Source: a virus. Taken from it: a stretch of DNA of 64,000 bases. The notes under the pieces were generated by a model. The model ran no database searches. It saw only the letters and a program-made list of their open reading frames with translations, and was not told where the DNA came from. Position 1 is the stretch's first letter; the number at the start of each line of letters is the position of its first letter. Location of the stretch: IMG/VR virus record IMGVR_UViG_3300032050_000036, positions 32,001 through 96,000 of that record; one strand, written 5' to 3'. Both the position numbers and the translations under genes were made by a program. This document shows positions 1-64,000 of this stretch, one piece after another.

Positions 1-5
1 AAAAA

Positions 6-869
6 ATGACAAAAAATTTATTACAGCAAGTTATGATAAAAGATGCAGGTAAAAAGAAAAGTAATTATCCAGAAGAGGATACTAGTTTTATAGAGGGCTT
101 AATTCAAAAAATAGAGTCTGGATATCTTACAAAAACAAAACCAAGGTTTAGTAAAAAAACAAACTTTTCTGCATCAGCGCTAACATATGGTGCTGGAGAA
201 TGTCCAAGATATTGGTTCTTGGCTTTTGATGGGCAGGTTCATCATGATAATTCAGATGCATATGGTGTTGCAAACAGAACAAATGGAACGTTAGGCCATG
301 AAAGAATTCAAGAAGCAATCAAAGACGCTGGCCTTCTTGATGAAACAATGGAGATGGATACAATCCCACGTAAGTATAATAAGCAGACTCATCCAGCAAT
401 GGAGTTTAGAGTTAAAACAGAAGACCCTCCTTTTGATGGTTACGGCGACGTTATGCTTAACTATAATGGAGAAAGACTAGTTGGTGAAATTAAAACAATT
501 ACTAACGAAGGATTTGAATATAAAAAGAATAGCAGAAAGCCTAAGATGGGTCATCTTATGCAGTTGCTAATATATATGAAGGTTTGGAAAATTGGTAAAG
601 GCGTAATGATTTATGAAAATAAAAATAATCATGAGTTATTAACTTTACCTGTAGTAGTAAATGATCATTACCGTCGGTGGGTAGACCAGGCATTTGATTG
701 GATGAGGGAAGTTTATAAGGCTTGGCAGGAAAGAAATTTGCCACAGAAGCCTTATAGGTCAAACTCTAAAATTTGTAAAGTATGTCCAATTCAAAAAGCA
801 TGTGCTGAAGCAGAGACAGGGGTAATTAAACTTAGACCTCTGGAGTTGCTAGAAGATGAAAAATTGTAA
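6..869 (+). CDS. Cas4-like PD-(D/E)xK exonuclease
   Basis: N-terminal CPR, GYGD...GEIKT nuclease motif, QLLIY, C-terminal CKVCPIQKAC Fe-S cysteines. Confidence 0.8.
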   Translation: MTKNLLQQVMIKDAGKKKSNYPEEDTSFIEGLIQKIESGYLTKTKPRFSKKTNFSASALTYGAGECPRYWFLAFDGQVHHDNSDAYGVANRTNGTLGHERIQEAIKDAGLLDETMEMDTIPRKYNKQTHPAMEFRVKTEDPPFDGYGDVMLNYNGERLVGEIKTITNEGFEYKKNSRKPKMGHLMQLLIYMKVWKIGKGVMIYENKNNHELLTLPVVVNDHYRRWVDQAFDWMREVYKAWQERNLPQKPYRSNSKICKVCPIQKACAEAETGVIKLRPLELLEDEKL

Positions 870-1143
870 ATGGTGTGATCATAATTTTGAATCATTAATT
901 TCTTATCAAATATATTGTTCTGAAAAGTGTAGAGATTCTGCTACTAAAGAAAAAATAGCACAACGATATATACAAACTAGAAGACAGAAAAGAAAAGGAA
1001 AGAATCGTGTTTGTAAGAAATGTAATGAAAAACTTTCTATATACAATGACGATCCATTATGTACAAAATGTAACATTAACCCAAATCAGGTTAAAAGAGC
1101 ATTGAAAGATATAAAAAATAAAACAAATGATAAACGAAAATAA
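856..1143 (+). CDS. Cys-rich zinc-binding protein
   Basis: CKWC, YCSEKC, CKKC and CTKC motifs; overlaps both neighbours. Confidence 0.7.
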   Translation: MKNCKWCDHNFESLISYQIYCSEKCRDSATKEKIAQRYIQTRRQKRKGKNRVCKKCNEKLSIYNDDPLCTKCNINPNQVKRALKDIKNKTNDKRK

Positions 1144-1714
1144 TTTACCTATTACAATTTGTTCTATTGATGCAAGTACAACTAGTCTTGCATTTGCATT
1201 GTTTAATGCACAAGAAAAAACATTAGGCGTTGTCGGTAAAATAAAATTTGATGGCAAAAATATTTATGAAAAAGTTATGGATGCTGGTAAAAAAACAAAA
1301 GCATTTTTTGATTACTATGGGGGGTTTGAGGCAATTGTAATTGAGCATACAGTGTTTATGAATAGTCCTAAAACTGCTGCAGATCTTGCGTTAGTCCAAG
1401 GAGCCATACTTGGAGCAGCAGGTCAATCAGCAACAACAATAATAGGAAAGGTATCTCCAATTACCTGGCAAAATTATATTGGTAATAAAAAATTAACTAA
1501 AGAAGAGCAGTTAACTATAAGATCTAAAAATCCTGGAAAATCAGATTCTTGGTATAAAACATATGAGCGTAACTTTAGAAAAGAAAGAACAATGAAATTA
1601 ATAGATATTATTTATGACAGAACTATTAATGATAATGATGTTGCAGACGCATGTGGAATAGGTCATTGGGCTGTAAATAATTGGGAAAAGGCTGTTGGAT
1701 TTGACAAGGAGTGA
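1127..1714 (+). CDS. RuvC-like Holliday junction resolvase
   Basis: SIDAS, IVIE and DVADACGI acidic active-site motifs. Confidence 0.8.
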   Translation: MINENNLPITICSIDASTTSLAFALFNAQEKTLGVVGKIKFDGKNIYEKVMDAGKKTKAFFDYYGGFEAIVIEHTVFMNSPKTAADLALVQGAILGAAGQSATTIIGKVSPITWQNYIGNKKLTKEEQLTIRSKNPGKSDSWYKTYERNFRKERTMKLIDIIYDRTINDNDVADACGIGHWAVNNWEKAVGFDKE

Positions 1715-1716
1715 CT

Positions 1717-1872
1717 ATGGGTGCTAAACTGTATACAAATGAACTATGGCTTAAAAAAAGATATCATATTGATAAAAAATCTCCAGAGGCTATAGCAAAA
1801 GAATGTGGGGTTAGCGTGGAAACTATTTATGTATACCTTGCTAAATTTGGGCTAAGGAAGTCAAAGCGATGA
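1717..1872 (+). CDS. Small helix-turn-helix protein (51 aa, not in ORF track)
   Basis: AAGGAG RBS; MGAKLYTNELWLKKRYHIDKKSPEAIAKECGVSVETIYVYLAKFGL. Confidence 0.75.
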   Translation: MGAKLYTNELWLKKRYHIDKKSPEAIAKECGVSVETIYVYLAKFGLRKSKR

Positions 1873-2225
1873 ATCCAGTATTTTCAGATGTCAATAATTT
1901 TAGATGTGATGACTTATACTTGCTTACAGTAGGCACATCTGCTGGCAAAGAGATATATGAATCTTGTCATGAAATTGCACATATGCTTATTAAAAAGAAC
2001 ATAGCATATGGAAATTCTGCATTAGAGCCAGTTCGTATTTTTAGTAGAGCAGACGCAAGAGAACAACTACATGTTCGTATTGACGATAAGTTAAGCAGAA
2101 TAATGAAGGGCACATCGTATGTCGGAGATAATGATATTGATGATCTTATCGGTTATCTTGTTTTATTAAAAATAGCAAAGGCAAAAGAATTAGAAAGAAG
2201 AGAGGCCTATGGTCATGTCGACTGA
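1869..2225 (+). CDS. Nucleotide-modification-associated all-alpha (MazG-like/DUF1599-type) protein
   Basis: KKNIAYGNS...RIDDKLSRI...DDLIGY pattern. Confidence 0.6.
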   Translation: MNPVFSDVNNFRCDDLYLLTVGTSAGKEIYESCHEIAHMLIKKNIAYGNSALEPVRIFSRADAREQLHVRIDDKLSRIMKGTSYVGDNDIDDLIGYLVLLKIAKAKELERREAYGHVD

Positions 2226-2748
2226 AGAAGACTTAGTTAAACATTTGGATGAAATAAACGTCGTAGTTGGAGAATATCTAAAAGGAAATGATCCTACAAA
2301 AATTTCTAAAGATCTTGCAATACCACGCACTCGTGTAGTACAACATATCAATGAGTGGAAAGTTATGGCTTCAGCAAATGATGCAATTCGTGCTCGTGCT
2401 AAAGAGGCCCTTGCAGTTGCAGATACACATTATAATAAATTAATTGCAAAGTCTTACGAGGTGATTGATGAGGCATCATTAACTAATAATCTTGGGGCAA
2501 AGACCCAAGCAATTAAACTAGTTATGGATATTGAGTCTAAGAGAATTGATATGCTACAAAAAGCAGGTTTGCTTGAGAATAAAGAACTTGCAGAAGAGAT
2601 GCTACAAATAGAAAAAAAGCAAGAAGTGCTTATGGCAATTTTAAGGGATATTGCTTCTGAGTACCCACAGATTCGTGATGAGATTATGCGTAGACTTTCT
2701 GATGTTGCCAAAAAGGACGAAGTGATTACAATTGTCCACAATGTTTGA
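2209..2748 (+). CDS. HTH/coiled-coil protein, probable terminase small subunit
   Basis: N-terminal HTH-like segment; directly upstream of and overlapping the large terminase. Confidence 0.55.
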   Translation: MVMSTEEDLVKHLDEINVVVGEYLKGNDPTKISKDLAIPRTRVVQHINEWKVMASANDAIRARAKEALAVADTHYNKLIAKSYEVIDEASLTNNLGAKTQAIKLVMDIESKRIDMLQKAGLLENKELAEEMLQIEKKQEVLMAILRDIASEYPQIRDEIMRRLSDVAKKDEVITIVHNV

Positions 2749-4516
2749 TGATTTTTTAGAAGCGCTTGCTGATAATAATTTTGAAGAAACTCCAGTAGAT
2801 GCAAAAACATTTGTAGAGTCTCTAGATTATTTAGGTCAGCCAGGATTATCAGATATTCAATATAATATTGTTGAAGCAATGAGTCAAATATATAGAAAAG
2901 AAGATCTTCAATCAATTATGGGAGAAGAAGAAGGTGCAAGGTACTATGAAAAATATACAAAAAATGAAATCATTTTACAACTTGGCAAAGGTAGCGGTAA
3001 AGATTTCACCTCTACTGTGGCTTGTGCTTATATTGTATACAAACTACTTTGTCTTAAAGACCCTGCAAAGTACTTCGGAAAACCATCTGGAGACGCTATA
3101 GATTTAATTAATGTTGCTATTAATGCACAACAAGCAAAAAATGTTTTCTTTAAAGGCTTTAAATCAAAGATTGAGAGGTCACCTTGGTTTGCTGGTAAGT
3201 ATGAAGCAAAAGTTGACTCTATTAGTTTTGATAAGTCAGTAACTGTTTATTCTGGACACTCAGAACGTGAATCTCATGAGGGTTTAAATCTTTTACTTGC
3301 AGTTCTTGATGAGATCTCTGGGTTTGCATCAGAAGTTGCAACTGGAAATGAACAAGGAAAGACTGCAGATAATATATATAAAGCGTTTCGTGGCTCAGTA
3401 GATTCTAGATTTCCTGATCTTGGAAAGGTAGTTCTTCTTTCATTCCCACGATATAATGGAGACTTTATTTCTGAACGATATGAAGCAGTAATTGCTGACA
3501 AAGAAGTAGTAACAAAGAGCCATAGATTTATTATTAATCCACTATTGCCAGAAGACGATAAGGATAATTGGTTTGAAATTACATGGGATGAAGATCATAT
3601 AAAGTCTTATAAGTATCCTGGAGTATTTGGTTTAAAAAGACCCACATGGGAAGTTAATCCAACTAGAAAGATTGATGATTTTAAGATTGCTTTCATGACA
3701 GATCTTGGCGATGCAATGATGCGTTTTGCTTGTGTCCCTACATATGCCTCTGATGCATTTTTTAAGCAGGCAGACAAAGTAAGAGCCTGTATGAGCATTA
3801 GAAATCCTCTTGATACTTTTAGAAGGTTTGAAGAAAACTTTAAACCAGATCCAGAAAAGATTTATTTTGTTCATGCTGATCTTGCACAAAAGCATGACAA
3901 GTGTGCAGTAGCAATTGCACATGTTGAGAAGTGGGTTAACGTTCAAGTAATTAAAGACTATGAACAGATATCCCCAGTAGTAGTTGTTGACGCTGTAGCA
4001 TGGTGGGAGCCAAAGGTAGAGGGTCCAGTAAATCTGTCTGAGGTAAAGCAATGGATACAAAACCTACGCAGACTTGGATTTAATATAGGTTTAGTAACAT
4101 TTGACAGATGGCAGTCATTTGATATTCAAAATGAATTACAGGCGGTAGGCATGAGAACAGAAACTGTGTCTGTTTCCAAGAAACACTATGAGGATATGGC
4201 TATGCTTGTATATGAAGAAAGACTTGCTATGCCTGCCATCGAACTTTTGTTTGAGGAATTAACAGAACTTAAGATTATGAAAAATGATAAGGTAGATCAC
4301 CCACGTAAAAAATCAAAGGACTTGGCTGATGCTGTGTGTGGCTCTATTTTCGGTGCTATTTCTCATACCCCTAGAGATCAAAACCTTGAAGTTGAAGTTC
4401 ATACATTTAAGGATAAGCCACGCAGAATTGACACGCTTCCTGAGAACGTGATACAATATAAGCCTAGTCAAATAGAAGACATAAAAGACTATTTGGATAG
4501 ACTAAAAACAATATAA
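2741..4516 (+). CDS. terL: Terminase large subunit
   Basis: Walker A GKGSGKD, Walker B LAVLDE, C-terminal RNase-H-like HADLA...FDRW...KDLADA. Confidence 0.9.
   Translation: MFDDFLEALADNNFEETPVDAKTFVESLDYLGQPGLSDIQYNIVEAMSQIYRKEDLQSIMGEEEGARYYEKYTKNEIILQLGKGSGKDFTSTVACAYIVYKLLCLKDPAKYFGKPSGDAIDLINVAINAQQAKNVFFKGFKSKIERSPWFAGKYEAKVDSISFDKSVTVYSGHSERESHEGLNLLLAVLDEISGFASEVATGNEQGKTADNIYKAFRGSVDSRFPDLGKVVLLSFPRYNGDFISERYEAVIADKEVVTKSHRFIINPLLPEDDKDNWFEITWDEDHIKSYKYPGVFGLKRPTWEVNPTRKIDDFKIAFMTDLGDAMMRFACVPTYASDAFFKQADKVRACMSIRNPLDTFRRFEENFKPDPEKIYFVHADLAQKHDKCAVAIAHVEKWVNVQVIKDYEQISPVVVVDAVAWWEPKVEGPVNLSEVKQWIQNLRRLGFNIGLVTFDRWQSFDIQNELQAVGMRTETVSVSKKHYEDMAMLVYEERLAMPAIELLFEELTELKIMKNDKVDHPRKKSKDLADAVCGSIFGAISHTPRDQNLEVEVHTFKDKPRRIDTLPENVIQYKPSQIEDIKDYLDRLKTI
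4428..4457 (+). promoter_or_regulatory. Sigma70-type promoter for the Ala-rich surface protein
   Basis: TTGACA-18 nt-TACAAT with extended -10 TG. Confidence 0.6.
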
Positions 4517-4541
4517 ATAAAATGAATATACAAGGAGAAAA

Positions 4542-5702
4542 ATGAATTCATTAAAGAAAATCGCTCTAGCCGTGGTTGCAGCCATGACTACCGCAACAAT
4601 CGTGGCTTCGCCTGCAAGCGCAGCCGTAATGACAGTCGCTGTATCACTTGACGGAACTGCTAATACAACAGCATCCGCAATTGCTACACCTGCATCATTG
4701 CCAGTACCAGCAGACAACACAGTTGACGCTGCTGACGCACTCAAGTTTGTTGCAACAGTTGATACAGGAACATCAGTAACTGTAGCAACAACAAATGCAA
4801 CAATTGTTTCTGCATTGCACACATCTGCTGCACCAGTATCTGCATCATCAGGATCTTCATCTTTGACAATTGCAACTGGAACAGGAACAACTGCAACATT
4901 TTGGGTTTATACAAAGACAACTGCAATTGGTACTGTAACAATTACCAATCAGGGAACAACCCTAACATATTATGTACAAGGAACTGCAGGAAAGATTAAC
5001 ACTCTTGCACTTTCTGCTGCTGATGCGGGAACAACTTCAAGCGTTGTAACTGCAACAGTAACAGCAACAGACGTATTTGGTAACAAGGTATCAGGTAAGG
5101 GTCTAACAGCACTTGTTGTTGGTGGAACTCTTGATACAACTACTGCTACAACTGGCGCTACTTTGACTAACTTTGGTCAAGCAGACTTCAAGGTAACACT
5201 GCCAACAACTGGTTCTTCAACCCTTGTTGTATCTGTTACAAACTCATCTGATGTTGCATCTGTTGTAACAGGTTTCAACACAGTAACTTCAAGCGTAGTC
5301 AAGACAATCACAGTTCGTGATCTTCTTGGAGAACTTGCTGCTGAAAAGGCTGCTAAGGATGCTGCTATTGCTGCTAAGGCTGCAGTAGATGCTGCTCTTG
5401 CTAAGGCTGTAGCAGACGCTGCTACTGCTGCTGCTAAGGCTACTGCTGATGCTGTTGCTGCTAAGGCTGCTGCAGATGCTGACAAGGCTGCTGCTGTAAA
5501 GGCAGAAGTCGATAAGGCTGCTGCTGCTGCAAAGGTTGCATCAGATGCAAGCGCTTCTAAGGATGCAGAAATTGCAAAGTTAAAAGCAGACCTTGCTACT
5601 GCAATTAAAGGAATTGCAGATACAAAGAAGATTGCAAATGCTGCAATTGCATTAGCAAACAAGTCATTGCCTAAGAGCAAGAGACTACCTTTGATTAAGT
5701 AA
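4542..5702 (+). CDS. Secreted Ala/Thr-rich surface protein (Ig-like region plus Ala-Lys coiled coil)
   Basis: Signal peptide MNSLKKIALAVVAA...ASA; TVTATDVFGN; AAKA repeats; AAGGAG RBS. Confidence 0.75.
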   Translation: MNSLKKIALAVVAAMTTATIVASPASAAVMTVAVSLDGTANTTASAIATPASLPVPADNTVDAADALKFVATVDTGTSVTVATTNATIVSALHTSAAPVSASSGSSSLTIATGTGTTATFWVYTKTTAIGTVTITNQGTTLTYYVQGTAGKINTLALSAADAGTTSSVVTATVTATDVFGNKVSGKGLTALVVGGTLDTTTATTGATLTNFGQADFKVTLPTTGSSTLVVSVTNSSDVASVVTGFNTVTSSVVKTITVRDLLGELAAEKAAKDAAIAAKAAVDAALAKAVADAATAAAKATADAVAAKAAADADKAAAVKAEVDKAAAAAKVASDASASKDAEIAKLKADLATAIKGIADTKKIANAAIALANKSLPKSKRLPLIK

Positions 5703-5720
5703 TTAATACTTAAAAAGATT

Positions 5721-5751
5721 GGGAGTCAGGAAACTGGCTCCCTTTTCTTTT
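5721..5751 (+). terminator. Intrinsic terminator
   Basis: GGGAGTCAG-GAAA-CTGGCTCCC followed by TTTTCTTTT. Confidence 0.85.
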
Positions 5752-5780
5752 ATAATAAAATGATATAATCATCTTATTAT

Positions 5781-7844
5781 TTGTTGGAGGAAAGGAAAAT
5801 AAAAAGACTAATACGCATAGCACTAGCCAGTTTCTTGGCCTTTGGTTGGCTTATAGTGGCTCCTACAGAGGCTAACTCTGATGATCCAATAGCAATTGCT
5901 GCCCAAGAAATACAAGACCTTAAAGACAGCGTAGAAGATCTTAATTATAAAGATGAGTTTAATAATTTAATAAATATAGCAGAAGAAAAATATAATGATG
6001 CCATACAGGCTAAACAAGATAGAGATAATGCATACGATATATATGACTCTGCGGTAATAACAGAAGCCACGGCAGTTGAAGAAAAAACATTAGCCCAATC
6101 AGCAGTAGATGGACAAACAGTAACAGTTGCTACAGCATTACAAGATAAAAATGATGCACAAGACGCCTTAGATATAGCCAATTTAAATGTTCAAACAACA
6201 CAAGCAGCAATTTCAAATGCTGGTAATTCAGGATTACAATATACAGTATATTATCTTACAAGAGGGTTTGGTGGAGTAGCAATTCCAAGCGGTGTTATAT
6301 GTACTGGAGTTTGGAATTCAAATTCAATGCAGCCACCAGTATGCGGTAGATATGAAGATTTTATAGTTAAATTTACTGGAACCATTACTGTTCCCTCTCA
6401 TTGGACCTCAACATATTTTGCAGGGTATACAGATGATGGATTTAAAATGTATATTAATGGACAACTTGCAGTAAATAACTGGGTGGAACAGGGAGTTAGA
6501 TGGAGTTCGTACTCTCCAGTTTATGATGTTAGCCAAGATAAAACTTTAGATGTAGAAATTTGGTGGTATAACGGAGGAGGCCCAGGATACTATCATCTTG
6601 GATGGGCAATTCCTGGAGGTTGGACTGGAGCAGGTTGCGATTATACTGGTGGATGGGGGGTAGGATTTAGTTGTAATCTTAATACATTTTCATATGGATC
6701 TGGTGCAACACAAGCACAAATAGATGCATATAATGAGGCAGTATCAGCACAACAAACAGCACAAAACAATTATAATAATAAACTTAGTACATATAATTCT
6801 GAAGTTCAAAACCTCACAACATTAAATCAAAACCTAACAACCGCTACACAAAACCTAACAACAGCACAACAAAACCTAACAGATGCTTTGGCTGCAAAAA
6901 ATAATGCTATTTCTGTTTATAATCAAGCAATTATTGATATGGATAATGCAATACAAAATGCTTGGGATTATTATGATGAGCAATTAGAAAGAGAAATACA
7001 AATTGCTATTGCTCAGGCAGCAGCAAATGCTGCAGCGAATCAACCAACACCTGTAGCAAGTCCAGACCCTGAGCCAACTGTAGAACCAACTCCAGAGCCA
7101 ACCGTAGAGCCAACACCTGAACCTACAGTAGAACCAACCCCTGAACCTACACCAGAACCAGAACCAACTCCTGAACCTACAATAGATCCAACTCCAGAGC
7201 CAGAGCCAACACCAGAACCAGAACCAACTATAGAGCCTACGCCAGAGCCTACTACTGATCCAACTCCTGAACCTACTCCTGGACCTGAACCAACACCAGA
7301 GCCAACCCCTGAAATAGATGATGAAATAAAAGAATTAATTCCTGAAAAGGGTACAGGAACAGCAGAAGATTTATCTGGAGTTATTGCTAATCTTACAAGC
7401 AAAGATAATAAGTTAGTTACACTTTCACCTGAGCAAGTGGCAGCAGTTAGCCAAACCCTTAAGTCTTTGACCCAAGAAGCAAAGGCAGAGGTAGCGCAAG
7501 ACTTAGGTATCAAGGCATCAGAAGTTGAAAAGATTGCAGAGGCAATGAAGTCTGATCCAGAAATTGCTACAGCGTTTGTAGAGTTTGAAAGCAGAGCAGC
7601 AGAAGCGGGGGATTCAGCAATGCCATTTACATTAGCAGACGCTATCACTGAAGTACAAACAGAAGCGTTTTTAGCAGACCCACTTGGGACATTAACAGAT
7701 ATAGATTTTGAAAAAGTACTAAGTCCTACAGAATGGGGTAAGGATATGACAGATGATCAAAGAGAGAAGGTTCAAGAGGTAGTCATTCCTGTTATTTTGG
7801 TAGGAAATATTGTTAGTTCAGTTATGTCACTAAGGAGGTTATAA
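5781..7844 (+). CDS. Membrane/surface protein with PA14-like domain, coiled coils and PEPT linker
   Basis: N-terminal hydrophobic helix; [18 protein letters not shown] and WWYNGGG PA14-type motifs; Pro-Glu-Pro-Thr repeats. Confidence 0.75.
7060..7313 (+). repeat. PEPT/PTPE coding tandem repeat
   Basis: Degenerate 12/24-nt repeats encoding [12 protein letters not shown]. Confidence 0.9.
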
Positions 7845-7845
7845 T

Positions 7846-8055
7846 ATGAACATGATTAAAAGGATAATTAAGGGGCTTCTTAAGTGGTTTAAGGCTGCTG
7901 TAATTGAGAGTATTGCCCAAATATTCACCATTCTTGGCTTCTTTATTGCTTGGCTTACCCTTACAGGTACCGCCCAGCAGGTAGTGGGGGTAGCCACATT
8001 AATATCAATAGCCCTATGGCTTATTACCATCCCTCTTCGTGAAGATAAAGAATAA
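7846..8055 (+). CDS. Small two-TM membrane protein
   Basis: AAGGAGG RBS; two hydrophobic helices. Confidence 0.75.
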   Translation: MNMIKRIIKGLLKWFKAAVIESIAQIFTILGFFIAWLTLTGTAQQVVGVATLISIALWLITIPLREDKE

Positions 8056-8075
8056 TATATTGGTATAATGCTAAT

Positions 8076-8261
8076 ATGAGAATTCGTCATATTTTACTAT
8101 CGTGTATACTTGTATTAGGCCTTAGTGGCTGTGGGTATGACGGTCACTATCGTTATCCTTGCCAGGATCCAGCAAACTGGGAAAAGGCAGAATGTAATCC
8201 ACCATTGTGTGAGGCTACAGGAACTTGTACAAAAGACTTGATAGGAAAACAGGATGAGTAA
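8076..8261 (+). CDS. Small Cys-rich lipoprotein (leaderless)
   Basis: Lipobox LSGC; TGGTATAAT 6 nt upstream of ATG. Confidence 0.75.
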   Translation: MRIRHILLSCILVLGLSGCGYDGHYRYPCQDPANWEKAECNPPLCEATGTCTKDLIGKQDE

Positions 8262-8664
8262 GCAAAGATTAACACCGCAAGATCTTGATGCACGACTAAA
8301 GTTTATTCTTGGTTGTACGCTAGGAGCAATTTTATTATTTACAGCATTAGGAATTTTATATGCTCTTATATTTGTAACACAACCAATTGAAGCACAATCA
8401 GAAAATGATAAGATGTTCTTTAATGTGCTTGGATCAGTTGCTACATTTATTACAGGAACACTCGCAGGTTTGTTAATTGGACAGAGTGGTGCTAAAGATA
8501 TTATGCAAGCACAGATGGATAATAAAAAAGTAGATTCAGAAATTAGAATGGCAGAAGATAAACTTGATGCAGAGTTAGATGAAGTAAGAGCAAGACTCGC
8601 TGCCAAGCCAGACGGTGCAATGCCAGCAGAGCAACCAGTAGATACTAATTGGGATAAGGAGTAA
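8254..8664 (+). CDS. Two-TM membrane protein, possible holin
   Basis: Two TM helices; immediately upstream of the endolysin. Confidence 0.6.
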   Translation: MSKQRLTPQDLDARLKFILGCTLGAILLFTALGILYALIFVTQPIEAQSENDKMFFNVLGSVATFITGTLAGLLIGQSGAKDIMQAQMDNKKVDSEIRMAEDKLDAELDEVRARLAAKPDGAMPAEQPVDTNWDKE

Positions 8665-8667
8665 GCG

Positions 8668-9309
8668 ATGGCACAAGATGATTTTCCAGTACCAGCAGCA
8701 ACAGAAAAGGCTCCGCAAGGAACTGCTGCTCGTCTTATTCAAGTTGCTAAATCTCAAGTAGGATATATCGAAGGTCCTAAAGATAATGAAACAAAATACG
8801 GTGCATATACAAAGGCAAACTTTCAACCATGGTGTGGATCATTTGTTAATTGGTGCGGTAATGAGGCTGGCGTAAAGATTCCTAATACTGTTTACACTCC
8901 AGGTGGTGCACAGGCATTTAAGAAGGCTGGTGCATGGATTGATGGAGATTTAGCAGATCCAGAACCAGGAGATATAGCCTATTTTGATTTTCCTTCAGAC
9001 GGTGTAGATAGAATCTCACATGTTGGTATTGTTATTGAAGATAACGAAGATGGAACTGTTTGGTGCATTGAAGGAAATACTTCTTCAAACAAGAAGGGTA
9101 GCCAAAGAAATGGTGGAGAATGCTGTAAACAACTTCGTGCTTATAAGAAAAATAAAGCAGGGGTTATGGTTTCTATCGTAGGTTTTGGACGTCCTAAATT
9201 TAAAGGGGCATCAAAAACATCTGAAATAACATCAGATGCTGCTAAGACTTCTAAGCCTAAACCAAATAAAATAAAAACTTGTCCAGCATGTGGACAAGAT
9301 ATAAAATAG
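8668..9309 (+). CDS. CHAP/NlpC-P60 peptidoglycan hydrolase (endolysin)
   Basis: PWCGSFV, PGDIAYF, SHVGIV and IEGNT motifs. Confidence 0.85.
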   Translation: MAQDDFPVPAATEKAPQGTAARLIQVAKSQVGYIEGPKDNETKYGAYTKANFQPWCGSFVNWCGNEAGVKIPNTVYTPGGAQAFKKAGAWIDGDLADPEPGDIAYFDFPSDGVDRISHVGIVIEDNEDGTVWCIEGNTSSNKKGSQRNGGECCKQLRAYKKNKAGVMVSIVGFGRPKFKGASKTSEITSDAAKTSKPKPNKIKTCPACGQDIK

Positions 9310-9338
9310 TTGACACATTTTCATCTTAATGATATACT
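9310..9338 (+). promoter_or_regulatory. Sigma70-type promoter
   Basis: TTGACA-17 nt-TATACT with extended TG. Confidence 0.75.
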
Positions 9339-9363
9339 GATATAAACTATCAGAAAGGCTACC

Positions 9364-9897
9364 ATGACTTGTATAGCAGTTGTGCGTGATAAAGTAAATA
9401 ATAAAATATGGATGGCAGGAGATCGTGGTGTCTCTGATGACAATGTCATTAATGTTTGTTCAAGTCCTAAAATTTGGAAAAAAGAGGGATATCTATTTGG
9501 GTATGCTGGATCGATGGATGGGGATAGGATAAAGCATTTATTTGTTCCGCCTCAGCCAGAACCTAGAGTGAACATAGATAAGTTTATGTATAGTAAATTT
9601 TTAAAAGCACTTAGAACTTTTTATGAAAACTGGTGGGTAGACACTTCGCCATCATCTGATTTTGGAATGATTATCTGTGTTCGTGGAAAGATATATGAAC
9701 ACAATGCTGGCGATATGTCATTAACACAGTATGAACAAGATTATTTAGCAATGGGATCTGGAGGAGATCTAGCACTTGGATCATTATATTCAACACAAAA
9801 ACAAAAAGATTCAAGAAAAAGGGCGGTACTTGCAGTAAATGCTGCCATTAATCATTCTATGTCCTGTAAAGGTCCTATTGACATCCTAAGCATTTAA
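9364..9897 (+). CDS. Ntn-hydrolase, proteasome beta/HslV-like peptidase
   Basis: N-terminal Thr (MTCIAV), AGDR, K at position ~33, AMGSGG motif. Confidence 0.75.
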   Translation: MTCIAVVRDKVNNKIWMAGDRGVSDDNVINVCSSPKIWKKEGYLFGYAGSMDGDRIKHLFVPPQPEPRVNIDKFMYSKFLKALRTFYENWWVDTSPSSDFGMIICVRGKIYEHNAGDMSLTQYEQDYLAMGSGGDLALGSLYSTQKQKDSRKRAVLAVNAAINHSMSCKGPIDILSI

Positions 9898-9906
9898 AGG
9901 TATACT
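9878..9906 (+). promoter_or_regulatory. Sigma70-type promoter, leaderless
   Basis: TTGACA-17 nt-TATACT, 6 nt before ATG 9913. Confidence 0.75.
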
Positions 9907-9912
9907 AAATAT

Positions 9913-10116
9913 ATGAATCATATGGGTATGGAAGACCTGTCTCCAGAGGAACAGGAATTTAGTATTTGGTTACAAAACGGCATCGAAAGAGGCTGGATTA
10001 GTGATCCTTATTGCCACACACATGACGGTGGCTATCAGTATATGAGTGAAGAAGAATTAGAAGAATGGGAAGCAGGAGGCGACCCATGTGAACATGTTTT
10101 GAGGATATTCATATAA
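9913..10116 (+). CDS. Hypothetical protein
   Basis: Leaderless ORF with CHTHDG and DPCEH motifs. Confidence 0.7.
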   Translation: MNHMGMEDLSPEEQEFSIWLQNGIERGWISDPYCHTHDGGYQYMSEEELEEWEAGGDPCEHVLRIFI

Positions 10117-11207
10117 TGAAAAAAATTTTTATAATTCTTGTTTTAATTTTTGGCATAACTCCAGCGCATGCAAATAATGGCAAAGATGCTACAGGAGATC
10201 CAAAAGTAGTAGCACTAATTCATTGGAATTCAGATAATACACAAGGCTGTTCGGGAGCATTAGTGGCCCCTCGTATTGTTTTTACAGCAGCACACTGCCT
10301 TTCAAGAATGCCAAAAAGTGGTAAATGGCAGCCAGACTATGACACAGAATTACCAGTTTCTGGTATGTTATCTGATAAAACTCCAATGTGGGTTTTATCC
10401 CCTGGCGAAAAAGTATATTTAGAAAATAATAAGCCAAATATAAATAGAGTAAAGGTTATTGCTCAATTTGCTTCAACAGAATACAAAGATTCTGGCTGTT
10501 TAAATAATGATAAAAGTTTATGTCATGGCTCTATAAATGATTTTGGTGTTTTAATTCTTGAAAAACCACTAGGAAATTCTTATTTTAAATATGCTTCAAA
10601 AGAAATTGTTCAGGAAATGGTTTTAAATAAATCAAAAATGTTAGCATTGGGATACGGAAGAAGTTCTGGTAATGATATTCAACCTAATCCAAATTTTATG
10701 GAAGTAACAGCAAACACTAAAGTTATGATTCAAAATAATAGTTTCTGTATTCTTACTAACAATAAATATTGTGAAGGATCTAATTTGGTTGTACATGCTA
10801 AAAATAAAGTTGGCGAACATTGGGGTGGAGGAGATTCTGGAAGTCCCCTATGGTATTTTTATCAAAACGAATGGCTTTATGTAGGAGCGATGAGTGGATC
10901 TGCTGGTTGTTCAGCAGAACATTATCCTAATGGCCCAACATGCCGAGATAAGTGGTGGAATGAAAATGGTTATGGAGAATACTGGACGGCTTTTTCTTAT
11001 AATGAAGTAATCTTAAAAGCAGAACTATTTCTAAAAACTCAAGAAGATAATGAAAATAAAACAAAAGAAAAACTATTGCCAAACCCTGAAATACAAAAAC
11101 AAACAAATATAGGTAAACAACTTAAGTGCAAACATAATAAAAGAAATATTATTATGAGCATAAAAGGAAAAAAATGTCCTAGTGGATACTCTTTTTATAA
11201 TGGATAA
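10116..11207 (+). CDS. Secreted trypsin-like serine protease
   Basis: Signal peptide; catalytic triad motifs TAAHC, DFG and GDSGSP. Confidence 0.85.
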   Translation: MKKIFIILVLIFGITPAHANNGKDATGDPKVVALIHWNSDNTQGCSGALVAPRIVFTAAHCLSRMPKSGKWQPDYDTELPVSGMLSDKTPMWVLSPGEKVYLENNKPNINRVKVIAQFASTEYKDSGCLNNDKSLCHGSINDFGVLILEKPLGNSYFKYASKEIVQEMVLNKSKMLALGYGRSSGNDIQPNPNFMEVTANTKVMIQNNSFCILTNNKYCEGSNLVVHAKNKVGEHWGGGDSGSPLWYFYQNEWLYVGAMSGSAGCSAEHYPNGPTCRDKWWNENGYGEYWTAFSYNEVILKAELFLKTQEDNENKTKEKLLPNPEIQKQTNIGKQLKCKHNKRNIIMSIKGKKCPSGYSFYNG

Positions 11208-11658
11208 AATTAATAATTTAGACGAAAATGTTTTTATTATAAAAAATTTTTTAAGCAATGATGAGTTTGATGATGCATTGCGTGGAGATTTTAATCTTAT
11301 TAAATTAAAAATTTCAAATATATTTAATAATCAATACTCAGTCAAAGGTTCTGGAAGAATTAGAGTTCTTAGTGTTGGAGAGTTTATGGAACCACATTCA
11401 GACCAGCACAAAGATAGTTGTAAGTGTGGATATTGTTCTTTAGGGCATAATAATAAAAAAATATATGCTGCCGTTATATATTTAAATGATGACTATTCTG
11501 GAGGAGAAATATTTTATACTAATAAAAATATTAAACATAAGCCATCAGCCAATAGTTTAATTTGTCATCCAGCATCAGAAGAATATACACATGAGGTTTT
11601 GCCAGTCCTTACTGGAGAAAGAAAATCAATTTCATTCTTTTTAACTGATGGTGTATAA
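11200..11658 (+). CDS. 2OG-Fe(II) oxygenase, prolyl-4-hydroxylase-like
   Basis: HSD, VIYLNDDYSGGE, HEV..V..GER motifs. Confidence 0.85.
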   Translation: MDKINNLDENVFIIKNFLSNDEFDDALRGDFNLIKLKISNIFNNQYSVKGSGRIRVLSVGEFMEPHSDQHKDSCKCGYCSLGHNNKKIYAAVIYLNDDYSGGEIFYTNKNIKHKPSANSLICHPASEEYTHEVLPVLTGERKSISFFLTDGV

Positions 11659-11667
11659 TAAATAAAT

Positions 11668-12333
11668 ATGACTTTTAAAATAAAAAACAATATATCTGGA
11701 TCAGAATTTTGGGTAGATTCTGAATTTTTAAATTTTCCAGAGTTAGAAGAACAATCTTTTATACCAAGTAAGTGGTCTTGTTATAATAAAATAGGAGATG
11801 ACTATGATAATAAAATTATTAAGCCTGTTAATAAATATGTACTAGAACTTTATCCAAAACCAGAAATTATACAAAAAACAAATAATAAAATAGTTTTAAG
11901 ACAAAAGACACATGCTGAGATATGGGTTGAGCCATTAAAACGTTATTCAGAAGAAACTCTTTATGCATTAGATAAATGTCATCAAAGACAGTTTTATCCA
12001 TCTAGTTTTAAAATTTTTTCAGAGGAGTGTTTTTTGGCAACGTATAGATTTTATATGCCATGGTTTCCTGACTTAAGAACAAACATATTTTTTAAAAATA
12101 TAGAAGACGAATTCTCTCCGTTTAAAGTTAAAAATGATGCAGTTGTTTTTTATCCCCCAGAAAAAAATGATAAATATGTTAACACATGCTTTATACATTT
12201 TAATATTAAAAAAAATGGACCACACATGAAAGACGATAGGTATGGTATCATAGATATAGGATCTCCAATGTATGACATGGAGTTAAAGTTGGATGAAGAC
12301 ATAATAGAAAAGATTGCTAATGAGTATGAATGA
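11668..12333 (+). CDS. Hypothetical protein in the oxygenase cluster
   Basis: 221-aa ORF preceded by TGTATAAT. Confidence 0.65.
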   Translation: MTFKIKNNISGSEFWVDSEFLNFPELEEQSFIPSKWSCYNKIGDDYDNKIIKPVNKYVLELYPKPEIIQKTNNKIVLRQKTHAEIWVEPLKRYSEETLYALDKCHQRQFYPSSFKIFSEECFLATYRFYMPWFPDLRTNIFFKNIEDEFSPFKVKNDAVVFYPPEKNDKYVNTCFIHFNIKKNGPHMKDDRYGIIDIGSPMYDMELKLDEDIIEKIANEYE

Positions 12334-13051
12334 AGAAGAGTATCAGCAAATATCTTTTATTGGGCATAAAAGAGAAGGATATCCAGAGCCAGAGCCTTCT
12401 TATAAAAAAATACCACAATGGTACAGAGATTTAGCAAAACATGGCACTAGCAATGATTTAGCGGACTTAGACCCAATTAATGATAGAGGTGGCGACGGAT
12501 CAAATGTTTCTACAAAATTGTGTATGCCATTTTTTGATGCAATGGCATTAGGATATCAGTATCCTTTAGAAGATGACTTAACAGTAACATTAGACAAAAA
12601 CGGTAAACCTAAACTTAGTTGGTCAAAAGATTTTATGTTAATTGATAAAAGACCAACTGTGGATATGGCAGTACCAAAAGATGTACACCCTATACATTTT
12701 GGAATAAAAATGCATTGGTTTTATGAAACACCTCCAGGGTATTCTTTATTGATGACCAATCCAATTAATAGGCCAGACCTCCCATTCTGGACCCCAACAG
12801 GGATTGTCGATTCTGATATATGGGGTTTACCAATCTTTATGCCTTTTTTTATAAAAAGAGACTTTGAAGGGGTAATAAAGTCTGGGACACCTGTTTTTCA
12901 AATGATACCTATCAAAAGAGAACAGTGGGAGATGTCGTTTGACACATCCAAGGAGTCTATAGAAAAACATGATCTAAGATCAGAAAACAGAAGATCGCAT
13001 ATTACAGCACATTATCGTAAATTTGCGTGGAGAAAAAAAGAATATAGATAG
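12320..13051 (+). CDS. Conserved phage protein (DUF6065-like)
   Basis: CMPFFDAM..GY, TPPGYS, GIVDSD and GTPVFQMIP motifs. Confidence 0.65.
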   Translation: MSMNEEEYQQISFIGHKREGYPEPEPSYKKIPQWYRDLAKHGTSNDLADLDPINDRGGDGSNVSTKLCMPFFDAMALGYQYPLEDDLTVTLDKNGKPKLSWSKDFMLIDKRPTVDMAVPKDVHPIHFGIKMHWFYETPPGYSLLMTNPINRPDLPFWTPTGIVDSDIWGLPIFMPFFIKRDFEGVIKSGTPVFQMIPIKREQWEMSFDTSKESIEKHDLRSENRRSHITAHYRKFAWRKKEYR

Positions 13052-13077
13052 ATGTAGTATAATGTATAAAGACCAAA

Positions 13078-13740
13078 ATGAATGGAGACAATATGATTGG
13101 CACTGATAATTTCAAAGAACATAAATTTTTTGAAAAATATTTAAATAATGATTTAAATGATTTACAACAATTCTTAGAAAAAAAATATGAACTAATTACT
13201 TCGGCACGATTAAGAGGGGTCGAAGAGTTAGGGGATAAGGATCTAGCCTGGACTTCTTCTGGAAGTATATCTACCGTTAAGTGGCAAGAATATAATGTTT
13301 TTCAACTATATCATCCTGGAATTTATAATTTATTTAATGCAATTTCTAACACCATGAAAGAGGCATGCGAATACTATGGTATAGATTTTGAAAAAGAAAA
13401 ATATTATGTACAGGGATGGTTCAATATAAATAATAAAGATACTGGCAAACTAGATTGGCATGATCATGGAGATGGCTTTGCGCCAAGATTTCATGGATAT
13501 TATTGTGTAAATGCAGAGCCTTCATCTACATATTATAAATTATTTAACGATGATAATAAAGTAGTTGAAAATATTAATAAAAATAATAGAATGATCATAT
13601 CTGAAATGGGGCATCCACATGCAATGGGTGACTGGTCTTGGAGTGGTCCAAGAATAACCATAGCGTATGACATAATGCCAATTAAGTTGTTGATCGAAAA
13701 TAATCTTACAATTGAGCAACACTGGATTCCGTTACTATGA
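13078..13740 (+). CDS. 2OG-Fe(II) oxygenase-fold protein
   Basis: WFNIN, WHDH, GYYCV, HAM and RITIAYD motifs. Confidence 0.7.
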   Translation: MNGDNMIGTDNFKEHKFFEKYLNNDLNDLQQFLEKKYELITSARLRGVEELGDKDLAWTSSGSISTVKWQEYNVFQLYHPGIYNLFNAISNTMKEACEYYGIDFEKEKYYVQGWFNINNKDTGKLDWHDHGDGFAPRFHGYYCVNAEPSSTYYKLFNDDNKVVENINKNNRMIISEMGHPHAMGDWSWSGPRITIAYDIMPIKLLIENNLTIEQHWIPLL

Positions 13741-14585
13741 ACACAATAGATGTTTTTATTTATGGATATAAAAGTAAACTTTTACCAGAGTCTGCTAGAT
13801 CAATTTTAGAAAATCAAAGCGGCAACTATCAAATAAATATAAAAGTTTATGATCAAATAAATTTAAACAGAAATGAAAAATTTAGTAATATTTCTTATAC
13901 GCATATTTTTTGGGATGATGTCAGATCTAAATTTTTATTTTTAGAAAATGAAATAAAACAATCAAATGCAGAATATTTTTTGTTTATTGATGGTGCAACC
14001 ATATTTCAAAAAAATTGGGATATGGAATTAGTTATGGGGCATGGAGGTAACAATGTTATTTTTTCTGGTAGACATAAAATAAATTTTAATAAAAATAATA
14101 TTTATAAATTTTATTCAGAATATACAAGGTCAGATCTTTCTTCAACAGAAATTACTAATTGGATAGTTAAAGATTTTGTTTTTATGAAAACAGAATTATT
14201 CAAGCAATTTCCATCTATATCTAGATTAAAGTATAGAGGATACGAAGAGGTATATTCTTTTTATGCTGCAGGAAAAAATATTCCAATTTTTGCAATCGCA
14301 ACAGCGTGGGCAGAAAACCATGAAGTTCCTATCGATAGTTTTGACTATCTTCCTTTTTCAATAAATAGTGGCTACAATGAATTAATCGATAACATTAAAG
14401 GTAATAATGAAATATTTTTAAAAAATCTAGATGGAGTTAAAAACCTATCAGAATTTCATTCATATGACTTTACTTTATTGTCCAAGGTCCCATTTATTCA
14501 AAATGACATAGAGTATGATCCAAGAATGGACCTAGACAATATGGATGGAGAACGCTTTCATAATGTTATTAAATCAATATATTAG
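13737..14585 (+). CDS. Putative GT-A fold glycosyltransferase
   Basis: YFLFIDG..F..NWD and YRGYEE segments typical of GT2/GlcNAc-transferase-like proteins. Confidence 0.5.
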   Translation: MNTIDVFIYGYKSKLLPESARSILENQSGNYQINIKVYDQINLNRNEKFSNISYTHIFWDDVRSKFLFLENEIKQSNAEYFLFIDGATIFQKNWDMELVMGHGGNNVIFSGRHKINFNKNNIYKFYSEYTRSDLSSTEITNWIVKDFVFMKTELFKQFPSISRLKYRGYEEVYSFYAAGKNIPIFAIATAWAENHEVPIDSFDYLPFSINSGYNELIDNIKGNNEIFLKNLDGVKNLSEFHSYDFTLLSKVPFIQNDIEYDPRMDLDNMDGERFHNVIKSIY

Positions 14586-14614
14586 ATATATGGTATAATG
14601 AAAAAGGAGGAAAA

Positions 14615-15178
14615 ATGATTACACAACCAGTAGTAATAGAAAATTTCATAGATCCAAAAGATGCTGAAGTTCTTCTAAAAGAAATGTCTAGTCCATCTGA
14701 GATAAACCCTTATCCTAATTACTATAAGACTAGATTTGGAGGAACTGGATATCCATATAATAAAACAGTTATTGAGTTGCACAAAAAATATTCTTTGTTA
14801 TCAAATAAAGTACATCAAGAATTAAATCCAGAAGAAACAAAAGAAATTAAAACATTCAAGGCTTTTGGTTCAACGTGGACTTCTGGTCAATACGGCCTTC
14901 CACATATTGATGATCAATATCCAGAAGAATTTATAGAATATAGCACAGTCATTTACTTAAACGATGAATTTACTGGAGGGAATATATTTTTCCCAGCACT
15001 GTCATATGAGTATGTACCTAAAAAATATTCAGGGGTATTCTTTTTAAGTAAAGGAAATCTATGGAAACATGGAATTACGCCAGTAGAAAGTGGAACCAGG
15101 TCAACATTGTTGTACATGCATACGACACAAACAGAGCATAAGGATGGATTTGTTATTATAGATCCAGACCTAAACTAG
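14615..15178 (+). CDS. 2OG-Fe(II) oxygenase, prolyl-4-hydroxylase-like
   Basis: HID, VIYLNDEFTGG, HGITPVESGTR. Confidence 0.85.
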   Translation: MITQPVVIENFIDPKDAEVLLKEMSSPSEINPYPNYYKTRFGGTGYPYNKTVIELHKKYSLLSNKVHQELNPEETKEIKTFKAFGSTWTSGQYGLPHIDDQYPEEFIEYSTVIYLNDEFTGGNIFFPALSYEYVPKKYSGVFFLSKGNLWKHGITPVESGTRSTLLYMHTTQTEHKDGFVIIDPDLN

Positions 15179-15185
15179 GAGAGAA

Positions 15186-16007
15186 ATGGTTAATTTTAGA
15201 AATACTACATTTGCAATGCTAGAGAATCATCCAGATCAATCATCTATTGACTGGAAGTTTTGTACAAGAGACAACTATCTTAAGTTTGAGGAAATATTTC
15301 GTAAAAATGTGCTCTTCTTTGATCCATTTTTAGTAGAAGGGTTTTTTGAAAAACCTGACTTTGAAGAATTAAAAGGTATCTTAGAATCAAAAGATGTGCG
15401 TGAAATTGCTTATACTAAGCAAATGAATAAATGGGAAGATGCGGTTGAAATCCCTCAATATTTTTTTGATAAGGCGATTAAACGTACACAAGACCTTCTA
15501 GGCACCAACGATGTAGAGTTAGGATATTATCTATATGCTCATCATCAAATTACTGCTGAAGGACGCAAGCCATTCCTACAGGTTCATCTAGACTGGTCTC
15601 CAGGCTGCTACATGGTTGATCTTCATATCGGTGGTAATCGTGATTGGGGCTTTGTTGCTCACGATAAAGAGTTTATTACCAAGCCAAACGATGCAATTAT
15701 TGTACAGCCAGAACTAGACTTTCATTATCGTCCAGCATGGAATTCAGACGATCCAAATGAAAACTACAAAGTTTTATTTTTCCATCTTGTTCGTAAAGAT
15801 CATTGGAAAAATTTATATGGAGATGGCTTTATTAAAGATGCAGACTTCTTAGCATTTCAGAATCAGAGATTGCATATATGGCAAGAACTTTATGTTAATC
15901 ATGTAATATCAGTTCCTGGTCTACCAGCCCCAGTATTTAGTTCTGATGATGACTTAACAGAAGATGATAAAAGAATTTTTAATGTAGAAAAAAGGGTGGA
16001 AATGTAA
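15186..16007 (+). CDS. Putative 2OG-Fe(II) oxygenase
   Basis: HLD...HYR motifs, lies within the oxygenase cluster. Confidence 0.55.
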   Translation: MVNFRNTTFAMLENHPDQSSIDWKFCTRDNYLKFEEIFRKNVLFFDPFLVEGFFEKPDFEELKGILESKDVREIAYTKQMNKWEDAVEIPQYFFDKAIKRTQDLLGTNDVELGYYLYAHHQITAEGRKPFLQVHLDWSPGCYMVDLHIGGNRDWGFVAHDKEFITKPNDAIIVQPELDFHYRPAWNSDDPNENYKVLFFHLVRKDHWKNLYGDGFIKDADFLAFQNQRLHIWQELYVNHVISVPGLPAPVFSSDDDLTEDDKRIFNVEKRVEM

Positions 16008-16684
16008 TGTTTACTTATGAAAAACTAGGAGATGGATTAATATATTATAAAAATATAATGCAGGATCCATATAAAATAATTGAAGATATAGAATTACTAA
16101 ATAACAAAGTTATTGAAGACTTAGAGAACAGGGTTGCTGGAGCAGAAGAAAGTTCTGCAAAGCCTTGGCATAATTGGGATCATGATCAGGACGATATGCA
16201 TTTACATTTTTGTAAACAAAGATGGCTACCAAGATCAGAAGATATGTCAAAAGATGATATTTATTATCAAGAACACTCCTCTATATCAGATAGATTATTT
16301 TTAGCATTAGACACAAGTTTTGAGCATTACTCAAAAGAACTATATCCTTATGCCTCAAGAAATATAAAAGGCAAAGAAGATAGAATGAGTATTTTAAAAT
16401 ATGAAAAAGCAGGGTATTTGCCTGCACACACAGACCATGGCTCAAGTAGCAGAACACTTTCTGTTGTTTTATATTTAAACGATAACTATGACGGAGGAGA
16501 GATAACATTTCCTCAAGTAGGAAACGGAGTAAAAATAAAGCCAGAGGCTGGAAGTGCAATATTTTTCCCATCAAATTATGTTTTTGTACATGAAGTTTCA
16601 GAGGTTTCAAATGGTATCAGATATGCTTTGCCTAACTGGTATCATAATATGATTAATAAAATATATACGGACGGTACAGAATGA
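16007..16684 (+). CDS. 2OG-Fe(II) oxygenase, prolyl-4-hydroxylase-like
   Basis: HTD, VLYLNDNYDGGE, FPSN..HEV..V..GIRY. Confidence 0.88.
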   Translation: MFTYEKLGDGLIYYKNIMQDPYKIIEDIELLNNKVIEDLENRVAGAEESSAKPWHNWDHDQDDMHLHFCKQRWLPRSEDMSKDDIYYQEHSSISDRLFLALDTSFEHYSKELYPYASRNIKGKEDRMSILKYEKAGYLPAHTDHGSSSRTLSVVLYLNDNYDGGEITFPQVGNGVKIKPEAGSAIFFPSNYVFVHEVSEVSNGIRYALPNWYHNMINKIYTDGTE

Positions 16685-16860
16685 TTCCAGATGAAAAAGA
16701 ATATACTAGATTATTAAATGAACTTAATTTTATGTATATAAAATATCAAGAGTTATGTGCAGCATATAAAAAATTAGCGCTTGGCAAACTTGGAGATACT
16801 ACAACACATGATCAAAGTCATATGAACTTTGAAGATGAAGGAGAAAATAGATATGTCTGA
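16681..16860 (+). CDS. Hypothetical protein (59 aa, not in ORF track)
   Basis: ATGA overlap with the upstream gene; MIPDEKEYTRLLNELNFMY. Confidence 0.55.
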   Translation: MIPDEKEYTRLLNELNFMYIKYQELCAAYKKLALGKLGDTTTHDQSHMNFEDEGENRYV

Positions 16861-17074
16861 ATCAAGAAAAAGAAGTTTACTTAAAACTTTAAGTTGGGAA
16901 ACCTTTCATTTAATTGGTGTTGCTGGTGTATTGGCAGTAGGGGTATACATAGCCACTGGTGAATGGGAATACGAATATGCCGCTTTCGGAGCACTTGTAT
17001 ATATTGCTTGGGAAGCCCTGGGATATTTTCTTCATGAAAGAGTTTGGGATAAATTTGGTAAGAGGGTAAAGTGA
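16853..17074 (+). CDS. DUF2061-like small membrane protein
   Basis: ESRKRSLLKTLSW...YFLHERVW. Confidence 0.7.
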   Translation: MSESRKRSLLKTLSWETFHLIGVAGVLAVGVYIATGEWEYEYAAFGALVYIAWEALGYFLHERVWDKFGKRVK

Positions 17075-17184
17075 TGAGAATTAAAATTATTAAGTTTGTT
17101 GTAAAGTTTTTAGGCTATGAATGGTCTGGAGATAACGTAAATCTTCCAGTATGGCAGGTAAAGGCAAAGAAAAAGAATAAATAA
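17074..17184 (+). CDS. Small hypothetical protein (36 aa)
   Basis: TGATG and TAATG coupling at both ends. Confidence 0.5.
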   Translation: MRIKIIKFVVKFLGYEWSGDNVNLPVWQVKAKKKNK

Positions 17185-17369
17185 TGCCTTCATACGAATA
17201 TGACTGCATGGCCTGTGCTATTCGATATACCAAAATTAGAAGTATGTCAGAAAATGATCCAGGGTATAAATGTGATACTTGCAATCAGATGCTAGTTCGT
17301 GTATACTCTAATGTAGGAGTTACTTTCAATGGCTCTGGATTCTATAAAACTGATAATAGAAAGGTATAA
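17184..17369 (+). CDS. FmdB-family zinc-ribbon protein
   Basis: MPSYEYDC..C...C..C and FNGSGFYKTD. Confidence 0.85.
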   Translation: MPSYEYDCMACAIRYTKIRSMSENDPGYKCDTCNQMLVRVYSNVGVTFNGSGFYKTDNRKV

Positions 17370-17370
17370 T

Positions 17371-17628
17371 ATGTTTAGTATGCTAAAGAACAAAGAAGAG
17401 CAAAAGGTATGGCTTCTTGATGCTACAGATCGCTGTGACCGTTGTGGCGCACAGGCTTATGTAAAGGTAATTGGAAAAAATGGATCAGACTTGCTATTTT
17501 GCGGACACCATTATAATAAGGCAATGGATAACGCAATTGGATATGACAGTATGATGAAGTTTGCCATAGAAATTGTAGACGAAAGAGAACGTCTAATAGA
17601 AAATAAATTAGTAGGTAGTGAAAATTAA
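17371..17628 (+). CDS. Conserved actinobacterial-type zinc-binding protein
   Basis: DRCDRCGAQAY...LLFCGHH. Confidence 0.7.
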   Translation: MFSMLKNKEEQKVWLLDATDRCDRCGAQAYVKVIGKNGSDLLFCGHHYNKAMDNAIGYDSMMKFAIEIVDERERLIENKLVGSEN

Positions 17629-18047
17629 TGTATGAGTATAGAGTAAAAAACTTAACAAAAATTGTTGATGGCGATACAATCGATGTTGATATAGATCTTG
17701 GGTTTAACATATCATATTCTCAAAGAGTTCGTCTTGCTGGAATAGATACCCCAGAATCAAGAACGGCAGATAAAATTGAAAAAAATTTAGGTCTTGAGTC
17801 AAAAGAATATCTCAAAAACAAACTAAAGGATGCCAAAACAATAATAATTAAAACAGAAAAGCCAGACTCTTCGGAAAAGTATGGTCGTATTTTAGGTTGG
17901 ATTTATGCTGATGGAGACACGATTTCTATCAATGACCATATGATTGAAGACGGGTATGCTTGGGGATACTTGGGTGATACTAAGGTAAAAGATTTTGCTG
18001 CGCTTGCTGCACAAAGAGAAAAGGCTAAAAATGGAAGAAATAAGTGA
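17628..18047 (+). CDS. Thermonuclease (SNase-like)
   Basis: IVDGDT, RVRLAGIDTPE and KYGRILG motifs. Confidence 0.9.
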   Translation: MYEYRVKNLTKIVDGDTIDVDIDLGFNISYSQRVRLAGIDTPESRTADKIEKNLGLESKEYLKNKLKDAKTIIIKTEKPDSSEKYGRILGWIYADGDTISINDHMIEDGYAWGYLGDTKVKDFAALAAQREKAKNGRNK

Positions 18048-18354
18048 TTTTGATAAACTTTTGTTATCTGGAGTAATTGAACCAGCAGCGCTTGATTCAA
18101 ATACTGGGGAAATGCTTTATACTTTTTCTAAAAATTTAGAAGAAACAAATCCAGCATTACATAAATTAGTTATTGATAATTTTTATAAAACTTCTATTAA
18201 ACTTTGGGAATTAGGATTTTTAAATATGGATATAACAAATAGCAATCCATTAGTAGCATTAACGCCTTTTGCATTCAATGAAAATAAAATTAACCAATTG
18301 GATGAAGATTTACAGTTTGCCCTATCAGAAATCAAAAGAGGTTTAAATCAATAG
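18031..18354 (+). CDS. Hypothetical protein
   Basis: ORF coupled to its neighbours. Confidence 0.65.
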   Translation: MEEISDFDKLLLSGVIEPAALDSNTGEMLYTFSKNLEETNPALHKLVIDNFYKTSIKLWELGFLNMDITNSNPLVALTPFAFNENKINQLDEDLQFALSEIKRGLNQ

Positions 18355-18367
18355 GGGAGTATAATTA

Positions 18368-18802
18368 GTGGTTATGGACTATCTAATTGGATTTTTTATA
18401 TGCATTTTTGTATTATATACTGTTGCAAAATTACAAATAAAATATAATATTTTAAAAGATCAAAAAGTTAAACCAATAAGGTATAGTCAAAGCCATGTGC
18501 ACTCTCTTGTATTTCCTTTATTGCCAAAACCAGAAAAAATAAAAAAAATAATTAAAAGTCAGGCCTCTATTATTGATAAACAAAATCATATAAAAGTTAT
18601 AATAATGGATAATAAAGCGTATTGGATTAAAGATAATACATTTTATACAGCAGAAATGTCAATAGATGGAACTGTAGATAAGGATAGTACAACAAGAGTT
18701 GACACGGATAGTATGAGTAAGGTACAATTAGATAAGATGTTGTTCATTGTAGATAAACTTCGAGAAGGGACTTTTGATGATAGTGGGAGTGCAGGGGACT
18801 AG
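18368..18802 (+). CDS. Hypothetical protein with N-terminal TM helix
   Basis: Hydrophobic N-terminus; TATAAT just upstream. Confidence 0.65.
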   Translation: MVMDYLIGFFICIFVLYTVAKLQIKYNILKDQKVKPIRYSQSHVHSLVFPLLPKPEKIKKIIKSQASIIDKQNHIKVIIMDNKAYWIKDNTFYTAEMSIDGTVDKDSTTRVDTDSMSKVQLDKMLFIVDKLREGTFDDSGSAGD

Positions 18803-19127
18803 TAGTTTTGATGACTACCAGATCTTTCTTCGTGCTATTGGTGTTGCTCTTTCCAGTATAAGTAATCAGGATCCGTACTTTTATATATACACTGCTGGAC
18901 CAGCCAAGGTTAACTCTATGGTTATGGAGTTTGTAAACGTATCTGAGCGAAGCATGAAGTCACGTGGTCTTAAGATAAAGATGTATAAAGTTCCTCCATC
19001 ATGGATAGAGGAAAATATTTCTGACTTTAACTATTTAGCATTTCTTTCTAAACCGAAAGAGACAACATCTAGATTGGTTAAAGTGGCAGAAGAAAATAAT
19101 GTAGAAGTAGGAATATTTAGATACTAG
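18777..19127 (+). CDS. Hypothetical protein (SLOG/YspA-like fold possible)
   Basis: MIVGVQGT..F.DY start. Confidence 0.55.
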   Translation: MIVGVQGTSSFDDYQIFLRAIGVALSSISNQDPYFYIYTAGPAKVNSMVMEFVNVSERSMKSRGLKIKMYKVPPSWIEENISDFNYLAFLSKPKETTSRLVKVAEENNVEVGIFRY

Positions 19128-19135
19128 GAGAAAAG

Positions 19136-19354
19136 ATGATAGTAAAAACATTAGAAGAGATGGAAAGCATAGTTTCAAATAATAAAAATTTATTTTGGGA
19201 CGGATGGACCGTAGTAAGTAGACATCAATCAAATAAAGCAAAATCTTCTAAAGATGGAATATATCTAAATAATAAATGGTATATATCTAAAAGATTTGAA
19301 CCGAATAGGGATGGATGGGACATACCAGAAAGACTTATCCATCAATATGCATAA
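19136..19354 (+). CDS. Hypothetical protein
   Basis: AGGAG RBS; WDGW motif. Confidence 0.65.
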   Translation: MIVKTLEEMESIVSNNKNLFWDGWTVVSRHQSNKAKSSKDGIYLNNKWYISKRFEPNRDGWDIPERLIHQYA

Positions 19355-19628
19355 AAATAAATGGAAAGATAATGCGTTGTGTTTAGATTATGATACTAAT
19401 TTGTTTTTTGATAAATATGAAGAAGAGGTTTCATTTAGAGGTGCAATAGATAAGTTATGTCTTGAGTGTCCAGTTATAAAGACTTGCTTTGCAGTAGGAG
19501 TATCCGCTAAAGAGTGGGGTGTCTGGGGTGGTGTTTACTTGTCATCTGGAGAAGTCTCAAAAGAGTTTAATGAGCACAAAACAGAAGAAGTTTGGTCTGA
19601 TATATGGAAAAAAATGGTGATAGACTAA
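19347..19628 (+). CDS. whiB: WhiB-family Fe-S transcription factor
   Basis: W...ALC, LFF, C..CPV...C and GVWGG signature. Confidence 0.9.
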   Translation: MHKNKWKDNALCLDYDTNLFFDKYEEEVSFRGAIDKLCLECPVIKTCFAVGVSAKEWGVWGGVYLSSGEVSKEFNEHKTEEVWSDIWKKMVID

Positions 19629-19632
19629 AAAT

Positions 19633-20997
19633 ATGGCAAAAATAATTATTTTTGATTTAGATGGGGTTTTAATAGATAGCAAAGATATTCACTATAACGC
19701 ACTAAATAAAGCATTATGTGATATTGATGCTAAATATAAAATATCTTTTGAGGATCATATTAAAATATATAATGGTTTGCCTACTAAAGAAAAACTAAAA
19801 ATACTTTCAGAAAAAACTAATTTAGATAAAAGTACATTTGATATTATTAATAAAAATAAACAAAGTTATACATTCGACATGCTTAACGATGTTTCTGAAG
19901 ATATAGAATTAATAGAGTTATTTAAATTAATTAAAAATAATAATATAAAAATATGTGTTGCTAGTAATAGTATAAGAAAAACAGTTGAACTAATTTTAAC
20001 TAAGTTAAATATTATTGATCTAGTAGATTATATTGTTAGTAATGAAGATGTAAAAAATCCAAAACCATCCCCCGAGATGTATTGGAAGTGCATGTCAGAA
20101 TTCAATACAATACCAAAAGATGTTGTTATATTTGAAGATAGCATAATTGGTAAAATTGCCGTTCTAGATAGTGGTGCCAGCCTTGTTGAGATTAAAGATA
20201 GAAAAGATCTAACCTTAGAAAAAATAAATAATGCTATAAATATTTTAAAATATTCCAAACATTCTGTCTTAAATAAAAAAATAAATATTGTAATACCAAT
20301 GGCTGGAAAAGGTAGCAGATTTTTAGATGCAGGTTTTTCATTTCCAAAACCATTAATAGATATAAATGGTATGCCAATGATAGAGTTAGTTGTAAATAAT
20401 ATTGCACTAGAAGGAAACTATATATTTATAGTAAGAAAAGATCATTATGAAAAATATAATTTGCTTGAAATGTTAACAAGAATTGTTCCCGATTGCAAAA
20501 TTATAACTGTTGACGAGGAGCAAAGCGGGGCAGCATCAACCTGCTTATATGCAAAAAATTACATAAATACAGAGGATCCGTTATTTATTATAAATTCTGA
20601 TCAATATATAGATTGGAATCCTAAAGAATTTTTATACAATAATGTAATAAAAAATTTAGACGGATCAATATTGTTGTTTAAGTCTACTCATCCAAAATGG
20701 TCTTATGCAAAATTAGATGAATTCGGCATGGTAGTAGAAGTTGCCGAAAAGGTAGTTATAAGTGACAATGCTACTGTCGGTGGATATTACTGGGGAAGTG
20801 GACACAATTTTGTTAAATACGCAGAACAAATGATAGAAAAAAATATTCGTGTAAATAATGAATTTTATGTGTGTCCAGTATACAATGAGGCAATAAAAGA
20901 TAACAAAAAAATTGGATCATATTTTATTAATAAAATGTATGGATTGGGCACACCAGAAGATTTAGAAAAGTTTATGAGGTTTTATAATAATGATTAA
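19633..20997 (+). CDS. HAD phosphatase fused to sugar-nucleotidyltransferase
   Basis: FDLDGVL, KPSP and FEDS, followed by IPMAGKGSRF...PKPLI and GLGTPEDL. Confidence 0.85.
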   Translation: MAKIIIFDLDGVLIDSKDIHYNALNKALCDIDAKYKISFEDHIKIYNGLPTKEKLKILSEKTNLDKSTFDIINKNKQSYTFDMLNDVSEDIELIELFKLIKNNNIKICVASNSIRKTVELILTKLNIIDLVDYIVSNEDVKNPKPSPEMYWKCMSEFNTIPKDVVIFEDSIIGKIAVLDSGASLVEIKDRKDLTLEKINNAINILKYSKHSVLNKKINIVIPMAGKGSRFLDAGFSFPKPLIDINGMPMIELVVNNIALEGNYIFIVRKDHYEKYNLLEMLTRIVPDCKIITVDEEQSGAASTCLYAKNYINTEDPLFIINSDQYIDWNPKEFLYNNVIKNLDGSILLFKSTHPKWSYAKLDEFGMVVEVAEKVVISDNATVGGYYWGSGHNFVKYAEQMIEKNIRVNNEFYVCPVYNEAIKDNKKIGSYFINKMYGLGTPEDLEKFMRFYNND

Positions 20998-21430
20998 AAT
21001 ATCACATAGAGGAAATCTTTATGGTAAAAACACATCAAGGGAAAATTCTCCAGAATATATTATTGAGGCCATAAATGCTGGATATGACGTTGAAATAGAT
21101 TTTTGGGTTATAAATAATAAAATGTATTTGGGACATGACGAGCCTACATATGAAGTAGATATGTATTTTATAAATTCTTATATTAAAAAGTTATGGCTTC
21201 ATTGTAAAAATTTAGAAGCCTTAGACTTAGTTTTGTCAATGCCAAAATATTATAATGCGTTTTGGCATCAAGAAGATAATTTTACAATAACTACAAATCA
21301 TTTTATATGGACATATCCTGGAATGCCAGTTAAATCAAAAAGTATTTTAGTACACAAAGATATGCCGACCAAAAATATTCTAGATCAAGAGATGGCTGGC
21401 ATTTGTAGTGATTTTATAGGTAGGATATAA
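20990..21430 (+). CDS. Glycerophosphodiester phosphodiesterase-like protein
   Basis: ISHRG, EN, VEID, LGHD and GICSD motifs. Confidence 0.75.
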   Translation: MIKISHRGNLYGKNTSRENSPEYIIEAINAGYDVEIDFWVINNKMYLGHDEPTYEVDMYFINSYIKKLWLHCKNLEALDLVLSMPKYYNAFWHQEDNFTITTNHFIWTYPGMPVKSKSILVHKDMPTKNILDQEMAGICSDFIGRI

Positions 21431-21431
21431 A

Positions 21432-22022
21432 ATGGAAAATAGAATATTATATGGACATAAAACTCAGCCAAAATTATTAGAAAATTTTAATTTTAAATAT
21501 ATAAAAAATTTTGATATTTTTAAAATTAAAAACGAAATATTATTATTTGATAAAGAGTGGAATGAAGACTCCTCTAGACAAGAAAAATATGCTGCTCATT
21601 CTAAAACATTTTCTTATTTTTGTTATGATTATTCAGAGTTTTCTCAACAAGATGAAGCATATACACTACAAACCAAAACAACAAATGATAAAGTATTGGA
21701 ACTAGTAGAGCCTATCATTAAAGATTTGGAAGAAATTCATAAAGGTAAAAGAGGAAAAGTTCTTTTTATAAAATTGCCGTCTCGGTGCGAAATTAATATA
21801 CACAGAGATAGAGGATATTATTTAGGAATAATAAGAAGGCATCATATACCAATAATAACCAACAATGAATGTATTTTTGAGGTTAACTGTGATATGCTTA
21901 ATATGTTGGAGGGAGAGTGTTGGGAAATAAATAATTCAAAATATCATTATGTTAACAATAATGGTGAAACAGATAGAGTTCATCTAATGATAGATATTAT
22001 TCCTAACAAATTTATAAAATGA
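21432..22022 (+). CDS. Aspartyl/asparaginyl beta-hydroxylase-like 2OG oxygenase
   Basis: HRD, RHHIPIITN, WEINN..YHYV.N and RVHLMID. Confidence 0.8.
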   Translation: MENRILYGHKTQPKLLENFNFKYIKNFDIFKIKNEILLFDKEWNEDSSRQEKYAAHSKTFSYFCYDYSEFSQQDEAYTLQTKTTNDKVLELVEPIIKDLEEIHKGKRGKVLFIKLPSRCEINIHRDRGYYLGIIRRHHIPIITNNECIFEVNCDMLNMLEGECWEINNSKYHYVNNNGETDRVHLMIDIIPNKFIK

Positions 22023-22780
22023 TAATACAAATTATAGGGCTTCCTGGCTCTGGTAAAACAGAATTAGCAAAAGCATTAAAAGAACGTATAAATGCCATCC
22101 ATCTTAATGCAGATGAAGTTCGTGCTACAGTAAATTCTGATCTTGGATTTAGCCATGAAGATAGAATTGAACAAGCAAGACGAATGGGTGAAATGGCTCG
22201 CCTGATATCAAAACAGGGAGTTGCTCCCGTTGTTGTAGATTTTGTTTGCCCTACAGAATTAACTCGTGCAGCGTTTGGTAGACCAGACATTTTGATCTAC
22301 ATGGAAACAATTGACGAAGGTAGATTTGAAGATACTAATAAAATGTTTGAAACCCCAAGTGATTTTGATATGGCTTTTATCAGTCATGAATGGAATGCAA
22401 ACGAAAAAGCAACAGTAATAATTAAACAGTTTAACTTACATGATTGGTCTGCGCCCACAACACTAATGCTAGGCAGGTATCAACCATGGCACGAAGGTCA
22501 CCATGCATTGTATAAAGAGGCGGGGAAGCGAACAGATCAGGTACTTCTTGGAGTACGTAATACATACAATACAAGCGAAAAAGACCCACTAACATTTGAT
22601 CAGGTAAAGAATTATATCTCAAAGGATGAATTCATGGATGGTGCGATGGTATTAAGGCTGCCTAATATTACAAACATTGTTTATGGTCGTGATGTTGGAT
22701 ATAAGATTGAGCAAGTAGATTTGGGGGCAGAGATTCATGCTATATCGGCTACGCAAAAACGTAAAGAAATGGGTATCTAA
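22019..22780 (+). CDS. cysC: Adenylylsulfate kinase fused to an HxGH nucleotidyltransferase domain
   Basis: GLPGSGKT, NADEVR, DLGFSHEDR, then GRYQPWHEGH and ISAT. Confidence 0.8.
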   Translation: MIIQIIGLPGSGKTELAKALKERINAIHLNADEVRATVNSDLGFSHEDRIEQARRMGEMARLISKQGVAPVVVDFVCPTELTRAAFGRPDILIYMETIDEGRFEDTNKMFETPSDFDMAFISHEWNANEKATVIIKQFNLHDWSAPTTLMLGRYQPWHEGHHALYKEAGKRTDQVLLGVRNTYNTSEKDPLTFDQVKNYISKDEFMDGAMVLRLPNITNIVYGRDVGYKIEQVDLGAEIHAISATQKRKEMGI

Positions 22781-22825
22781 GTTGTGGGACTGGTTTACTA
22801 AACCAAATAATATGGAGTGGCCATC

Positions 22826-23029
22826 ATGAATGTATCCAAACAAAGATCAGCACTAAAGGCCATTACTTGGCGGATTATTGGAACAGCAGATACTTTTTTA
22901 TTGTCATGGCTAATAACAAAGGAACCAGTTACTGCTGGAGCAATCGCTAGTCTTGAAGTTATTACTAAGACTATTCTTTATTACTTGCATGAACGTGGAT
23001 GGAATAAAATACAGTGGGGTAGAAAATAA
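22826..23029 (+). CDS. DUF2061 membrane protein
   Basis: RSALKAITWR...LYYLHERGW. Confidence 0.8.
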   Translation: MNVSKQRSALKAITWRIIGTADTFLLSWLITKEPVTAGAIASLEVITKTILYYLHERGWNKIQWGRK

Positions 23030-23265
23030 TGTATACACAAGAGATGGCTCGTGCTTTCAGATCTTTAGATCATTTTTGCCCTAAAGGATTTAAATTAACT
23101 ATTATAGATAATGATAATTTTATTACAGTAAAGGCTGCTGAAAAAGATTTCGTTTCGCTACTTGACAGAGATAAGAGACTTGCTGTAGAATATATGATAA
23201 GGGTTAAAAAGGCTTTAGAAGATAATGGAGCCATAGTTTTATTAACTAGGGAAGGTGGATCATAA
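23029..23265 (+). CDS. Hypothetical protein
   Basis: TAATG coupling. Confidence 0.65.
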   Translation: MYTQEMARAFRSLDHFCPKGFKLTIIDNDNFITVKAAEKDFVSLLDRDKRLAVEYMIRVKKALEDNGAIVLLTREGGS

Positions 23266-23395
23266 AACCTAAACTTATAATGCCTTTAATCGCATTTCTT
23301 GCGCTTGTGGCAACAATATCATTTTGGATTAAACAGTTGACAAAAATTGAAGACTTTGATATATTTGGAGATATAGAAGACGAGGAAGATCTATA

Positions 23396-23893
23396 ATGCA
23401 AACATTTTTACCACAATCGGATTATCGTGTATCTGCTGCTATTTTAGATAGTAAGCGTTTAAATAAGCAAATCTTAGAATGTTATCAAATTCTCAATGTG
23501 CTATCTGGTAAATCTCCTACTGGTGGTTGGCGTAATCATCCAGCAGTTCTGATGTGGAAAGGATTTGAGCGAGGACTTTGGAACTATGTTCAGGCTATGA
23601 TTTTAGAAGCCAAACGCCGTGGTATTAAAACAGAAAATAACGAAATTAATCTTAATAAATTAAAAGACTTATGCTGGGATAATTGGGGCAATCAAATACC
23701 TAATTATTTTCAAGATGAAAATAAGTTAATTCGTATTATAACTACTCATCGTGCTAATTTATTTAATAAAGATCCACTGTATTACGCATCATTTCAATAT
23801 GCTACAACTAGTTTAAACAATTTGCCATGCTGTCCTAATCGTAAAGAACCATGCAAGTATTATTGGCCAACACACGAGGCATCTTATGCTTGA
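23396..23893 (+). CDS. Pyrimidine-dimer DNA glycosylase family (MSMEG_6728-like)
   Basis: MQTFLP, LD.KRL.KQ..E..Q, W.NHPA..MW.G and HRANL..KDP..Y. Confidence 0.8.
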   Translation: MQTFLPQSDYRVSAAILDSKRLNKQILECYQILNVLSGKSPTGGWRNHPAVLMWKGFERGLWNYVQAMILEAKRRGIKTENNEINLNKLKDLCWDNWGNQIPNYFQDENKLIRIITTHRANLFNKDPLYYASFQYATTSLNNLPCCPNRKEPCKYYWPTHEASYA

Positions 23894-24293
23894 TTTGCTA
23901 ATTTTTATATTGGTTGTTTTAGTAATTACTGGTATTTTAATAGAAAACATTAGGATAAAAAATAATAACAGAGAATTATTATTTTCATTGACACAATTAA
24001 GCCTAGACAATGATGCAATAAAGAAAAAAATAACATCATCAGAAGATGTTGAAAAGGATCATCTTATAAAGTTTTTATCTGAAACTAGAGAAGATTCATA
24101 TCAATTTATAGAAAAGTTTCAACAAGAACTTAAAAATTTTAAAAAAGAATTACATCCGCATGTTGCATACTATAATGAATTTGGAATTCTTTCGGAACAG
24201 TATGATATTTATTCTAGCATGTCTAAAAAATTTGTTGAATATTATGAAAAATTATTAAAGTTTTTACCAGAAGAAAAAAATAATGGACGCTAG
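23886..24293 (+). CDS. Membrane-anchored coiled-coil protein
   Basis: N-terminal TM helix. Confidence 0.65.
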   Translation: MLDLLIFILVVLVITGILIENIRIKNNNRELLFSLTQLSLDNDAIKKKITSSEDVEKDHLIKFLSETREDSYQFIEKFQQELKNFKKELHPHVAYYNEFGILSEQYDIYSSMSKKFVEYYEKLLKFLPEEKNNGR

Positions 24294-24468
24294 AGGAATA
24301 CCAACATGCTCTTGTCCTCAATGTGGTTGTCCATATTTTAAGGCTGTAATTCAGTTCGATCCTACAGATTATGAGATAGGATTATATTTTTTGGACGGGG
24401 AATGTAAAGATTGTGGAACATTGGTAACACTACCAACTCCAATAGACAAGATAAAGGAAAAGGAATAA
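24283..24468 (+). CDS. Small zinc-ribbon protein
   Basis: CPQCG...CKDCG. Confidence 0.7.
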   Translation: MDARGIPTCSCPQCGCPYFKAVIQFDPTDYEIGLYFLDGECKDCGTLVTLPTPIDKIKEKE

Positions 24469-24626
24469 TGAAAGAAATATTGTTGTCAATTATTACTGGT
24501 TTTGGATGCGGTGTAATTTTTGCAGCATTTAAATTGCCAGTCCCAGCGCCACCAGTATTTGCTGGAGTTGCTGGTATAATAGGGTTATGGCTTGGCTATG
24601 ATGTCATAACCAAAGTCATATCCTAG
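24468..24626 (+). CDS. XapX-domain small membrane protein
   Basis: G...G.IF...KLPVPAPP..AG..GI.G...GY. Confidence 0.75.
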   Translation: MKEILLSIITGFGCGVIFAAFKLPVPAPPVFAGVAGIIGLWLGYDVITKVIS

Positions 24627-24635
24627 GAGGAAAAA

Positions 24636-24929
24636 ATGAACATGTTAAAAGAAGAGCACAAAAAGATGCTCGCATCGTACGGACGCTCTGTCCTTGCTGG
24701 TGTTGCAGCACTGTATGTTGCTGGAGTAACTGATCCAAAAGAACTTTGGGCAGCACTTGTAGCAGCGATTGCCCCAGTGGCACTAAGAGCGTTGAATCCA
24801 AACGATTCAGCATTTGGCCGTATGCCTGCAGCAAAGGCTGTAGATGAAGCACTGAAGGCAATTAAGAAGCCAGTAAAGAAATCTGCAAAAAAGTCTTCTG
24901 GTGGCGGATCTACACACAATATGCTATAA
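24636..24929 (+). CDS. Holin-like membrane protein
   Basis: AGGAGG RBS; two hydrophobic segments, LNPND.AFG, basic tail. Confidence 0.6.
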   Translation: MNMLKEEHKKMLASYGRSVLAGVAALYVAGVTDPKELWAALVAAIAPVALRALNPNDSAFGRMPAAKAVDEALKAIKKPVKKSAKKSSGGGSTHNML

Positions 24930-24962
24930 AGCATTAAGTATAAGATTAGGCGGTTGTTATAT

Positions 24963-24991
24963 TTGACAGCCGCTTTTTCTTATGCTATAAT
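24963..24991 (+). promoter_or_regulatory. Consensus promoter of hsp20, overlapping the upstream terminator hairpin
   Basis: TTGACA-17 nt-TATAAT with TG; hairpin GCGGTTGT...ACAGCCGC followed by TTTTT. Confidence 0.8.
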
Positions 24992-25048
24992 AAAAACATA
25001 CCTGCCCGAAGGGGGGTATACATTGAACTCGCTTAACAAGGAGGAAAC

Positions 25049-25468
25049 ATGGTAAGTTCATTTGCATTGGATCTTTTTAAGGATCCATTTTTTATTGGTT
25101 TCAACAGAGAGTTGGACCGTTTTTCTAATATCCATCGTGAGGCAACTCGTCAATCTTATCCACCATATGATGTGGTAAAACTTGATGAGGACACTTACAA
25201 GTTATCTTTGGCCATTGCTGGTTTCAGCAAGGACGAAGTTGAGGTTTCTGTGGATAATGGAAGTTTAATTATCAAGGGTGAGAAAACCGAAGAAGAGAAC
25301 ACTAATGTTCTACATAAGGGTATCGCAACTCGCAAATTCACACGCACCTTTGCTCTTGGAGAGTATATGGAGGTTGATCGTGCTGAAATGGCAGACGGTA
25401 TTCTTAGCGTCTTTGTGGAAAGAAACATCCCCGAAGAAAAGAAACCAAAAACTATTAAAATCAAGTAA
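25049..25468 (+). CDS. hsp20: Small heat-shock protein Hsp20/IbpA
   Basis: YPPYD, LAIAGF, HKGIA.R.F.R.F.L, DGIL and IPEEKKPK.I.I. Confidence 0.93.
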   Translation: MVSSFALDLFKDPFFIGFNRELDRFSNIHREATRQSYPPYDVVKLDEDTYKLSLAIAGFSKDEVEVSVDNGSLIIKGEKTEEENTNVLHKGIATRKFTRTFALGEYMEVDRAEMADGILSVFVERNIPEEKKPKTIKIK

Positions 25469-25488
25469 ATAAAAGTATTGTCATACTG

Positions 25489-25516
25489 CCACCTGAGCAT
25501 GTGGATAAAAGGCTCA
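25489..25516 (+). ncRNA. H-type pseudoknot element, copy 1
   Basis: CCAC-CTGAGCAT-GTGG-ATAAAA-GGCTCA, 20 nt after the hsp20 stop. Confidence 0.7.
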
Positions 25517-25579
25517 TTATTCATTTATAATTTGCTTTAAATTAATATACATTTTAAAAACATAAGATACTCTTATAAC

Positions 25580-26593
25580 ATGAAACTTAAAGTCTTTATT
25601 ATTTCTTTAGTGCTTTTATTAGGCACTTTTACTAATTCAGCAGCACAAGCAACAGATTTAAAAGGTGCTGGATCTACCTTCTCTGCAAACTTTATAGATA
25701 AGTGCAGAGTAATGTATGGACAACAAACAGGAAAAGTTTTAAACTATACACCAAATGGTTCTGGAGCAGGAAGAAATTTTTTTAATAATAAACTTGTAGA
25801 TTTTGCTGTATCAGATACACCATACTCAAGTCTGGATAGAAAACCTTCTGAAAACTTTGTATATGTTCCATTGGTTGCTGGTCCAGTAGCAGTTGTTTAT
25901 AATCTAAAAGACTATAGAATAACTCTCAAACTAACCAAGCAAGTAGTAGCAAAAATATTTGCTGGAGAAATTACAATGTGGAACGATCCAGAAATTCAAA
26001 AACTTAATGTTGGAAAATTACCAAAGACAAAAATAACAGTATTGTATAGAATAGATGGATCTGGCACTTCTGAAGTGTTTACATCTTACCTAAATTCAGT
26101 TGCTCCAAACATTTGGACTAAACCAGGAAACAAAACTTTCTCAACAGCATTTCCAGGTAATATAAATAATTATGTTGGAGCGTTTCAATCTGCAAGCGGA
26201 TCAACTCAGATTGCATTTTTGCAGTCTACACTTAATGGATCTATTTCATATAATGAAGTTTCTTATGCTAAAGGATTTAAGTCTGCTTCAATTGAAAATG
26301 AGGCTGGTAGATTTACTAATCCTACCCCTTCTGCAGCAGCATCATTTTTATCTAACTTTAAATTTAACCAAGATGGGTCTGCCGTATTAGATTATAAAAA
26401 TACTAATAAACTTGCATATAACATATCAACTTTTGCATATGGTGTTGCCTATACTAATAGTGGATCAAATGCTGCAACAGTTAGAGAGTTTTTGACATTT
26501 GCTATAACAAAATGTAATAAAATAGAAGGATATGCTCCAATTACTGGAAATGCCCTTAAAGTTGCAAAAGCACAAATAGCAAAGATAAAGTAG
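25580..26593 (+). CDS. pstS: Phosphate ABC transporter substrate-binding protein
   Basis: GAGST, GSGAG, DFAVSD, R.DGSGTS..FT.YL. Confidence 0.9.
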   Translation: MKLKVFIISLVLLLGTFTNSAAQATDLKGAGSTFSANFIDKCRVMYGQQTGKVLNYTPNGSGAGRNFFNNKLVDFAVSDTPYSSLDRKPSENFVYVPLVAGPVAVVYNLKDYRITLKLTKQVVAKIFAGEITMWNDPEIQKLNVGKLPKTKITVLYRIDGSGTSEVFTSYLNSVAPNIWTKPGNKTFSTAFPGNINNYVGAFQSASGSTQIAFLQSTLNGSISYNEVSYAKGFKSASIENEAGRFTNPTPSAAASFLSNFKFNQDGSAVLDYKNTNKLAYNISTFAYGVAYTNSGSNAATVREFLTFAITKCNKIEGYAPITGNALKVAKAQIAKIK

Positions 26594-26606
26594 TATAATT
26601 GTAATA

Positions 26607-26684
26607 GTCCTCCGTAGGACCTTGGGATGATTAGTTACCATCTTATTTAACCTGGCCATCGTGCCTGAATTTCCTGCGGGGGAT
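26607..26684 (+). ncRNA. Candidate rod-shaped small RNA
   Basis: TATAAT at 26594-26599; 12-bp closing stem TCCTCCGTAGGA/TCCTGCGGGGGA plus an inner stem. Confidence 0.5.
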
Positions 26685-26714
26685 TTATAATTCCCCTGTA
26701 TAATAATCTTATCT

Positions 26715-26978
26715 ATGACTGACAAAGAACTTCATAGGCAAAAACAGGCTTACAAGAAAAGACTGACAGAAATAAAACAGTCTAGCGGATGTGTAGACTG
26801 CGGAGAAACAAATCCAATTGTTTTAGATTTTGATCATCTTAAAGACAAAAAATATAATGTTTCAAGAATGATTCACGATGGATTTTCCTGGAAGGCTATC
26901 AAAAAAGAAATAGATAAGTGTGAAGTTGTTTGTGCTAATTGTCACAGGATAAGAACTCACTATAGGCTTATTAATTAA
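26715..26978 (+). CDS. HNH endonuclease
   Basis: CVDCG, LDFDH and CEVVCANCHR. Confidence 0.85.
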   Translation: MTDKELHRQKQAYKKRLTEIKQSSGCVDCGETNPIVLDFDHLKDKKYNVSRMIHDGFSWKAIKKEIDKCEVVCANCHRIRTHYRLIN

Positions 26979-26983
26979 TTATT

Positions 26984-27160
26984 TTAAGAATTTTTAATAT
27001 CTGTAATTATTGCATCTGCAAGTTCTTTACTAAAATGTACGTGCCCCGAGGCCAATTTTTCAAATGCTGGTGATAATTTTACAATAATGTTATTTTTTGT
27101 AATTTCCATTATTTGGTGTACAAGAATTTCTGCCTGTTGCTGTGATGTTAGTTCTTCCAT
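26984..27160 (-). CDS. Hypothetical protein (58 aa, leaderless, not in ORF track)
   Basis: TGATATAAT 6 nt before ATG on the minus strand; MEELTSQQQAEILVHQ. Confidence 0.55.
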   Translation of the reverse strand: MEELTSQQQAEILVHQIMEITKNNIIVKLSPAFEKLASGHVHFSKELADAIITDIKNS

Positions 27161-27197
27161 CTCTCAATTATATCATTAATATGGTATACTATTATCT

Positions 27198-28277
27198 ATG
27201 CCATATCGTATAGGTGCTAAGGGGTCATCGGGTTGCTCTGGATACCCTGCTGTAAAGGACACAGGAGAGGTTATGGGCTGCCATAAGACTCGTCGTGAGG
27301 CTGCAGCACAGATCTATGCTATAAACCGCTCTGAGGGCAATATAGGCAAGGCTATGGTCAAAGAGGGCGACATGGTAATGGCTCCACACGAAGAAGAAAT
27401 GTATGTTGGTCGTGTAGTTCATGTAATGACAGAGGGCATGCTTGGTATGCCAGGATCAGAATATTCTCTTGAGGCATCAGCAGAAGAGCCTGCTATTTTA
27501 ATTCAACTATTTGAAATGGAAGAAGGAGAATTAGAAGAAACAGAATATTTTGTTGGAGCAATGGCAAAAGATGTAATGGTTTTACCATCAATTGATTCAG
27601 GAGAAAGCATGGATAAAGCATATACAGGATGCGGATGTCCAATGTGTAAAGAATTAGATGTAACATGTGAGCAATGTCCACAATGCCAATCTGGAGAAAT
27701 GAAATCAGATTGTTGTGCTAATGTAGTTAAGCAAGCACCATGTTGGGATGGATATGTACAAAGGGGAATGAAGCCAGGAGAAAATGGTAAACCAGTTCCT
27801 AATTGTGTTCCAGCAGAAAAGGCTGATGATCTTTGGGAAGATTCTGATGATGTAGTGTATGAAACTGATTCAATGTCAAAAGCGGAAGGCTATTCTCCAC
27901 CAGCAGGTGCAAGAGCAGCAGCACGTAAAGCAATTAAATTTAAGGAACAAGGCAAGGCAAAAGGTGCGGGTACATCAGTAGGATGGACTCGTGCAGGACA
28001 GTTGGCAAGAGGAGAAACATTGTCTCTTAGCACTGTTAAAAGAATGTACTCTTATTTTTCTCGTCATGAGGTTGATAAAAAGGGGAAGGATTGGGCTAAT
28101 CAATCAAATCCGTCCAATGGGTACATAATGTGGTTGGCATGGGGTGGGGATGCTGGCTATTCTTGGTCACGTCGTATCGTGAATGCAGAAAAGGATAAGG
28201 CTTTATTTGCTGACACCTTTAACTCTATAGAAAAACAAAGCAAGAGAATTCGTGGTAGTGGTAATGGCTTCTGGTAA
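27198..28277 (+). CDS. Modular phage protein (possibly head-associated)
   Basis: Leaderless; modules MGCHKT..A.AQ, CWDGY and RAGQLARGE.LS..TVKRMYSYFSRH. Confidence 0.65.
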   Translation: MPYRIGAKGSSGCSGYPAVKDTGEVMGCHKTRREAAAQIYAINRSEGNIGKAMVKEGDMVMAPHEEEMYVGRVVHVMTEGMLGMPGSEYSLEASAEEPAILIQLFEMEEGELEETEYFVGAMAKDVMVLPSIDSGESMDKAYTGCGCPMCKELDVTCEQCPQCQSGEMKSDCCANVVKQAPCWDGYVQRGMKPGENGKPVPNCVPAEKADDLWEDSDDVVYETDSMSKAEGYSPPAGARAAARKAIKFKEQGKAKGAGTSVGWTRAGQLARGETLSLSTVKRMYSYFSRHEVDKKGKDWANQSNPSNGYIMWLAWGGDAGYSWSRRIVNAEKDKALFADTFNSIEKQSKRIRGSGNGFW

Positions 28278-28419
28278 ATCTTCTGGAAAATACAGAACAA
28301 AACATCCGTTTAACCCTATTCAAATTAAAGACGGAATGATAGTTCGTCTAAGAAAAGATGGTACCATAAAAGCCGTGCTTGGCAAGTATGGCGAATATGG
28401 CAAAAAAAATAAAAATTAA
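28264..28419 (+). CDS. Small basic protein (51 aa)
   Basis: MASGKSSGKYRTKHPFNPIQIKDG. Confidence 0.5.
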   Translation: MASGKSSGKYRTKHPFNPIQIKDGMIVRLRKDGTIKAVLGKYGEYGKKNKN

Positions 28420-28571
28420 TTATTTTGCTCTTTGTTAATTAAGTCTACTATTTCTTTTGCATATTTGTCATAATCTATTTCAATAATAAAATTTCCGTCA
28501 ATTAATTTATGAATTTTAATTTCTTTTCCTATTTCAAATAAAATATTTTTAATTTTATCTTCTATATTCAT
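28416..28571 (-). CDS. Hypothetical protein (51 aa)
   Basis: ATGA coupling with the glycosyltransferase; MNIEDKIKNILFEIG. Confidence 0.5.
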   Translation of the reverse strand: MNIEDKIKNILFEIGKEIKIHKLIDGNFIIEIDYDKYAKEIVDLINKEQNN

Positions 28572-29632
28572 AATAAGTTTTTGTTTTTTTCTAATTCCGA
28601 AAGAATTTCATCAATATGTACTGCCCCTAAGCCATACTGTTTTCTGTCTGGAATAATGTAAACATTTTCAGTTGCTACATTTTTAATTAATGAATCAAAA
28701 AACCAATAGAAGTCCCTATTCGTTGTTATCATAAATACTTTTGTATCTGGATGTGCAAATATAGCATTATAACATCCAGTGCCATCTATTGATGCTATAT
28801 GTGTTGCAGAAGAATATATATAAACCTGTTCTTCTAAAGTTAAGTCTTCATTATAGACTAATTCATAGCCCATATCAATAAAAAAGTTATCTATTTTAAT
28901 ATTATCTGAGTGTATTCTATTTTGAAAATTTTGAGTAAATGCCTCTTCACCAACACGCATAACATATTCCCAAAATCTGTCTCCCTCTTCTTTACTCATT
29001 TCATTATTTTTATATCTATAATAATTTTCTTTCCATTTTATATAAATTTGATCTGATTTTGATCTCGATATAAAAATTTTTTTATTAGGTGTTTGATTTT
29101 TATATTTTTTTAATTTATCTATGACACAATTACTGAGGTCAAACTGATGAGAAAAATCTTCATGACTAGTGTTATGAATTGGACCATTAGAAGGAACTAC
29201 ATTTCTTAAACAGGGAATGAAAAAATTATAAAGATAATATACATTTTCAAATATAATTTTTTGATCAGAAATTATAACTATTTCATCCATCGAAGGATTA
29301 TAAATATTTACTAAACTTTTAAAAAGTCCAGAAAGGTCATTCAAAAATACTTCTTTGTTAATATCATCTTCTCGTTCTACAGTAAAAATTAACTTTAAAT
29401 CTTTTATATATTTTTTTAAGAATTCATATTGTCCTAGGCACTCTTGAACTATATGAAAGTATTGCCAATTTGATAATGATATAATAAAAACATTACCATT
29501 AACAACTACTGGATCCTTTTTGGAATCATAATTTACTAAAACGTTGTTGACTTTATAAATTTTACTTTTTATACCTGGAACATCTATATATTCTATAGAA
29601 TCCCACTTAGTCTTAAAAATCTTATCAGACAT
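28568..29632 (-). CDS. Glycosyltransferase family 61 (DUF563)-like
   Basis: YFH..E, KIFISR, E.LTLEEQ.....A..I....G.G..N.IF. Confidence 0.75.
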   Translation of the reverse strand: MSDKIFKTKWDSIEYIDVPGIKSKIYKVNNVLVNYDSKKDPVVVNGNVFIISLSNWQYFHIVQECLGQYEFLKKYIKDLKLIFTVEREDDINKEVFLNDLSGLFKSLVNIYNPSMDEIVIISDQKIIFENVYYLYNFFIPCLRNVVPSNGPIHNTSHEDFSHQFDLSNCVIDKLKKYKNQTPNKKIFISRSKSDQIYIKWKENYYRYKNNEMSKEEGDRFWEYVMRVGEEAFTQNFQNRIHSDNIKIDNFFIDMGYELVYNEDLTLEEQVYIYSSATHIASIDGTGCYNAIFAHPDTKVFMITTNRDFYWFFDSLIKNVATENVYIIPDRKQYGLGAVHIDEILSELEKNKNLL

Positions 29633-29957
29633 TTTTTGTTACAACAACCTTATCATTAGGCAAACTTGGAGTTTTTACACAAACAACTGAACACTCTGTT
29701 ATAAAATTTACATCCGTTATTTCGTACGGCTCCAATATAAAAACATCGCCAGATATTAATTTTTTACCATTTAGAATCATTTCTCCAGATATTAACAAGT
29801 TTATTTCATATGCTATCTCTTGATAATGAAGGTCCCAATTTTCTCCAGCAGTATGTATTCTCCATGAAACTTCAAAATCTTTTGACTGAAAGGCAGCCTT
29901 TTCAAAATCTCCAATAAACCATCCCTTTTCAGTATTTTCAATTCTGCTAATCTTCAT
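29625..29957 (-). CDS. Cupin-fold protein (sugar isomerase/epimerase-like)
   Basis: GWFIGDF, HY....E....SG.M and VKTPS..DK. Confidence 0.7.
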   Translation of the reverse strand: MKISRIENTEKGWFIGDFEKAAFQSKDFEVSWRIHTAGENWDLHYQEIAYEINLLISGEMILNGKKLISGDVFILEPYEITDVNFITECSVVCVKTPSLPNDKVVVTKNV

Positions 29958-31054
29958 AAACCTAATTTATCCCATTCAGTCTCTTCAAATCCTTGATCAG
30001 TTATAAGGTTTATAGAAGTAGCACGATCCCTATCTGACTCTAAATGTTTATCATTAATTAAAATTCTTTCGCCACTAGTTACTCCCATCACTAACTGATC
30101 CCAGCAAAGACCTAGGTCTGTTAGTTGTTTTTCTGTTAGCATCCTTGCAGATTCTTTCCTAGCAGTCGTTAGAATTATCTTATGACCCTTAGAGTCCCAT
30201 TCATTAAACTTATCTATTACGCCTTTTAATGCTATGGCTGGTTCAAATCCGACATAACTAAATCTATGGACATGTTTAATTATTGTTCCATCTATATCAC
30301 AAAAAATAGTTTTAGGTTTTTCAGTATAGTATTCTCTTAGTTTACTGGAATATACTTCTAAATCTTGCGGGGTTCCAAGAGATATATAACCATTTCTTGG
30401 CATTTTAAAGGGAAGTATGTTAAGACCTTCTTCTATTAAATAATTATAAGTGGAGGAAATATAACATTCGCTAAATCCTTTTAGTCTATACTCTGAAATT
30501 AATTTTTTTGCTGATCTTATAAAATCAGAACCACGCCTCCAATAATGTATACCTACAAGCGCATCCTCACTTATAACCTTTTTTTCTTCAATATTTACAA
30601 TCCTGTTGTTATCTATAACTGCAAAACTATTCTTAATGTCATTAGATTTAAAAATAGCAACTGACCCATCGCAATATGCAGATCTTGATAGTTCTAAAAA
30701 TTTATCTGAATCCCACCTTAAAAGTTGATCACAGTTTGTTATTATTAATTCATCGTTGTTGTCTATATATTCTTTTGCATAAAGGGCTGCATCTGCAGCA
30801 CCATATTGATCGTTATCTAAACATATTTCTATACAATCTGGCTTTAATTTTTTTAATATAGAAGACAGCCTATTGTTATGCTCAGGGTTTTCATATTTTC
30901 TTGTAATAAATATATATTGACCCACTATATTTAAAGAATCAACGGCATGCTCAATTAAATGTTTTTTATCTACCATGATTAATGGTTTTGGTTCTTGTAC
31001 CCCTGCATTTTTGAAGCGGGAACCCAGTCCAGCCATTGGTATAACTATATTCAA
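29954..31054 (-). CDS. Sugar-nucleotidyltransferase fused to a C-terminal HAD phosphatase
   Basis: IPMAGLGSRF..PKPLI, NCDQ, LGTPQDL, then CDIDGTI, TAR and INDK. Confidence 0.85.
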   Translation of the reverse strand: MNIVIPMAGLGSRFKNAGVQEPKPLIMVDKKHLIEHAVDSLNIVGQYIFITRKYENPEHNNRLSSILKKLKPDCIEICLDNDQYGAADAALYAKEYIDNNDELIITNCDQLLRWDSDKFLELSRSAYCDGSVAIFKSNDIKNSFAVIDNNRIVNIEEKKVISEDALVGIHYWRRGSDFIRSAKKLISEYRLKGFSECYISSTYNYLIEEGLNILPFKMPRNGYISLGTPQDLEVYSSKLREYYTEKPKTIFCDIDGTIIKHVHRFSYVGFEPAIALKGVIDKFNEWDSKGHKIILTTARKESARMLTEKQLTDLGLCWDQLVMGVTSGERILINDKHLESDRDRATSINLITDQGFEETEWDKLGL

Positions 31055-31087
31055 GAAAAACTCCTTCTTCTGTTATAATTGTATCAT

Positions 31088-32167
31088 ATGAAACTTCAGT
31101 ATGGCAATCAAGATCCAGATATTTATTCTTTTGAAAGTGCTTCGCTAAAGGGCTTTCCATTATTTGAAATACCTTCAGTTCATATTAAAAATCTTAAATT
31201 CAGCAATCAACCTGAAGAAGACTATGAGTATATTTCAGGAAAGGTATTTTTAGTTCCAGCAGCAAATGATTTTTATCATGCCCTAACAGATACTATGGCC
31301 CATTATGAATCTTTAAAAACAGTTTATCCAGATTTAAAAATAATTTTTTGTTCTAATGACAATATGTACACTATAGATAGATATATTGGCATAAACAGAA
31401 AATACATGCTAGAAATTTTAAAAATTTATAATATAGAATATAAAGATATTCTTGATATAAAAAACAAAAATTATATATTTGAAGAGGTAATACATTTGCC
31501 ACATAGATCGCAATGGCACCAAGACAGGATTGTTCCTTTTGAAATACAACAAAATCTAAAAAATTTTACTCACGATGAGACTTGGTCTTATAGAAAATTT
31601 ATGATAAATTCTTTAAAACAAAAATTTTATAATCAAATAATTGATAAAGAACCTAAAAAAATATATGCATCACGTATGCCATATAAGACTAATCCTATAG
31701 ATTATTCAAAATTATCTGACGAAGATCAAAGATATTGGAATTTTAGATCACAAGAAATAAATAGACAATATAAAGATGAAGAAAAACTTATAGATTATTT
31801 TTTAAATAAAGGCTATGAAGTGTTAAATTTTGGAAACATGTCATTAATAGATCAAATAAGTGAATGCTATTATTCGACTGAACTTGCTGGAATCAATGGA
31901 TCTAATATTTTTAATTTTATATGGGCAAAGCCAGAAACAAGAACACACATTATTTATGTAACAAATGCATGGAATTATGGTTTTTGGAAATACTTTGATT
32001 ATTGCAAATTGAATTACAAGCAAATAGGATTAAAAGAAGTTCTTAAGGTTGAGTATTTAAATAGAGTTGATACTGGAAAAGCAGTCATTCATCCTCCAAT
32101 AGATTTTGATAAATTATATTTTGCAGACCATAAGGTTTTAATTGATGAACTTGAGAGCCTCCTGTAG
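31088..32167 (+). CDS. Glycosyltransferase family 61 (DUF563)-like
   Basis: FYH...D, KIYASR, MSLIDQI......GINGSN.FN..W. Confidence 0.75.
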   Translation: MKLQYGNQDPDIYSFESASLKGFPLFEIPSVHIKNLKFSNQPEEDYEYISGKVFLVPAANDFYHALTDTMAHYESLKTVYPDLKIIFCSNDNMYTIDRYIGINRKYMLEILKIYNIEYKDILDIKNKNYIFEEVIHLPHRSQWHQDRIVPFEIQQNLKNFTHDETWSYRKFMINSLKQKFYNQIIDKEPKKIYASRMPYKTNPIDYSKLSDEDQRYWNFRSQEINRQYKDEEKLIDYFLNKGYEVLNFGNMSLIDQISECYYSTELAGINGSNIFNFIWAKPETRTHIIYVTNAWNYGFWKYFDYCKLNYKQIGLKEVLKVEYLNRVDTGKAVIHPPIDFDKLYFADHKVLIDELESLL

Positions 32168-32227
32168 GATTTGAACCTACGACAATCCGCTTACAAGGCG
32201 GGTACTCTACCACTGAGTTAAGGAGGC
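32156..32227 (-). tRNA. tRNA-Thr(UGU)
   Basis: Acceptor GCCTCCT/AGGAGGC; anticodon loop CTTGTAA; T-loop GGTTCAAATCC. Confidence 0.9.
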
Positions 32228-32228
32228 G

Positions 32229-32300
32229 TAGCACTAACGGGAATCGAACCCGTCTTTCCGCCGTGAAAGGGCGATGTCCTAACCGATAGACGATAGTGCC
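32229..32300 (-). tRNA. tRNA-Glu(UUC)
   Basis: Acceptor GGCACTA/TAGTGCT; loop CTTTCAC; GGTTCGATTCC. Confidence 0.92.
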
Positions 32301-32304
32301 AATA

Positions 32305-32643
32305 TTATATTTTTAATGATCTCATATATGTCCTATGCCTATGGCAGTTAGCACATACTATTTCACATTTTGGTATTTCTTCTAACAATTGTTTCATTGT
32401 ACCATTTCTTACAATAGCATTTATGTTAGCCTTTTTAATACCACGCACATGATCGAAATCTAATTGATGTGGAGGGTATGATATTTCACATTCTAAGCAT
32501 ATTGAATTATTTAGTTTATAGTTTAAAACATATAGGTTTCTTTCATTTCTTTTATCTTTAGATCTTTTTATAGTTAAAGATTTGTTTCTTTCGTACCAGG
32601 CTTTTTTGGCAGCCTTTTGTTGTAAACTATCCTTATATGGCAT
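32305..32643 (-). CDS. HNH endonuclease within the tRNA cluster
   Basis: CLEC, LDFDH and CEIVCANCHR. Confidence 0.85.
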   Translation of the reverse strand: MPYKDSLQQKAAKKAWYERNKSLTIKRSKDKRNERNLYVLNYKLNNSICLECEISYPPHQLDFDHVRGIKKANINAIVRNGTMKQLLEEIPKCEIVCANCHRHRTYMRSLKI

Positions 32644-32658
32644 ACTTCTCCCTTCAAG

Positions 32659-32732
32659 CGATGCGTACGAGACTTGAACTCGTGACCTCCACCGTGACAG
32701 GGTGGCGTTCTAACCAACTGAACTAACGCACC
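32659..32732 (-). tRNA. tRNA-Asp(GUC)
   Basis: Acceptor GGTGCGT/ACGCATC; loop CTGTCAC. Confidence 0.92.
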
Positions 32733-32736
32733 TTCG

Positions 32737-32809
32737 CTGGTCTGGCAGGTCTCGATCCTGCGACATCTCGATTAACAGTCGAGTGTTCTACCAACTGAAC
32801 TACAGACCA
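32737..32809 (-). tRNA. tRNA-Asn(GUU)
   Basis: Acceptor TGGTCTG/CAGACCA; loop CTGTTAA; atypical T-loop ATCGAGA. Confidence 0.88.
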
Positions 32810-32824
32810 ATTATTATATTGTAG

Positions 32825-32897
32825 CACCCTCGATTGGATTCGAACCAACGACAAACGGATTAGAAGTCCGCTACTCTATCCACTGAGTTACAAGGGT
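32825..32897 (-). tRNA. tRNA-Arg(UCU)
   Basis: Acceptor ACCCTTG/CGAGGGT; loop CTTCTAA; GGTTCGAATCC. Confidence 0.92.
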
Positions 32898-32904
32898 ATA
32901 TTTG

Positions 32905-32978
32905 TAGAGCAGGTAGGACTTGAACCTACGATAGCCGAATTATGAGTTCGGGGCCTTGACCAACTTGGCTACTGCTCC
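32905..32978 (-). tRNA. tRNA-Met/Ile2(CAU)
   Basis: Acceptor GGAGCAG/CTGCTCT; loop CTCATAA; lacks the three initiator G-C pairs in the anticodon stem. Confidence 0.88.
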
Positions 32979-32990
32979 TTGAATATTTAA

Positions 32991-33233
32991 TTATATGTTA
33001 TGACCTGACTCATTGTCAAGTTTTGGCGGTATAGAATATTTATCATTCTTCGTAATACTATTAAGAAGATTCATTATTCTTAAACAATCATCATGTCTCC
33101 ACCATGTATAACAGTATAGTCTTTCATCATCCTCAATCATATTAGGACAAGACTTATACTCTTCAATGATCTGGTCTATAATGACTTTCTGTGCCTTTTT
33201 ACAGCCATTACAGGGACAGGCCCAATTAGACAC
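32991..33233 (-). CDS. Cys-rich hypothetical protein
   Basis: WACPCNGC; GTG start overlapping the upstream gene. Confidence 0.55.
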   Translation of the reverse strand: MSNWACPCNGCKKAQKVIIDQIIEEYKSCPNMIEDDERLYCYTWWRHDDCLRIMNLLNSITKNDKYSIPPKLDNESGHNI

Positions 33234-33417
33234 CTTTAACCTTTTTAATAGCATCAACAGCAAGCATTTTCATTCCTACAGCATTCAATTGAGCACCGTT
33301 GTTTTCGGTAGGAATGTTTTTAATTGCTTCAATAATCTTATCTTTAACGGCCTTAACTATTTTATGTGTTCCATTACATTCAGGATAATCTGTTGAAAAT
33401 CCACAACCACATGGCAT
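33226..33417 (-). CDS. CDGSH-type iron-sulfur domain protein
   Basis: CGCGFSTDYPECNGTH fits C-x-C-x2-S-x3-P-x-C-D/N-G-S/T-H. Confidence 0.7.
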   Translation of the reverse strand: MPCGCGFSTDYPECNGTHKIVKAVKDKIIEAIKNIPTENNGAQLNAVGMKMLAVDAIKKVKGV

Positions 33418-33418
33418 A

Positions 33419-33784
33419 TTATTTCTCCTTTTTCATTAGTCTAAAGGCATCGCCTGTTTCTTCATCTTCGTAATCCCATATAAAAGCATTGATAAAATCT
33501 GGTTTTTCCCAATAAGGCACACCTTCAGAATCGTAATCGTTCCATCCATCTCCGCTCATATCAAAACTAAATTCATAGAATGTGCCAAACCTATAGTATA
33601 TTGGCCAAGTCATCTTCCAGATAGTCGAATGTAGTTTATAACCCCAACCAAAATTTTCTAACTCGTCGTAATATGAAATACGTAAAATAGCCCAACCAGA
33701 TATATCTCCGCATAAGTTAGCAAGCCAGCGTAATGGTGGGCGGGATTTGTCAATTCTTAAACTATTGTCTATGTGGTCCGCCAC
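33419..33784 (-). CDS. Trp-rich hypothetical protein
   Basis: 121-aa ORF in a minus-strand operon. Confidence 0.6.
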   Translation of the reverse strand: MADHIDNSLRIDKSRPPLRWLANLCGDISGWAILRISYYDELENFGWGYKLHSTIWKMTWPIYYRFGTFYEFSFDMSGDGWNDYDSEGVPYWEKPDFINAFIWDYEDEETGDAFRLMKKEK

Positions 33785-33929
33785 GAACTAACTCCCATTC
33801 TCCAGTTTCTTTTGCAACAAAAACATCTCCAGTTTCCCTATCTACAAGCATATATTTTTCAGGACACTTTGTTTTTAATGTTACCACAACTGATTTTTCT
33901 AATTCTTGAAATTCTATACGGTTTCTCAT
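33762..33929 (-). CDS. Hypothetical protein
   Basis: MRNRIEF...TKCPEKY.LVDRETG. Confidence 0.6.
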   Translation of the reverse strand: MRNRIEFQELEKSVVVTLKTKCPEKYMLVDRETGDVFVAKETGEWELVRGGPHRQ

Positions 33930-34803
33930 TTTGCCAAAACTCCTAATAAAAATCCAACAAGGGCAGAGAGTATTCCAACGGTCCAATAATAAGTTTTTGT
34001 TAGATATCCCAAAACTATGTCTTTAACAACATCTTTTGGCACCTCTATTTGATAGCCTTCATAATCTGGATCGTCAAACTTATATGATTTCACTTATGCT
34101 CCTTCATGTGTCTATTAAGTGTATCATGGGCAAATATGCCTGAGCGCACTTCGATTTCTTTTTTACAAATATCGCATATTACAAATTTACCTGGCATATG
34201 TCCATTATATCTAAAAGTCGGTAGTTTGTAAAGTTCGGCGGAAAATAGAAGTAATAAACCTATCTATGACCTAGACGGTCAATATGGTTTAGTAACTATT
34301 CTATCCGACTATTCCAAAGAATAAGATAGCCCCTATAATAACGATAGCAGACAATAAAATCTTAATTTTTGTTTCTTTAGGCCATTCTTCTGTATTCATT
34401 CCCATGGTTTCTCCTATCCAGCATGCATCCAAGTAAAATGTTTTTTACATACATCTATGACAATACCAGTATCTTTTTCTGGCTGAGTAAACTCTGCTTT
34501 ATTGTTGCAATAAAAACATTTCATCTATTTATTATAACATATTGGACAATTTAATATATTGGGAGTTCCTGATGTTGCGTAAAATGTTACGCCACAATTA
34601 TGGCAGAGAACCTTAATCTTTAATTTATTCATCATACTCTCCCAACTCTTTTAATATTTGTTCTGCCAAATCTTTGGCGATCTTGTCTTTATGTTTGCCC
34701 TTTATGTAGTCATAAATAATATCAGAAATAATATCAACCTTAGATTCTTTAGATAACATGGTTTCTCCATTATACGGGTATTTTGCGAGGGTATAATGAG
34801 GCC

Positions 34804-35121
34804 ATGGACCCTACTATCCTATATATAGTATATCACCAAGGATATAATGCCATTAAGGTGGGTATAGGGGATATTGCTGGTAAAAGGTTTAAAGCCCATA
34901 GGACCAAAGGGTGGGAACTGGTTTGTTATTGGTATTTTCAAAATAGGCGGGATGCAAAAAGAGTCGAATCTATAGTACTACAAACCCTAAGAGAGAGATA
35001 TGGACATTATCTGGATAAGGGGGATATGCCATATGGGGGATATACGGAGACATTTAATGCCAAGAAAATAACCAAGAGAAGGTTAATTGGTTTGGTCAAT
35101 AGGGCTATAAGGGGATCTTGA
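34804..35121 (+). CDS. GIY-YIG/T5orf172-like nuclease domain protein
   Basis: LYIV...IKVGI...RF..H...GW...E.......GYTETF. Confidence 0.65.
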   Translation: MDPTILYIVYHQGYNAIKVGIGDIAGKRFKAHRTKGWELVCYWYFQNRRDAKRVESIVLQTLRERYGHYLDKGDMPYGGYTETFNAKKITKRRLIGLVNRAIRGS

Positions 35122-35269
35122 TATCCCCGCTTTTTTATACCCTATTATCCCCAAGATCTCATTACAGAAATTAATACAAGAAGATAGGCCACCCATCCTG
35201 TGATAAATCCGTATATGAATATTGCTGGTTTGCTAATTAAAAGTTTCTTCATTTAACCATTATACATGG

Positions 35270-36090
35270 AAGTTATCCACAGGTTTATCCACAGAAATAT
35301 CTTACTGATTATATTATTGGATAGGGTTAAAGTGGAGTAAAGTGGAGGATAGTGGAGCATGGAGCGCTTTTTAAGGCGGGGATCGTAATGTCAAACCATA
35401 AACCCTATATCCCAAACCATATATCCTTCAAACCCTTATACCATATATGCCCCATATCTGTCAAACCATGTATAAAAGGTTTGGCATTATACATTCAAAA
35501 CCATGGTTTGTCAAGTATCTTCGTAAAGGAATTTGAATGAAAAATTGCCAAAAGTCTGGGAAAATTCTGATAATTTCGTAATATGTTTTATTATGCCAAA
35601 AAATGTTTTAAAACCAGGAAATATGGTTTGTTATTGGTTATTAGGGGGATTGGAGTTGGTATCTTTTTCTATACCGTCCTTAAGAACGGGCGGTACAAAA
35701 GAAAAGTAATTAGACAAACCAATCTTATGGGTAATAGAAACAAATGTATTCCAAACCTGGTCTTGTCCTTTATTGTATGCTACTGGATCTGATTTTCTAA
35801 GGTTTGAAAAGTGTCTTGGACTCATATATTAATTGTAACACTCTTTATACCGCCCAAACTTTCAGCGATTTTTTGGACGGCGTTCGTAATGTCTTTTTAT
35901 CCTGTGTTTTGCGCTGGGCGCCCCAAATTTGGCGGGGGATAAAAAGATACCGTAATACTACCTATATAAGTATACATAGATACAATGGTTTGACAAACAA
36001 AATATATTATGCTACATGGTTTGGGAAAAATATGGTTTGATCGTAATCTGGGAAAAATGGTTTGGTATCGTAATGGTTTGTTAACAAAGA
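35270..36090. other. Non-coding repeat-rich region, candidate replication origin
   Basis: No credible ORF; DnaA boxes; many CAAACC/GGTTTG and TCGTAA repeats. Confidence 0.5.
35273..35293 (+). promoter_or_regulatory. Tandem DnaA boxes
   Basis: TTATCCACA at 35273-35281 and 35285-35293. Confidence 0.65.
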
Positions 36091-36119
36091 AAAATGCACC
36101 GACCCGTTTTCAGGGCTTT

Positions 36120-36395
36120 TTACGAATTGTCAAATCCTAAAAGCAATTCATCAAGACTAGAGTATCCTGTATCTTTGACACCAAGTGACTCTAAAAATAA
36201 GTCCCATGTTTCATTTACATATCGTGTAGCCATTTCAGAAGCAGGAATAATTTCTTGTGAAATAGAAAACGCTAATGGCAAACCAATGTCGTTGTATTCG
36301 ATAAAATCTTCAAACTCAGACTCACCTTTATAATTTAACCACAAGTCTGCCAAAATATTACATCTGCTAGAAAAGTCTGTATTGGTGTTGCTCAT
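36120..36395 (-). CDS. Acidic hypothetical early protein
   Basis: GAGGAG RBS; FIEYNDIGLPLA. Confidence 0.7.
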   Translation of the reverse strand: MSNTNTDFSSRCNILADLWLNYKGESEFEDFIEYNDIGLPLAFSISQEIIPASEMATRYVNETWDLFLESLGVKDTGYSSLDELLLGFDNS

Positions 36396-36579
36396 TGTAT
36401 TTCTCCTCTTTGTGGTATTGTGCGCTTTCTGCGATAGTGATAAGTCTGTTGTAGGAAACTGTTGGTGCGATTACTGCTAAATACTCGCCTACCTGCTCAA
36501 TGTCAAGGCGAAGGTCAGATACGATAGCGGAAATACGCATGGCAACTTTCTCCTCGTCAGTTAGTCTGTGTTTTCTCAT
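36367..36579 (-). CDS. Hypothetical early protein
   Basis: AAGGAG RBS; MRKHRLTDEEKVA. Confidence 0.7.
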   Translation of the reverse strand: MRKHRLTDEEKVAMRISAIVSDLRLDIEQVGEYLAVIAPTVSYNRLITIAESAQYHKEEKYNEQHQYRLF

Positions 36580-36677
36580 AGTTCTCCTTATAGTCATTGT
36601 ATCAAATAAGATGTGGGGGCGCAAGTAGAAGAAAGGTGCTACCTACGCCCCCTTATTACGGAGGGGACCCAACCCTC

Positions 36678-37034
36678 CTAGGATGTGACCGTCGTCACAA
36701 GACTGTGATAGTTAATAAAATCTTGTATAGTATGTATACCAGTGTCATCAGTTACAGTCTTATTAATTAAATCAATTAGCACGGGATGGTCCATGAATCC
36801 CAGGTCGTTAGGATTGCAGGCATAAATTCCATACCCCGTCTCGTCCATAATATTATCCTTGATTAGATAACTAACAGCCATACGTACATAGTATGACTCA
36901 TCACCTAGGCGTGGTGCTGCATGCTGCAGGGCTGCTGCCAGGTCTGTATACATAGAGTATTCACCCCAATGGCTGTATAAGGCCACTGCCTGGTCTTCTG
37001 ACTGCTTAAAAACGAATGTACAACGTGCTCCCAT
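36678..37034 (-). CDS. Conserved phage early protein
   Basis: GAAAGGA RBS; MGAR...LYSHWG motif. Confidence 0.75.
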   Translation of the reverse strand: MGARCTFVFKQSEDQAVALYSHWGEYSMYTDLAAALQHAAPRLGDESYYVRMAVSYLIKDNIMDETGYGIYACNPNDLGFMDHPVLIDLINKTVTDDTGIHTIQDFINYHSLVTTVTS

Positions 37035-37233
37035 GGTGGGTCCTTTCGATAGTTGGGTTTTCTTCTAGTGTATCAAATTTTAGGTCTAATGTCAATTGCT
37101 CGTACATCATGCCTCCTCAAAAGCAACTACAGATAGATCTGAAAGTACTTCGCTCCAGATCTCTCCCTCTCCAGCCTCTGATTCAACCACAAATTTCATA
37201 TAGGTCCCAGAAGGCTCGTGTATTACTTCAATA

Positions 37234-37530
37234 TTATACTGTGGCATTGTCTTCCCTTTCTGCTATAGCAAATGATAATTGATAAGTTAATTGATAAACT
37301 GCAGCAAGAGCGTCACATTGTCCCTCCCAGTACTTACGTTCCATAGATTCTAAAGCGTCGCTATAGTCATTGGCTTCCTCTATACGCTGCGCTTCTTCTA
37401 GTTCTAGTTGAGCCTCATACATCCAGTTCTTCATCTCACCATGAATGATATCCAAGGCTGAAATATTTTCATCTACCATATGCTGCAGGTGCTCATCTAG
37501 ATTGTAATCTGGATTAAAGTTTGTTTGCAT
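37234..37530 (-). CDS. Hypothetical early protein
   Basis: GGAG RBS; MERKYWEGQCDAL. Confidence 0.65.
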   Translation of the reverse strand: MQTNFNPDYNLDEHLQHMVDENISALDIIHGEMKNWMYEAQLELEEAQRIEEANDYSDALESMERKYWEGQCDALAAVYQLTYQLSFAIAEREDNATV

Positions 37531-37720
37531 GCTCTTCTCCAATCTGTATAAAATGGCGGGTAGCAATAGCCTGCCCACCCAACCAGTTAAATTCAAAATC
37601 TAACTCTAGGAACTCTTTAGAATTCATATCTAAATCTTCCATTTGTTTTTCTATCTCTTCTTTGTCTTGCTCAATAGAAATGAGATGTGCTTTCATGTAT
37701 TCAATTAGGTAATTAGACAT
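37514..37720 (-). CDS. Hypothetical early protein
   Basis: Coupled acidic helical ORF. Confidence 0.65.
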   Translation of the reverse strand: MSNYLIEYMKAHLISIEQDKEEIEKQMEDLDMNSKEFLELDFEFNWLGGQAIATRHFIQIGEEHANKL

Positions 37721-38453
37721 CGACTTGGTCCATTCTATAGTTGGGTATATATTCCTCAGTTAAGTATACTTTATGGATGTCGCAATCTGCAACTGCTTCT
37801 AAGTCTGCCTCGCCTAGATAGTGACAAGAATCACAGATTTCTCCACAATCGTTATCACAGTATTCTAATGTATTAATTTCATCACAATCTCTACATTTGT
37901 TTTCATAGTTAGAATCTTGAATGATAACTCCAGCAAGATATTCTGTCTCACCACCCCAACCTGTTTCTTCCTCATAAGACAAGGTAATGTTTAGGTTTGG
38001 ATAATCAAAAGATAGTCTTTGTATAGCAGGATGTGGCGGAGACCAAGCGGTATTAAACTTATACTGTAAAGAGGTTTCGTCTTCTTCGTATAACTCAGTC
38101 TCAGGATAATCTTCTCCGTCACGAACTGATACATCCCACTTAGTTCCCCACTCACGAACATTAAAGTCATACCAGCATTTACCCTTAAACTGTAATTGCT
38201 CTGCCATGGGCAGGGTATGGTCAGGTTGCTTCATATAATCTTCATCACTAATACCTGCTTGTATATGATTATAGATATTATGGAAAGCAAATATAGGGTT
38301 AGAGTATGAAGTCTCAGTTAACTCCATTTGTCTTGTTTCCATATTAAACTGGTCATGCATTTTAGTAAATGGTTGGTTAAGTTGTGCCTTAACCTTAGCA
38401 ATGTCTTGTTCATTGCCTTCGATAGTTAGATAGTTGTAACACCAATTTGGCAT
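37713..38453 (-). CDS. DUF1281/YubB ferredoxin-like domain protein
   Basis: MPNWC.N, WYD....WGTKW, F.TAWSPP motifs. Confidence 0.8.
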   Translation of the reverse strand: MPNWCYNYLTIEGNEQDIAKVKAQLNQPFTKMHDQFNMETRQMELTETSYSNPIFAFHNIYNHIQAGISDEDYMKQPDHTLPMAEQLQFKGKCWYDFNVREWGTKWDVSVRDGEDYPETELYEEDETSLQYKFNTAWSPPHPAIQRLSFDYPNLNITLSYEEETGWGGETEYLAGVIIQDSNYENKCRDCDEINTLEYCDNDCGEICDSCHYLGEADLEAVADCDIHKVYLTEEYIPNYRMDQVDV

Positions 38454-38507
38454 TATGGGTCCTTTCTGTGGGTTCTTGTATTATTCTAGCAAATTAGGTA
38501 GGGTATG

Positions 38508-38669
38508 TCAAACACGTCCCTCTGCCAATAGTCCTAGTAAGAAGTCCTCTAGATCTCTAAGTACTGATACATCTTCCTCTGCAAACTTAGTATCCTTAAT
38601 ATGGTGATGGATAGAATAATTTAATATCATAGCCATATTTTCTACCTGCTCTGTTGTATATCCTAGCAT
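38508..38669 (-). CDS. Hypothetical protein (53 aa)
   Basis: TAATG coupling; MLGYTTEQV...GLLAEGRV. Confidence 0.55.
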   Translation of the reverse strand: MLGYTTEQVENMAMILNYSIHHHIKDTKFAEEDVSVLRDLEDFLLGLLAEGRV

Positions 38670-38899
38670 TATGCATTCTCCTTTTCCATAAGAATATTAT
38701 AGGCGGCAAGGCTGGTTATGTCAATATTTATTTCTCTACCAGGGTATTTATTAATTAGGAAATTAACTGCATCTCCTGCTGATTTAAAGTCACTATAGTT
38801 TTCTGAATATCCATATCCTTGTATAGTTATTTCCCAGCAATCAATCCCACCAGGTGAGACAGAGTATTCCATTTCATATATTTGTGCATTTAGGGTCAT
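38669..38899 (-). CDS. Hypothetical early protein
   Basis: Leaderless after TGATATGAT. Confidence 0.65.
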   Translation of the reverse strand: MTLNAQIYEMEYSVSPGGIDCWEITIQGYGYSENYSDFKSAGDAVNFLINKYPGREINIDITSLAAYNILMEKENA

Positions 38900-39043
38900 G
38901 GTTTAATCATATCAAAATCTAGGGGAAAAATCAAGTTCTACGTAATAAAAAAAATTCATGACATTTTTAGTCGGTTACGTAATAAAAGTTTTTGATGATA
39001 TTTTTAGTCGGCCACTTTTTTGATCTTTTGTCAAATAAAAAAT

Positions 39044-39071
39044 TGAGCAGTTTATACTCATGCTCAGGAGT
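39044..39071 (-). ncRNA. H-type pseudoknot element, copy 2
   Basis: ACTC-CTGAGCAT-GAGT-ATAAA-CTGCTCA followed by a U-tract. Confidence 0.75.
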
Positions 39072-39080
39072 TGAATTAGA

Positions 39081-40088
39081 TTAAACTAATTCTAAAGTGT
39101 TGCGAACAACATTTAGCAAACGATTTTTTTCTGCTGTGATAGCAGGGTCAAAACCACTTGAACCCATTAGGATTGATTCAGTAAGACCACGCTTACCACC
39201 ACGATACCAATCGATTCTTTCTGTGAGTGCGTTCCAAGCACCCCAAGCAGTATTGGCAATCATGCCATTGAATTCGCCTGTGTAAATATCATTGATTAAA
39301 TCAACTTTATTTGTCCACTTAGAAAGTGCGCCTTTCTTAGTTTCATCAGGCTTAGGATACGCAGCCAAAACAATATCATTGAATTGTTGCGCTGTGATTT
39401 CTTTTTCAATCATGAGTTGCGCCATGATAGAAAATTCGTCCATGTAAGCATTAGCAACAGCAAGAGCCTCACGAGCCTGTTGAACTTTACCCTCAGCAGA
39501 TTGTGTGTGACGAATCTTGAATGATTGCTTTACGCCATTGTTTTTCTTAGTGCGACCAAGAGCAACAGCGAGAGTGTTAGCGCATACAACACGAACAGGT
39601 GTCACGCTTGCTTGAATAGCAACAGAACCATCGTGTGATGTATTAACAAGAAGATAAGTCTTAACCTTATCCGCTACACCATTAGGGTCAAGAACAGTCT
39701 CACGCTCAAGAGCAAGAGAACCGAAAACAACACGACCACTACGCAATGAGCCAGCAGTCTCCCAACGACCTCCGCCATCAAGAATTGCATCACCAAAAGT
39801 GAATAGTTCTTCATTTTGTAGTGGGACATAGCGTTCACCAACAACGCCTAAGACATCAACTTGATTTGCGGTGAATGGATTATCACGCACAACATATTGA
39901 TAAGATTTATCAGATGTAAGAGTAGATGGGATTTCTACATCTTCAAGACGAACATTCCAACCATCAAGGTTAGCGAGTTCCAACATTTTTTCAGTAGTGA
40001 CTTCCTCCTGAAAAACAGTTCCTAAACCATGCCAAGCAGGTTCACGGAATGAAGCGAAAGAATTAGCAGATTCTAATTCATGAGCCAT
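39081..40088 (-). CDS. DUF932 family phage/plasmid protein
   Basis: MAHE...PAWHGLG, Y.P.QN, ETAGSL..G, SHDGS and RVVCANTL. Confidence 0.88.
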   Translation of the reverse strand: MAHELESANSFASFREPAWHGLGTVFQEEVTTEKMLELANLDGWNVRLEDVEIPSTLTSDKSYQYVVRDNPFTANQVDVLGVVGERYVPLQNEELFTFGDAILDGGGRWETAGSLRSGRVVFGSLALERETVLDPNGVADKVKTYLLVNTSHDGSVAIQASVTPVRVVCANTLAVALGRTKKNNGVKQSFKIRHTQSAEGKVQQAREALAVANAYMDEFSIMAQLMIEKEITAQQFNDIVLAAYPKPDETKKGALSKWTNKVDLINDIYTGEFNGMIANTAWGAWNALTERIDWYRGGKRGLTESILMGSSGFDPAITAEKNRLLNVVRNTLELV

Positions 40089-40231
40089 ATTTATTTCCTT
40101 TCTATTTTTAGTTATTCTTATCTTAGCACAACGGGCTGACAAAAGCAAATCCTGGAATTTGGGCGTTTTGATCGTAACTACGTAAAACGGACATTTTAGG
40201 ACAAAACGGGCCGACCACTTTTTTGAGGAAG

Positions 40232-40261
40232 TGAGCAGTTTACGTGGACGTGCTCAGGTCC
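40232..40261 (-). ncRNA. H-type pseudoknot element, copy 3
   Basis: GGAC-CTGAGCAC-GTCC-ACGTAAA-CTGCTCA. Confidence 0.75.
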
Positions 40262-40341
40262 CTCACGGTCTCTTTGAAAGAAAGGATGAAAGAAGAGATC
40301 CGTGCACATTGCGTGGCCTTTCATGAACCACGCAAATTTAT

Positions 40342-40752
40342 TTAGATGTCGATGTTGTCGACGCTTGCAGAAACATGTGTTACATGATTCATATCATATG
40401 TGATTGCTTCAAAATCAATATCATTAATTATTGATTCTGCGTCTTCACCTGCAGGAACTTCAATTGTTAAATAGTAAGTTACGGTAACCTCTGCTTCAAC
40501 TTCCTTGGTAAGTTCGAATGCACCAATCTCAGAAAGTTCAACAGCCTGCTCTTCAGTGATGTTGCCATTCTCTAGATTCTCCATGGTCCATTCATGTAGA
40601 CCAGTTGACATTGCATTTAGTGCAGCAGCAGTGCTAAAGTCACGCTGTACAACACGAGCATGAGACTCTTCTACAGTCTTTACTCGCTCCTCTAGTTGCT
40701 TGATTGTATTACGAAGATATTCCTCCGTAGCATTAATTACATTAGTTTCCAT
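40342..40752 (-). CDS. Hypothetical early protein
   Basis: GAAAGGA RBS; acidic. Confidence 0.7.
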   Translation of the reverse strand: METNVINATEEYLRNTIKQLEERVKTVEESHARVVQRDFSTAAALNAMSTGLHEWTMENLENGNITEEQAVELSEIGAFELTKEVEAEVTVTYYLTIEVPAGEDAESIINDIDFEAITYDMNHVTHVSASVDNIDI

Positions 40753-41014
40753 CTGTGATATCCTTTCCTAGACTATCAAATTCGTTTATTTCATTAATCA
40801 TAGCATCCATTTCACTTTCTGTCAATAAAACATTAGTGACCAATGTTGCTGTAAGAGATGAGAGTAGCGCAGAATATTTAAATAACATCTGTGCGAAATC
40901 ATTATCTGACATTTCATTTCTTGCGTGTAGTAGTTGTGAAGCAATAGCCATTGACATATCGTCATGGACTGCGTCTTTAGTTGCTTCTTGTATTGCTATA
41001 GCGGTTGCTATCAT
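40742..41014 (-). CDS. Hypothetical early protein
   Basis: AGAAAGGA RBS; own promoter. Confidence 0.7.
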   Translation of the reverse strand: MIATAIAIQEATKDAVHDDMSMAIASQLLHARNEMSDNDFAQMLFKYSALLSSLTATLVTNVLLTESEMDAMINEINEFDSLGKDITDGN

Positions 41015-41040
41015 CTTAGTTTCCTTTCTTTCTAATACTA

Positions 41041-41070
41041 AGTTTAGCATTGGGTTCTGACATTTGTCAA
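41041..41070 (-). promoter_or_regulatory. Promoter with TGTCAG box
   Basis: TTGACA-18 nt-TAAACT, with TGTCAG 10 nt upstream of the -10. Confidence 0.75.
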
Positions 41071-41080
41071 GTTGGAGGTG

Positions 41081-41107
41081 GGGCAGTTTTACATCATACC
41101 CAGGATG
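41081..41107 (-). ncRNA. H-type pseudoknot element, copy 4
   Basis: CATC-CTGGGTAT-GATG-TAAAA-CTGCCC; compensatory change in stem 2. Confidence 0.75.
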
Positions 41108-41233
41108 ATCCCTCTAGGAATACCCGCAAGGACTTTCGTCACTTCATTTGTTAGCGGGGCTTATCAAGAGAGAAACCTGTTGTGGCGGGGGTAATTACGA
41201 TTACACACCCGAAACCCGCCACAATTATTTAGA

Positions 41234-41656
41234 TTACAAGTATCTTGCGATAGCGTTGTAAGTAGAAGTAGAAACTACTTCCTCATCTGTCATCTTGAGA
41301 ATACGAATTGCGTTCTCAATTTCATCTTTTTGCTCACGATACTGCCACTCATGAATAGACACATAGTCTTTCTTGGGTTCATCAGGTAGCGTGATAGTTC
41401 CAGCAGGTAGAGAGAAAGATACTTGGATTTCGTTATTGTATCTCTTATGAGCAGATAAGTCCTCTGCCTTAGCAATTTTATCAAGTGCTAATTTAGCGAC
41501 TTCCTTGTTCCAAGCCTTTACTGCCTTGTCGTGCTTTGCTTCGTTCGCCTCTTGTGAAGCGAAGTCTTTATTTAGTTTATCAAGTGCGCTTTCTAGTGCC
41601 TTGATAACCTTAGTTGTAGCGATTTTTACATTTATCGCTTTGCCATTTCTAGCCAT
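41234..41656 (-). CDS. Conserved actinophage early protein
   Basis: AGAAAGGA RBS; AINVK..T.KVIKALE...AIRILKM.DEE.V. Confidence 0.75.
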   Translation of the reverse strand: MARNGKAINVKIATTKVIKALESALDKLNKDFASQEANEAKHDKAVKAWNKEVAKLALDKIAKAEDLSAHKRYNNEIQVSFSLPAGTITLPDEPKKDYVSIHEWQYREQKDEIENAIRILKMTDEEVVSTSTYNAIARYL

Positions 41657-41719
41657 TTATTTATCCTTTCTTAGTGGGTTGTTATTTATAGTCTAGCATT
41701 TTTACTGCTAGAAATCAAG

Positions 41720-41749
41720 TGAGCAGTTTTAGTAGCCATGCTCAGGGCT
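41720..41749 (-). ncRNA. H-type pseudoknot element, copy 5
   Basis: AGCC-CTGAGCAT-GGCT-ACTAAAA-CTGCTCA. Confidence 0.75.
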
Positions 41750-41765
41750 TTTCCTGTATTAGGAA

Positions 41766-41933
41766 TTACTTTGCTGTCCAAGTTGTCCAGCGAGGTGAGC
41801 CATTGACATCAAGTTTTACACGAACGCTTGTTCCGTCTTGATTTGGCTTGATTTCGGTAATAACGCCTGTCACCTTTGACTTCTGTGAGGTGTAGGTGTC
41901 GCCTACCTTGTAAGTTGCTGTTGCTACTGCCAT
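41766..41933 (-). CDS. Small beta-rich (SH3-like) protein
   Basis: TYKVGD.YT..KS.VTG.I; paralogue of the next gene. Confidence 0.7.
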   Translation of the reverse strand: MAVATATYKVGDTYTSQKSKVTGVITEIKPNQDGTSVRVKLDVNGSPRWTTWTAK

Positions 41934-42032
41934 TTCTTTCTCCTTTGTTAGTTGGTTGTTATTACTTGTATTATTATGACATTTTTGAGAGATAATGTCA
42001 AGCCGAAACCTGACATTTCTCACATTTTGAGA

Positions 42033-42200
42033 TTAGTGTGTTTTTACCATAGCAAATCTAGTTTGATTATTTGCCAAGCGAAGCATGACCTTAGTTACAT
42101 TTTGACGCATTGGAACGAACTTCTCAATACGACCTGTAACACCTGTCTTGCTGGTAGTAAATAAATCTCCTACCTGATAAGTGTATCCGCCTAGTGTCAT
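42033..42200 (-). CDS. Small beta-rich (SH3-like) protein
   Basis: TYQVGD.FT..KT.VTG.I; AGAAAGGA RBS. Confidence 0.7.
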   Translation of the reverse strand: MTLGGYTYQVGDLFTTSKTGVTGRIEKFVPMRQNVTKVMLRLANNQTRFAMVKTH

Positions 42201-42422
42201 TTGCGTTTTTCCTTTCTGTTTGGGTCTTAGTATTAGTTTAGCATAAAAATACAAGAAATACAATTCGGGGAGCGTTTTGGGGGTCTTTTTAATGTGATCT
42301 TAATTACAGGGTCGTAACTTGACAAATTGGGTTTTGCGGGCCGACCACTTTTGCGGGGGATTTATTGAGAAATAAAAAAGTAAAGTATTAACCATGCTAT
42401 GAATAAATACTCTACACGCATT

Positions 42423-43142
42423 TTATTTTTTACTCGCACTAAATACAATATCTGCTTTATTGTGAACACACAATCCACATGTCACACAAGCAGAGCCATT
42501 AGTAGAAATAAGCGGTATACGTTTTGCATTTTCAGGACACTTAGCGCCAGGTTTCGAAATTAATTCTTTCATAGTTTCTTGACCTACCGCAAAATTTTGT
42601 GCAAGGTATGCCATACGTACACCGTGTTGTTGTTTTAACTCTACGGCTGTTTTGATATTCTCACTATCTGCAGAGAAATATAAACTAAGGTTATCAATAT
42701 TCTTTAGCATTTCTGCAGCAATCTTTACACGGGTGTATACCCAAAATTGTACGTCAGGATTATTTAAGATTACGTGTTTCCATGCGAATGCGTATTCCTT
42801 ACTAAAGAAATCGCCATCCCAGTGAATGCGAAATAACTTAGGAGCCTCTCGCTTATCACAATCTTTCTTGAAATCATTAATCATATCTTGCAGCAGATTT
42901 TCCATAGTATCATGGTCTGCGTCTTTTAATAAATTCCAGTTATGGAGTAGAGTTTCTCTTACTCCCTTATAGACTTTTTCAAGTTTTCCTGCGTAGCATA
43001 CCTTAGAGCATACAGAGGTCTCACCAGGACAGGAGTAAGCCTTGCCACTAGGCAATCCAAAAGTGTTGGCAATTGTTGGGGTCTTTCCGTTTCTTGAGAC
43101 AGCATTGGCCACCTTCCTATCATTAGAGCGTTTTAATTTCAT
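42423..43142 (-). CDS. GP88-like (radical-SAM-related) Fe-S protein
   Basis: CPG...C...CYA, FRIHWDGDFF, FWVYTR and C..CGLC. Confidence 0.75.
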   Translation of the reverse strand: MKLKRSNDRKVANAVSRNGKTPTIANTFGLPSGKAYSCPGETSVCSKVCYAGKLEKVYKGVRETLLHNWNLLKDADHDTMENLLQDMINDFKKDCDKREAPKLFRIHWDGDFFSKEYAFAWKHVILNNPDVQFWVYTRVKIAAEMLKNIDNLSLYFSADSENIKTAVELKQQHGVRMAYLAQNFAVGQETMKELISKPGAKCPENAKRIPLISTNGSACVTCGLCVHNKADIVFSASKK

Positions 43143-43387
43143 TGCTCATCCCTTTCTTTCATTGATAATTCTATCATTTTTTTATTGCTTTGTCTAGTAT
43201 AAACACGCTTGCTATTTACGGCAGAGGCTGCGTTAGATCTACGCAATTCTTGAATGCGCCTTAATTCTTCTTTACTCTTCCTAAACATAATTTAATAATA
43301 TCATAAACAAACAAAAATCACAAATTTAGGGAGGTTCTACTTAATCTACGTAAAACGGACATTTGGTGCAAATTGGTCGGGCGGTTT

Positions 43388-43615
43388 TTACTCTACAAAA
43401 ACATACCATTCAATTTTTGTATCATCAAGAACAAAGTATTCTTCTTCATCATCAAAGTCATCTGCTAAAACTAAATTAAATCCTTCTTTAGTTTCGCTAA
43501 TTTCTTTTACAGTTAAATACTGATCTTCAATTTTAATTAGATCACCTTCCGCCAATTGGTTTGGCAGAAGATAATCAGCAAAGACAAGTTCCATACTCAT
43601 CATTGTAGCAGACAT
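43388..43615 (-). CDS. Hypothetical acidic protein
   Basis: QLAEGDLIKI; 75 aa. Confidence 0.65.
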   Translation of the reverse strand: MSATMMSMELVFADYLLPNQLAEGDLIKIEDQYLTVKEISETKEGFNLVLADDFDDEEEYFVLDDTKIEWYVFVE

Positions 43616-43825
43616 TTAGCGAATGCTCACCTCTCCACTACGATAAAAAGTTTTTGTATACATTTTTCCTGTTGGGTCTGATAAGTTATAAGTTGCGTAT
43701 TCTTTAGCATCACCAAAGTCTACGCATTTAGTCCAAGCATCTACCGCTTCAAGCATATCTGATACTCGCAGGGTATTTACCAATTCTCCGTCATACAAAG
43801 TAGTAACTGAGTAAGTGTATTCCAT
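43616..43825 (-). CDS. Hypothetical protein
   Basis: GAGGA RBS; YNLSDPTGKMYTKTF. Confidence 0.65.
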   Translation of the reverse strand: MEYTYSVTTLYDGELVNTLRVSDMLEAVDAWTKCVDFGDAKEYATYNLSDPTGKMYTKTFYRSGEVSIR

Positions 43826-43826
43826 T

Positions 43827-44126
43827 TTAGTATTCCTCTCTTTCAATAATCCACGCATCTAGGTGGTGTGCTTCAATAATAGCATGAGCAGGGGCTAAAT
43901 CGCTACCCTTCCAAGATATGCCTTCAGGAAGTTTTATGGGTAAATCCCAAAGTCCAGCATCATTTACCGCATCTATAGCCTCAATACAAGGTCTAATCAT
44001 AGTTTTAGGAACGGGCGGGTAGTGATTAGCAGATAAGTGTATTCCTATCTGAGTTTCAATATCTAAGTGTATTCCCATATCCTCTAATACACCACTAGCC
44101 ATTTCGTTAGCCATATTACTTCCCAT
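43827..44126 (-). CDS. Hypothetical protein
   Basis: HLSANHYPPVP...HHLDAW. Confidence 0.7.
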   Translation of the reverse strand: MGSNMANEMASGVLEDMGIHLDIETQIGIHLSANHYPPVPKTMIRPCIEAIDAVNDAGLWDLPIKLPEGISWKGSDLAPAHAIIEAHHLDAWIIEREEY

Positions 44127-44338
44127 TATCGTGCTTCTCCGCTCATTAGTAGTTCAGGCTCACTTATCAAGCCATTATCAAAAATAACATCTCCGTCATC
44201 ATCTAGGATTAGTCCATAAGGATTACAAATACAATCCTCAAAATCGTAGTCCTCGCCATTACCAAAGTAATCAACGCCTCTACCATTACAAAAATCGCAG
44301 TTTCTAATCTGCCTTAGTGCGTATTCCAATTTATCCAT
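44126..44338 (-). CDS. Small zinc-finger protein
   Basis: CDFCNGRG...EDYD.EDCIC; AGAAAGGA RBS. Confidence 0.7.
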   Translation of the reverse strand: MDKLEYALRQIRNCDFCNGRGVDYFGNGEDYDFEDCICNPYGLILDDDGDVIFDNGLISEPELLMSGEAR

Positions 44339-44430
44339 TTTTTATTTCCTTTCTTTCAATACTGAAATCCTATCAGATAGGGCTGACAAAATCAAATCTG
44401 ACACGCCCTGTCCGATATGTCCGTTTTGTC

Positions 44431-44928
44431 CTACCATGAGGACTGATAATAGAATGATAGATTTTCAAAGTCAGGTCTATCAATAAGAGGCTGTAATTGA
44501 TTAATGGTATCCATTAGGTCTTTCCAATACCATTCGTCAATATCAGTACCGCCAAAGAAAAATCCTTCTCTAGGTGGCAGGATATTAGGGTCTTTATTGG
44601 TAATCGCTAGAGTACAGTCATTTACCAATTGTTTTAGGTGCTTATGCGCTACATAGTACTCACCGCAGTCATCTTCGCCACGCTGTACAGTATTAACAAA
44701 CCAATTGTGTATCTGATTACACTTGCGCCAATAGGCTACATTTACAGATACATCTACGCCATAGATACTTTCTTCATCTACAAGCGTATCAACACCAGCA
44801 GCATTTACTACATCATTCCATTGTGGAATGGTAGCCTCTGAATATTTAGTATCGCTATCTCGATCTAATTTACTCCAGTCAATTTTATTAATGTGCTTAC
44901 GAGCACTTAAATACATATCTAATCCCAT
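44431..44928 (-). CDS. Conserved phage protein
   Basis: MGLDMYL, YWRK.NQIH.WF, GFFFG and YQSSW. Confidence 0.8.
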   Translation of the reverse strand: MGLDMYLSARKHINKIDWSKLDRDSDTKYSEATIPQWNDVVNAAGVDTLVDEESIYGVDVSVNVAYWRKCNQIHNWFVNTVQRGEDDCGEYYVAHKHLKQLVNDCTLAITNKDPNILPPREGFFFGGTDIDEWYWKDLMDTINQLQPLIDRPDFENLSFYYQSSW

Positions 44929-44946
44929 TTTATTTATTTTCCTTTC

Positions 44947-45147
44947 TTATAGGTCTGATACTTTTACAGCAATAGTAGCCCATTTAGAGCCATTGAAACG
45001 AATTGAATAGGCTTGATAATCTGTACCTACCCATACATCATCACGCTTTTCAGCAAAGTTTATTTCTCCACCCTGATATTTACGGGCAAAAGAAGTAGGT
45101 CTATAATACTGGCCTACAAGTAAATCTTCAATTGAATAACTTCTCAT
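44947..45147 (-). CDS. Small beta-rich protein
   Basis: YSI..LLVG..YR..S; AGAAAGGA RBS. Confidence 0.7.
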   Translation of the reverse strand: MRSYSIEDLLVGQYYRPTSFARKYQGGEINFAEKRDDVWVGTDYQAYSIRFNGSKWATIAVKVSDL

Positions 45148-45266
45148 TGAATTTCCTTTCTTTATTTTCAGGCTTCTAGCCTATCATTTTTATCTTATAA
45201 AATCAAATCGACACGCCGTAATTTAAGAAAAAATTCGGGTGTGTTTTTAATCACATCTTAACAGCC

Positions 45267-45287
45267 TGTGGATAACTCTGTGGATAA
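45267..45287 (-). promoter_or_regulatory. Tandem DnaA boxes
   Basis: TGTGGATAA at 45267-45275 and 45279-45287. Confidence 0.65.
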
Positions 45288-45290
45288 GTG

Positions 45291-45312
45291 GCCGACGCTG
45301 TCGGGCGTGTCG
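45291..45312. repeat. 22-bp repeat GCCGACGCTGTCGGGCGTGTCG, copy 1
   Basis: Identical to 47151-47172. Confidence 0.9.
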
Positions 45313-45490
45313 GAATTAGTTGAAAGTTGAACTATTGTTTAGCAGCGCAAGCAAAACATTTTAGATCTGCGACAAAAATTCTACCGCAGACCTCGCATGT
45401 TTTAAATTTAGTTTTCTTTTGTCGCAAGTTTTATCGTGTAATAAATAGAAGCGATAAGAAAAATTTGAACAAGTGTAGTTAGAAATCTAG

Positions 45491-45682
45491 TCATGCGATA
45501 ATTCCTAACTCATCAACACCGCAAGCCTTTTCAAATCTTGCTTTATCGAATAATTCATTTTTGGTTCCAAAATAAGTTGAGAAACCTTCCACCAAATCCT
45601 CATAGACCTGCGGATGAATTTCATCTTTTACATCCGCAAGAATTGAAGCGATAGCCTTGAAGTGTGTTTTAGTTAGCGACAT
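45491..45682 (-). CDS. Hypothetical protein
   Basis: TKTHFKAIA.IL...N..FD..RF..ACG. Confidence 0.7.
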   Translation of the reverse strand: MSLTKTHFKAIASILADVKDEIHPQVYEDLVEGFSTYFGTKNELFDKARFEKACGVDELGIIA

Positions 45683-45685
45683 TTT

Positions 45686-45937
45686 TTATTCCTGTTCTGC
45701 TAGTAGAATATAAGAATGAGTTGCGCCTTCATTTATTCTTTCAAGTTCAGCAAGCAATTCATCACGAGTAAAGAGTGAAGCGTCTCCAATTAAATCTCTA
45801 ACTGCTTCAATATTCATCTGAGTAAATACTGGAGCAGGCACATTTTTAAGCATGCCTACGAATGGCGAATGGTCAGCGATACGAGAAACGAAATTTACTC
45901 CGTTTGCGGTAAATGGGTAGTCTGTATAGTTTTTCAT
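45686..45937 (-). CDS. Hypothetical protein
   Basis: AAAGGA RBS; 83 aa. Confidence 0.65.
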   Translation of the reverse strand: MKNYTDYPFTANGVNFVSRIADHSPFVGMLKNVPAPVFTQMNIEAVRDLIGDASLFTRDELLAELERINEGATHSYILLAEQE

Positions 45938-46050
45938 TTATTTATTTTCCTTTTCTTTCGTTTTTACTATTGTAGCGATTTTCTCTAAGTTTGTCAATTG
46001 TTGCGCTTTGCGCTGGCTCTCAACAAGAGCCTTGAATTCATCTAATTTCA

Positions 46051-46251
46051 TTAGTCATTATTCCTAACTGCTACTGTGCGGTAGGTATAACGACCAACCT
46101 CACTACGAACACGAACAAGATACGCTTCAGCGTTTTCATACCATACGCAAGCAGGGTGTTTTTCTGCTTCTACAATTTCTCCAACAAGAGAATTGGAACG
46201 ATAAGTTTTGCCTACTAATAGGCTTGGGATTGAGTATAAATTAGCACTCAT
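46051..46251 (-). CDS. Small beta-rich protein
   Basis: YSI..LLVG..YR..S; paralogue of 44947-45147. Confidence 0.7.
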   Translation of the reverse strand: MSANLYSIPSLLVGKTYRSNSLVGEIVEAEKHPACVWYENAEAYLVRVRSEVGRYTYRTVAVRNND

Positions 46252-46594
46252 TTTTTTACCTTCTTTCATTTTCTTACCCTGTAAGTTTAGCATTTTTATC
46301 TGACAAAATCAAATCCAAAATGCGGATAAATCGGACATTTTTTAAATTATTTTTGTGGGAAAAATCACATCCCACGTAACACGACACGCCCGAGTACGGG
46401 GGTCGGCGAGTTTTATCAGCATGTCAAGATCAACATACCGCTTTTTATTTTTATTTATCAAACTCAAACTTTATTTTTACATTGTCTACCATGAATGGCA
46501 AAGTGTTATCAAGCAACGCCTGAATATTTTCAGTTAGATAGTCGTTATCTGTTTGATAAGTTATTGTGATTTTATAGTCCATTATTTATTTTCC

Positions 46595-46804
46595 TTAGTC
46601 TAAGAAAACTGCGCCTTTAGCAGTTTTATGATTAGCACATACATTACCACGAGGAATCTCTACATGGCAAACAAAGCAAAGCATTTTTACTTTTGCTTTA
46701 TTTATGATTGCCCATTCAAGGTCAATCTTAGTTTCAACACTAGCATTTTCTAGCGATACCCAACCAGCACCGCTTTTATTCATTTCAAATATTTCAATAG
46801 ACAT
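46595..46804 (-). CDS. Hypothetical protein with C/H cluster
   Basis: CFVC...CANH. Confidence 0.55.
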   Translation of the reverse strand: MSIEIFEMNKSGAGWVSLENASVETKIDLEWAIINKAKVKMLCFVCHVEIPRGNVCANHKTAKGAVFLD

Positions 46805-46806
46805 TA

Positions 46807-47001
46807 TTACAACACCCAACTTTCATTTGTATAAGATAACCACTCTCCGAGTGTCATCAAACCTTTATACTCATTACACTTTCCGCAGAAAGTATTTCCT
46901 GCGTAGTCATCACAAAAAACGCAAACGATTTGATTTGCTTCCTCATCGGAAACATTTGCGAGAGTAATCTCTCGGATTTCATATTTATTTATTGTAGTCA
47001 T
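46807..47001 (-). CDS. Small zinc-ribbon protein
   Basis: CVFC...CGKCNEYKG; AGAAAGG RBS. Confidence 0.7.
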   Translation of the reverse strand: MTTINKYEIREITLANVSDEEANQIVCVFCDDYAGNTFCGKCNEYKGLMTLGEWLSYTNESWVL

Positions 47002-47036
47002 TTTAGACCACCTTTCTTTTTTTATCTAATACGAGT

Positions 47037-47253
47037 ATTCTAGCAGGGGGGTCTGACATTTTTGGGGGTATAAAACGGACATTTTGGACTTTGTGAGGCA
47101 CATCACATGTGACGTAAGCCACACGTAAAAAGGTACAAAACGGACATTTAGCCGACGCTGTCGGGCGTGTCGCAGCGAGGTAGAAAATGTGTCCTAATTC
47201 ACACACGACACGCCGTGTTAGGACTTGACTTTTTGAGATTTATGTGATAGGAT
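47037..47253. promoter_or_regulatory. Divergent control region of the early genes
   Basis: Leftward -10 TAGAAT (47037-47042); rightward TTGACT-17-TAGGAT (47225-47253); between them two CRP-type sites, two AAAACGGACATTT, the 22-bp repeat and CGACACGCC. Confidence 0.75.
47151..47172. repeat. 22-bp repeat, copy 2
   Basis: Identical to 45291-45312. Confidence 0.9.
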
Positions 47254-47284
47254 ACTATTGTATTTTTAGAAAGGATATGTAGTT

Positions 47285-47452
47285 ATGTTATCAGATAAAA
47301 CAATAGAAAAAATCGTTTATGAGTATCAGCATGGAGGCGTTCAGGCATATCACCCTGAAATCTCACTATCTGAGAGAAAGGCTCTCCTCAAGTACCTATG
47401 GAGCCTACCATCTAAGTGTGCTCCAGAGTGTGAGGTAACTCACAAAAATTGA
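47285..47452 (+). CDS. Small early protein (55 aa)
   Basis: AGAAAGGA RBS; MLSDKTIEKIVYEYQHGG. Confidence 0.65.
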   Translation: MLSDKTIEKIVYEYQHGGVQAYHPEISLSERKALLKYLWSLPSKCAPECEVTHKN

Positions 47453-47540
47453 TGGACGACACGCCCGAAAAACAGGGCAAAATGTCAGTGGTAGGGTATA
47501 GCATACAGGTATTAGATAGAAAAAAAGAAAGGAAGTCAAA

Positions 47541-47693
47541 ATGACTAACACATACGAAAAACTTCACCCAATCTGCTCTACATGCGGACATGTCAATTCT
47601 TTTGAAAGTTGGGAAATGATTTGCCCAACAGATAAGACATACAAGACACGAGAGGTCTTGACCTTCACAGAGTCAGGCTACTATGTGAAGTAA
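47541..47693 (+). CDS. Small early protein (50 aa)
   Basis: AGAAAGGA RBS; CSTCGH. Confidence 0.65.
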   Translation: MTNTYEKLHPICSTCGHVNSFESWEMICPTDKTYKTREVLTFTESGYYVK

Positions 47694-47777
47694 ATCACAC
47701 AAAAGGGGTAGCCACAGACCCCCAAAATGTCAGTGGCAGGGGATAGAATAAGATTACTAAATAGAAAGGATAACTAA

Positions 47778-47954
47778 ATGAAAACACTTAGTTACACAGC
47801 AGAAAAAGATAACACTCTTGTTTCTGTATCAAATCGCCTTATGGTTAGCGAGTATCAAATAAATAACCTACTAGATAGCCTAGTAGCAAATGGCTACACT
47901 ATCCTCACCACAGAGGTGAATGACGGAGATTACTCCCCACATTGGCAAGGCTAA
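47778..47954 (+). CDS. Small early protein (58 aa)
   Basis: AGAAAGGA RBS; MKTLSYTAEKD. Confidence 0.65.
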   Translation: MKTLSYTAEKDNTLVSVSNRLMVSEYQINNLLDSLVANGYTILTTEVNDGDYSPHWQG

Positions 47955-48004
47955 CCCTTGTCAGTGCTACCTGATACACTTACATTATTAGAAAGGATAA
48001 ATAA

Positions 48005-48121
48005 ATGATAAACACACTAACTAGAATAAACTGCGATGAGTGCCACGGGCACGGAGTTATCTTTTGGGGTAACGATGAGGATTATGATGTAGAACCTTGC
48101 GAGTGTGTGGCTAATGGCTAA
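48005..48121 (+). CDS. Small zinc-finger protein (38 aa)
   Basis: AGAAAGGA RBS; CDECHGHG...EDYDVEPCEC. Confidence 0.65.
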   Translation: MINTLTRINCDECHGHGVIFWGNDEDYDVEPCECVANG

Positions 48122-48228
48122 CTACTCAGCAGAACAACTACGCAGAAAGGCTCACCTTGCTAGAGGTGGAACACTTGCCAACTATGACCGCTCACATTAT
48201 GATAAAATAACAATAGGAGAAAATAAAA

Positions 48229-48426
48229 ATGATACCAATCAGACTAACAACAACTAACGGAGAGAGTAAGACAATGAACCTTCCAAATAGAGAAACAGTA
48301 GAAACTTTTATTACTACTTTCTCTAGTTCATTACCATTAGGCTATGCTGTATGTATAGACGCACCTCTCATTGGAATACACAATGGGTGGTTATTTGGAA
48401 AAAAGGAGCCAGCAGTACAAAAGTAA
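48229..48426 (+). CDS. Hypothetical protein
   Basis: AGGAG RBS; 65 aa. Confidence 0.65.
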   Translation: MIPIRLTTTNGESKTMNLPNRETVETFITTFSSSLPLGYAVCIDAPLIGIHNGWLFGKKEPAVQK

Positions 48427-48439
48427 ATCCTCCCCCTAG

Positions 48440-48489
48440 TAGTGAGCACAGAAAATAGATCCTTCAAAGTTGTGCTCACTATTTTTTTT
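48440..48489 (+). terminator. Intrinsic terminator
   Basis: TAGTGAGCACA...TGTGCTCACTA followed by a T8 run. Confidence 0.8.
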
Positions 48490-48579
48490 GTTTTATTTTT
48501 ATTATTTCTGTATCATACATATTAGCAAAAAATTCAGATTTTTGTCATTTTGGTTTTGGGTATGCTGTATAATAAATAC

Positions 48580-48969
48580 ATGATATTCCATAAGCACATG
48601 CTAGTAAACGCAAAAGTGTCTAATCCCATACGATCAGAAGATGAGGCGGTAGAGTTTCTAAAAGACTTAGTTCGCAGGGTAGACATGAAGATCATTAAAG
48701 GACCATTTGCTTCATATGTAGATGCTCCTGGCAACAAAGGTTTAACAGCAATCGTTATGATTGAAACAAGTCACATAGCATTTCACATCTGGGACGAGGT
48801 AGATCCAGGATTACTACAATTCGACCTATACACATGCGGTAGCCTAGATAAATTCACGGTACTTAATGCATTAAATCAAAGATTTGACATTAAGGCCATT
48901 GACTGGGTTATCTATGACAGAGAGAATGGTTTCGTAGTTGAAGACATCTATATGTCGGAGAATCGCTAA
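48580..48969 (+). CDS. speD: Pyruvoyl-dependent S-adenosylmethionine decarboxylase family
   Basis: GLT...IETSHIAFH.W and DLYTCG; leaderless after TATAAT. Confidence 0.8.
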   Translation: MIFHKHMLVNAKVSNPIRSEDEAVEFLKDLVRRVDMKIIKGPFASYVDAPGNKGLTAIVMIETSHIAFHIWDEVDPGLLQFDLYTCGSLDKFTVLNALNQRFDIKAIDWVIYDRENGFVVEDIYMSENR

Positions 48970-49111
48970 TGTCAGAATCGCAAAAAATTTCAGAAATTGA
49001 TAATATGGGTCGTGAAAAGTTTTGGGAAGATTTAGGAAGACCAGAAAACGATGGTTTGGCACTTAAGATATTTAAAGAAGAATGTTGCGAAAACTGTTCT
49101 TGTAAAAATAA

Positions 49112-49792
49112 TTAATTTACTTTAGTTTTCTTAATAAGGTCTACAATACTTAGACTGTCATTTTCTGCTAGAAGTTCTCTTAATCCAAATGAAACTTTTC
49201 TATGTTCTAATTCAAACCAATGAAACATAGGCATAGTATGTCTACGTGTTGGGCCATTAGGATTTTCTAAAACCTTTAATACCTCATGCTTAAAGTGACA
49301 GGGAAAAAATACACATGTTCCCTTTTTAGGTTTGATAGTAATGTTGTAATCTGGAAAACGAATCTCTCCTCCAAGGTATTCATCGTTTAGGTACATAAGG
49401 CAGCCTATATCTAAAAATGGCCAATCTGGAGGGGTATCAAGACCATCTGCATGCTCTCCTAAAGCAGCATCTACTTGCCACCTAATAAGTTCATATCCAC
49501 TATGCCCCCTATAGCCTTTGATATCTAATCCTCGATCAAATATAAATCTTTTTGCTGCTTCTAGCATAGAGAGTCTTTCGTATTTATACATTATCTCTAT
49601 AACTTCTTTATCGTCAATTATGGTTTTATATTCTGTAGATTGTCCACCATATATTGGCTCAACATATGCAACATCTTTAAGAGATGTCACTGGAACTTTT
49701 GAGTAGAAAGAGTTAAGAACCTTTAAATCTTCTTCTTTAATAAAATTAGGAGCAACCTGTATCATATGATCATAGTGATATATGTCGTTCAT
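49112..49792 (-). CDS. 2OG-Fe(II) oxygenase, prolyl-4-hydroxylase-like
   Basis: HAD, MYLNDEYLGGE, FFP...HEV..V...R. Confidence 0.85.
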   Translation of the reverse strand: MNDIYHYDHMIQVAPNFIKEEDLKVLNSFYSKVPVTSLKDVAYVEPIYGGQSTEYKTIIDDKEVIEIMYKYERLSMLEAAKRFIFDRGLDIKGYRGHSGYELIRWQVDAALGEHADGLDTPPDWPFLDIGCLMYLNDEYLGGEIRFPDYNITIKPKKGTCVFFPCHFKHEVLKVLENPNGPTRRHTMPMFHWFELEHRKVSFGLRELLAENDSLSIVDLIKKTKVN

Positions 49793-49793
49793 T

Positions 49794-49994
49794 TTACCAC
49801 TTCCCTATTGGACATGTTGCTAACTTTAAGGTTGTCTTAAGTTTCATAAAACAACCACATTTCTTACATTTTACCATACGCTTATTAAACCATTCGCATG
49901 AGTTACATATTTTAAGGCGGGATTCAATTAATTCTCTATCGCTTCTTGGTTGAGAAGGATCAAATAAATCAGAGAATCTAACCTCTTCACTCAT
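49794..49994 (-). CDS. Cys-rich small protein (DUF6171-like)
   Basis: RLKIC.SC...C.KCGCFM..KT......CPIGKW. Confidence 0.75.
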   Translation of the reverse strand: MSEEVRFSDLFDPSQPRSDRELIESRLKICNSCEWFNKRMVKCKKCGCFMKLKTTLKLATCPIGKW

Positions 49995-50995
49995 TACAAG
50001 ATATAACCATTATCCTTTAATGTATTATATATCTTATCGCTAATTGCTTCCATCATTGGTCTTTGTTGCTTATGCCACTCTTCAAGTTGAGTTAGATCTT
50101 GGTTTGCAGCCTTAGCCATATCTGTATTTTCTTTTTCAACAGCAGCAACCATTAGTTTAATCGCCTTTGATCTTTTTTCTTTTTCTTCATTGCTTTCTAG
50201 AACTGGGTCTGTAGGCTTAAATTGTCCTACAACTAAATTACCCATTTCTTCTTCTGAAAAATTTCCAGCCATTTCTGTCTCCTTTTTATTTAGTCTATCT
50301 ATTGTATCACTTATTCGTTTTTGTGCAATGCTGTATTGCTCTATAGAAATATCATTATATACATATTTACGATTAAGTTTTATAGATGAAACAGCAGCAG
50401 TGCCTGTTCCACCAAATATATCTGCTACAACATCTCCTGGTTTAGAGTAGTTATCTATTAAAATAGAAGACAGAGATTCTGGGAAACAGTCATAGACAAA
50501 TCCTAGGTTATTATATTTTTCTAAATCTTCTTTGTCTGTGTTCCAGGGTAACTGTATGATAAAGTTATTCAACTTTTCATAGTTAGATGATTGTTGATTA
50601 ATTTTATTTAATATAATAATTAATGCAAACTCATCTCCATTTATAACTCTTCCATCATTAATAAAAGAACTGTCTCTATAATCCCAAATTATTGTTTTAT
50701 TAATATATAAATCGGTCTCTTTTATTTTTGCAATAATGTCAAATGAACTGCTATTATTTTTTAATATTATTAATATATTTCCATTATCTTTCAATGCATA
50801 AGACATATGCTTTAAAGAATTCACAAATAGTTGAAGGTATTCGTCATATTCATTATTTTGTATTTGTCTAGTTAGATCTCCACCATAATGAACTTTATTT
50901 GACACAAAATAGGGCGGGTGACTTAAAAATAAATCAACACTCTTTGGCTCTAAAAAAAAATCTGTAGCATCTTTATTATATATCAGATTACTCAT
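49994..50995 (-). CDS. DNA N6-adenine/N4-cytosine methyltransferase with C-terminal extension
   Basis: SVDL...HPPY, FPE.L and DIFGGTGT. Confidence 0.8.
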   Translation of the reverse strand: MSNLIYNKDATDFFLEPKSVDLFLSHPPYFVSNKVHYGGDLTRQIQNNEYDEYLQLFVNSLKHMSYALKDNGNILIILKNNSSSFDIIAKIKETDLYINKTIIWDYRDSSFINDGRVINGDEFALIIILNKINQQSSNYEKLNNFIIQLPWNTDKEDLEKYNNLGFVYDCFPESLSSILIDNYSKPGDVVADIFGGTGTAAVSSIKLNRKYVYNDISIEQYSIAQKRISDTIDRLNKKETEMAGNFSEEEMGNLVVGQFKPTDPVLESNEEKEKRSKAIKLMVAAVEKENTDMAKAANQDLTQLEEWHKQQRPMMEAISDKIYNTLKDNGYIL

Positions 50996-50997
50996 AC

Positions 50998-51765
50998 TCA
51001 CCAATCCATTTTATCATAATACGTAACAGAGTATTCTCCACCAAACACTTCAGCATATGAGAAAATATCACACATATATTTCCTGGTTGTTGTCAAACCA
51101 ACTTTATCGGTTTGATATTTATATCCCCTATTCAATGTTTCATGTGAAACCTTCTCTTGAACGAAAGCCTCATTAAGGGTTTGTATATACCGATCTTTGC
51201 CATACCGCTTTGACGTAAAGGATTGGTTTGGATATTTGATTCGTATACCGTCGTCAATTTGTCTGGCATCTTCGGTTTCATAAATAACATATTCCACTGC
51301 AGGACAAACCATCCTATCAGACCATGTTCGCATGTTATCGCTGTAATTATCCATATTGCGTAGGGTTGAATCAGCGTATGCCATGCGTATCATCTCTGTC
51401 GCCGATGTTTTAATTCCTGTTGCGAACGCAATTAAATAAGCGGTTGCGAATGGAAATTTGTCGCTGTACTTAGTTATGCCGAAATGAATATTGGGGTTAA
51501 AACTTTTCGACGACATATTGTCATTTTGTAAACGCATATGATTGCCGATTGAAACATAATCTGGGTGATTCATATCGCAGTCAACAAACAAACAATCTCT
51601 GGGACTAATTCCATCCGAAAGACAAAGAATATTCTTGTCATACGTGCCAACAACTTTTGCTCCGTTATAACGATTTAATAACTGCGCCGAAACAAAACCG
51701 TCCATATCTGGGGAAATTATTAAATTTGTAGAATACTCCAGTGTGCGTAGTATCTCAGTTTTCAT
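50998..51765 (-). CDS. DHH-like phosphoesterase
   Basis: SPDMDG, FVDCD, GNH and YADS. Confidence 0.55.
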   Translation of the reverse strand: MKTEILRTLEYSTNLIISPDMDGFVSAQLLNRYNGAKVVGTYDKNILCLSDGISPRDCLFVDCDMNHPDYVSIGNHMRLQNDNMSSKSFNPNIHFGITKYSDKFPFATAYLIAFATGIKTSATEMIRMAYADSTLRNMDNYSDNMRTWSDRMVCPAVEYVIYETEDARQIDDGIRIKYPNQSFTSKRYGKDRYIQTLNEAFVQEKVSHETLNRGYKYQTDKVGLTTTRKYMCDIFSYAEVFGGEYSVTYYDKMDW

Positions 51766-51798
51766 TTTTTTAAAATTCCCCTTATAATATGTTTTGTT

Positions 51799-52053
51799 AT
51801 GTCAATCGAATCTTGGGCAGCGTTAATTGTTTCGATATGTACCATTGTAGCATTTGCTGCAGGAAGTATCAAGTGGATGGTAAAACATTATTTAGATGAA
51901 CTTAAGCCCAATTCTGGATCTTCAATAAAAGATCAAATTACACGTTTAGAACAAACATCAAAATTAGCAGAAGAAGATAGAAAAGAACTTCACAGAAAAA
52001 TAGATAAGATGTTTGATGTTTTGCTAGATCATATATCTAAAACTACCAAATAG
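51799..52053 (+). CDS. Single-TM coiled-coil protein
   Basis: TM helix, then ELKPNSGSS.KD...RLE. Confidence 0.7.
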   Translation: MSIESWAALIVSICTIVAFAAGSIKWMVKHYLDELKPNSGSSIKDQITRLEQTSKLAEEDRKELHRKIDKMFDVLLDHISKTTK

Positions 52054-52268
52054 TTAATATATATTATATATAAAGAGATTTTATCTCTGAGGGAAAGTCC
52101 CCCCCTCCCCCCATAGATTTTTTATTACATCTACTGGCGAGAAGTGAGTTTTATCTCTAGTGCAAAGTCCCCCACAAACCCTATAAACACTATACCACAA
52201 ACTTTTATCTACTACAAACATTGTAAAGCAATATGTCCGTTTTATACCTTTATGATATACTTTTAATT

Positions 52269-52315
52269 GCTTGCCCCTTCGGTCTGTCTCTCATACCCAC
52301 CGACCTGGGGGCAAG
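52269..52315 (+). ncRNA. Candidate hairpin small RNA
   Basis: TGATATACT at 52253-52261; stem CTTGCCCC..TCGGT/ACCGA..GGGGCAAG with a C/U-rich loop. Confidence 0.45.
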
Positions 52316-52344
52316 TCCATATTTCGTGGTATAATCTTTCTATT

Positions 52345-52743
52345 ATGGCAAATCTCTGTGCTCCCGAAATTTTTGGTGCTGATCCAGTTACCATTCAGTG
52401 GAGAGCAGTTCGTGGAGATACAGCAACATTAAGAGTAGAATTTTATGAAGACGATGAAGTAACTTACTATAATACAGAGGGTTGGATTTATCGTTGTACC
52501 GCCTATGATCAGTCAGGAAATGTTTTAGATGCCCTCGATTGTGAGCCAGGAGAAGGTTTTGTAGATATTACTGCCTTTGCCTCTGTTACAAAAAACTGGG
52601 GTAGTGGATATTTAGCAAATGTTGCAGAATTACCATTTGACGTGCAGGTAATTATTCCAGAAGAAATAGAAGACATTGTTTGGACACCAGTTGTTGGAAC
52701 AATTTATGTTATTGGTGATGTTACACCAGGAGGTACTTTATAA
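52345..52743 (+). CDS. Virion structural protein (tail/baseplate region)
   Basis: VRGDT...FDVQ...T.V.GTI.V..DVT pattern shared with 54364 and 63215. Confidence 0.65.
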   Translation: MANLCAPEIFGADPVTIQWRAVRGDTATLRVEFYEDDEVTYYNTEGWIYRCTAYDQSGNVLDALDCEPGEGFVDITAFASVTKNWGSGYLANVAELPFDVQVIIPEEIEDIVWTPVVGTIYVIGDVTPGGTL

Positions 52744-53627
52744 TGGCAGTTATTAAGATTGTTCCTATGCCAGGCGCAAAAGGAGATCAGGGAGATGCAG
52801 GCTCTGTAGGTCCACAAGGTCCTCAAGGAGAAACTGGTGCAACAGGTTCAGCAGGTGCCGATGCTGTATGGTATTACAATGGTGCTTATAATCCAGGTGC
52901 AGCATATGCAGTTGGCGATATAGTTACATATGAAGGACAAACCTGGTATCGCAAAAATGCAAATGGTGGAAATGTTGGAGATACACCATCTGAAGGATTG
53001 TTTTGGGATTTAATTGCAGCAAAAGGCGAACCTGGCTTAAATGGTCTTGAAGGAGAAACTGGTCCACAAGGAGAACAGGGAATTCAAGGTGAACAAGGAC
53101 CACAAGGTTTACAGGGAGAGCAAGGATTGCAAGGAATTCCAGGACCTCAAGGAGAACCTGGATCAATTACAAATTTAAAATTTGGATCATTTTTTGATAC
53201 AACAGTTCAAACTGGCGGATCAATAAAACCATTTGAATTAAACTCAACAGATGTAAGTAATGGAGTTTCTATTGTAGATGGTTCACATATTACAATGACA
53301 ACACTTGGAATTTATAATATTGCATTCTCTGCACAATTACAAAAAACAGGTGGATCTTCTGCAGATATTTATATTTGGTTAAGACATAATGGAGTAGATG
53401 TTCCAGACACTGCAACAATAATTCATATGGCAAACAATAATACATTTAATGTTGCTGCATGGAACTTCTTTGTTGATTGCAATACACTTCCACAAGATTT
53501 TCAGTTAATGTGGTATACAGAATCTACAAGCGTTTCTATTGGGGCAATTAGCGATGCTGTTACTCCAGTTGGAGTTCCTTCTATACCGTCGATTATTTTG
53601 ACAGTAAACAAAGTCGGAGACCTATAA
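52743..53627 (+). CDS. Collagen-like fibre protein with carbohydrate-binding-like insert
   Basis: Gly-X-Y runs; YAVGDIVTYEG module; beta-rich C-terminal domain. Confidence 0.8.
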   Translation: MAVIKIVPMPGAKGDQGDAGSVGPQGPQGETGATGSAGADAVWYYNGAYNPGAAYAVGDIVTYEGQTWYRKNANGGNVGDTPSEGLFWDLIAAKGEPGLNGLEGETGPQGEQGIQGEQGPQGLQGEQGLQGIPGPQGEPGSITNLKFGSFFDTTVQTGGSIKPFELNSTDVSNGVSIVDGSHITMTTLGIYNIAFSAQLQKTGGSSADIYIWLRHNGVDVPDTATIIHMANNNTFNVAAWNFFVDCNTLPQDFQLMWYTESTSVSIGAISDAVTPVGVPSIPSIILTVNKVGDL

Positions 53628-53636
53628 GGTTAATCC

Positions 53637-54356
53637 ATGGCTGTTTCAAAATCCATGGACTTTCCATCAAGTAAAAAATCAAGTTATGCTGCACAAGTTG
53701 TAGAAACTCAAAATACTAATACTGATGTTTTAATTAATTATGTTCCTGTCCCTGGCCCAATGGGACCACAAGGACCTGCTGGGGTACCTGGACCTCAAGG
53801 ACCTGCAGGAAAAGACGGGATTCAGGGACCCAAGGGCGAAAGAGGCATACCTGGTAAAGACGGTCTAAGTTCTTTATCTGTATCTGGACAACAGGCAGGC
53901 TGGGGATCATATTTTAATCAAAACAGAAAAGAAATAAGATTAGGAGCAAATCAGGGAGAAGATGGCTGGGTCAGTGTTTGGGTAGATTCAAAGGGTATCA
54001 ATACAAATGAAAAATATTTACCAGAAGGATGCACCAGCCTTTGGAATGAGCATCAAAGAATGCTTAATTTTCATGGCCTTAAAATAGGATGTCAGGTGTT
54101 TGTAACATATAATTTTGAACTTACTACACATAGCAATAATACAGAGGTTTGGCTTAGAACCTTTTTCCCTAAATCTACCACAGAAATTTCACAATATGTA
54201 GCGTCGTTAAAATATCAATATGTTTATAATATGTATGTTACTCAACAATTTTTTATAGAAGATAGTGCAATGTGGTCTTCTGGAGCGATACCTCAAATTA
54301 GAACTGACTACGACTCCTCATTATTAATGAATTCCATCTACGTTAGCGTGGTATAA
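53637..54356 (+). CDS. Collagen-like fibre protein
   Basis: GPMGPQGPAGVPGPQG Gly-X-Y run. Confidence 0.8.
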   Translation: MAVSKSMDFPSSKKSSYAAQVVETQNTNTDVLINYVPVPGPMGPQGPAGVPGPQGPAGKDGIQGPKGERGIPGKDGLSSLSVSGQQAGWGSYFNQNRKEIRLGANQGEDGWVSVWVDSKGINTNEKYLPEGCTSLWNEHQRMLNFHGLKIGCQVFVTYNFELTTHSNNTEVWLRTFFPKSTTEISQYVASLKYQYVYNMYVTQQFFIEDSAMWSSGAIPQIRTDYDSSLLMNSIYVSVV

Positions 54357-54363
54357 TAATTGC

Positions 54364-54798
54364 ATGGCATTTCCTGGAACATACAATATTTCATACTACA
54401 TGGGGGACACTTACGAGTTTAGGGTATATCCCAAAACAGCAAGTGGAGATGTTTATTCTTTATCTCCATTTGTTTATGATGATGATAACAATCCAGCAAC
54501 TGCTGATTTTGATAGTGCCATTTTTGCTTTTGCAGAAGAAAAAGCAGTAGGAGGTTCAAATCCTCCAGAACCATCGGGCTATCATAAATGTTATGCTAAA
54601 ATTTCTGATGATAAGTCATACATAACTTGTGCAATAAGACCAGAAGATGCAGCATATTTAGATCCTACAAAAACATATGTTTATGATGTACAGGTAAGTA
54701 AGCCAGCAGGTGGTGGAGACTATAAAACAGTTATAACTTTAATGACTGGAAGCATAAGTGTTACAGGTCAGGTTATTATTGCTGAGAATATAGGATAA
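54364..54798 (+). CDS. Virion structural protein
   Basis: Leaderless; GDT...YVYDVQ...TLMTG.I.V. Confidence 0.65.
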   Translation: MAFPGTYNISYYMGDTYEFRVYPKTASGDVYSLSPFVYDDDNNPATADFDSAIFAFAEEKAVGGSNPPEPSGYHKCYAKISDDKSYITCAIRPEDAAYLDPTKTYVYDVQVSKPAGGGDYKTVITLMTGSISVTGQVIIAENIG

Positions 54799-54799
54799 A

Positions 54800-55372
54800 A
54801 TGGCAGAAGTTGTATTAAGTACAGAAGATTTGGTTGTTTTAGGTGGGCCAGATACCATCAATGTTGAAGTAGACTTCGGGCCACAAGGTGATCGTGGTAG
54901 TTTAATATTTGTAGGAAATGGAAAGCCAGATTTAATAGATATTGGGCAAGACCCCAATGTATTTGATCTTTATATAAACCTTCTTAAAACTGATGACGAA
55001 TATTTAATGATTTATCAATATGTAGAATCTTTAGGATCGTTACAGTGGCAAACTTTAACAAAGTTAATTCCTAATACATATGTAACAAATCAAAGCATTA
55101 ATTTTGATACCGTCAATTATTGCTATGTTCCAATTGCATCAATCGTAGATCCTTCATATGTAGGAAATACAGATGCATCTAATTTTAGCGTACAGGTAAC
55201 ATTTGGAACTTCGGCAGGGTATCCAATTGTAAGTTCAATCAAAACAGAAGTTGTCACAGTTAGTGGTATAGAAAATTTAAAAATAACATTTTATGCTAAG
55301 GAATTTGACGGAGCCAATTGGATTGACATAACTGGATCTAGAACGGCTAACCTTCACATTTCGGTGGTATAA
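54800..55372 (+). CDS. Virion structural protein
   Basis: GPQGDRGS; tail module context. Confidence 0.6.
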   Translation: MAEVVLSTEDLVVLGGPDTINVEVDFGPQGDRGSLIFVGNGKPDLIDIGQDPNVFDLYINLLKTDDEYLMIYQYVESLGSLQWQTLTKLIPNTYVTNQSINFDTVNYCYVPIASIVDPSYVGNTDASNFSVQVTFGTSAGYPIVSSIKTEVVTVSGIENLKITFYAKEFDGANWIDITGSRTANLHISVV

Positions 55373-55389
55373 TCTAGGGGGTGATGTAA

Positions 55390-56742
55390 GTGGCAGTTGA
55401 AGATATAGGTAATTTATGGAATACCAAGCAGCCAGGTTATGATGATACGGCTGATATTCAGGCAGCCCTAAAAGCATTTCTGTATGGAAGTTATACTTAT
55501 GACCCTACAAATACAGATCCTACACAACTTCCAAATCCATCATTAGCAAAGCATTTACAAGGTTTGAGTGATAGGTTAACAGACCAGGAAGAACTTGGAA
55601 TAGGTTCTGATTATCTTACACTTGCACAGATTGCAGCATTGTCATCTCCAGAAGACGGATATATTGCTATGGCATCTGACTCTAATGGTGGAGCAGTTGA
55701 ATCTTTATATGCCTCCGCATTTTACACAAATGAGGCACCTACAACAGACATTGTAGATGGAGTTCTCTGGGTAGATAAAGATTCTGATGCACTTGATACT
55801 TATGTTTATAATGAAACAGATGATGAGTGGGTAAGAATAAACGATTTAAAAAATATTATTGCAGCAAAGGGAGATTTGCTTGTTGGAACAGCAGCAGAAG
55901 GTCTAGATAATCTTACAGTTGGTGCAAATGGAACAGTCTTAACTGCAGACAACACTCAGCCACTCGGCATTAAATGGGAAGCACCTTCAGTTTATTCACA
56001 GCCAACACTTGGAACAACAGTAATTGCTTCTGGTGCAACAGTAACTAATGTTAATGGTTTAACAATTAACTCAACAACAATTCCAACATCTAAAACTTTA
56101 GTTGCAACTGATTCAACAGCATATGTTGTGCCACCAATGTCAGGTAATGCAGGAAAATATTTAACAAATGACGGATCAACACCATCATGGGCAACAGTAT
56201 CTTCTTCAAGTGGATTAACTTTAATTACATCTCAAAGTTTTACTAACAGTACATCTGTACAAATTAATAACTGTTTTTCATCAACCTATAGAAATTATAG
56301 AGTTATGTTATCAATAACAGGAATTTCTGCTCAATCAACAAACGTATACTTTAGATATAGTTCTGGAGGAACTCCAAATAGCAGTGCTATTTATTCATTT
56401 ACCGCATTAGATGGCGGACCAACATCATCTCCAACAGCATCTGCTGGAAGAAATCTTACCGCTACACAATTTGAATGCGGATACTATGATCCAGGATACA
56501 GCCCAAACAATCAAATGCCATATTACGCAACTATGGATATTTTTGCTCCGTATATTGGACAATATGAAAAAGGCATGCTTGGATTTAGTTGTTCTACATA
56601 TGCTACTGCCCCAATAAATACCTATGTTAAGTTCTGGTCTGGTTGGTGTTTATCTAATGCATCATTTGATGGATTCCAGATAAGGCCACAAGGCGCAGAT
56701 GGAATTACTGGTATTATTAGGGTCTACGGGTACCAGGATTAG
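55390..56742 (+). CDS. Tail fibre protein
   Basis: LWVD, AKGDLLV, VGANGTVL.AD, GKYLT.DG and terminal IRVYGY. Confidence 0.75.
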   Translation: MAVEDIGNLWNTKQPGYDDTADIQAALKAFLYGSYTYDPTNTDPTQLPNPSLAKHLQGLSDRLTDQEELGIGSDYLTLAQIAALSSPEDGYIAMASDSNGGAVESLYASAFYTNEAPTTDIVDGVLWVDKDSDALDTYVYNETDDEWVRINDLKNIIAAKGDLLVGTAAEGLDNLTVGANGTVLTADNTQPLGIKWEAPSVYSQPTLGTTVIASGATVTNVNGLTINSTTIPTSKTLVATDSTAYVVPPMSGNAGKYLTNDGSTPSWATVSSSSGLTLITSQSFTNSTSVQINNCFSSTYRNYRVMLSITGISAQSTNVYFRYSSGGTPNSSAIYSFTALDGGPTSSPTASAGRNLTATQFECGYYDPGYSPNNQMPYYATMDIFAPYIGQYEKGMLGFSCSTYATAPINTYVKFWSGWCLSNASFDGFQIRPQGADGITGIIRVYGYQD

Positions 56743-56750
56743 GAGATAAC

Positions 56751-56969
56751 ATGACAAATTTAAATGAAACTATTGTTGATGTTGCGAATAATACAGTTAC
56801 TGTTAATGATATATCTGCACAAAAAATTGCAGAACTTGCTTCTGAAGGTGCAAGAATAGAAGAAGAAAGACTTGCAGCAATAGAGGCTAGAAAAAATGCT
56901 AGGGCAGCATTAATTACTAAACTAGGTATTACTGAAGAAGAAGCACAACTTTTATGGGGTGATAATTAA
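56751..56969 (+). CDS. Tail fibre assembly chaperone-like protein
   Basis: KLGITEEEA.LL; follows the fibre gene. Confidence 0.6.
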   Translation: MTNLNETIVDVANNTVTVNDISAQKIAELASEGARIEEERLAAIEARKNARAALITKLGITEEEAQLLWGDN

Positions 56970-57598
56970 TGTCAACAGTTAGTTCAACTAGTAAAGTAGC
57001 ATACATGTATGATCAAACATCAGATACTTGGTATGCAGTTGCTGGTACGGCCAATACAAATGTTGCATATAACTGGCAGGCTGCACATACTTTTGGCTCT
57101 GTTGTAACTGTTAATGATGTTATTCGTGCTAAGGCTGGAGTAAATAGATTTCAAAACTATACCGCCAGAGATGCAGTGATTACTTCTCCAGCAAAAGGGA
57201 CTGTATGCTTTGTTGAGCAAACAAATGGCGGTACTGATATAAACCAACTTCAAATTTATAATGGTACATCATGGGTAGGAATGCTTGATACTGCAACTCT
57301 AAGCACTAAAACTGCTGATTATAACTTAGGTCTTGCAGATGCAGGACAAACATTATTAATTGATTCTACTAGCGATAGAACTGTTACTGTTCCACTCAAT
57401 TCTGCTGTACCGTTCGCAAATGGACAAAGAATAGATGTTGTAAGATTAAATACTGGCAATGTAACATTTGCTGGAGCAGTTGGTGTAACAATTAATAGCA
57501 AAAATTCAAACAAGAAAATTGCTGCAAGGTATTCTGGCGCAACTCTTATCAAATATGATACAGATACCTGGGTACTTATTGGCGATTTGACGGCGTAG
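56969..57598 (+). CDS. Tail fibre-related protein
   Basis: ARDA.I..P..G, YNGTSW, TVP....F..G and W.LIGDL. Confidence 0.7.
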   Translation: MSTVSSTSKVAYMYDQTSDTWYAVAGTANTNVAYNWQAAHTFGSVVTVNDVIRAKAGVNRFQNYTARDAVITSPAKGTVCFVEQTNGGTDINQLQIYNGTSWVGMLDTATLSTKTADYNLGLADAGQTLLIDSTSDRTVTVPLNSAVPFANGQRIDVVRLNTGNVTFAGAVGVTINSKNSNKKIAARYSGATLIKYDTDTWVLIGDLTA

Positions 57599-57606
57599 GT
57601 GATCCA

Positions 57607-59715
57607 ATGCTTGGCTGGCTTGGTAAATGGGCGGGATCCAAAGGAATGGGAAAAATCCCAAACCTTATCGGTTTAACAAAACAACAAGCAAGAGAAACTT
57701 TACAAAACGCTGGATTTAATTATGGACTAGAGAGTGAAGAAGTTCAAGGCAATGAGTCTTTAACAAATAAAGTTAAATCACAAGGCAAAGCACATAATGA
57801 TCTTGTTGATTATGAAACATCAGTAGATTATGTTATTCATACATTTACTTTTACCCCATATTCATTTACACCTACATATTCATTTACCCCTATGACATAT
57901 TCTTTTACACCAGTTTCATATTCGTTTACTCCACAAGTATATTCTTTTACCCCACAAGTATATTCGTTTACACCACAGGTATATTCGTTTACACCACAGG
58001 TATATTCGTTTACACCAATGACTGTAACTTGTGAACCATGTGAAAATTATGGAAATGTATTGGTAATTCCAACATGTAATGGAGAAGATTCTTATGAGGG
58101 ATACTGGCAACCTCAAAGACAAAACTGCTCAGATGGATCAACCGTCGACTGTCCAAATATATTTGTTGGATACGGCAATATTCTTGAGGCTAATTCTACA
58201 TCTTGTGGAGGATCTGGAACTTACTCCTTTACCCCACAAACTTATTCCTTTACACCTTACTCCTTTACGCCTACGCCTTACACATTTACACCTACCTCTA
58301 ACAACTGTCCTTCGCCAGGAGCATGGGGCGATTGGGGTCCTTGCGTAGATGGAGTCCAGAAGAGAACACGTACCAACTATGACGATGTTCCAGGCTGTCC
58401 TCCATTTATTGAAGAAGAGACGCAGTCTTGTACTGGAACTTACTCCTTTACGCCTTACTCATTTACACCTTACTCCTTTACGCCTTACACATTTACACCT
58501 ACCTCTAACAACTGTCCTTCGCCAGGAGCATGGGGCGATTGGGGTCCTTGCGTAGATGGAGTCCAGAAGAGAACACGTACTAACTACGATGATGTTACAG
58601 GATGCCCTCCATTTATCGAAGAAGAGACGCAGTCTTGTGTTGTAGCATACTCCTTTACACCTTACACATTTACACCTACCTCTAACAACTGTCCTGCACC
58701 AGGAGCATGGAGTGCGTGGGGTCCTTGCATAGATGGAGTCCAGAAGAGAACACGTACTAACTACGATGATGTTACAGGATGCCCTCCATTTATCGAAGAA
58801 GAGACTCAGTCTTGTACTGGAACTTACTCCTTTACACCTTACTCATTTACTCCTTATTCCTTTACTCCTTATTCCTTTACACCAACAGCATATTCCTTTA
58901 CTCCTTATTCCTTTACACCAGTTTCTAATGGCTGTCCTGCACCAGGAGCATGGAGTGCGTGGGGTCCTTGCGTAGATGGAGTTCAAACAAGAACACGTAC
59001 TAACTATGATGATCTTCCAGGCTGTCCTCCATTTATCGAAGAAGAGACTCAGTCTTGTGTTGTAGCATACTCCTTTACACCTTACTCCTTTACACCTTAC
59101 TCCTTTACACCTTACTCATTTACTCCTTATTCCTTTACACCAATGACATATTCGTTCACACCTTATTCATTCACGCCTTATTCATTCACGCCTTATTCAT
59201 TCACGCCTTATTCATTCACGCCTTATTCATTCACGCCTACATATGCATTTACACCAGTTTCTAATGGCTGTCCTGCACCAGGAGCATGGAGTGCGTGGGG
59301 TCCTTGCGTAGGTGGAGTGCAGACAAGAACACGTACTAACTACGACGATCTTCCAGGATGTCCTTCATTTATTGAAGAAGAAACACAGTCTTGTGTTGTA
59401 GCATATTCCTTTACTCCTTATTCCTTCACACCTTATGCCTTTACACCTACATATGCATTTACACCAATGACATATTCATTTACACCTTATTCCTTTACAC
59501 CAGTAGCATATTCATTCACACCTTATTCCTTTACACCAATGACATATTCATTTACACCTTATTCCTTTACACCAACAGCATACTCATTCACGCCTACATA
59601 TGCATTTACACCAACAAGTTCGGGCTGTGCTTGTGCTGGACTAGATAATTGTACTGGCGCATGCTGTGTAGAATGCGGTGGTTTCCTAAGTGGAGGGGAA
59701 TGTGTAGGATGCTAA
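57607..59715 (+). CDS. PASTA plus five thrombospondin-type-1-like repeats plus YSFTP repeats
   Basis: IPNLIGLT..QA...L..AG (PASTA); five C..PGAW..WGPC..G.Q.RTR....GC....EETQSC units; about 50 Y(S/T/A)FTP repeats. Confidence 0.8.
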   Translation: MLGWLGKWAGSKGMGKIPNLIGLTKQQARETLQNAGFNYGLESEEVQGNESLTNKVKSQGKAHNDLVDYETSVDYVIHTFTFTPYSFTPTYSFTPMTYSFTPVSYSFTPQVYSFTPQVYSFTPQVYSFTPQVYSFTPMTVTCEPCENYGNVLVIPTCNGEDSYEGYWQPQRQNCSDGSTVDCPNIFVGYGNILEANSTSCGGSGTYSFTPQTYSFTPYSFTPTPYTFTPTSNNCPSPGAWGDWGPCVDGVQKRTRTNYDDVPGCPPFIEEETQSCTGTYSFTPYSFTPYSFTPYTFTPTSNNCPSPGAWGDWGPCVDGVQKRTRTNYDDVTGCPPFIEEETQSCVVAYSFTPYTFTPTSNNCPAPGAWSAWGPCIDGVQKRTRTNYDDVTGCPPFIEEETQSCTGTYSFTPYSFTPYSFTPYSFTPTAYSFTPYSFTPVSNGCPAPGAWSAWGPCVDGVQTRTRTNYDDLPGCPPFIEEETQSCVVAYSFTPYSFTPYSFTPYSFTPYSFTPMTYSFTPYSFTPYSFTPYSFTPYSFTPYSFTPTYAFTPVSNGCPAPGAWSAWGPCVGGVQTRTRTNYDDLPGCPSFIEEETQSCVVAYSFTPYSFTPYAFTPTYAFTPMTYSFTPYSFTPVAYSFTPYSFTPMTYSFTPYSFTPTAYSFTPTYAFTPTSSGCACAGLDNCTGACCVECGGFLSGGECVGC
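57844..59613 (+). repeat. 15-21-nt coding repeats (YSFTP) interleaved with five 126-nt TSR-like units
   Basis: Units start at 58306, 58513, 58690, 58933 and 59269. Confidence 0.9.
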
Positions 59716-59734
59716 AATATAAAAAGGAGAAAAA

Positions 59735-59929
59735 ATGACAATTCGTAAATATGTTTTTATTATTGATGGAGAGGTAGGGCCAGACTTGCAATTTGATGAT
59801 TCTAAAAGTGAAACAAATGCAGCACTTGCTGCAGCAATGTCTTCTGATCCAAAAGTAATAGAAATACCATTAGACTCGCCAGTAACAATTGGATGGAGAT
59901 GGAATGGTACAGAATTTGTACAAGAATAA
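59735..59929 (+). CDS. Small fibre-associated protein
   Basis: AAGGAG RBS; IGWRWNGTEF. Confidence 0.65.
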   Translation: MTIRKYVFIIDGEVGPDLQFDDSKSETNAALAAAMSSDPKVIEIPLDSPVTIGWRWNGTEFVQE

Positions 59930-59935
59930 TTTAAA

Positions 59936-59969
59936 TGATGGGAGAGAGTTTTTTACCCTCTCCCAATCA
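59936..59969. terminator. Hairpin between convergent genes
   Basis: TGATGGGAGAG...CTCTCCCAATCA. Confidence 0.65.
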
Positions 59970-59971
59970 TA

Positions 59972-60535
59972 TTAGTTTGGAAAGTTTAACATTAACTCTT
60001 TAGTTCTTGGTGTAATGCCTTTCCAGGCAATCCAATTTTCACCGCCGTTTGACATGTGAAATGCAACCTGAGCATTTAATACTGGATTAAACAACTCATA
60101 GTTTGACTCTAAATTAAACTTATCTCTACGTTCAGGACCTAGGTCACCAATCATATTTATTTGAAATAAGCCATAAGAACTATCTTTAGTTCTTTTGCTA
60201 AGGTTTAGCGCCATTGGTCTACCGCCAGATTCTTTCTTGGCAATAGCCCAAGCCTCCCTTAGTTTTTGACCTTCAAAGCCTACTAGGCGTAGTAGATTTT
60301 TTAGGTCTTTGTCAGATAGATTTACAGCATTTTTGTATTTTTCTAACTGATCTTCTTTAGCCTCAGAAACACTTTTGGCCACTTTCGTGGCCTCTATTGT
60401 TTCTTGCAGCACGACAGGCGTACTGTCGTTTAATCGGTTTTCAGAAGCATTAGCCAAGTTTGACCAAACGGAAAACATAGCCAATATGCTGAGTGTTCCA
60501 ATGATGTTCCTATTATTATACATAAAGTTAATCAT
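59972..60535 (-). CDS. Secreted lytic transglycosylase (lysozyme-like)
   Basis: AWAIAKKESGG, SYGLFQIN, L.NP..NA..A and W..W. Confidence 0.85.
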   Translation of the reverse strand: MINFMYNNRNIIGTLSILAMFSVWSNLANASENRLNDSTPVVLQETIEATKVAKSVSEAKEDQLEKYKNAVNLSDKDLKNLLRLVGFEGQKLREAWAIAKKESGGRPMALNLSKRTKDSSYGLFQINMIGDLGPERRDKFNLESNYELFNPVLNAQVAFHMSNGGENWIAWKGITPRTKELMLNFPN

Positions 60536-60642
60536 AGTTTCCTCCTTAGAAACGTAATGACACCTTGTTAAAGGGTGTCATATTACTTCTTAGTATAACA
60601 CAATTTAAAGACCATAGTCAAATAATGCTATAATTGATTTCT

Positions 60643-61158
60643 ATGGCCGAAATAACTAATAATTATGGACTCACATATCCAGAATCTTCTGATCCTGTAA
60701 ATGTACATAATGATATTAAAAAATTAGCAGATGATGTTGATGATGCTATTTCTTCTCTTGATGCCTCAAATGTGCGGGTAAAAGTAATAAATAACTCAGG
60801 ATCAACTATAGGTGCAGCAAAACCAGTATATGCAGTCGGACATGAGAACAATAAAACAGAAATTGAATTATTTACATCATCATTATCTGATAACTACCCT
60901 TTACTTGGTTTAACAAAAACATCTTTAATAAATGGAGCAAGTGGAGAAGTTGTTGTTGCTGGAGTTTTAACAAATGTAAATACAAGCAGTTTTTCAGACG
61001 GAGAACTATTATATGTAGACTCTTCTGGCGTTCTTACAACCACTATAACAGGTGGTGCAGTAGGAATAGTCGCAGTATCAAGTACAACAAATGGAGTAAT
61101 TGTTGTTCAGGCAAAAGGCAACGGTACTTGGGGAGCACTAAAGAAAGGACTATCATAG
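60643..61158 (+). CDS. Virion structural protein
   Basis: YGLTYP...D.VNV..D...LA..VD; G.V...G. Confidence 0.65.
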   Translation: MAEITNNYGLTYPESSDPVNVHNDIKKLADDVDDAISSLDASNVRVKVINNSGSTIGAAKPVYAVGHENNKTEIELFTSSLSDNYPLLGLTKTSLINGASGEVVVAGVLTNVNTSSFSDGELLYVDSSGVLTTTITGGAVGIVAVSSTTNGVIVVQAKGNGTWGALKKGLS

Positions 61159-62189
61159 TGAAAAAAAAGACAGCACTTGTTTTTGGAGCAGGCGGTTTTA
61201 TAGGATCACATATGGTCAAAAGACTAAAACAAGAAAATTATTGGGTTCGTGGTGTTGATCTAAAATATCCAGAATTTGAAAAGTCACATGCAGATGAATT
61301 TATAGTTAGAGATCTCTCTGATTATGAAAATGTAGAAAAGGTTATTCAATTTAAAGGATATGCAGGTAATTTTTATTATAATGTTTTTCCAAAATTTATA
61401 GATTCTTTTGATGAAATTTATCAATTTGCAGCAGATATGGGCGGAGCAGGATATATCTTTACTGGAGATAATGATGCAAATATTATGGAAAATTCTGGAT
61501 TAATAAATTTAAATCTTTTAAGAGCACAGAATAAATTAAATATTAAAAAAAATATTAATAAAACAAAAATTTTTTATAGTAGTTCTGCATGCATTTATCC
61601 ATCTCACATTCAAGAATCAGAAAATAATAATGGATTAAAAGAAGCAGATGCATATCCAGCCAACCCTGATAGCGAATACGGCTGGGAAAAACTTTTTAGT
61701 GAAAGACTATTTTTATCATTTAATAAAAATTATAATATACCAATAGCAATAGCACGATACCATAATATTTATGGTCCAGGCGGTACTTGGCAGGGGGGTA
61801 AAGAAAAGGCCCCTGCTGCAATATGTAGAAAAGTTATACAAGCAAAAGATACAGTAGAAGTTTGGGGAAATGGAAAGCAGACCAGATCATTTTTATATAT
61901 TGATGATTGTATAGATGCTACAAGGAAATTAATGCAGTCTAACTTTACTGGCCCTATTAACATTGGCTCTGAAGAGATGGTTAGTATTAATGAGTTAGTT
62001 GACATAGCATGTTCTATAGAAAATAAAAAAATTATTAAAAAACATGTAGTTGGTCCAGTGGGAGTTCGTGGAAGAAATTCTAACAATGACTTAATTAGAT
62101 CTGAATTAAATTGGGACTATAAAACTTCTTTAAGGGATGGAATTAAAAAAACATATGACTGGATCAAACAACAAAACCAAATATTCTAA
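61158..62189 (+). CDS. NAD-dependent epimerase, GDP-mannose 3,5-epimerase-like
   Basis: GAGGFIG, AADMGGAG, YSSSACIYP, YGWEKL and GGKEKAPAAICRK. Confidence 0.88.
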   Translation: MKKKTALVFGAGGFIGSHMVKRLKQENYWVRGVDLKYPEFEKSHADEFIVRDLSDYENVEKVIQFKGYAGNFYYNVFPKFIDSFDEIYQFAADMGGAGYIFTGDNDANIMENSGLINLNLLRAQNKLNIKKNINKTKIFYSSSACIYPSHIQESENNNGLKEADAYPANPDSEYGWEKLFSERLFLSFNKNYNIPIAIARYHNIYGPGGTWQGGKEKAPAAICRKVIQAKDTVEVWGNGKQTRSFLYIDDCIDATRKLMQSNFTGPINIGSEEMVSINELVDIACSIENKKIIKKHVVGPVGVRGRNSNNDLIRSELNWDYKTSLRDGIKKTYDWIKQQNQIF

Positions 62190-63207
62190 TTTTATATTCT
62201 ATAAACTACATCACGCTGGTTTAATAAACAGGTTATATAGTTTACAATGTGCAATTGGAATATCACATATAATGAATAGGCAATTAGTTTTATATAACCT
62301 TAAAGACAGAAATGGAAAATATTTAGATGATCCATCTGTACACTATATAAAAAATTATAATTTATCTTATGGAGCAAAAAGTAATATTATTAATAATATT
62401 GAATATACAAAATTTTTTGATTTAATAGATTATGATGAAGAAAAAATTTTTGATAAAATTAACTATTACACAATTTCAAAATTTTATGATAATGAATATA
62501 CCTATACACATCCACTACATAATTCTTTTATAACTGTTTCAGAAACCTCTGAAGATAAAAATTTATTTAACGCTTTTGAAATTGATTTAACAAAAGATGA
62601 ACCATATCATTTTAAAGGCGACAACTTATCCAACTATTCTACATTATTTTTAAATAGAACAAAAGAATTAGACATTGCTTTGTCTAGTACAATGTTTAAA
62701 AAAGAATACCATGAATTTGCAGAATTGGTTAGTAAAAGTTTGGGTAAATATAACTGTATCCATGTTAGGCTTACTGATCATAAACATAACTTTAATGTTA
62801 CAGAAAATAATTTAATTGATGCAATAGAAAATTTAAACAATTTACCAATTATAGTTTGTACAGATGAGCCAGAACACGAAATGTTTAAAAATAAAAATAT
62901 TAAACTTATAGATGATATTATTGTAAACAATTTTTCAAAAGAGTTCAAAGATTTATCTATCAACTCAGAGATAGTTTTTGGATTGGTATCACTTTTAATT
63001 GCATCAAAATCTCAAGATTTTATAGGAACATATTTTAGTACATTCACATCATATATTCATAGGCAACACTACCAAAGAGACATAATCAAGCCTGCAAAAT
63101 TTTTAGGAAGGTCTGATTTATCTGAGTCAGGATCACCATGGTCTTGGGTAGGCATAGGAAAGCAAGGAATAGCAAGAGACTGGCCAGAGTCAAGACTTAT
63201 GATATAA
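62155..63207 (+). CDS. O-fucosyltransferase family protein (GT-B, POFUT-like)
   Basis: GLINR...A......NRQLVL, IHVRLTD, IVCTDE and FIGT..STFT..I. Confidence 0.75.
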   Translation: MTGSNNKTKYSNFIFYKLHHAGLINRLYSLQCAIGISHIMNRQLVLYNLKDRNGKYLDDPSVHYIKNYNLSYGAKSNIINNIEYTKFFDLIDYDEEKIFDKINYYTISKFYDNEYTYTHPLHNSFITVSETSEDKNLFNAFEIDLTKDEPYHFKGDNLSNYSTLFLNRTKELDIALSSTMFKKEYHEFAELVSKSLGKYNCIHVRLTDHKHNFNVTENNLIDAIENLNNLPIIVCTDEPEHEMFKNKNIKLIDDIIVNNFSKEFKDLSINSEIVFGLVSLLIASKSQDFIGTYFSTFTSYIHRQHYQRDIIKPAKFLGRSDLSESGSPWSWVGIGKQGIARDWPESRLMI

Positions 63208-63214
63208 TTCCATT

Positions 63215-63604
63215 ATGGCTACCTTTCGAAATCAAACTACAGATAGTTATGCACTAGGCTCAACTCCACCAGAAATAAGATGGACTATAGTTAGAGGAGA
63301 CTCTGCAGCATTTAGAGTTTATGTTACAGATGACGAAAGAAATCCACTACTCATGGAAGATTGGCAAGTTGATATGGACATATATCGTCCATCTACAGAT
63401 GAGGTTGTTTTATCCTTAGAACCACAACCAATTGAATTTCAAGATAGTGAAGGTAGTTTTACTGTTTCTCTGACATCAGTGCAGTCTGAAATTTTAGAAA
63501 CAGGAGATGTTTTTGATATACAACTTACAGAACTTAATTCTGGCACCAGAGTTTGGACGGTAGCCAAAGGTTCAATGGTTATTATTGAAGACATAACAGA
63601 TTAA
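63215..63604 (+). CDS. Virion structural protein
   Basis: Leaderless; VRGDS...FDIQ...WTV..G....EDIT; paralogue of 52345. Confidence 0.65.
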   Translation: MATFRNQTTDSYALGSTPPEIRWTIVRGDSAAFRVYVTDDERNPLLMEDWQVDMDIYRPSTDEVVLSLEPQPIEFQDSEGSFTVSLTSVQSEILETGDVFDIQLTELNSGTRVWTVAKGSMVIIEDITD

Positions 63605-63849
63605 TGACAGCAAGTTTAAAACCAATATCTGATCAAGTATATAGAACAACACATCGTATAGCACATGCTCAAATAAAACCACTTGAAGAGCGGTATGTAA
63701 AAATAAATGACATAACATCTAAGGTAATAGTAGAAGAAATAGTCCCATTCAAAGTACAGTTTATAAATGTTGGAGTTTTTGGTTTTTCTAAAGACAATCC
63801 AGCAGGAGTTGGAGTTGCAGTTATTGGTTACAGTAACTACATTCTTTAA
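63604..63849 (+). CDS. Hypothetical virion-region protein
   Basis: TAATG coupling. Confidence 0.6.
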   Translation: MTASLKPISDQVYRTTHRIAHAQIKPLEERYVKINDITSKVIVEEIVPFKVQFINVGVFGFSKDNPAGVGVAVIGYSNYIL

Positions 63850-63880
63850 TAAATAATAAAAAAGGAGTTATAATAAGGCC

Positions 63881-64000
63881 ATGGCAAAAATATCAATCCC
63901 CAATTTGAAGACTAAGTTTGAGACTGGAGATCGTCCATCTCAACAAGATTATGAAGATTTAATTGACTCAGCCTCTGCTCGTTCCACAGATCTTGGATCT
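63881..64000 (+). CDS. Tail protein, truncated by the window end
   Basis: LKTKFETGDRPSQQDYEDLIDS motif. Confidence 0.65.
   Translation, partial: MAKISIPNLKTKFETGDRPSQQDYEDLIDSASARSTDLGS

Follow-up and report, generated by a model that had tools for sequence, protein, structure and literature searches.

A compact H-type RNA pseudoknot at gene boundaries in phages of many bacterial hosts

The window, the whole 64,000-nt stretch of DNA that was analyzed, lies within a complete phage genome of 113.5 kb (113,498 bp) that contains exactly five copies of one RNA element, each a compact, classical H-type pseudoknot of 27 to 30 nt. Both of its helices covary strongly across more than 150 instances in other phages, and the element sits at the boundaries between genes. 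We consider it quite possible, though short of probable, that the knot is a mechanical barrier, kept clear of ribosomes, that ends and protects phage messages.

Five copies in one phage genome

Reading the sequence at each site placed all five copies where a first-pass annotation of the window had described them; its coordinates were accurate for the other copies, while for copy 4 the start was one base off. A covariance model trained on other phages' copies returned five matches in the 113,498 bp at E values from 3e-13 to 1e-8, with the next match at E 0.25, and a strict sequence pattern gave 4 matches in the window versus 0 in 100 shuffles, so the five copies are not due to chance. A near-identity search returned no known phage closely similar to this region. 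The copies, with their covariance-model E values, and the HSP20 and DUF932 genes are located as follows.

25489-25516, + strand: pseudoknot copy 1 (E 1.2e-9)
39071-39044, - strand: pseudoknot copy 2 (E 3e-13)
40261-40232, - strand: pseudoknot copy 3 (E 6.6e-9)
41107-41081, - strand: pseudoknot copy 4 (E 9.5e-9)
41749-41720, - strand: pseudoknot copy 5 (E 4.8e-12)
25049-25468, + strand: HSP20 gene, 5′ of copy 1 (PF00011, E 1.5e-20)
39081-40148, - strand: DUF932 gene, 5′ of copy 2 (PF06067, E 5.6e-46)

As had been proposed, stem 1 (S1) is a different perfect 4-bp helix in every copy: CCAC/GUGG, ACUC/GAGU, GGAC/GUCC, CAUC/GAUG, and AGCC/GGCU in copies 1 to 5, respectively. Stem 2 (S2) is UGAGCA/UGCUCA in copies 2, 3, and 5, and GGGUA/UGCCC in copy 4, where an A-U pair of the consensus has become G-C and a C-G pair has become U-G. 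The CUGCYC consensus proposed for the 3′ strand does not extend to copy 1, which reads AGGCUCA and forms a 5-bp S2, UGAGC/GCUCA; the same variant was also seen in a Clostridia prophage. Copy 1 has the loop CUGAGCAU and the linker AUAAAAG, copy 3 the loop CUGAGCAC and a longer linker, ACGUAAAC, copy 4 the loop CUGGGUAU, and copy 5 the linker ACUAAAAC. All five lie on the coding strand, 3′ of a stop codon: S1 begins 20 nt after the HSP20 stop (copy 1), 9 nt after the DUF932 stop (copy 2), and 80, 126, and 16 nt after the stops of open reading frames (ORFs) 40342-40752, 41234-41656, and 41766-42023 (copies 3, 4, and 5). An ORF of 42 amino acids that runs over copy 3 (40196-40324) was rejected as coding, since linker lengths vary among orthologous copies.

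Fold and covariation

The pseudoknot is built from S1 (NNNC/GN′N′N′), a single C as loop 1 (L1), S2 [(U)GAGCA/UGCUC(A)], a one-base junction, and an A-rich linker ending in AAAC. In such a fold, the single C would cross the deep groove of the 5- to 6-bp S2, and the linker would cross the minor groove of S1. S1 is 4 bp long and its closing C-G pair is invariant (135/135 sequences), as is the AAA of the linker; the C that follows is at least 90% conserved, and loop, junction, and linker bases are near-invariant across phyla. Among 139 matches obtained without demanding S1, this helix was fully paired in 112, versus 6 of 139 in the control, and 36 different S1 sequences occur across the family. 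Likewise, S2 was paired in 157 of 159 matches found without demanding it, with seven compensated variants (AAGC/GCUU, GGAC/GUCC, AGAC/GUCU, GAAC/GUUC, AAAU/AUUU, GAGU/ACUC, and GGGU/GCCC). The covariation score was 0.475 versus 0.124, and none of 500 shuffles scored as high as 0.475. At the site orthologous to copy 2 in 13 related phages, changes in S1 are compensated (ACUC, AAUC, AUUC, AGUC, and CAUC). The claim of an H-type pseudoknot with two covarying stems is thus fully supported, and far more strongly once other phages are added. Since G-U pairs are tolerated on the sense strand only, the fold is in RNA; on the same grounds, together with strand bias relative to genes, we rejected a protein-binding site at the DNA level. 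A structure descriptor free of sequence returned mostly AT-rich chance matches, from which the sequence-conserved copies stand out. S2 also resembles the tRNA D-stem (GCUC/GAGC), probably by coincidence.

Distribution and relation to known RNAs

Hundreds of unrelated phages carry the motif in intergenic positions; they include phages of Staphylococcus, Lactobacillus, Mycobacterium, Synechococcus, Lentibacter, and Vibrio and one 5-kb microvirus. Hosts of the phages that carry it belong to at least six phyla and include Firmicutes, Actinobacteria, cyanobacteria, Proteobacteria, and candidate-phyla-radiation bacteria. Given this spread, microvirus included, the knot probably needs no dedicated phage protein, and the near-invariance of a 28-nt fold across phyla and in a microvirus suggests that it must engage something universal in bacterial RNA metabolism. 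A scan of bacterial genomes gave 121 pattern matches, of which 25 are genuine and come chiefly from metagenome bins and probable prophages; the other 96 lack S1 pairing and were set aside as chance matches, and raw match counts from bacterial genomes are unusable as motif counts.

No named family had been assigned to the element, and for Rfam this was borne out by covariance-model searches, which at the gathering score returned six tRNAs only and none of the knots, and at E values up to 10 gave weak chance matches, none coinciding with the motif. The preQ1-I (RF00522), pistol, twister, and hammerhead models had no match at either setting. We found no description in the literature of the motif sequence, of phage xrRNAs, or of pseudoknot terminators. 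The nearest Rfam entry is GP20-b (RF03003), which occurs upstream of phage GP20 scaffold genes as a candidate cis-regulatory RNA, and the motif is related to its 5′ half. In Lactobacillus phage AQ113, the knot can be aligned over the entire model, with model helix 1 corresponding to S2 and the model 5′ tail to S1, although its 26.2 bits fall below the gathering score of 36.2. In one GP20-b member slightly under that score, L258 (35.2 versus 36.2 bits), the loop CUGAACAC pairs with UGUUUA, which is the same class as the knot. GP20-b, an uncharacterized Rfam motif, can thereby be interpreted structurally as a pseudoknot. Unlike the general knot family, GP20-b carries an additional hairpin and a tail rich in A, and it is invariably followed by a GP20 gene. 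At the window copies, the GP20-b model had no match at E up to 10 in 4-kb and 101-nt stretches, and a Pfam scan of the genes that follow copies 1, 2, and 5 gave no GP20 among the three.

The nearest characterized fold is the Watson-Crick type coremin (xrRNA_C / xrRNA_WCC), an Xrn1-resistant pseudoknot of plant and other RNA viruses (Dilweg et al., PMC10321173, PMC10520033). Coremin and the phage knot share a 4-bp first helix (S1, or hp1) closed by C-G, a one-base L1 (PMC10321173), an S2 in which GAG pairs with CUC, a UUAAA-type linker with a proposed position in the S1 minor groove, and a location in intergenic regions or 3′ untranslated regions. A GUUAAAC-type spacer, as in coremin, is found in the phage knot, and GACGUUAAACU is common to coremin and some phage instances. 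The two differ in the loop, which in phages is the octamer CUGAGCAY, with U as its second base, and not the coremin consensus YGAD/YGNNAD (PMC10520033). S2 has 5 to 6 bp in phages and 3 bp in coremin, the phage knot has one extra junction base, and in place of the hairpin (hp2) that is obligatory after the coremin spacer, about 39% of family members have a hairpin directly 5′ of the knot. Furthermore, the phage hosts are bacteria, which are without Xrn1.

Placement at gene boundaries

A same-strand ORF lies upstream of the knot in 93% of cases. The distance from stop codon to S1 has a hard floor of 5 nt and a peak at 5 to 9 nt, and that from the pseudoknot to the next start has a floor of about 15 nt. 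The knot is a boundary element, clear of both terminating and initiating ribosomes; its earlier description as placed 3′ of genes was true and, in this respect, incomplete. Knots often lie directly 5′ of tRNA genes or Shine-Dalgarno sequences: 12 tRNA genes begin 3 to 13 nt downstream of a knot, and no tRNA gene has its end a short way upstream of one. The knot precedes scaffold and major capsid genes in phages of Staphylococcus and Lactobacillus and in a microvirus, and it stands a fixed 18 to 23 nt before the downstream start both in the hsp20 group and in the GP20 slot of Firmicutes phages. There is no downstream ORF within 200 nt in 31 instances and no upstream ORF in 9. Where the intergenic gap is long, 14 knots sit close to the stop and 9 close to the start, and convergent versus divergent gene contexts number 18 versus 8, which leans toward a 3′ association, with ORFs that are short and possibly spurious. 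At the DUF932 and hsp20 sites, the upstream gene stays with the knot while the downstream gene changes, and the pseudoknot after hsp20 is conserved in 14 other phage loci.

The 5- to 9-nt spacer equals that between a frameshift or read-through site and its pseudoknot, which would suit a recoding signal that makes ribosomes read through or shift frame where the upstream gene ends. The pseudoknot of BWYV, of the luteovirus −1 frameshifting type, is about 28 nt long, with C in its short L1, a single extruded base at the junction, and a loop rich in A that crosses the S1 minor groove. The phage knot resembles it in all of these, but has no slippery heptamer or overlapping frame, follows stop codons, and has a longer S2. 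Coremin promotes −1 frameshifting in vitro. Nevertheless, the phase of the phage spacer is mixed (31, 22, and 10 for the three classes), UGA or UAA occurs inside the motif in two of three frames, many copies lie 20 to 130 nt past the stop, and no extended ORF is conserved. We rejected recoding on spacer phase and in-frame stops and consider it very improbable.

The first-pass annotation had also raised a binding aptamer. A regulatory aptamer for a small molecule or for a host or phage protein would control translation or termination of its neighbor, and both the preQ1-I aptamer (RF00522), which has the same H-type layout, size (about 30 nt), and A-rich 3′ tail, and the treatment of the related GP20-b as cis-regulatory by Rfam and Fremin et al. 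speak for it. The flanking genes, however, fall into about 70 unrelated clusters per side, and tRNA genes are also among the downstream neighbors. The knot has no link to queuosine genes, a Shine-Dalgarno sequence is never within the fold and so is not sequestered there as in preQ1-I, L1 and junction are one base each and leave no evident ligand pocket, and no alternative conformer is conserved. With unrelated flanking genes and no obvious pocket, the aptamer proposal is unsupported, and we think such a role quite improbable.

Small phage ribozymes are multicopy, intergenic, and next to tRNAs, a distribution that the knot resembles. It might be a processing signal at which polycistronic transcripts are cut between genes, either as a tiny ribozyme that cleaves itself or as the target of a universal endonuclease (e.g., RNase P). 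Bases as nearly invariant as those of the loop, junction, and linker would be expected more of a catalytic or specifically recognized RNA than of a simple roadblock, and the microvirus copy implies independence of phage proteins. Yet none of the ribozyme models in Rfam gave a match even at E 10, every known self-cleaving class is larger than 27 to 30 nt, the regions outside the helices have no conserved unpaired position that could serve as a cleavage site, and the 3′ flank has no CCA-like consensus. We regard processing as improbable.

A block to 5′-to-3′ attack

A phage counterpart of xrRNAs would block 5′-to-3′ attack and protect the downstream gene or tRNA, not the upstream message, which we consider unlikely. 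In Firmicutes, Actinobacteria, cyanobacteria, and Rhodobacterales, such attack would come from RNase J, and elsewhere from 5′-end-dependent scanning by RNase E. The motif is present in a Vibrio phage, however, and Vibrio is not known to have RNase J. Positions directly 5′ of tRNAs and of scaffold and major capsid genes favor protection of downstream RNA, as does the constant distance of 18 to 23 nt to the start in the hsp20 group; with the GP20 slot, this fixed distance fits a 5′-leader role equally. The architecture matches Watson-Crick type coremin (PMC10321173), bona fide GP20-b members have coremin-like hexaloops (CGGGAA and CGCAAA) and UUAAACUAU spacers, and bacterial RNase J1 is also stopped by flaviviral xrRNAs (PMC5760640). 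On the other hand, three window copies precede promoters, so that downstream transcripts mostly start past the knot, and the loop is outside the coremin consensus. Coremin needs hp2 right after its spacer, whereas the 30 nt 3′ of the phage knot form no more structure than shuffled sequence does (mean minimum free energy [MFE] of −2.1 versus −2.3, the reference being shuffled upstream segments, the sole shuffle run). Finally, Xrn1 was not stalled by ordinary frameshifting pseudoknots (PMC10321173).

Downstream signals and a barrier in the message

The early region at 38 to 42 kb has strong promoters and no canonical terminator on the gene strand. Three window copies have promoters next downstream, two of them directly 3′ of the knot.

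41041-41070, - strand: sigma-70-like promoter, TTGACA-18 nt-TAAACT with TG, directly 3′ of copy 4
41690-41718, - strand: promoter-like sequence, TTGATT-17 nt-TAGACT with TG, directly 3′ of copy 5

The arrangement seen at copy 5, with a promoter-like sequence after the knot, is also conserved in relatives L037, L041, and L079. Because the window copies occupy sites expected of terminators, after a stop and in three cases just before the next promoter, we propose a 3′-end role, and an exonuclease block or a non-canonical terminator, both suggested in the first-pass annotation, is compatible with the context statistics. Intrinsic terminators and T7 RNase III sites likewise lie between a stop and the promoter or ribosome-binding site that follows it. 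A T-rich tail starts 1 to 3 nt after S2 in 38 of 159 instances versus about 10 expected, and 24% of the family has at least 5 T in the 7 nt after S2 versus about 6% of background, so that a quarter of knots share with intrinsic terminators a U-rich tail right after the last helix; G is depleted at +1 to +8. In the window, the U-tract is clear in copy 2 (UUUUUUAUUU at 39042-39033, - strand), copies 1 and 5 are moderately U-rich, and copies 3 and 4 have none. In a Clostridia prophage, pseudoknot plus U6 fills the slot of a canonical hairpin terminator in sister loci. The differences are that the closing structure is a pseudoknot and not a GC-rich hairpin, that most copies have no U-tract, and that many knots are immediately followed by a co-transcribed tRNA or gene.

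If the knot is a barrier, it would be a portable gene-boundary module that stays folded while both flanking genes are translated. The four early-region copies and the hsp20 copy would set the 3′ end of the message upstream of them and shield it. With a U-tract behind the knot (copy 2 and, more weakly, copies 1 and 5), S2 would be the closing helix of a signal like an intrinsic terminator; elsewhere, the knot would stop 3′-to-5′ exonucleases after read-through or after downstream cleavage, for example by RNase P at an adjacent tRNA. Termination, nuclease blocking, and the direction of protection we infer from this context. Several observations argue against such a barrier. A canonical terminator follows the knot in a few family members (L109 and L191), which makes a second 3′ structure redundant there. 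Coremin, the closest characterized relative, blocks a 5′-to-3′ enzyme and not a 3′-to-5′ one, and a plain hairpin would be enough as a 3′ block, which leaves over the extreme conservation of S2 and linker.

Should the knot block nucleases or end transcripts, it would account for the way in which compact phage genomes give messages different lifetimes while lacking canonical terminators, would connect bacterial viruses with the xrRNA strategy that eukaryotic viruses use, and would offer a very small portable stabilizer or insulator for synthetic operons. A bolder and rather unlikely proposal is that phages of many phyla carry a relative or convergent twin of the exoribonuclease-resistant coremin pseudoknot, about 28 nt long and protein independent, which halts enzymes that degrade RNA processively, and perhaps also RNA polymerase where a U-tract is present, and so splits polycistronic messages into units with separate lifetimes. 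Were this true, the bacterial world would have its first natural xrRNA-like element, and the knot might also be the first intrinsic terminator of a pseudoknot type.

Accessory hairpins

Four window copies have a hairpin (P0) immediately 5′ of the knot.

25474-25487, + strand: P0 of copy 1 (AGUAU/AUACU), ending 1 nt before S1
39073-39092, - strand: P0 of copy 2 (GAAUUAG/CUAAUUC; −6.4 kcal/mol), ending 1 nt before S1
41108-41133, - strand: imperfect P0 of copy 4 (−9.8 kcal/mol), abutting S1
41751-41765, - strand: P0 of copy 5 (UUCCU/AGGAA), ending 1 nt before S1

The P0 loop of copy 2 contains the DUF932 stop codon. P0 of copy 4 is conserved in relative L079, and that of copy 5 covaries in relatives L013, L026, L099, L041, and L079.

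Five pseudoknots in a complete phage genome

The source record is a complete phage genome of 113,498 bp with direct terminal repeats, of which the window covers bases 32001 to 96000. All five sites at which the first-pass annotation had placed a repeated pseudoknot were found in the window sequence.

Pseudoknots in the window (coordinates counted from its first base)
25489-25516 (+), copy 1, after the hsp20 gene
39071-39044 (-), copy 2, with a U-tract and a -35-like TTGACA downstream
40261-40232 (-), copy 3
41107-41081 (-), copy 4, with a promoter directly 3′
41749-41720 (-), copy 5, with a promoter directly 3′

From 5′ to 3′, each pseudoknot begins with four nucleotides, the last of them C, and continues with the octamer CUGRGYAY, a G, and three bases complementary to the first three; a 6- to 8-nt linker that ends in AAAC (AAAAG in copy 1) leads to UGCYC. 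The motif has the loop CUGAGCA and the tail AAACUGCUC. The consensus proposed earlier for the 3′ strand holds for copies 2 to 5 but not for copy 1, in which this strand is AGGCUCA. A strict pattern gave four matches in the window versus none in shuffled sequence. When a covariance model trained on other phages was run on the whole 113,498-bp genome, it recovered exactly these five sites (E values of 3e-13 to 1e-8) and no further copies below an E value of 0.25, and the original list is therefore both correct and complete.

A series of small genes on the minus strand harbors copies 2 to 5; its promoters are strong and sigma-70-like, and no canonical terminator was found on this strand. The order of hsp20 gene and pseudoknot seen at copy 1 recurs at 14 further loci, where at least six distinct genes come next. 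A hairpin ends 0 to 6 nt 5′ of the first helix (S1) in four of the five copies. A 42-codon open reading frame (ORF) spanning copy 3 (40196-40324, minus strand) is almost certainly not a gene.

Both helices covary

A pattern scan of viral contigs that did not demand S1 pairing returned at least 140 instances at at least 120 loci. Among the matches listed, S1 was fully paired in 112 of 139 and paired at three of four positions in a further 21, while moving the 5′ strand by four bases as a control left full pairing in just 6 of 139; at least 36 different versions of S1 occur among these matches. At the site after the DUF932 gene alone, S1 reads ACUC, AAUC, AUUC, AGUC, or CAUC depending on the relative, always with a matching partner. 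A second search demanded S1 and a few fixed bases and left the four central positions of the second helix (S2) free. All four were paired in 157 of 159 matches. Seven variants preserved the pairing by compensation: AAGC/GCUU occurred six times, whereas GGAC/GUCC, AGAC/GUCU, GAAC/GUUC, AAAU/AUUU, GAGU/ACUC, and the window's own GGGU/GCCC each occurred once. Reversed-sequence controls returned three matches. The covariation noted in both stems of the window copies thus extends to other phages.

In an alignment of 135 sequences, 97.5% of pseudoknot cells were paired, the covariation score was 0.475 versus 0.124 and was reached by none of 500 shuffles, and every slid register collapsed. Each helix is weak by itself (about -2 to -5 kcal/mol, computed for copies 1, 2, 3, and 5), and S1 and S2 together can only form as a pseudoknot. 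Since G-U pairs are confined to the sense strand and the upstream gene is on the pseudoknot's own strand in 93% of cases, the structure is formed in RNA. These pairing, alignment, and register results bear out the proposed H-type fold, and the geometry is the classical one: a 4-bp S1, a single C as loop 1, an S2 of 5 to 6 bp, a one-base junction, and an A-rich loop 3. The C-G closing pair, the loop 1 C, and AAA are invariant in the alignment.

Distribution among phages and bacteria

In phiETA, 80, B236, and about 80 more Staphylococcus aureus phietaviruses, the pseudoknot separates the minor head protein gene from that of the GP20 scaffold, and it occupies the same slot in Lactobacillus phage AQ113. 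It follows the ribonucleotide reductase gene in Lentibacter phage ICBM1 and is also present in Mycobacterium phage Labelle, cyanophage S-RIM4, and Vibrio phage D456. In a 5,035-nt Microviridae genome, it is flanked by the VP5 gene on one side and by a small ORF preceding the capsid gene on the other. Microviruses are not known to encode RNA-processing proteins, so the element must act alone or via host factors. Pattern matches in bacterial genome bins were mostly due to chance; S1 was paired in 25, from groups including Clostridia, Saccharibacteria, Adlerbacteria, Pseudomonadales, Coxiellaceae, Anaerolineae, and Atribacterota.

The S. aureus version (phiETA locus L250, positions 1497-1530, and about 80 related records) has the loop CUUAGCAU pairing with UGCUU, so that S2 is just 4 bp plus a U-U mismatch, with U5 directly after; three GenBank records label this spot a predicted promoter. 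A 70-kb phage contig (L062, 7396-7580, plus strand) carries three pseudoknots within 185 nt with GC-rich hairpins between them, and S1 of the third is broken.

Relation to known RNA families

The first-pass annotation assigned the element to no named family, and the window copies indeed match none in Rfam. The AQ113 copy aligned end to end with GP20-b (RF03003), a candidate cis-regulatory RNA before phage GP20 scaffold genes, at 26.2 bits, under the cutoff; in this alignment, the first helix of GP20-b corresponds to S2, and the unpaired 5′ tail of the model corresponds to S1. Nine of ten GP20-b matches in Clostridia genomes were above the family cutoff. These matches share the layout of a hairpin and UAAAAC or UUAAAC with the phage pseudoknot; the tenth, slightly under the cutoff, has a loop of the window's class, and others have the hexaloops CGGGAA and CGCAAA and spacers fitting the consensus of coremin, an exoribonuclease-resistant RNA (xrRNA) motif. 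At one Clostridia locus, a copy 1-type pseudoknot followed by U6 sits in the position of the canonical hairpin terminator of sister loci. On the Clostridia members (L251 to L260), GP20-b too can be drawn as an H-type pseudoknot.

Coremin, found in plant and other RNA viruses, stalls both Xrn1 and scanning ribosomes (PMC10520033). Its Watson-Crick type, for which the pseudoknot was established by compensatory mutagenesis, has a loop 1 of one base, pairs GAG with CUC in S2, and is predicted to place its UUAAA linker in the minor groove of S1 (PMC10321173). This is the closest characterized architecture to that of the phage pseudoknot, which has another loop consensus, a different S2 length, and no counterpart of the downstream hairpin that coremin requires. 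Xrn1 was not stalled by ordinary frameshifting pseudoknots (PMC10321173), and likeness to coremin therefore does not by itself prove that the phage element would be resistant. Bacterial RNase J1 is stopped by flaviviral xrRNAs (PMC5760640). We found no published description of the phage pseudoknot in the literature; it may be among the more than 10,000 unnamed phage RNA candidates that have been catalogued (PMC10690425).

Placement at gene boundaries and possible roles

Between the upstream stop codon and S1, the spacing is cut off sharply at 5 nt, with 15 instances at exactly this value, 11 at 6 nt, and hardly any shorter; the most common values are 5 to 9 nt. The spacing between the pseudoknot and the next start codon is most often 15 to 40 nt, with a lower limit near 15 nt. 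Both lower limits appear to match the edges of ribosomes, on the downstream side during termination and on the upstream side during initiation, and the pseudoknot seems placed to remain folded while both neighbors are translated. No ORF lies within 200 nt downstream in 31 instances versus upstream in 9. In the 8 nt 3′ of S2, G is strongly depleted and U is enriched, and a stretch with at least five T in seven begins 1 to 3 nt past S2 in 38 of 159 cases versus about 10 expected. A hairpin ends 0 to 6 nt before S1 in about 39% of instances. Given the fold, the placement clear of ribosomes, the independence from phage proteins, and the partial association with U-tracts and promoters, we infer a mechanical barrier at cistron boundaries.

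For the window copies, we tentatively favor a role at the 3′ end of the upstream message, since they occupy terminator positions and since the pseudoknot stays with the upstream gene at DUF932 and hsp20 sites. The tRNA neighbors point the same way: twelve same-strand tRNA genes among family instances begin 3 to 13 nt 3′ of a pseudoknot, so that RNase P cleavage would give the upstream message a 3′ end just beyond it, and none ends within 90 nt 5′ of one. We hold this reading at somewhat short of an even chance because three observations fit equally well with protection of the downstream RNA, an explanation that we consider unlikely: the fixed spacing of 18 to 23 nt between hsp20-group pseudoknots and downstream starts, the position before scaffold and capsid genes, and the precedent of coremin. 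It is still less probable that the element serves as a processing site or ribozyme, as an aptamer, or as a recoding signal.

Neighboring features in the window and its relatives

Six tRNA genes (Met, Arg, Asn, Asp, Glu, and Thr) are clustered at 32155-32978 on the minus strand; unlike in many relatives, none of the six is preceded by a pseudoknot. Two neighboring proteins, encoded at 19633-20997 and 29954-31054, match PHROG 3980 and have HAD-hydrolase parts and parts like those of polynucleotide kinases, which hints at an RNA repair module. Copies 2 and 3 are followed by a repeat composed of an A-tract, GTGGYCGRC, and then AAAATRTC (39000-39025 and 40190-40225, minus strand, and also 38970-38985), at the site of which relatives carry AAAAATTTTC plus TGTGA-N6-TCACA. 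This repeat resembles a regulatory or promoter-upstream element common to the early genes.

On the plus strand (25049-26593), the hsp20 gene is followed by one for a periplasmic phosphate-binding protein that is PstS-like; such auxiliary genes are typical of aquatic phages. Going by IMG numbers alone, we take the samples behind many related contigs to be freshwater. At hsp20-linked loci of other phages (L015, L021, L022, L028, L031, L070, L085, and L098), the pseudoknot is followed by a conserved AU-rich stretch and AATTTAAGGAG, and the start codon comes next, at the fixed 18 to 23 nt from the pseudoknot. At one such locus, AATTTAAGGAG takes the exact form TTAACTTTA, which is the enhancer sequence of T7 gene 10. 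The pseudoknot and a strong ribosome-binding site may travel as a single cassette.

What the first reader, a model, noticed from the sequence alone, without database searches (positions are those of the whole stretch)
57607..63207. Eukaryote-like protein glycosylation module: TSR/YSFTP protein, GDP-Man 3,5-epimerase and O-fucosyltransferase
Seen: a tail-module protein with five thrombospondin-type-1-like repeats and about 50 Ser/Thr-rich repeats. About 1.4 kb downstream, among structural genes, lies an overlapping pair encoding a GME-like epimerase and an O-FucT-family transferase. Known: POFUT2 O-fucosylates TSRs in animals and apicomplexans; GME makes GDP-L-galactose, which fucosyltransferases can accept in place of GDP-L-fucose. 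Inference: the phage encodes donor synthesis, transferase and substrate for L-Gal/L-Fuc O-glycosylation of a virion fibre. Caveat: the canonical C-x-x-S/T-C acceptor site is absent (WGPCVDG), so the acceptors would be TQSC or the YSFTP Ser/Thr residues.
Basis: partly seen in the sequence, partly recalled or inferred. Interest (0 to 1): 0.9.

Follow-up and report, generated by a model that had tools for sequence, protein, structure and literature searches.

The report
Phage tail-fibre L-sugar glycosylation cassette
A widespread uncultured freshwater phage carries, among its tail-fibre genes, an enzyme pair that probably makes an unusual L-sugar donor and attaches it, most likely to the phage's own repeat-rich fibre proteins; the target is unproven, and the link to the fibre's thrombospondin-like domains is not supported.

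Summary
All three parts of the observation are real. The 702-aa protein (57607-59715) has an N-terminal PASTA domain, 48 Y[SAT]FTP pentapeptides and five 42-aa units that are true thrombospondin type-1 (TSR) homologues of a 4-Cys subtype. The 61128-62189 product is a GDP-mannose 3,5-epimerase (GME) homologue with its catalytic residues conserved. The 62137-63207 product is a soluble GT-B fucosyltransferase-superfamily enzyme whose nearest solved relative, by profile and by fold, is POFUT2.

The epimerase and transferase form a conserved pair. They lie adjacent or within about 1 kb in 42 other viral contigs, in two gene orders and at two insertion points, always inside the tail-fibre module and near hypervariable proline-containing repeat fibre genes. 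Relatives add P4H-type oxygenases, a methyltransferase and further fucosyltransferase-like genes.

The TSR-POFUT2 analogy fails. The acceptor motif is absent. Cassette-bearing relatives lack TSRs. A TSR-rich 120-kb virus lacks the cassette, and one TSR/FTFTP relative lacks it at the syntenic site.

The best reading (about 0.45) is an accessory cassette that decorates virion fibre stalks with L-galactose or L-gulose. Host-envelope glycan modification is the main rival. This scan has noted similar cassettes before on other DNA (e1-5356317, e1-3460068). No experiment exists.

The parts
57607..59715 (+). Fibre-module protein P0001 (702 aa): PASTA domain, Y[SAT]FTP spacer repeats, five TSR-like units, Cys-rich C-terminal tail. 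Candidate acceptor.
   Evidence: Near-identical relatives have 4 rather than 5 TSR units and 35-41 pentapeptides.
57652..57783 (+). PASTA domain (aa 16-59)
   Evidence: Pfam PF03793, E 8.9e-6, 26 bits against a cut-off of 23.2.
58306..58431 (+). TSR-like unit 1 (aa 234-275)
58513..58638 (+). TSR-like unit 2 (aa 303-344)
58690..58815 (+). TSR-like unit 3 (aa 362-403)
58933..59058 (+). TSR-like unit 4 (aa 443-484)
59269..59394 (+). TSR-like unit 5 (aa 555-596)
   Evidence: This unit gives the best Pfam TSP_1 stretch, aa 560-591.
59972..60535 (-). SLT-type lysozyme (187 aa). A conserved backbone gene that marks the two insertion sites of the cassette.
   Evidence: Pfam SLT_3, E 4.9e-15. A 196-aa homologue on the minus strand is present in the relatives.
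60634..61158 (+). 174-aa protein with a weak match to phage cement protein; overlaps the start of the epimerase ORF.
   Evidence: Pfam Phage_cement_2, E 4.6e-5, 24.2 bits against a cut-off of 24.
61128..62189 (+). GDP-mannose 3,5-epimerase homologue (P0002). The likely start is GTG 61161.
62137..63207 (+). Soluble GT-B fucosyltransferase-superfamily glycosyltransferase (P0003), PF10250-like, with POFUT2 as its nearest solved structure.
63215..63604 (+). 129-aa backbone structural-module gene (phrog_1084) directly after the cassette.
   Evidence: It is conserved in relatives with and without the cassette.
16007..16684 (+). P4H-type 2OG-Fe(II) oxygenase. It is the homologue of the oxygenase that sits beside the cassette in relatives, so it may be connected.
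   Evidence: Pfam PF13640, E 5.7e-17; jackhmmer E 2.1e-52 to the island oxygenase of L012. Paralogues lie at 11182-11658, 14615-15178 and 49112-49792(-).
15186..16007 (+). Homologue of the unnamed 'u194' gene that lies between the oxygenase and the transferase in relatives.
   Evidence: jackhmmer E 2.7e-55. No Pfam match.
19633..20997 (+). Fusion of a HAD (beta-phosphoglucomutase-like) domain and an NDP-sugar pyrophosphorylase. It could supply a sugar nucleotide, but the sugar is unknown.

Best explanation
The epimerase and transferase genes form an accessory, horizontally mobile two-gene cassette in the tail-fibre module of a WhiB-encoding freshwater phage whose host is probably an actinobacterium.

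Proposed mechanism:
1. The epimerase converts GDP-D-mannose into GDP-L-galactose and/or GDP-L-gulose. The GDP-mannose comes from the host, or possibly from the phage's own mutase/pyrophosphorylase fusion.
2. The translationally coupled, soluble fucosyltransferase-like GT-B enzyme uses that GDP-L-hexose, a 6-hydroxy analogue of GDP-L-fucose.
3. It transfers the sugar in the cytoplasm, late in infection, onto a phage structural protein.

The most likely acceptors are the extended proline-containing spacer repeats (YSFTP here) of the two fibre proteins: 57607-59715, and the fn3/YSFTP protein about 5 kb beyond the window end. This would give a mucin- or extensin-like sugar-coated stalk. The TSR-like units are probably binding or structural modules, not the acceptor.

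Shown here: the identities of the three proteins, and the conserved pairing and position of the cassette. Inferred: the donor sugar, a protein acceptor, and which residues are modified.
For: Enzyme identities:
- GME identity with conserved catalytic residues.
- The transferase family keeps the fucosyltransferase motifs: invariant R211 and D214 in HxRxxD, and S301 in the G-T-x-x-S-T-F motif.
- It matches PF10250 in 57 of 84 members and POFUT2 by profile at E 2.6e-11.
- By fold it matches only fucosyltransferases at Z 12-16, then drops to Z 8.4.

Pairing:
- All 18 IMG/VR loci found through the transferase have a GME gene overlapping it or within about 0.6 kb.
- Among GME genes at 70% identity or more, 24 further distinct contigs have a strong family transferase within about 1.1 kb.
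- The pair persists in both orders, GME>GT after the SLT gene and GT>GME before it.

Context:
- Collagen-like tail-fibre genes lie upstream and tail-fibre genes downstream, on the same strand with overlapping or abutting ORFs.
- Every locus with enough flank has a hypervariable Pro-containing repeat protein nearby, and a second fibre protein carries the same repeat type.
- Relatives add protein- or glycan-tailoring genes to the island: a PF13640 P4H-type oxygenase, a JmjC/cupin protein, an FkbM methyltransferase and GT11-like proteins.

Other points:
- None of the three proteins has a hydrophobic segment reaching TM level.
- The cassette is AT-rich (GT 25.7% and GME 30.4% GC, against 35.3% for the genome), as expected for an acquired island.
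- The complete genome lacks the entry enzymes of DNA glycosylation pathways.
Against: - No direct evidence of any glycan on any protein.
- All cassette-bearing loci belong to one phage lineage, so the shared neighbourhood may reflect descent rather than function. Tail-fibre regions are also common landing sites for unrelated accessory genes.
- A relative with the same type of fibre (PASTA, F[ST]FTP repeats, one TSR) lacks the cassette at the syntenic site, so the fibre does not need it.
- Repeats in some cassette-bearing relatives (PPVA, PV) have no hydroxyl residue.
- PF10250 and the fucosyltransferase fold include many enzymes that act on glycans rather than proteins.
- The same enzyme kinds in cyanophage S-SCSM1 are read in the literature as host cell-wall modification genes (PMC9602691).
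Confidence: 0.45

Rival explanations
1. Host-envelope modification. The cassette adds L-galactose or L-gulose to a host cell-wall or surface glycan, through a lipid-linked or cytoplasmic precursor. This could mask receptors, block superinfection or keep progeny from sticking to debris, as 'LPS/cell-wall' auxiliary genes of cyanophages are usually read.
For: - Cyanophage S-SCSM1 carries GME together with O-FucT, alpha-1,2-FucT and NodZ genes annotated as cell-wall modification (PMC9602691).
- At least 588 viral GME hits exist, and most of those fetched at 63-69% identity have no P0003-type transferase next to them.
- The fucosyltransferase fold mostly acts on glycans: NodZ, FUT8 and AtFUT1 score Z 12-13.
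- The cassette is accessory and compositionally foreign.
Against: - The enzymes are soluble, and the island has no flippase, polymerase or polyprenyl-phosphate transferase.
- The cassette is always embedded in the late tail-fibre operon, on the fibre strand.
- The nearest solved relatives are the two protein O-fucosyltransferases, not glycan fucosyltransferases.
- P4H-type and JmjC-type oxygenases in the islands of relatives have no obvious role in wall glycans.
Confidence: 0.3
2. Hydroxyproline-linked glycan, a sub-case of virion glycosylation. P4H-type oxygenases hydroxylate Pro in the repeats. Another enzyme starts the glycan, and the POFUT-like enzyme either adds L-Gal to Hyp or extends the chain, as fucose is added in the Skp1 Hyp-glycan of protists or arabinose/galactose on plant extensins.
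For: - Pro is the only residue common to all repeat types: YSFTP, PVAPVTP, PPVA, PV, PT and FFPP.
- A PF13640 oxygenase sits next to the transferase in most GT>GME islands.
- The window's genome has four PF13640 paralogues and two homologues of the island's 'u194' gene.
Against: - PF13640 oxygenases are very common in aquatic phages and have unknown substrates.
- In the window they lie 45 kb from the cassette, in the early/metabolic region.
- The proposed GT60-like ORF (13737-14585) has no Pfam support.
- Some PV-repeat loci lack an adjacent oxygenase.
Confidence: 0.15
3. One reading: the POFUT2-like enzyme recognises the folded TSR-like units and O-glycosylates them.
For: - POFUT2 is the best solved match by profile (E 2.6e-11 against 1.6e-3 for POFUT1) and by fold (Z 15.9 against 13.8).
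- The TSR units are real homologues and lie 1.4 kb upstream.
Against: - The POFUT2 acceptor motif C-x-x-S/T-C-x-x-G is absent; the units read W-G-P-C-V-D-G-V-Q.
- Cassette-bearing relatives have YSFTP, PVAP or PT repeat fibres without TSRs.
- A 95%-complete 120-kb virus with 5-6 TSRs in one protein has neither the transferase nor GME.
- The profile match to POFUT2 covers only the donor-binding C-terminal domain, positions 162-323.
Confidence: 0.07
4. DNA hypermodification: a transferase-plus-epimerase pair glycosylates hydroxymethylated bases in phage DNA.
For: - Adjacent transferase/epimerase pairs in phages do glycosylate 5hmC in DNA (bioRxiv 10.1101/2023.12.21.572611).
- The genome has several 2OG oxygenases.
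Against: - The complete genome has no C5-cytosine methyltransferase, no ThyA-type hydroxymethylase and no Tet/JBP match above cut-off: best 15.7 bits against a cut-off of 34.9.
- The paper's text never mentions GDP or fucose; it aligns its GT-B enzymes with UDP-glucose-bound T4 beta-GT and its GT-A enzymes with TarP and JGT. The enzyme here is fucosyltransferase-like.
- The cassette lies in the tail-fibre module.
Confidence: 0.03

Closest known systems
Virion glycosylation in mycobacteriophages (Che8 and relatives; Freeman et al. 2023, recalled from memory; the phrase is cited in papers listed)
   Same: Actinobacteriophage-encoded soluble glycosyltransferases proposed or shown to O-glycosylate the phage's own structural proteins in the cytoplasm. 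The genes are accessory.
   Different: - Different transferase families.
- No dedicated GDP-L-sugar epimerase.
- The acceptors there are capsid and tail-tube C-termini, not repeat-rich fibre stalks.
- Here nothing has been shown experimentally.
[quoted passage not shown]
   Same: A phage genome encoding GME together with O-FucT-family, alpha-1,2-FucT and NodZ-type fucosyltransferases. An S-SCSM1 fucosyltransferase is a fold match to P0003.
   Different: - There they form a large multi-gene cluster in a T4-like cyanophage and are interpreted as host-surface genes.
- Here it is a minimal two-gene, translationally coupled cassette inside the tail-fibre operon of an actinophage-like virus.
Metazoan/apicomplexan POFUT2 (GT68) acting on thrombospondin type-1 repeats (PDB 4ap5, 5foe, 8ay1)
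   Same: GT-B fucosyltransferase fold with HxR and S-T-F donor motifs, and the best structural and profile match. A TSR-bearing protein is encoded nearby.
   Different: - Only 12-14% identity.
- The profile match is limited to the donor domain.
- The acceptor motif is absent from the phage TSRs.
- No co-occurrence of transferase and TSR across viruses.
- A cytoplasmic rather than an ER setting.
- The donor is probably GDP-L-Gal or GDP-L-Gul.
Plant GDP-mannose 3,5-epimerase (Arabidopsis GME, PDB 2c59) and the bacterial GME of Methylacidiphilum (Gevaert et al. 2019, cited in PMC9602691)
   Same: Full-length homology at E 1.8e-84, an NAD-binding GxxGxxG motif, and aligned Cys/Tyr/Lys/Lys catalytic positions.
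   Different: - Two insertions of about 18 and 6 residues relative to the plant enzyme.
- Viral, and paired with a transferase.
- The product ratio (L-Gal against L-Gul) is unknown.
Chlorovirus PBCV-1 virus-encoded glycosylation and prolyl 4-hydroxylase (recalled from memory)
   Same: A virus that supplies its own GDP-sugar enzymes, glycosyltransferases and a P4H acting on proline-rich repeats.
   Different: - A eukaryotic giant virus.
- N-linked capsid glycans.
- Different enzyme set (GMD/GMER rather than GME).
Complement C6-C9 type TSRs (PDB 3ojy, 6h03)
   Same: The phage units match these best at E 2.5e-10. They share the pattern C...WSxWSxC..G.Q.R.R....C.....C without the extra C-S-x-T-C loop.
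   Different: - 42 aa with two Trp.
- Invariant R-T-R-T.
- Encoded in a phage fibre between pentapeptide spacers.

Membership tests
GDP-mannose 3,5-epimerase (extended SDR) | Full-length similarity to characterised GME, well separated from other sugar-nucleotide SDRs | tested here: met
   2c59 at E 1.8e-84 over residues 18-349; the next non-GME SDR scores 3.5e-25. PHROG nucleotide-sugar epimerase at E 1.9e-81.
GDP-mannose 3,5-epimerase (extended SDR) | NAD-binding GxxGxxG and the catalytic Cys / Tyr-x-x-x-Lys / Lys positions of Arabidopsis GME | tested here: met
   GAGGFIG at 20-26. Cys155 in S-S-A-C-I-Y-P, Tyr184 and Lys188, and Lys227 in E-K-A-P-A-A align with identical residues in 2c59. The Arabidopsis residue numbering is from memory.
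GDP-mannose 3,5-epimerase (extended SDR) | Conversion of GDP-D-mannose to GDP-L-galactose or GDP-L-gulose | not testable with these tools
   Needs an enzyme assay.
PF10250 O-FucT / fucosyltransferase GT-B superfamily (GT65, GT68, GT23, GT11, GT37) | Pfam gathering score for PF10250 | tested here: inconclusive
   P0003 itself scores 16.2 bits against a cut-off of 31.5. However, 57 of 84 aligned homologues match PF10250 at E 0.01 or better, with a best E of 1.3e-10.
PF10250 O-FucT / fucosyltransferase GT-B superfamily (GT65, GT68, GT23, GT11, GT37) | Two-Rossmann GT-B fold most similar to fucosyltransferases | tested here: met
   Model pLDDT 92.7. VIA Z-scores: POFUT2 15.9, POFUT1 13.8, AtFUT1 13.4, NodZ 13.2, FUT8 12.6, and the next fold (GT9) 8.4. 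The listed Foldseek hits (E <= 2.2e-3) are all fucosyltransferases.
PF10250 O-FucT / fucosyltransferase GT-B superfamily (GT65, GT68, GT23, GT11, GT37) | Conserved donor-binding motifs (H-x-R..D and G-T-x-x-S-T-F) | tested here: met
   R211, D214, F295 and S301 are invariant in 84 sequences. They align to G-V-H-L-R-R-K-D and G-T-S-V-S-T-F of human POFUT2.
Protein O-fucosyltransferase 2 (GT68) / TSR system | Acceptor consensus C-x-x-S/T-C-x-x-G in the TSR | tested here: not met
   All five units read C-[VI]-[DG]-G-V-Q. The second Cys of the motif is missing, and the same holds in 12 TSR units of other viruses.
Protein O-fucosyltransferase 2 (GT68) / TSR system | Transferase and TSR substrate occur together | tested here: not met
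   Cassette-bearing relatives lack TSRs. The TSR-rich virus G001 (95% complete) lacks both the transferase and GME. The TSR-bearing relative L103 lacks the cassette at the syntenic site.
Protein O-fucosyltransferase 2 (GT68) / TSR system | Catalytic base equivalent to POFUT2 Glu54, and an N-domain acceptor cleft | not tested
   The profile match covers only the C-terminal domain.
Thrombospondin type-1 repeat (Pfam TSP_1) | Sequence match above the curated threshold and to solved TSRs | tested here: met
   34.9 bits against 21.6. Unit profile against the PDB: C8alpha 2.5e-10, C8beta 3e-8, C7 6e-8, R-spondin-2, MIC2, UNC5B and F-spondin.
Thrombospondin type-1 repeat (Pfam TSP_1) | Trp ladder (WxxWxxW), Arg ladder (RxRxR) and six Cys | tested here: inconclusive
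   W9, W12, R22, R24 and four Cys are invariant. There are only two Trp and two disulfide-capable pairs, so this is a short 4-Cys variant as in some complement TSRs.
Thrombospondin type-1 repeat (Pfam TSP_1) | Three-stranded layered fold | not tested
Phage virion glycosylation (mycobacteriophage type) | Glycan demonstrated on a structural protein and dependent on phage transferases | not testable with these tools
   The phage is uncultured, and only context evidence is available.
Phage DNA glycosylation pathways (5hmC/5hmU plus transferase, with or without an epimerase) | A C5-methyltransferase or ThyA-like hydroxymethylase plus a TET/JBP dioxygenase in the genome | tested here: not met
   PF00145 none, PF00303 none, and PF12851 best 15.7 bits against a cut-off of 34.9, in a 100%-complete genome.

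The most novel reading that the evidence does not exclude
A family of abundant freshwater actinophage-like viruses builds extensin- or mucin-like tail-fibre stalks by eukaryote-style post-translational chemistry. A POFUT-like enzyme would transfer L-galactose or L-gulose from a phage-made GDP-L-sugar directly onto protein: Ser/Thr of YSFTP-type repeats, or hydroxyproline made by the phage's P4H-type oxygenases. Transferase subfamilies would track the repeat chemistry (aromatic-S/T-F-T-P with GME>GT, and PVAP/PT/PV repeats with oxygenase plus GT>GME). I know of no earlier report of protein-linked L-Gal/L-Gul glycosylation encoded by a bacterial virus.
Probability: 0.25. Interest if true: 0.8.

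Novelty: new variant of a known kind. Interest (0 to 1): 0.55.

Why it matters
Phage virion glycosylation is known from only a few cultured actinophages, and its chemistry and role are barely explored. This cassette would add three things:
- a dedicated L-sugar donor pathway;
- a transferase whose nearest solved relatives are the animal protein O-fucosyltransferases;
- repeat-rich fibre stalks as likely targets.

The phage lineage is recovered from many freshwater metagenomes, in at least 12 studies. If true, it bears on how phages tune adsorption, resist proteases or avoid non-productive binding. It would also provide compact enzymes for L-galactosylation or L-gulosylation.

The negative result is useful too. 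The TSR/POFUT2 pairing is a coincidence of neighbourhood, not a conserved system.

Tried and rejected
- A single-sequence AF2 model of the transferase was useless (pLDDT 32). The 84-sequence alignment fixed this.
- The search for related loci failed with the wide alignment and with P0003 alone. It worked with a 5-sequence alignment.
- The genome-contig scan found no close relative of the transferase in 185,579 prokaryote genomes, but this is pattern-limited. GenBank phages gave no tblastn hit for the transferase and no DNA match for the region.
- I could therefore inspect no gene context for the ENA/Logan homologues, and could run no docking test of transferase with TSR or YSFTP.
- Metatranscriptome contigs match pieces of the repeat gene, the SLT gene and the genes after 63236 exactly. 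None lay on 62014-62877 and almost none (one run, depth 0.56) on 62878-63165. Being contigs, this says nothing about expression of the transferase.
- The promoter and terminator scan was not above shuffled expectation.
I did not fold it.
- The listing of cluster members gave no informative names, apart from an Aphanothece protein of 775-797 aa, one record of which NCBI names a nucleotidyltransferase family protein.
- The Atlas look-ups gave leads only: 'd290' of relatives is GT11-like and 'u194' is near 2OG oxygenases.
- DNA glycosylation was considered and rejected.

Full report
**Setting**

The window is bases 32001-96000 of a complete 113,498-bp IMG/VR virus record with direct terminal repeats. 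Overall GC is 35.3%. The genome encodes a WhiB regulator at 19296-19628. Its capsid protease is about 57% identical to those of Streptomyces and Rhodococcus phages. The host is therefore probably an actinobacterium.

The finding's stretch is present almost complete (89-94% of sampled words) in 16 freshwater or related metagenome runs from at least 12 studies. The phage is therefore common in lakes.

*Repeat protein.* ORF 57607-59715 gives a 702-aa protein with these parts:
- an N-terminal PASTA domain (E 8.9e-6);
- 48 Y[SAT]FTP pentapeptides, 41 of them exactly YSFTP, separated by 0-2 residue spacers;
- a Cys-rich segment at aa 142-200;
- five nearly identical 42-aa four-Cys units;
- a Cys-rich tail.

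The DNA shows the matching tandem arrays. Pfam TSP_1 is passed at 34.9 bits against a cut-off of 21.6. A profile of 17 such units, five from here and twelve from other viral contigs, hits solved TSRs of complement C8alpha, C8beta and C7, R-spondin-2, Toxoplasma MIC2, UNC5B and F-spondin, down to E 2.5e-10. These are genuine TSR homologues of a short subtype. They have two Trp, an invariant R-T-R-T and four Cys. They lack the C-S-x-T-C loop that carries the POFUT2 site.

*Epimerase.* ORF 61128-62189 is a GME homologue: 2c59 at E 1.8e-84, with the next SDR at 3.5e-25. The NAD motif and the Cys/Tyr/Lys/Lys catalytic positions are conserved. Its real start is probably GTG 61161.

*Transferase.* ORF 62137-63207 overlaps the epimerase gene.
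- Alone it only brushes PF10250.
- It has 232 homologues among 1.84 billion representative proteins.
- 57 of 84 aligned homologues match PF10250.
- The family profile hits human POFUT2 at E 2.6e-11 and POFUT1 at 1.6e-3.
- A pLDDT-92.7 model aligns to POFUT2 at Z 15.9, POFUT1 13.8, AtFUT1 13.4, NodZ 13.2 and FUT8 12.6, then falls to Z 8.4 (Foldseek).
- The family-invariant residues are R211 and D214 (H-x-R-x-x-D) and F295 and S301 (G-T-x-x-S-T-F), which are the donor-binding motifs of the fucosyltransferase superfamily.
- No protein of the three has a membrane-like segment.

**Surroundings**

Upstream (52743-57598) lie collagen-like tail-fibre and minor-tail genes. Between the repeat protein and the epimerase lie a minus-strand SLT lysozyme and a 174-aa cement-like protein. 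Downstream come small backbone genes, a 606-aa fibre or decoration protein, a 651-aa tail fibre with a deacetylase-like domain, and a 382-aa protein with 27 YSFTP-type repeats (27 matches to [YF][SAT]F[TVA]P) and a Cys-rich end. These are followed by RNR, portal and protease. The cassette is much more AT-rich than its neighbours: GT 25.7% and GME 30.4% GC.

**Related loci: the epimerase-transferase link is strong**

- A pattern scan of IMG/VR with close homologues of the transferase gave 18 loci. Every one has a GME gene overlapping the transferase or within about 0.6 kb.
- The reverse scan with the epimerase gave at least 588 viral hits.
- Among the fetched loci with GME at 70% identity or more, 24 further distinct contigs carry a strong family transferase (E below 1e-15, mostly below 1e-82) within about 1.1 kb.
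- The pair exists in two arrangements at two insertion points. GME>GT lies after the SLT gene, as here. GT>GME lies before it, directly behind the repeat fibre gene.
- Four loci replace the P0003-type gene with a 315-319-aa protein, which matches GT11 weakly where tested, followed in three of them by a 245-aa protein with a weak GT8 match.
- More distant viral GMEs (63-69% identity) sit in other, larger viruses without this transferase.

Two genes that stay together through rearrangement and relocation almost certainly work together. The simplest chemistry is that a fucosyltransferase-like enzyme uses the GME product, since GDP-L-galactose differs from GDP-L-fucose only at C6.

**Related loci: the link to the repeat protein is circumstantial**

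In every locus with enough flank, a hypervariable Pro-containing repeat protein lies a few kb away. The repeat differs by lineage: YSFTP/YTFTP/FTFTP, PVAPVTP, PPVA, PV, PT or FFPP. A second fibre protein downstream uses the same repeat type as the first in the same phage.

GME>GT loci go with aromatic-S/T-F-T-P repeats. GT>GME loci go with PVAP/PT/PV repeats, and most of those have a PF13640 (P4H-type) 2OG oxygenase and an unnamed 'u194' gene beside the transferase. Some also have a JmjC/cupin protein, an FkbM methyltransferase and a GT11-like protein.

This is what a protein hydroxylation and glycosylation island would look like, and Pro is the only residue common to all repeats. The pattern, however, amounts to about two evolutionary events within one phage lineage, so it is not independent statistical support.

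The window's own genome keeps four PF13640 oxygenases and two 'u194' homologues elsewhere. It also has a HAD-mutase/NDP-sugar-pyrophosphorylase fusion and an Asp/Arg beta-hydroxylase homologue.

**The TSR-POFUT2 analogy does not survive**

- The acceptor motif is missing.
- Most cassette-bearing relatives have no TSR.
- An unrelated, 95%-complete 120-kb virus with 5-6 TSRs in one protein has neither gene.
- A close relative whose fibre has PASTA, F[ST]FTP repeats, one TSR and a Hint-like end shows the backbone genes in order with nothing inserted where the cassette sits here. That record is only a 20-kb fragment.

The cassette is therefore accessory, and the fibre does not depend on it.

**Rivals**

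Host-envelope modification is the standard reading of such genes in cyanophages. S-SCSM1 has GME, an O-FucT, an alpha-1,2-FucT and NodZ (PMC9602691), and one of its fucosyltransferases is a fold match. I cannot exclude it.

Four points argue against it: the operon position, the absence of any membrane-step gene nearby, the oxygenases in relatives' islands, and the closer similarity to protein O-FucTs than to glycan FucTs.

DNA glycosylation by transferase/epimerase pairs is real in other phages (10.1101/2023.12.21.572611). This complete genome, however, lacks a C5-methyltransferase, a ThyA-type enzyme and a TET/JBP oxygenase above cut-off.

**Comparison with known systems and novelty**

The components are known kinds: GME, the fucosyltransferase superfamily and TSR. 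Phage virion glycosylation is known in mycobacteriophages (from memory; cited in papers). GME plus FucT genes have been annotated in a cyanophage.

The new elements are:
- the compact, conserved GME/POFUT-like pair embedded in tail-fibre modules of a widespread freshwater lineage;
- its association with hypervariable Pro-rich fibre stalks and P4H-type oxygenases;
- genuine TSR domains in a phage fibre.

Earlier reports of this scan described similar cassettes on other DNA (e1-5356317, e1-3460068). My results agree with them, but they were obtained independently here.

**Verdict**

My confidences are:

| Claim | Confidence |
|---|---|
| Epimerase and transferase work together | about 0.9 |
| Donor is a GME product | about 0.7 |
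| A virion protein is the acceptor | about 0.45-0.5 |
| The YSFTP-type spacers are the site | about 0.35 |
| The TSR units are the site | under 0.1 |

Noticed in passing
G000 100692-101840 (about 4.7 kb beyond the window end; L002:4893-6041): A second structural protein (382 aa) with Ser/Thr-rich N-terminal domains, 27 YSFTP-type repeats and a Cys-rich C-terminus. Pfam finds no domain in it; related proteins from other samples carry PF00041 (fn3). In relatives the two fibre proteins of one phage always share the same repeat type (YSFTP with YSFTP, FFPP with FFPP), which suggests concerted evolution or a shared partner.
   Followed up: partly
L008:3690-5276 and 15322-16716; L017:6243-8555; L103:496-2250; P0159: Several homologous fibre proteins end in a roughly 150-aa domain that begins after the repeats with a Cys and ends in V-V-H-N-S or similar. 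It looks like a Hint/intein-like autoprocessing domain. The window's protein has a Cys-rich tail instead.
   Followed up: no
L006:2941-4806; L014:5757-8567; L017:6243-8555: Relatives carry repeated roughly 30-aa four-Cys mini-domains (pattern C-x-D-L-S-x5-C-x2-C-G-G-x-W/Y...G-E-C) between the proline repeats, in place of TSR units. The small disulfide domains are therefore swapped between lineages.
   Followed up: no
window 11182-11658, 14615-15178, 16007-16684, 49112-49792(-): Four PF13640 (P4H-type) 2OG-Fe(II) oxygenase paralogues in one phage genome.
   Followed up: partly
window 19633-20997; 21432-22022; 22019-22780: A fused HAD (beta-phosphoglucomutase-like) and NDP-sugar pyrophosphorylase protein, an Asp/Arg beta-hydroxylase (PF05118) homologue, and an APS-kinase/cytidylyltransferase-like protein lie together just after the WhiB gene.
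   Followed up: partly
window 19296-19628: A WhiB-family regulator (43 bits against a cut-off of 23.6), pointing to an actinobacterial host despite the 35% GC of the phage.
   Followed up: partly
L100:10001-11668; L101:10001-11761; L102:9587-10633 (proteins P0205, P0209, P0217 and others): An unrelated group of viral proteins beginning M-Y-P-N-Q-Y-C carries 2-6 TSR units of the same 4-Cys subtype, plus Ig-like spacers. TSR domains are thus recurrent in environmental phage proteins.
   Followed up: partly
P0154, P0155, P0156: Relatives of the repeat protein at 78-99% identity, from other samples, have 4 instead of 5 TSR units and 35-41 instead of 48 pentapeptides. The arrays expand and contract between strains.
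   Followed up: partly
L008:5295-5537 and homologues; window 49794-49994(-); G000 101889-102548: A small six-Cys protein (DUF6171, about 80 aa) sits at the edge of the glycosylation island in most relatives. It has two homologues in this genome, one of them as the C-terminal part of a 219-aa protein.
   Followed up: no
window 10116-11207: A 363-aa trypsin-like serine protease gene lies just upstream of the oxygenase array.
   Followed up: no
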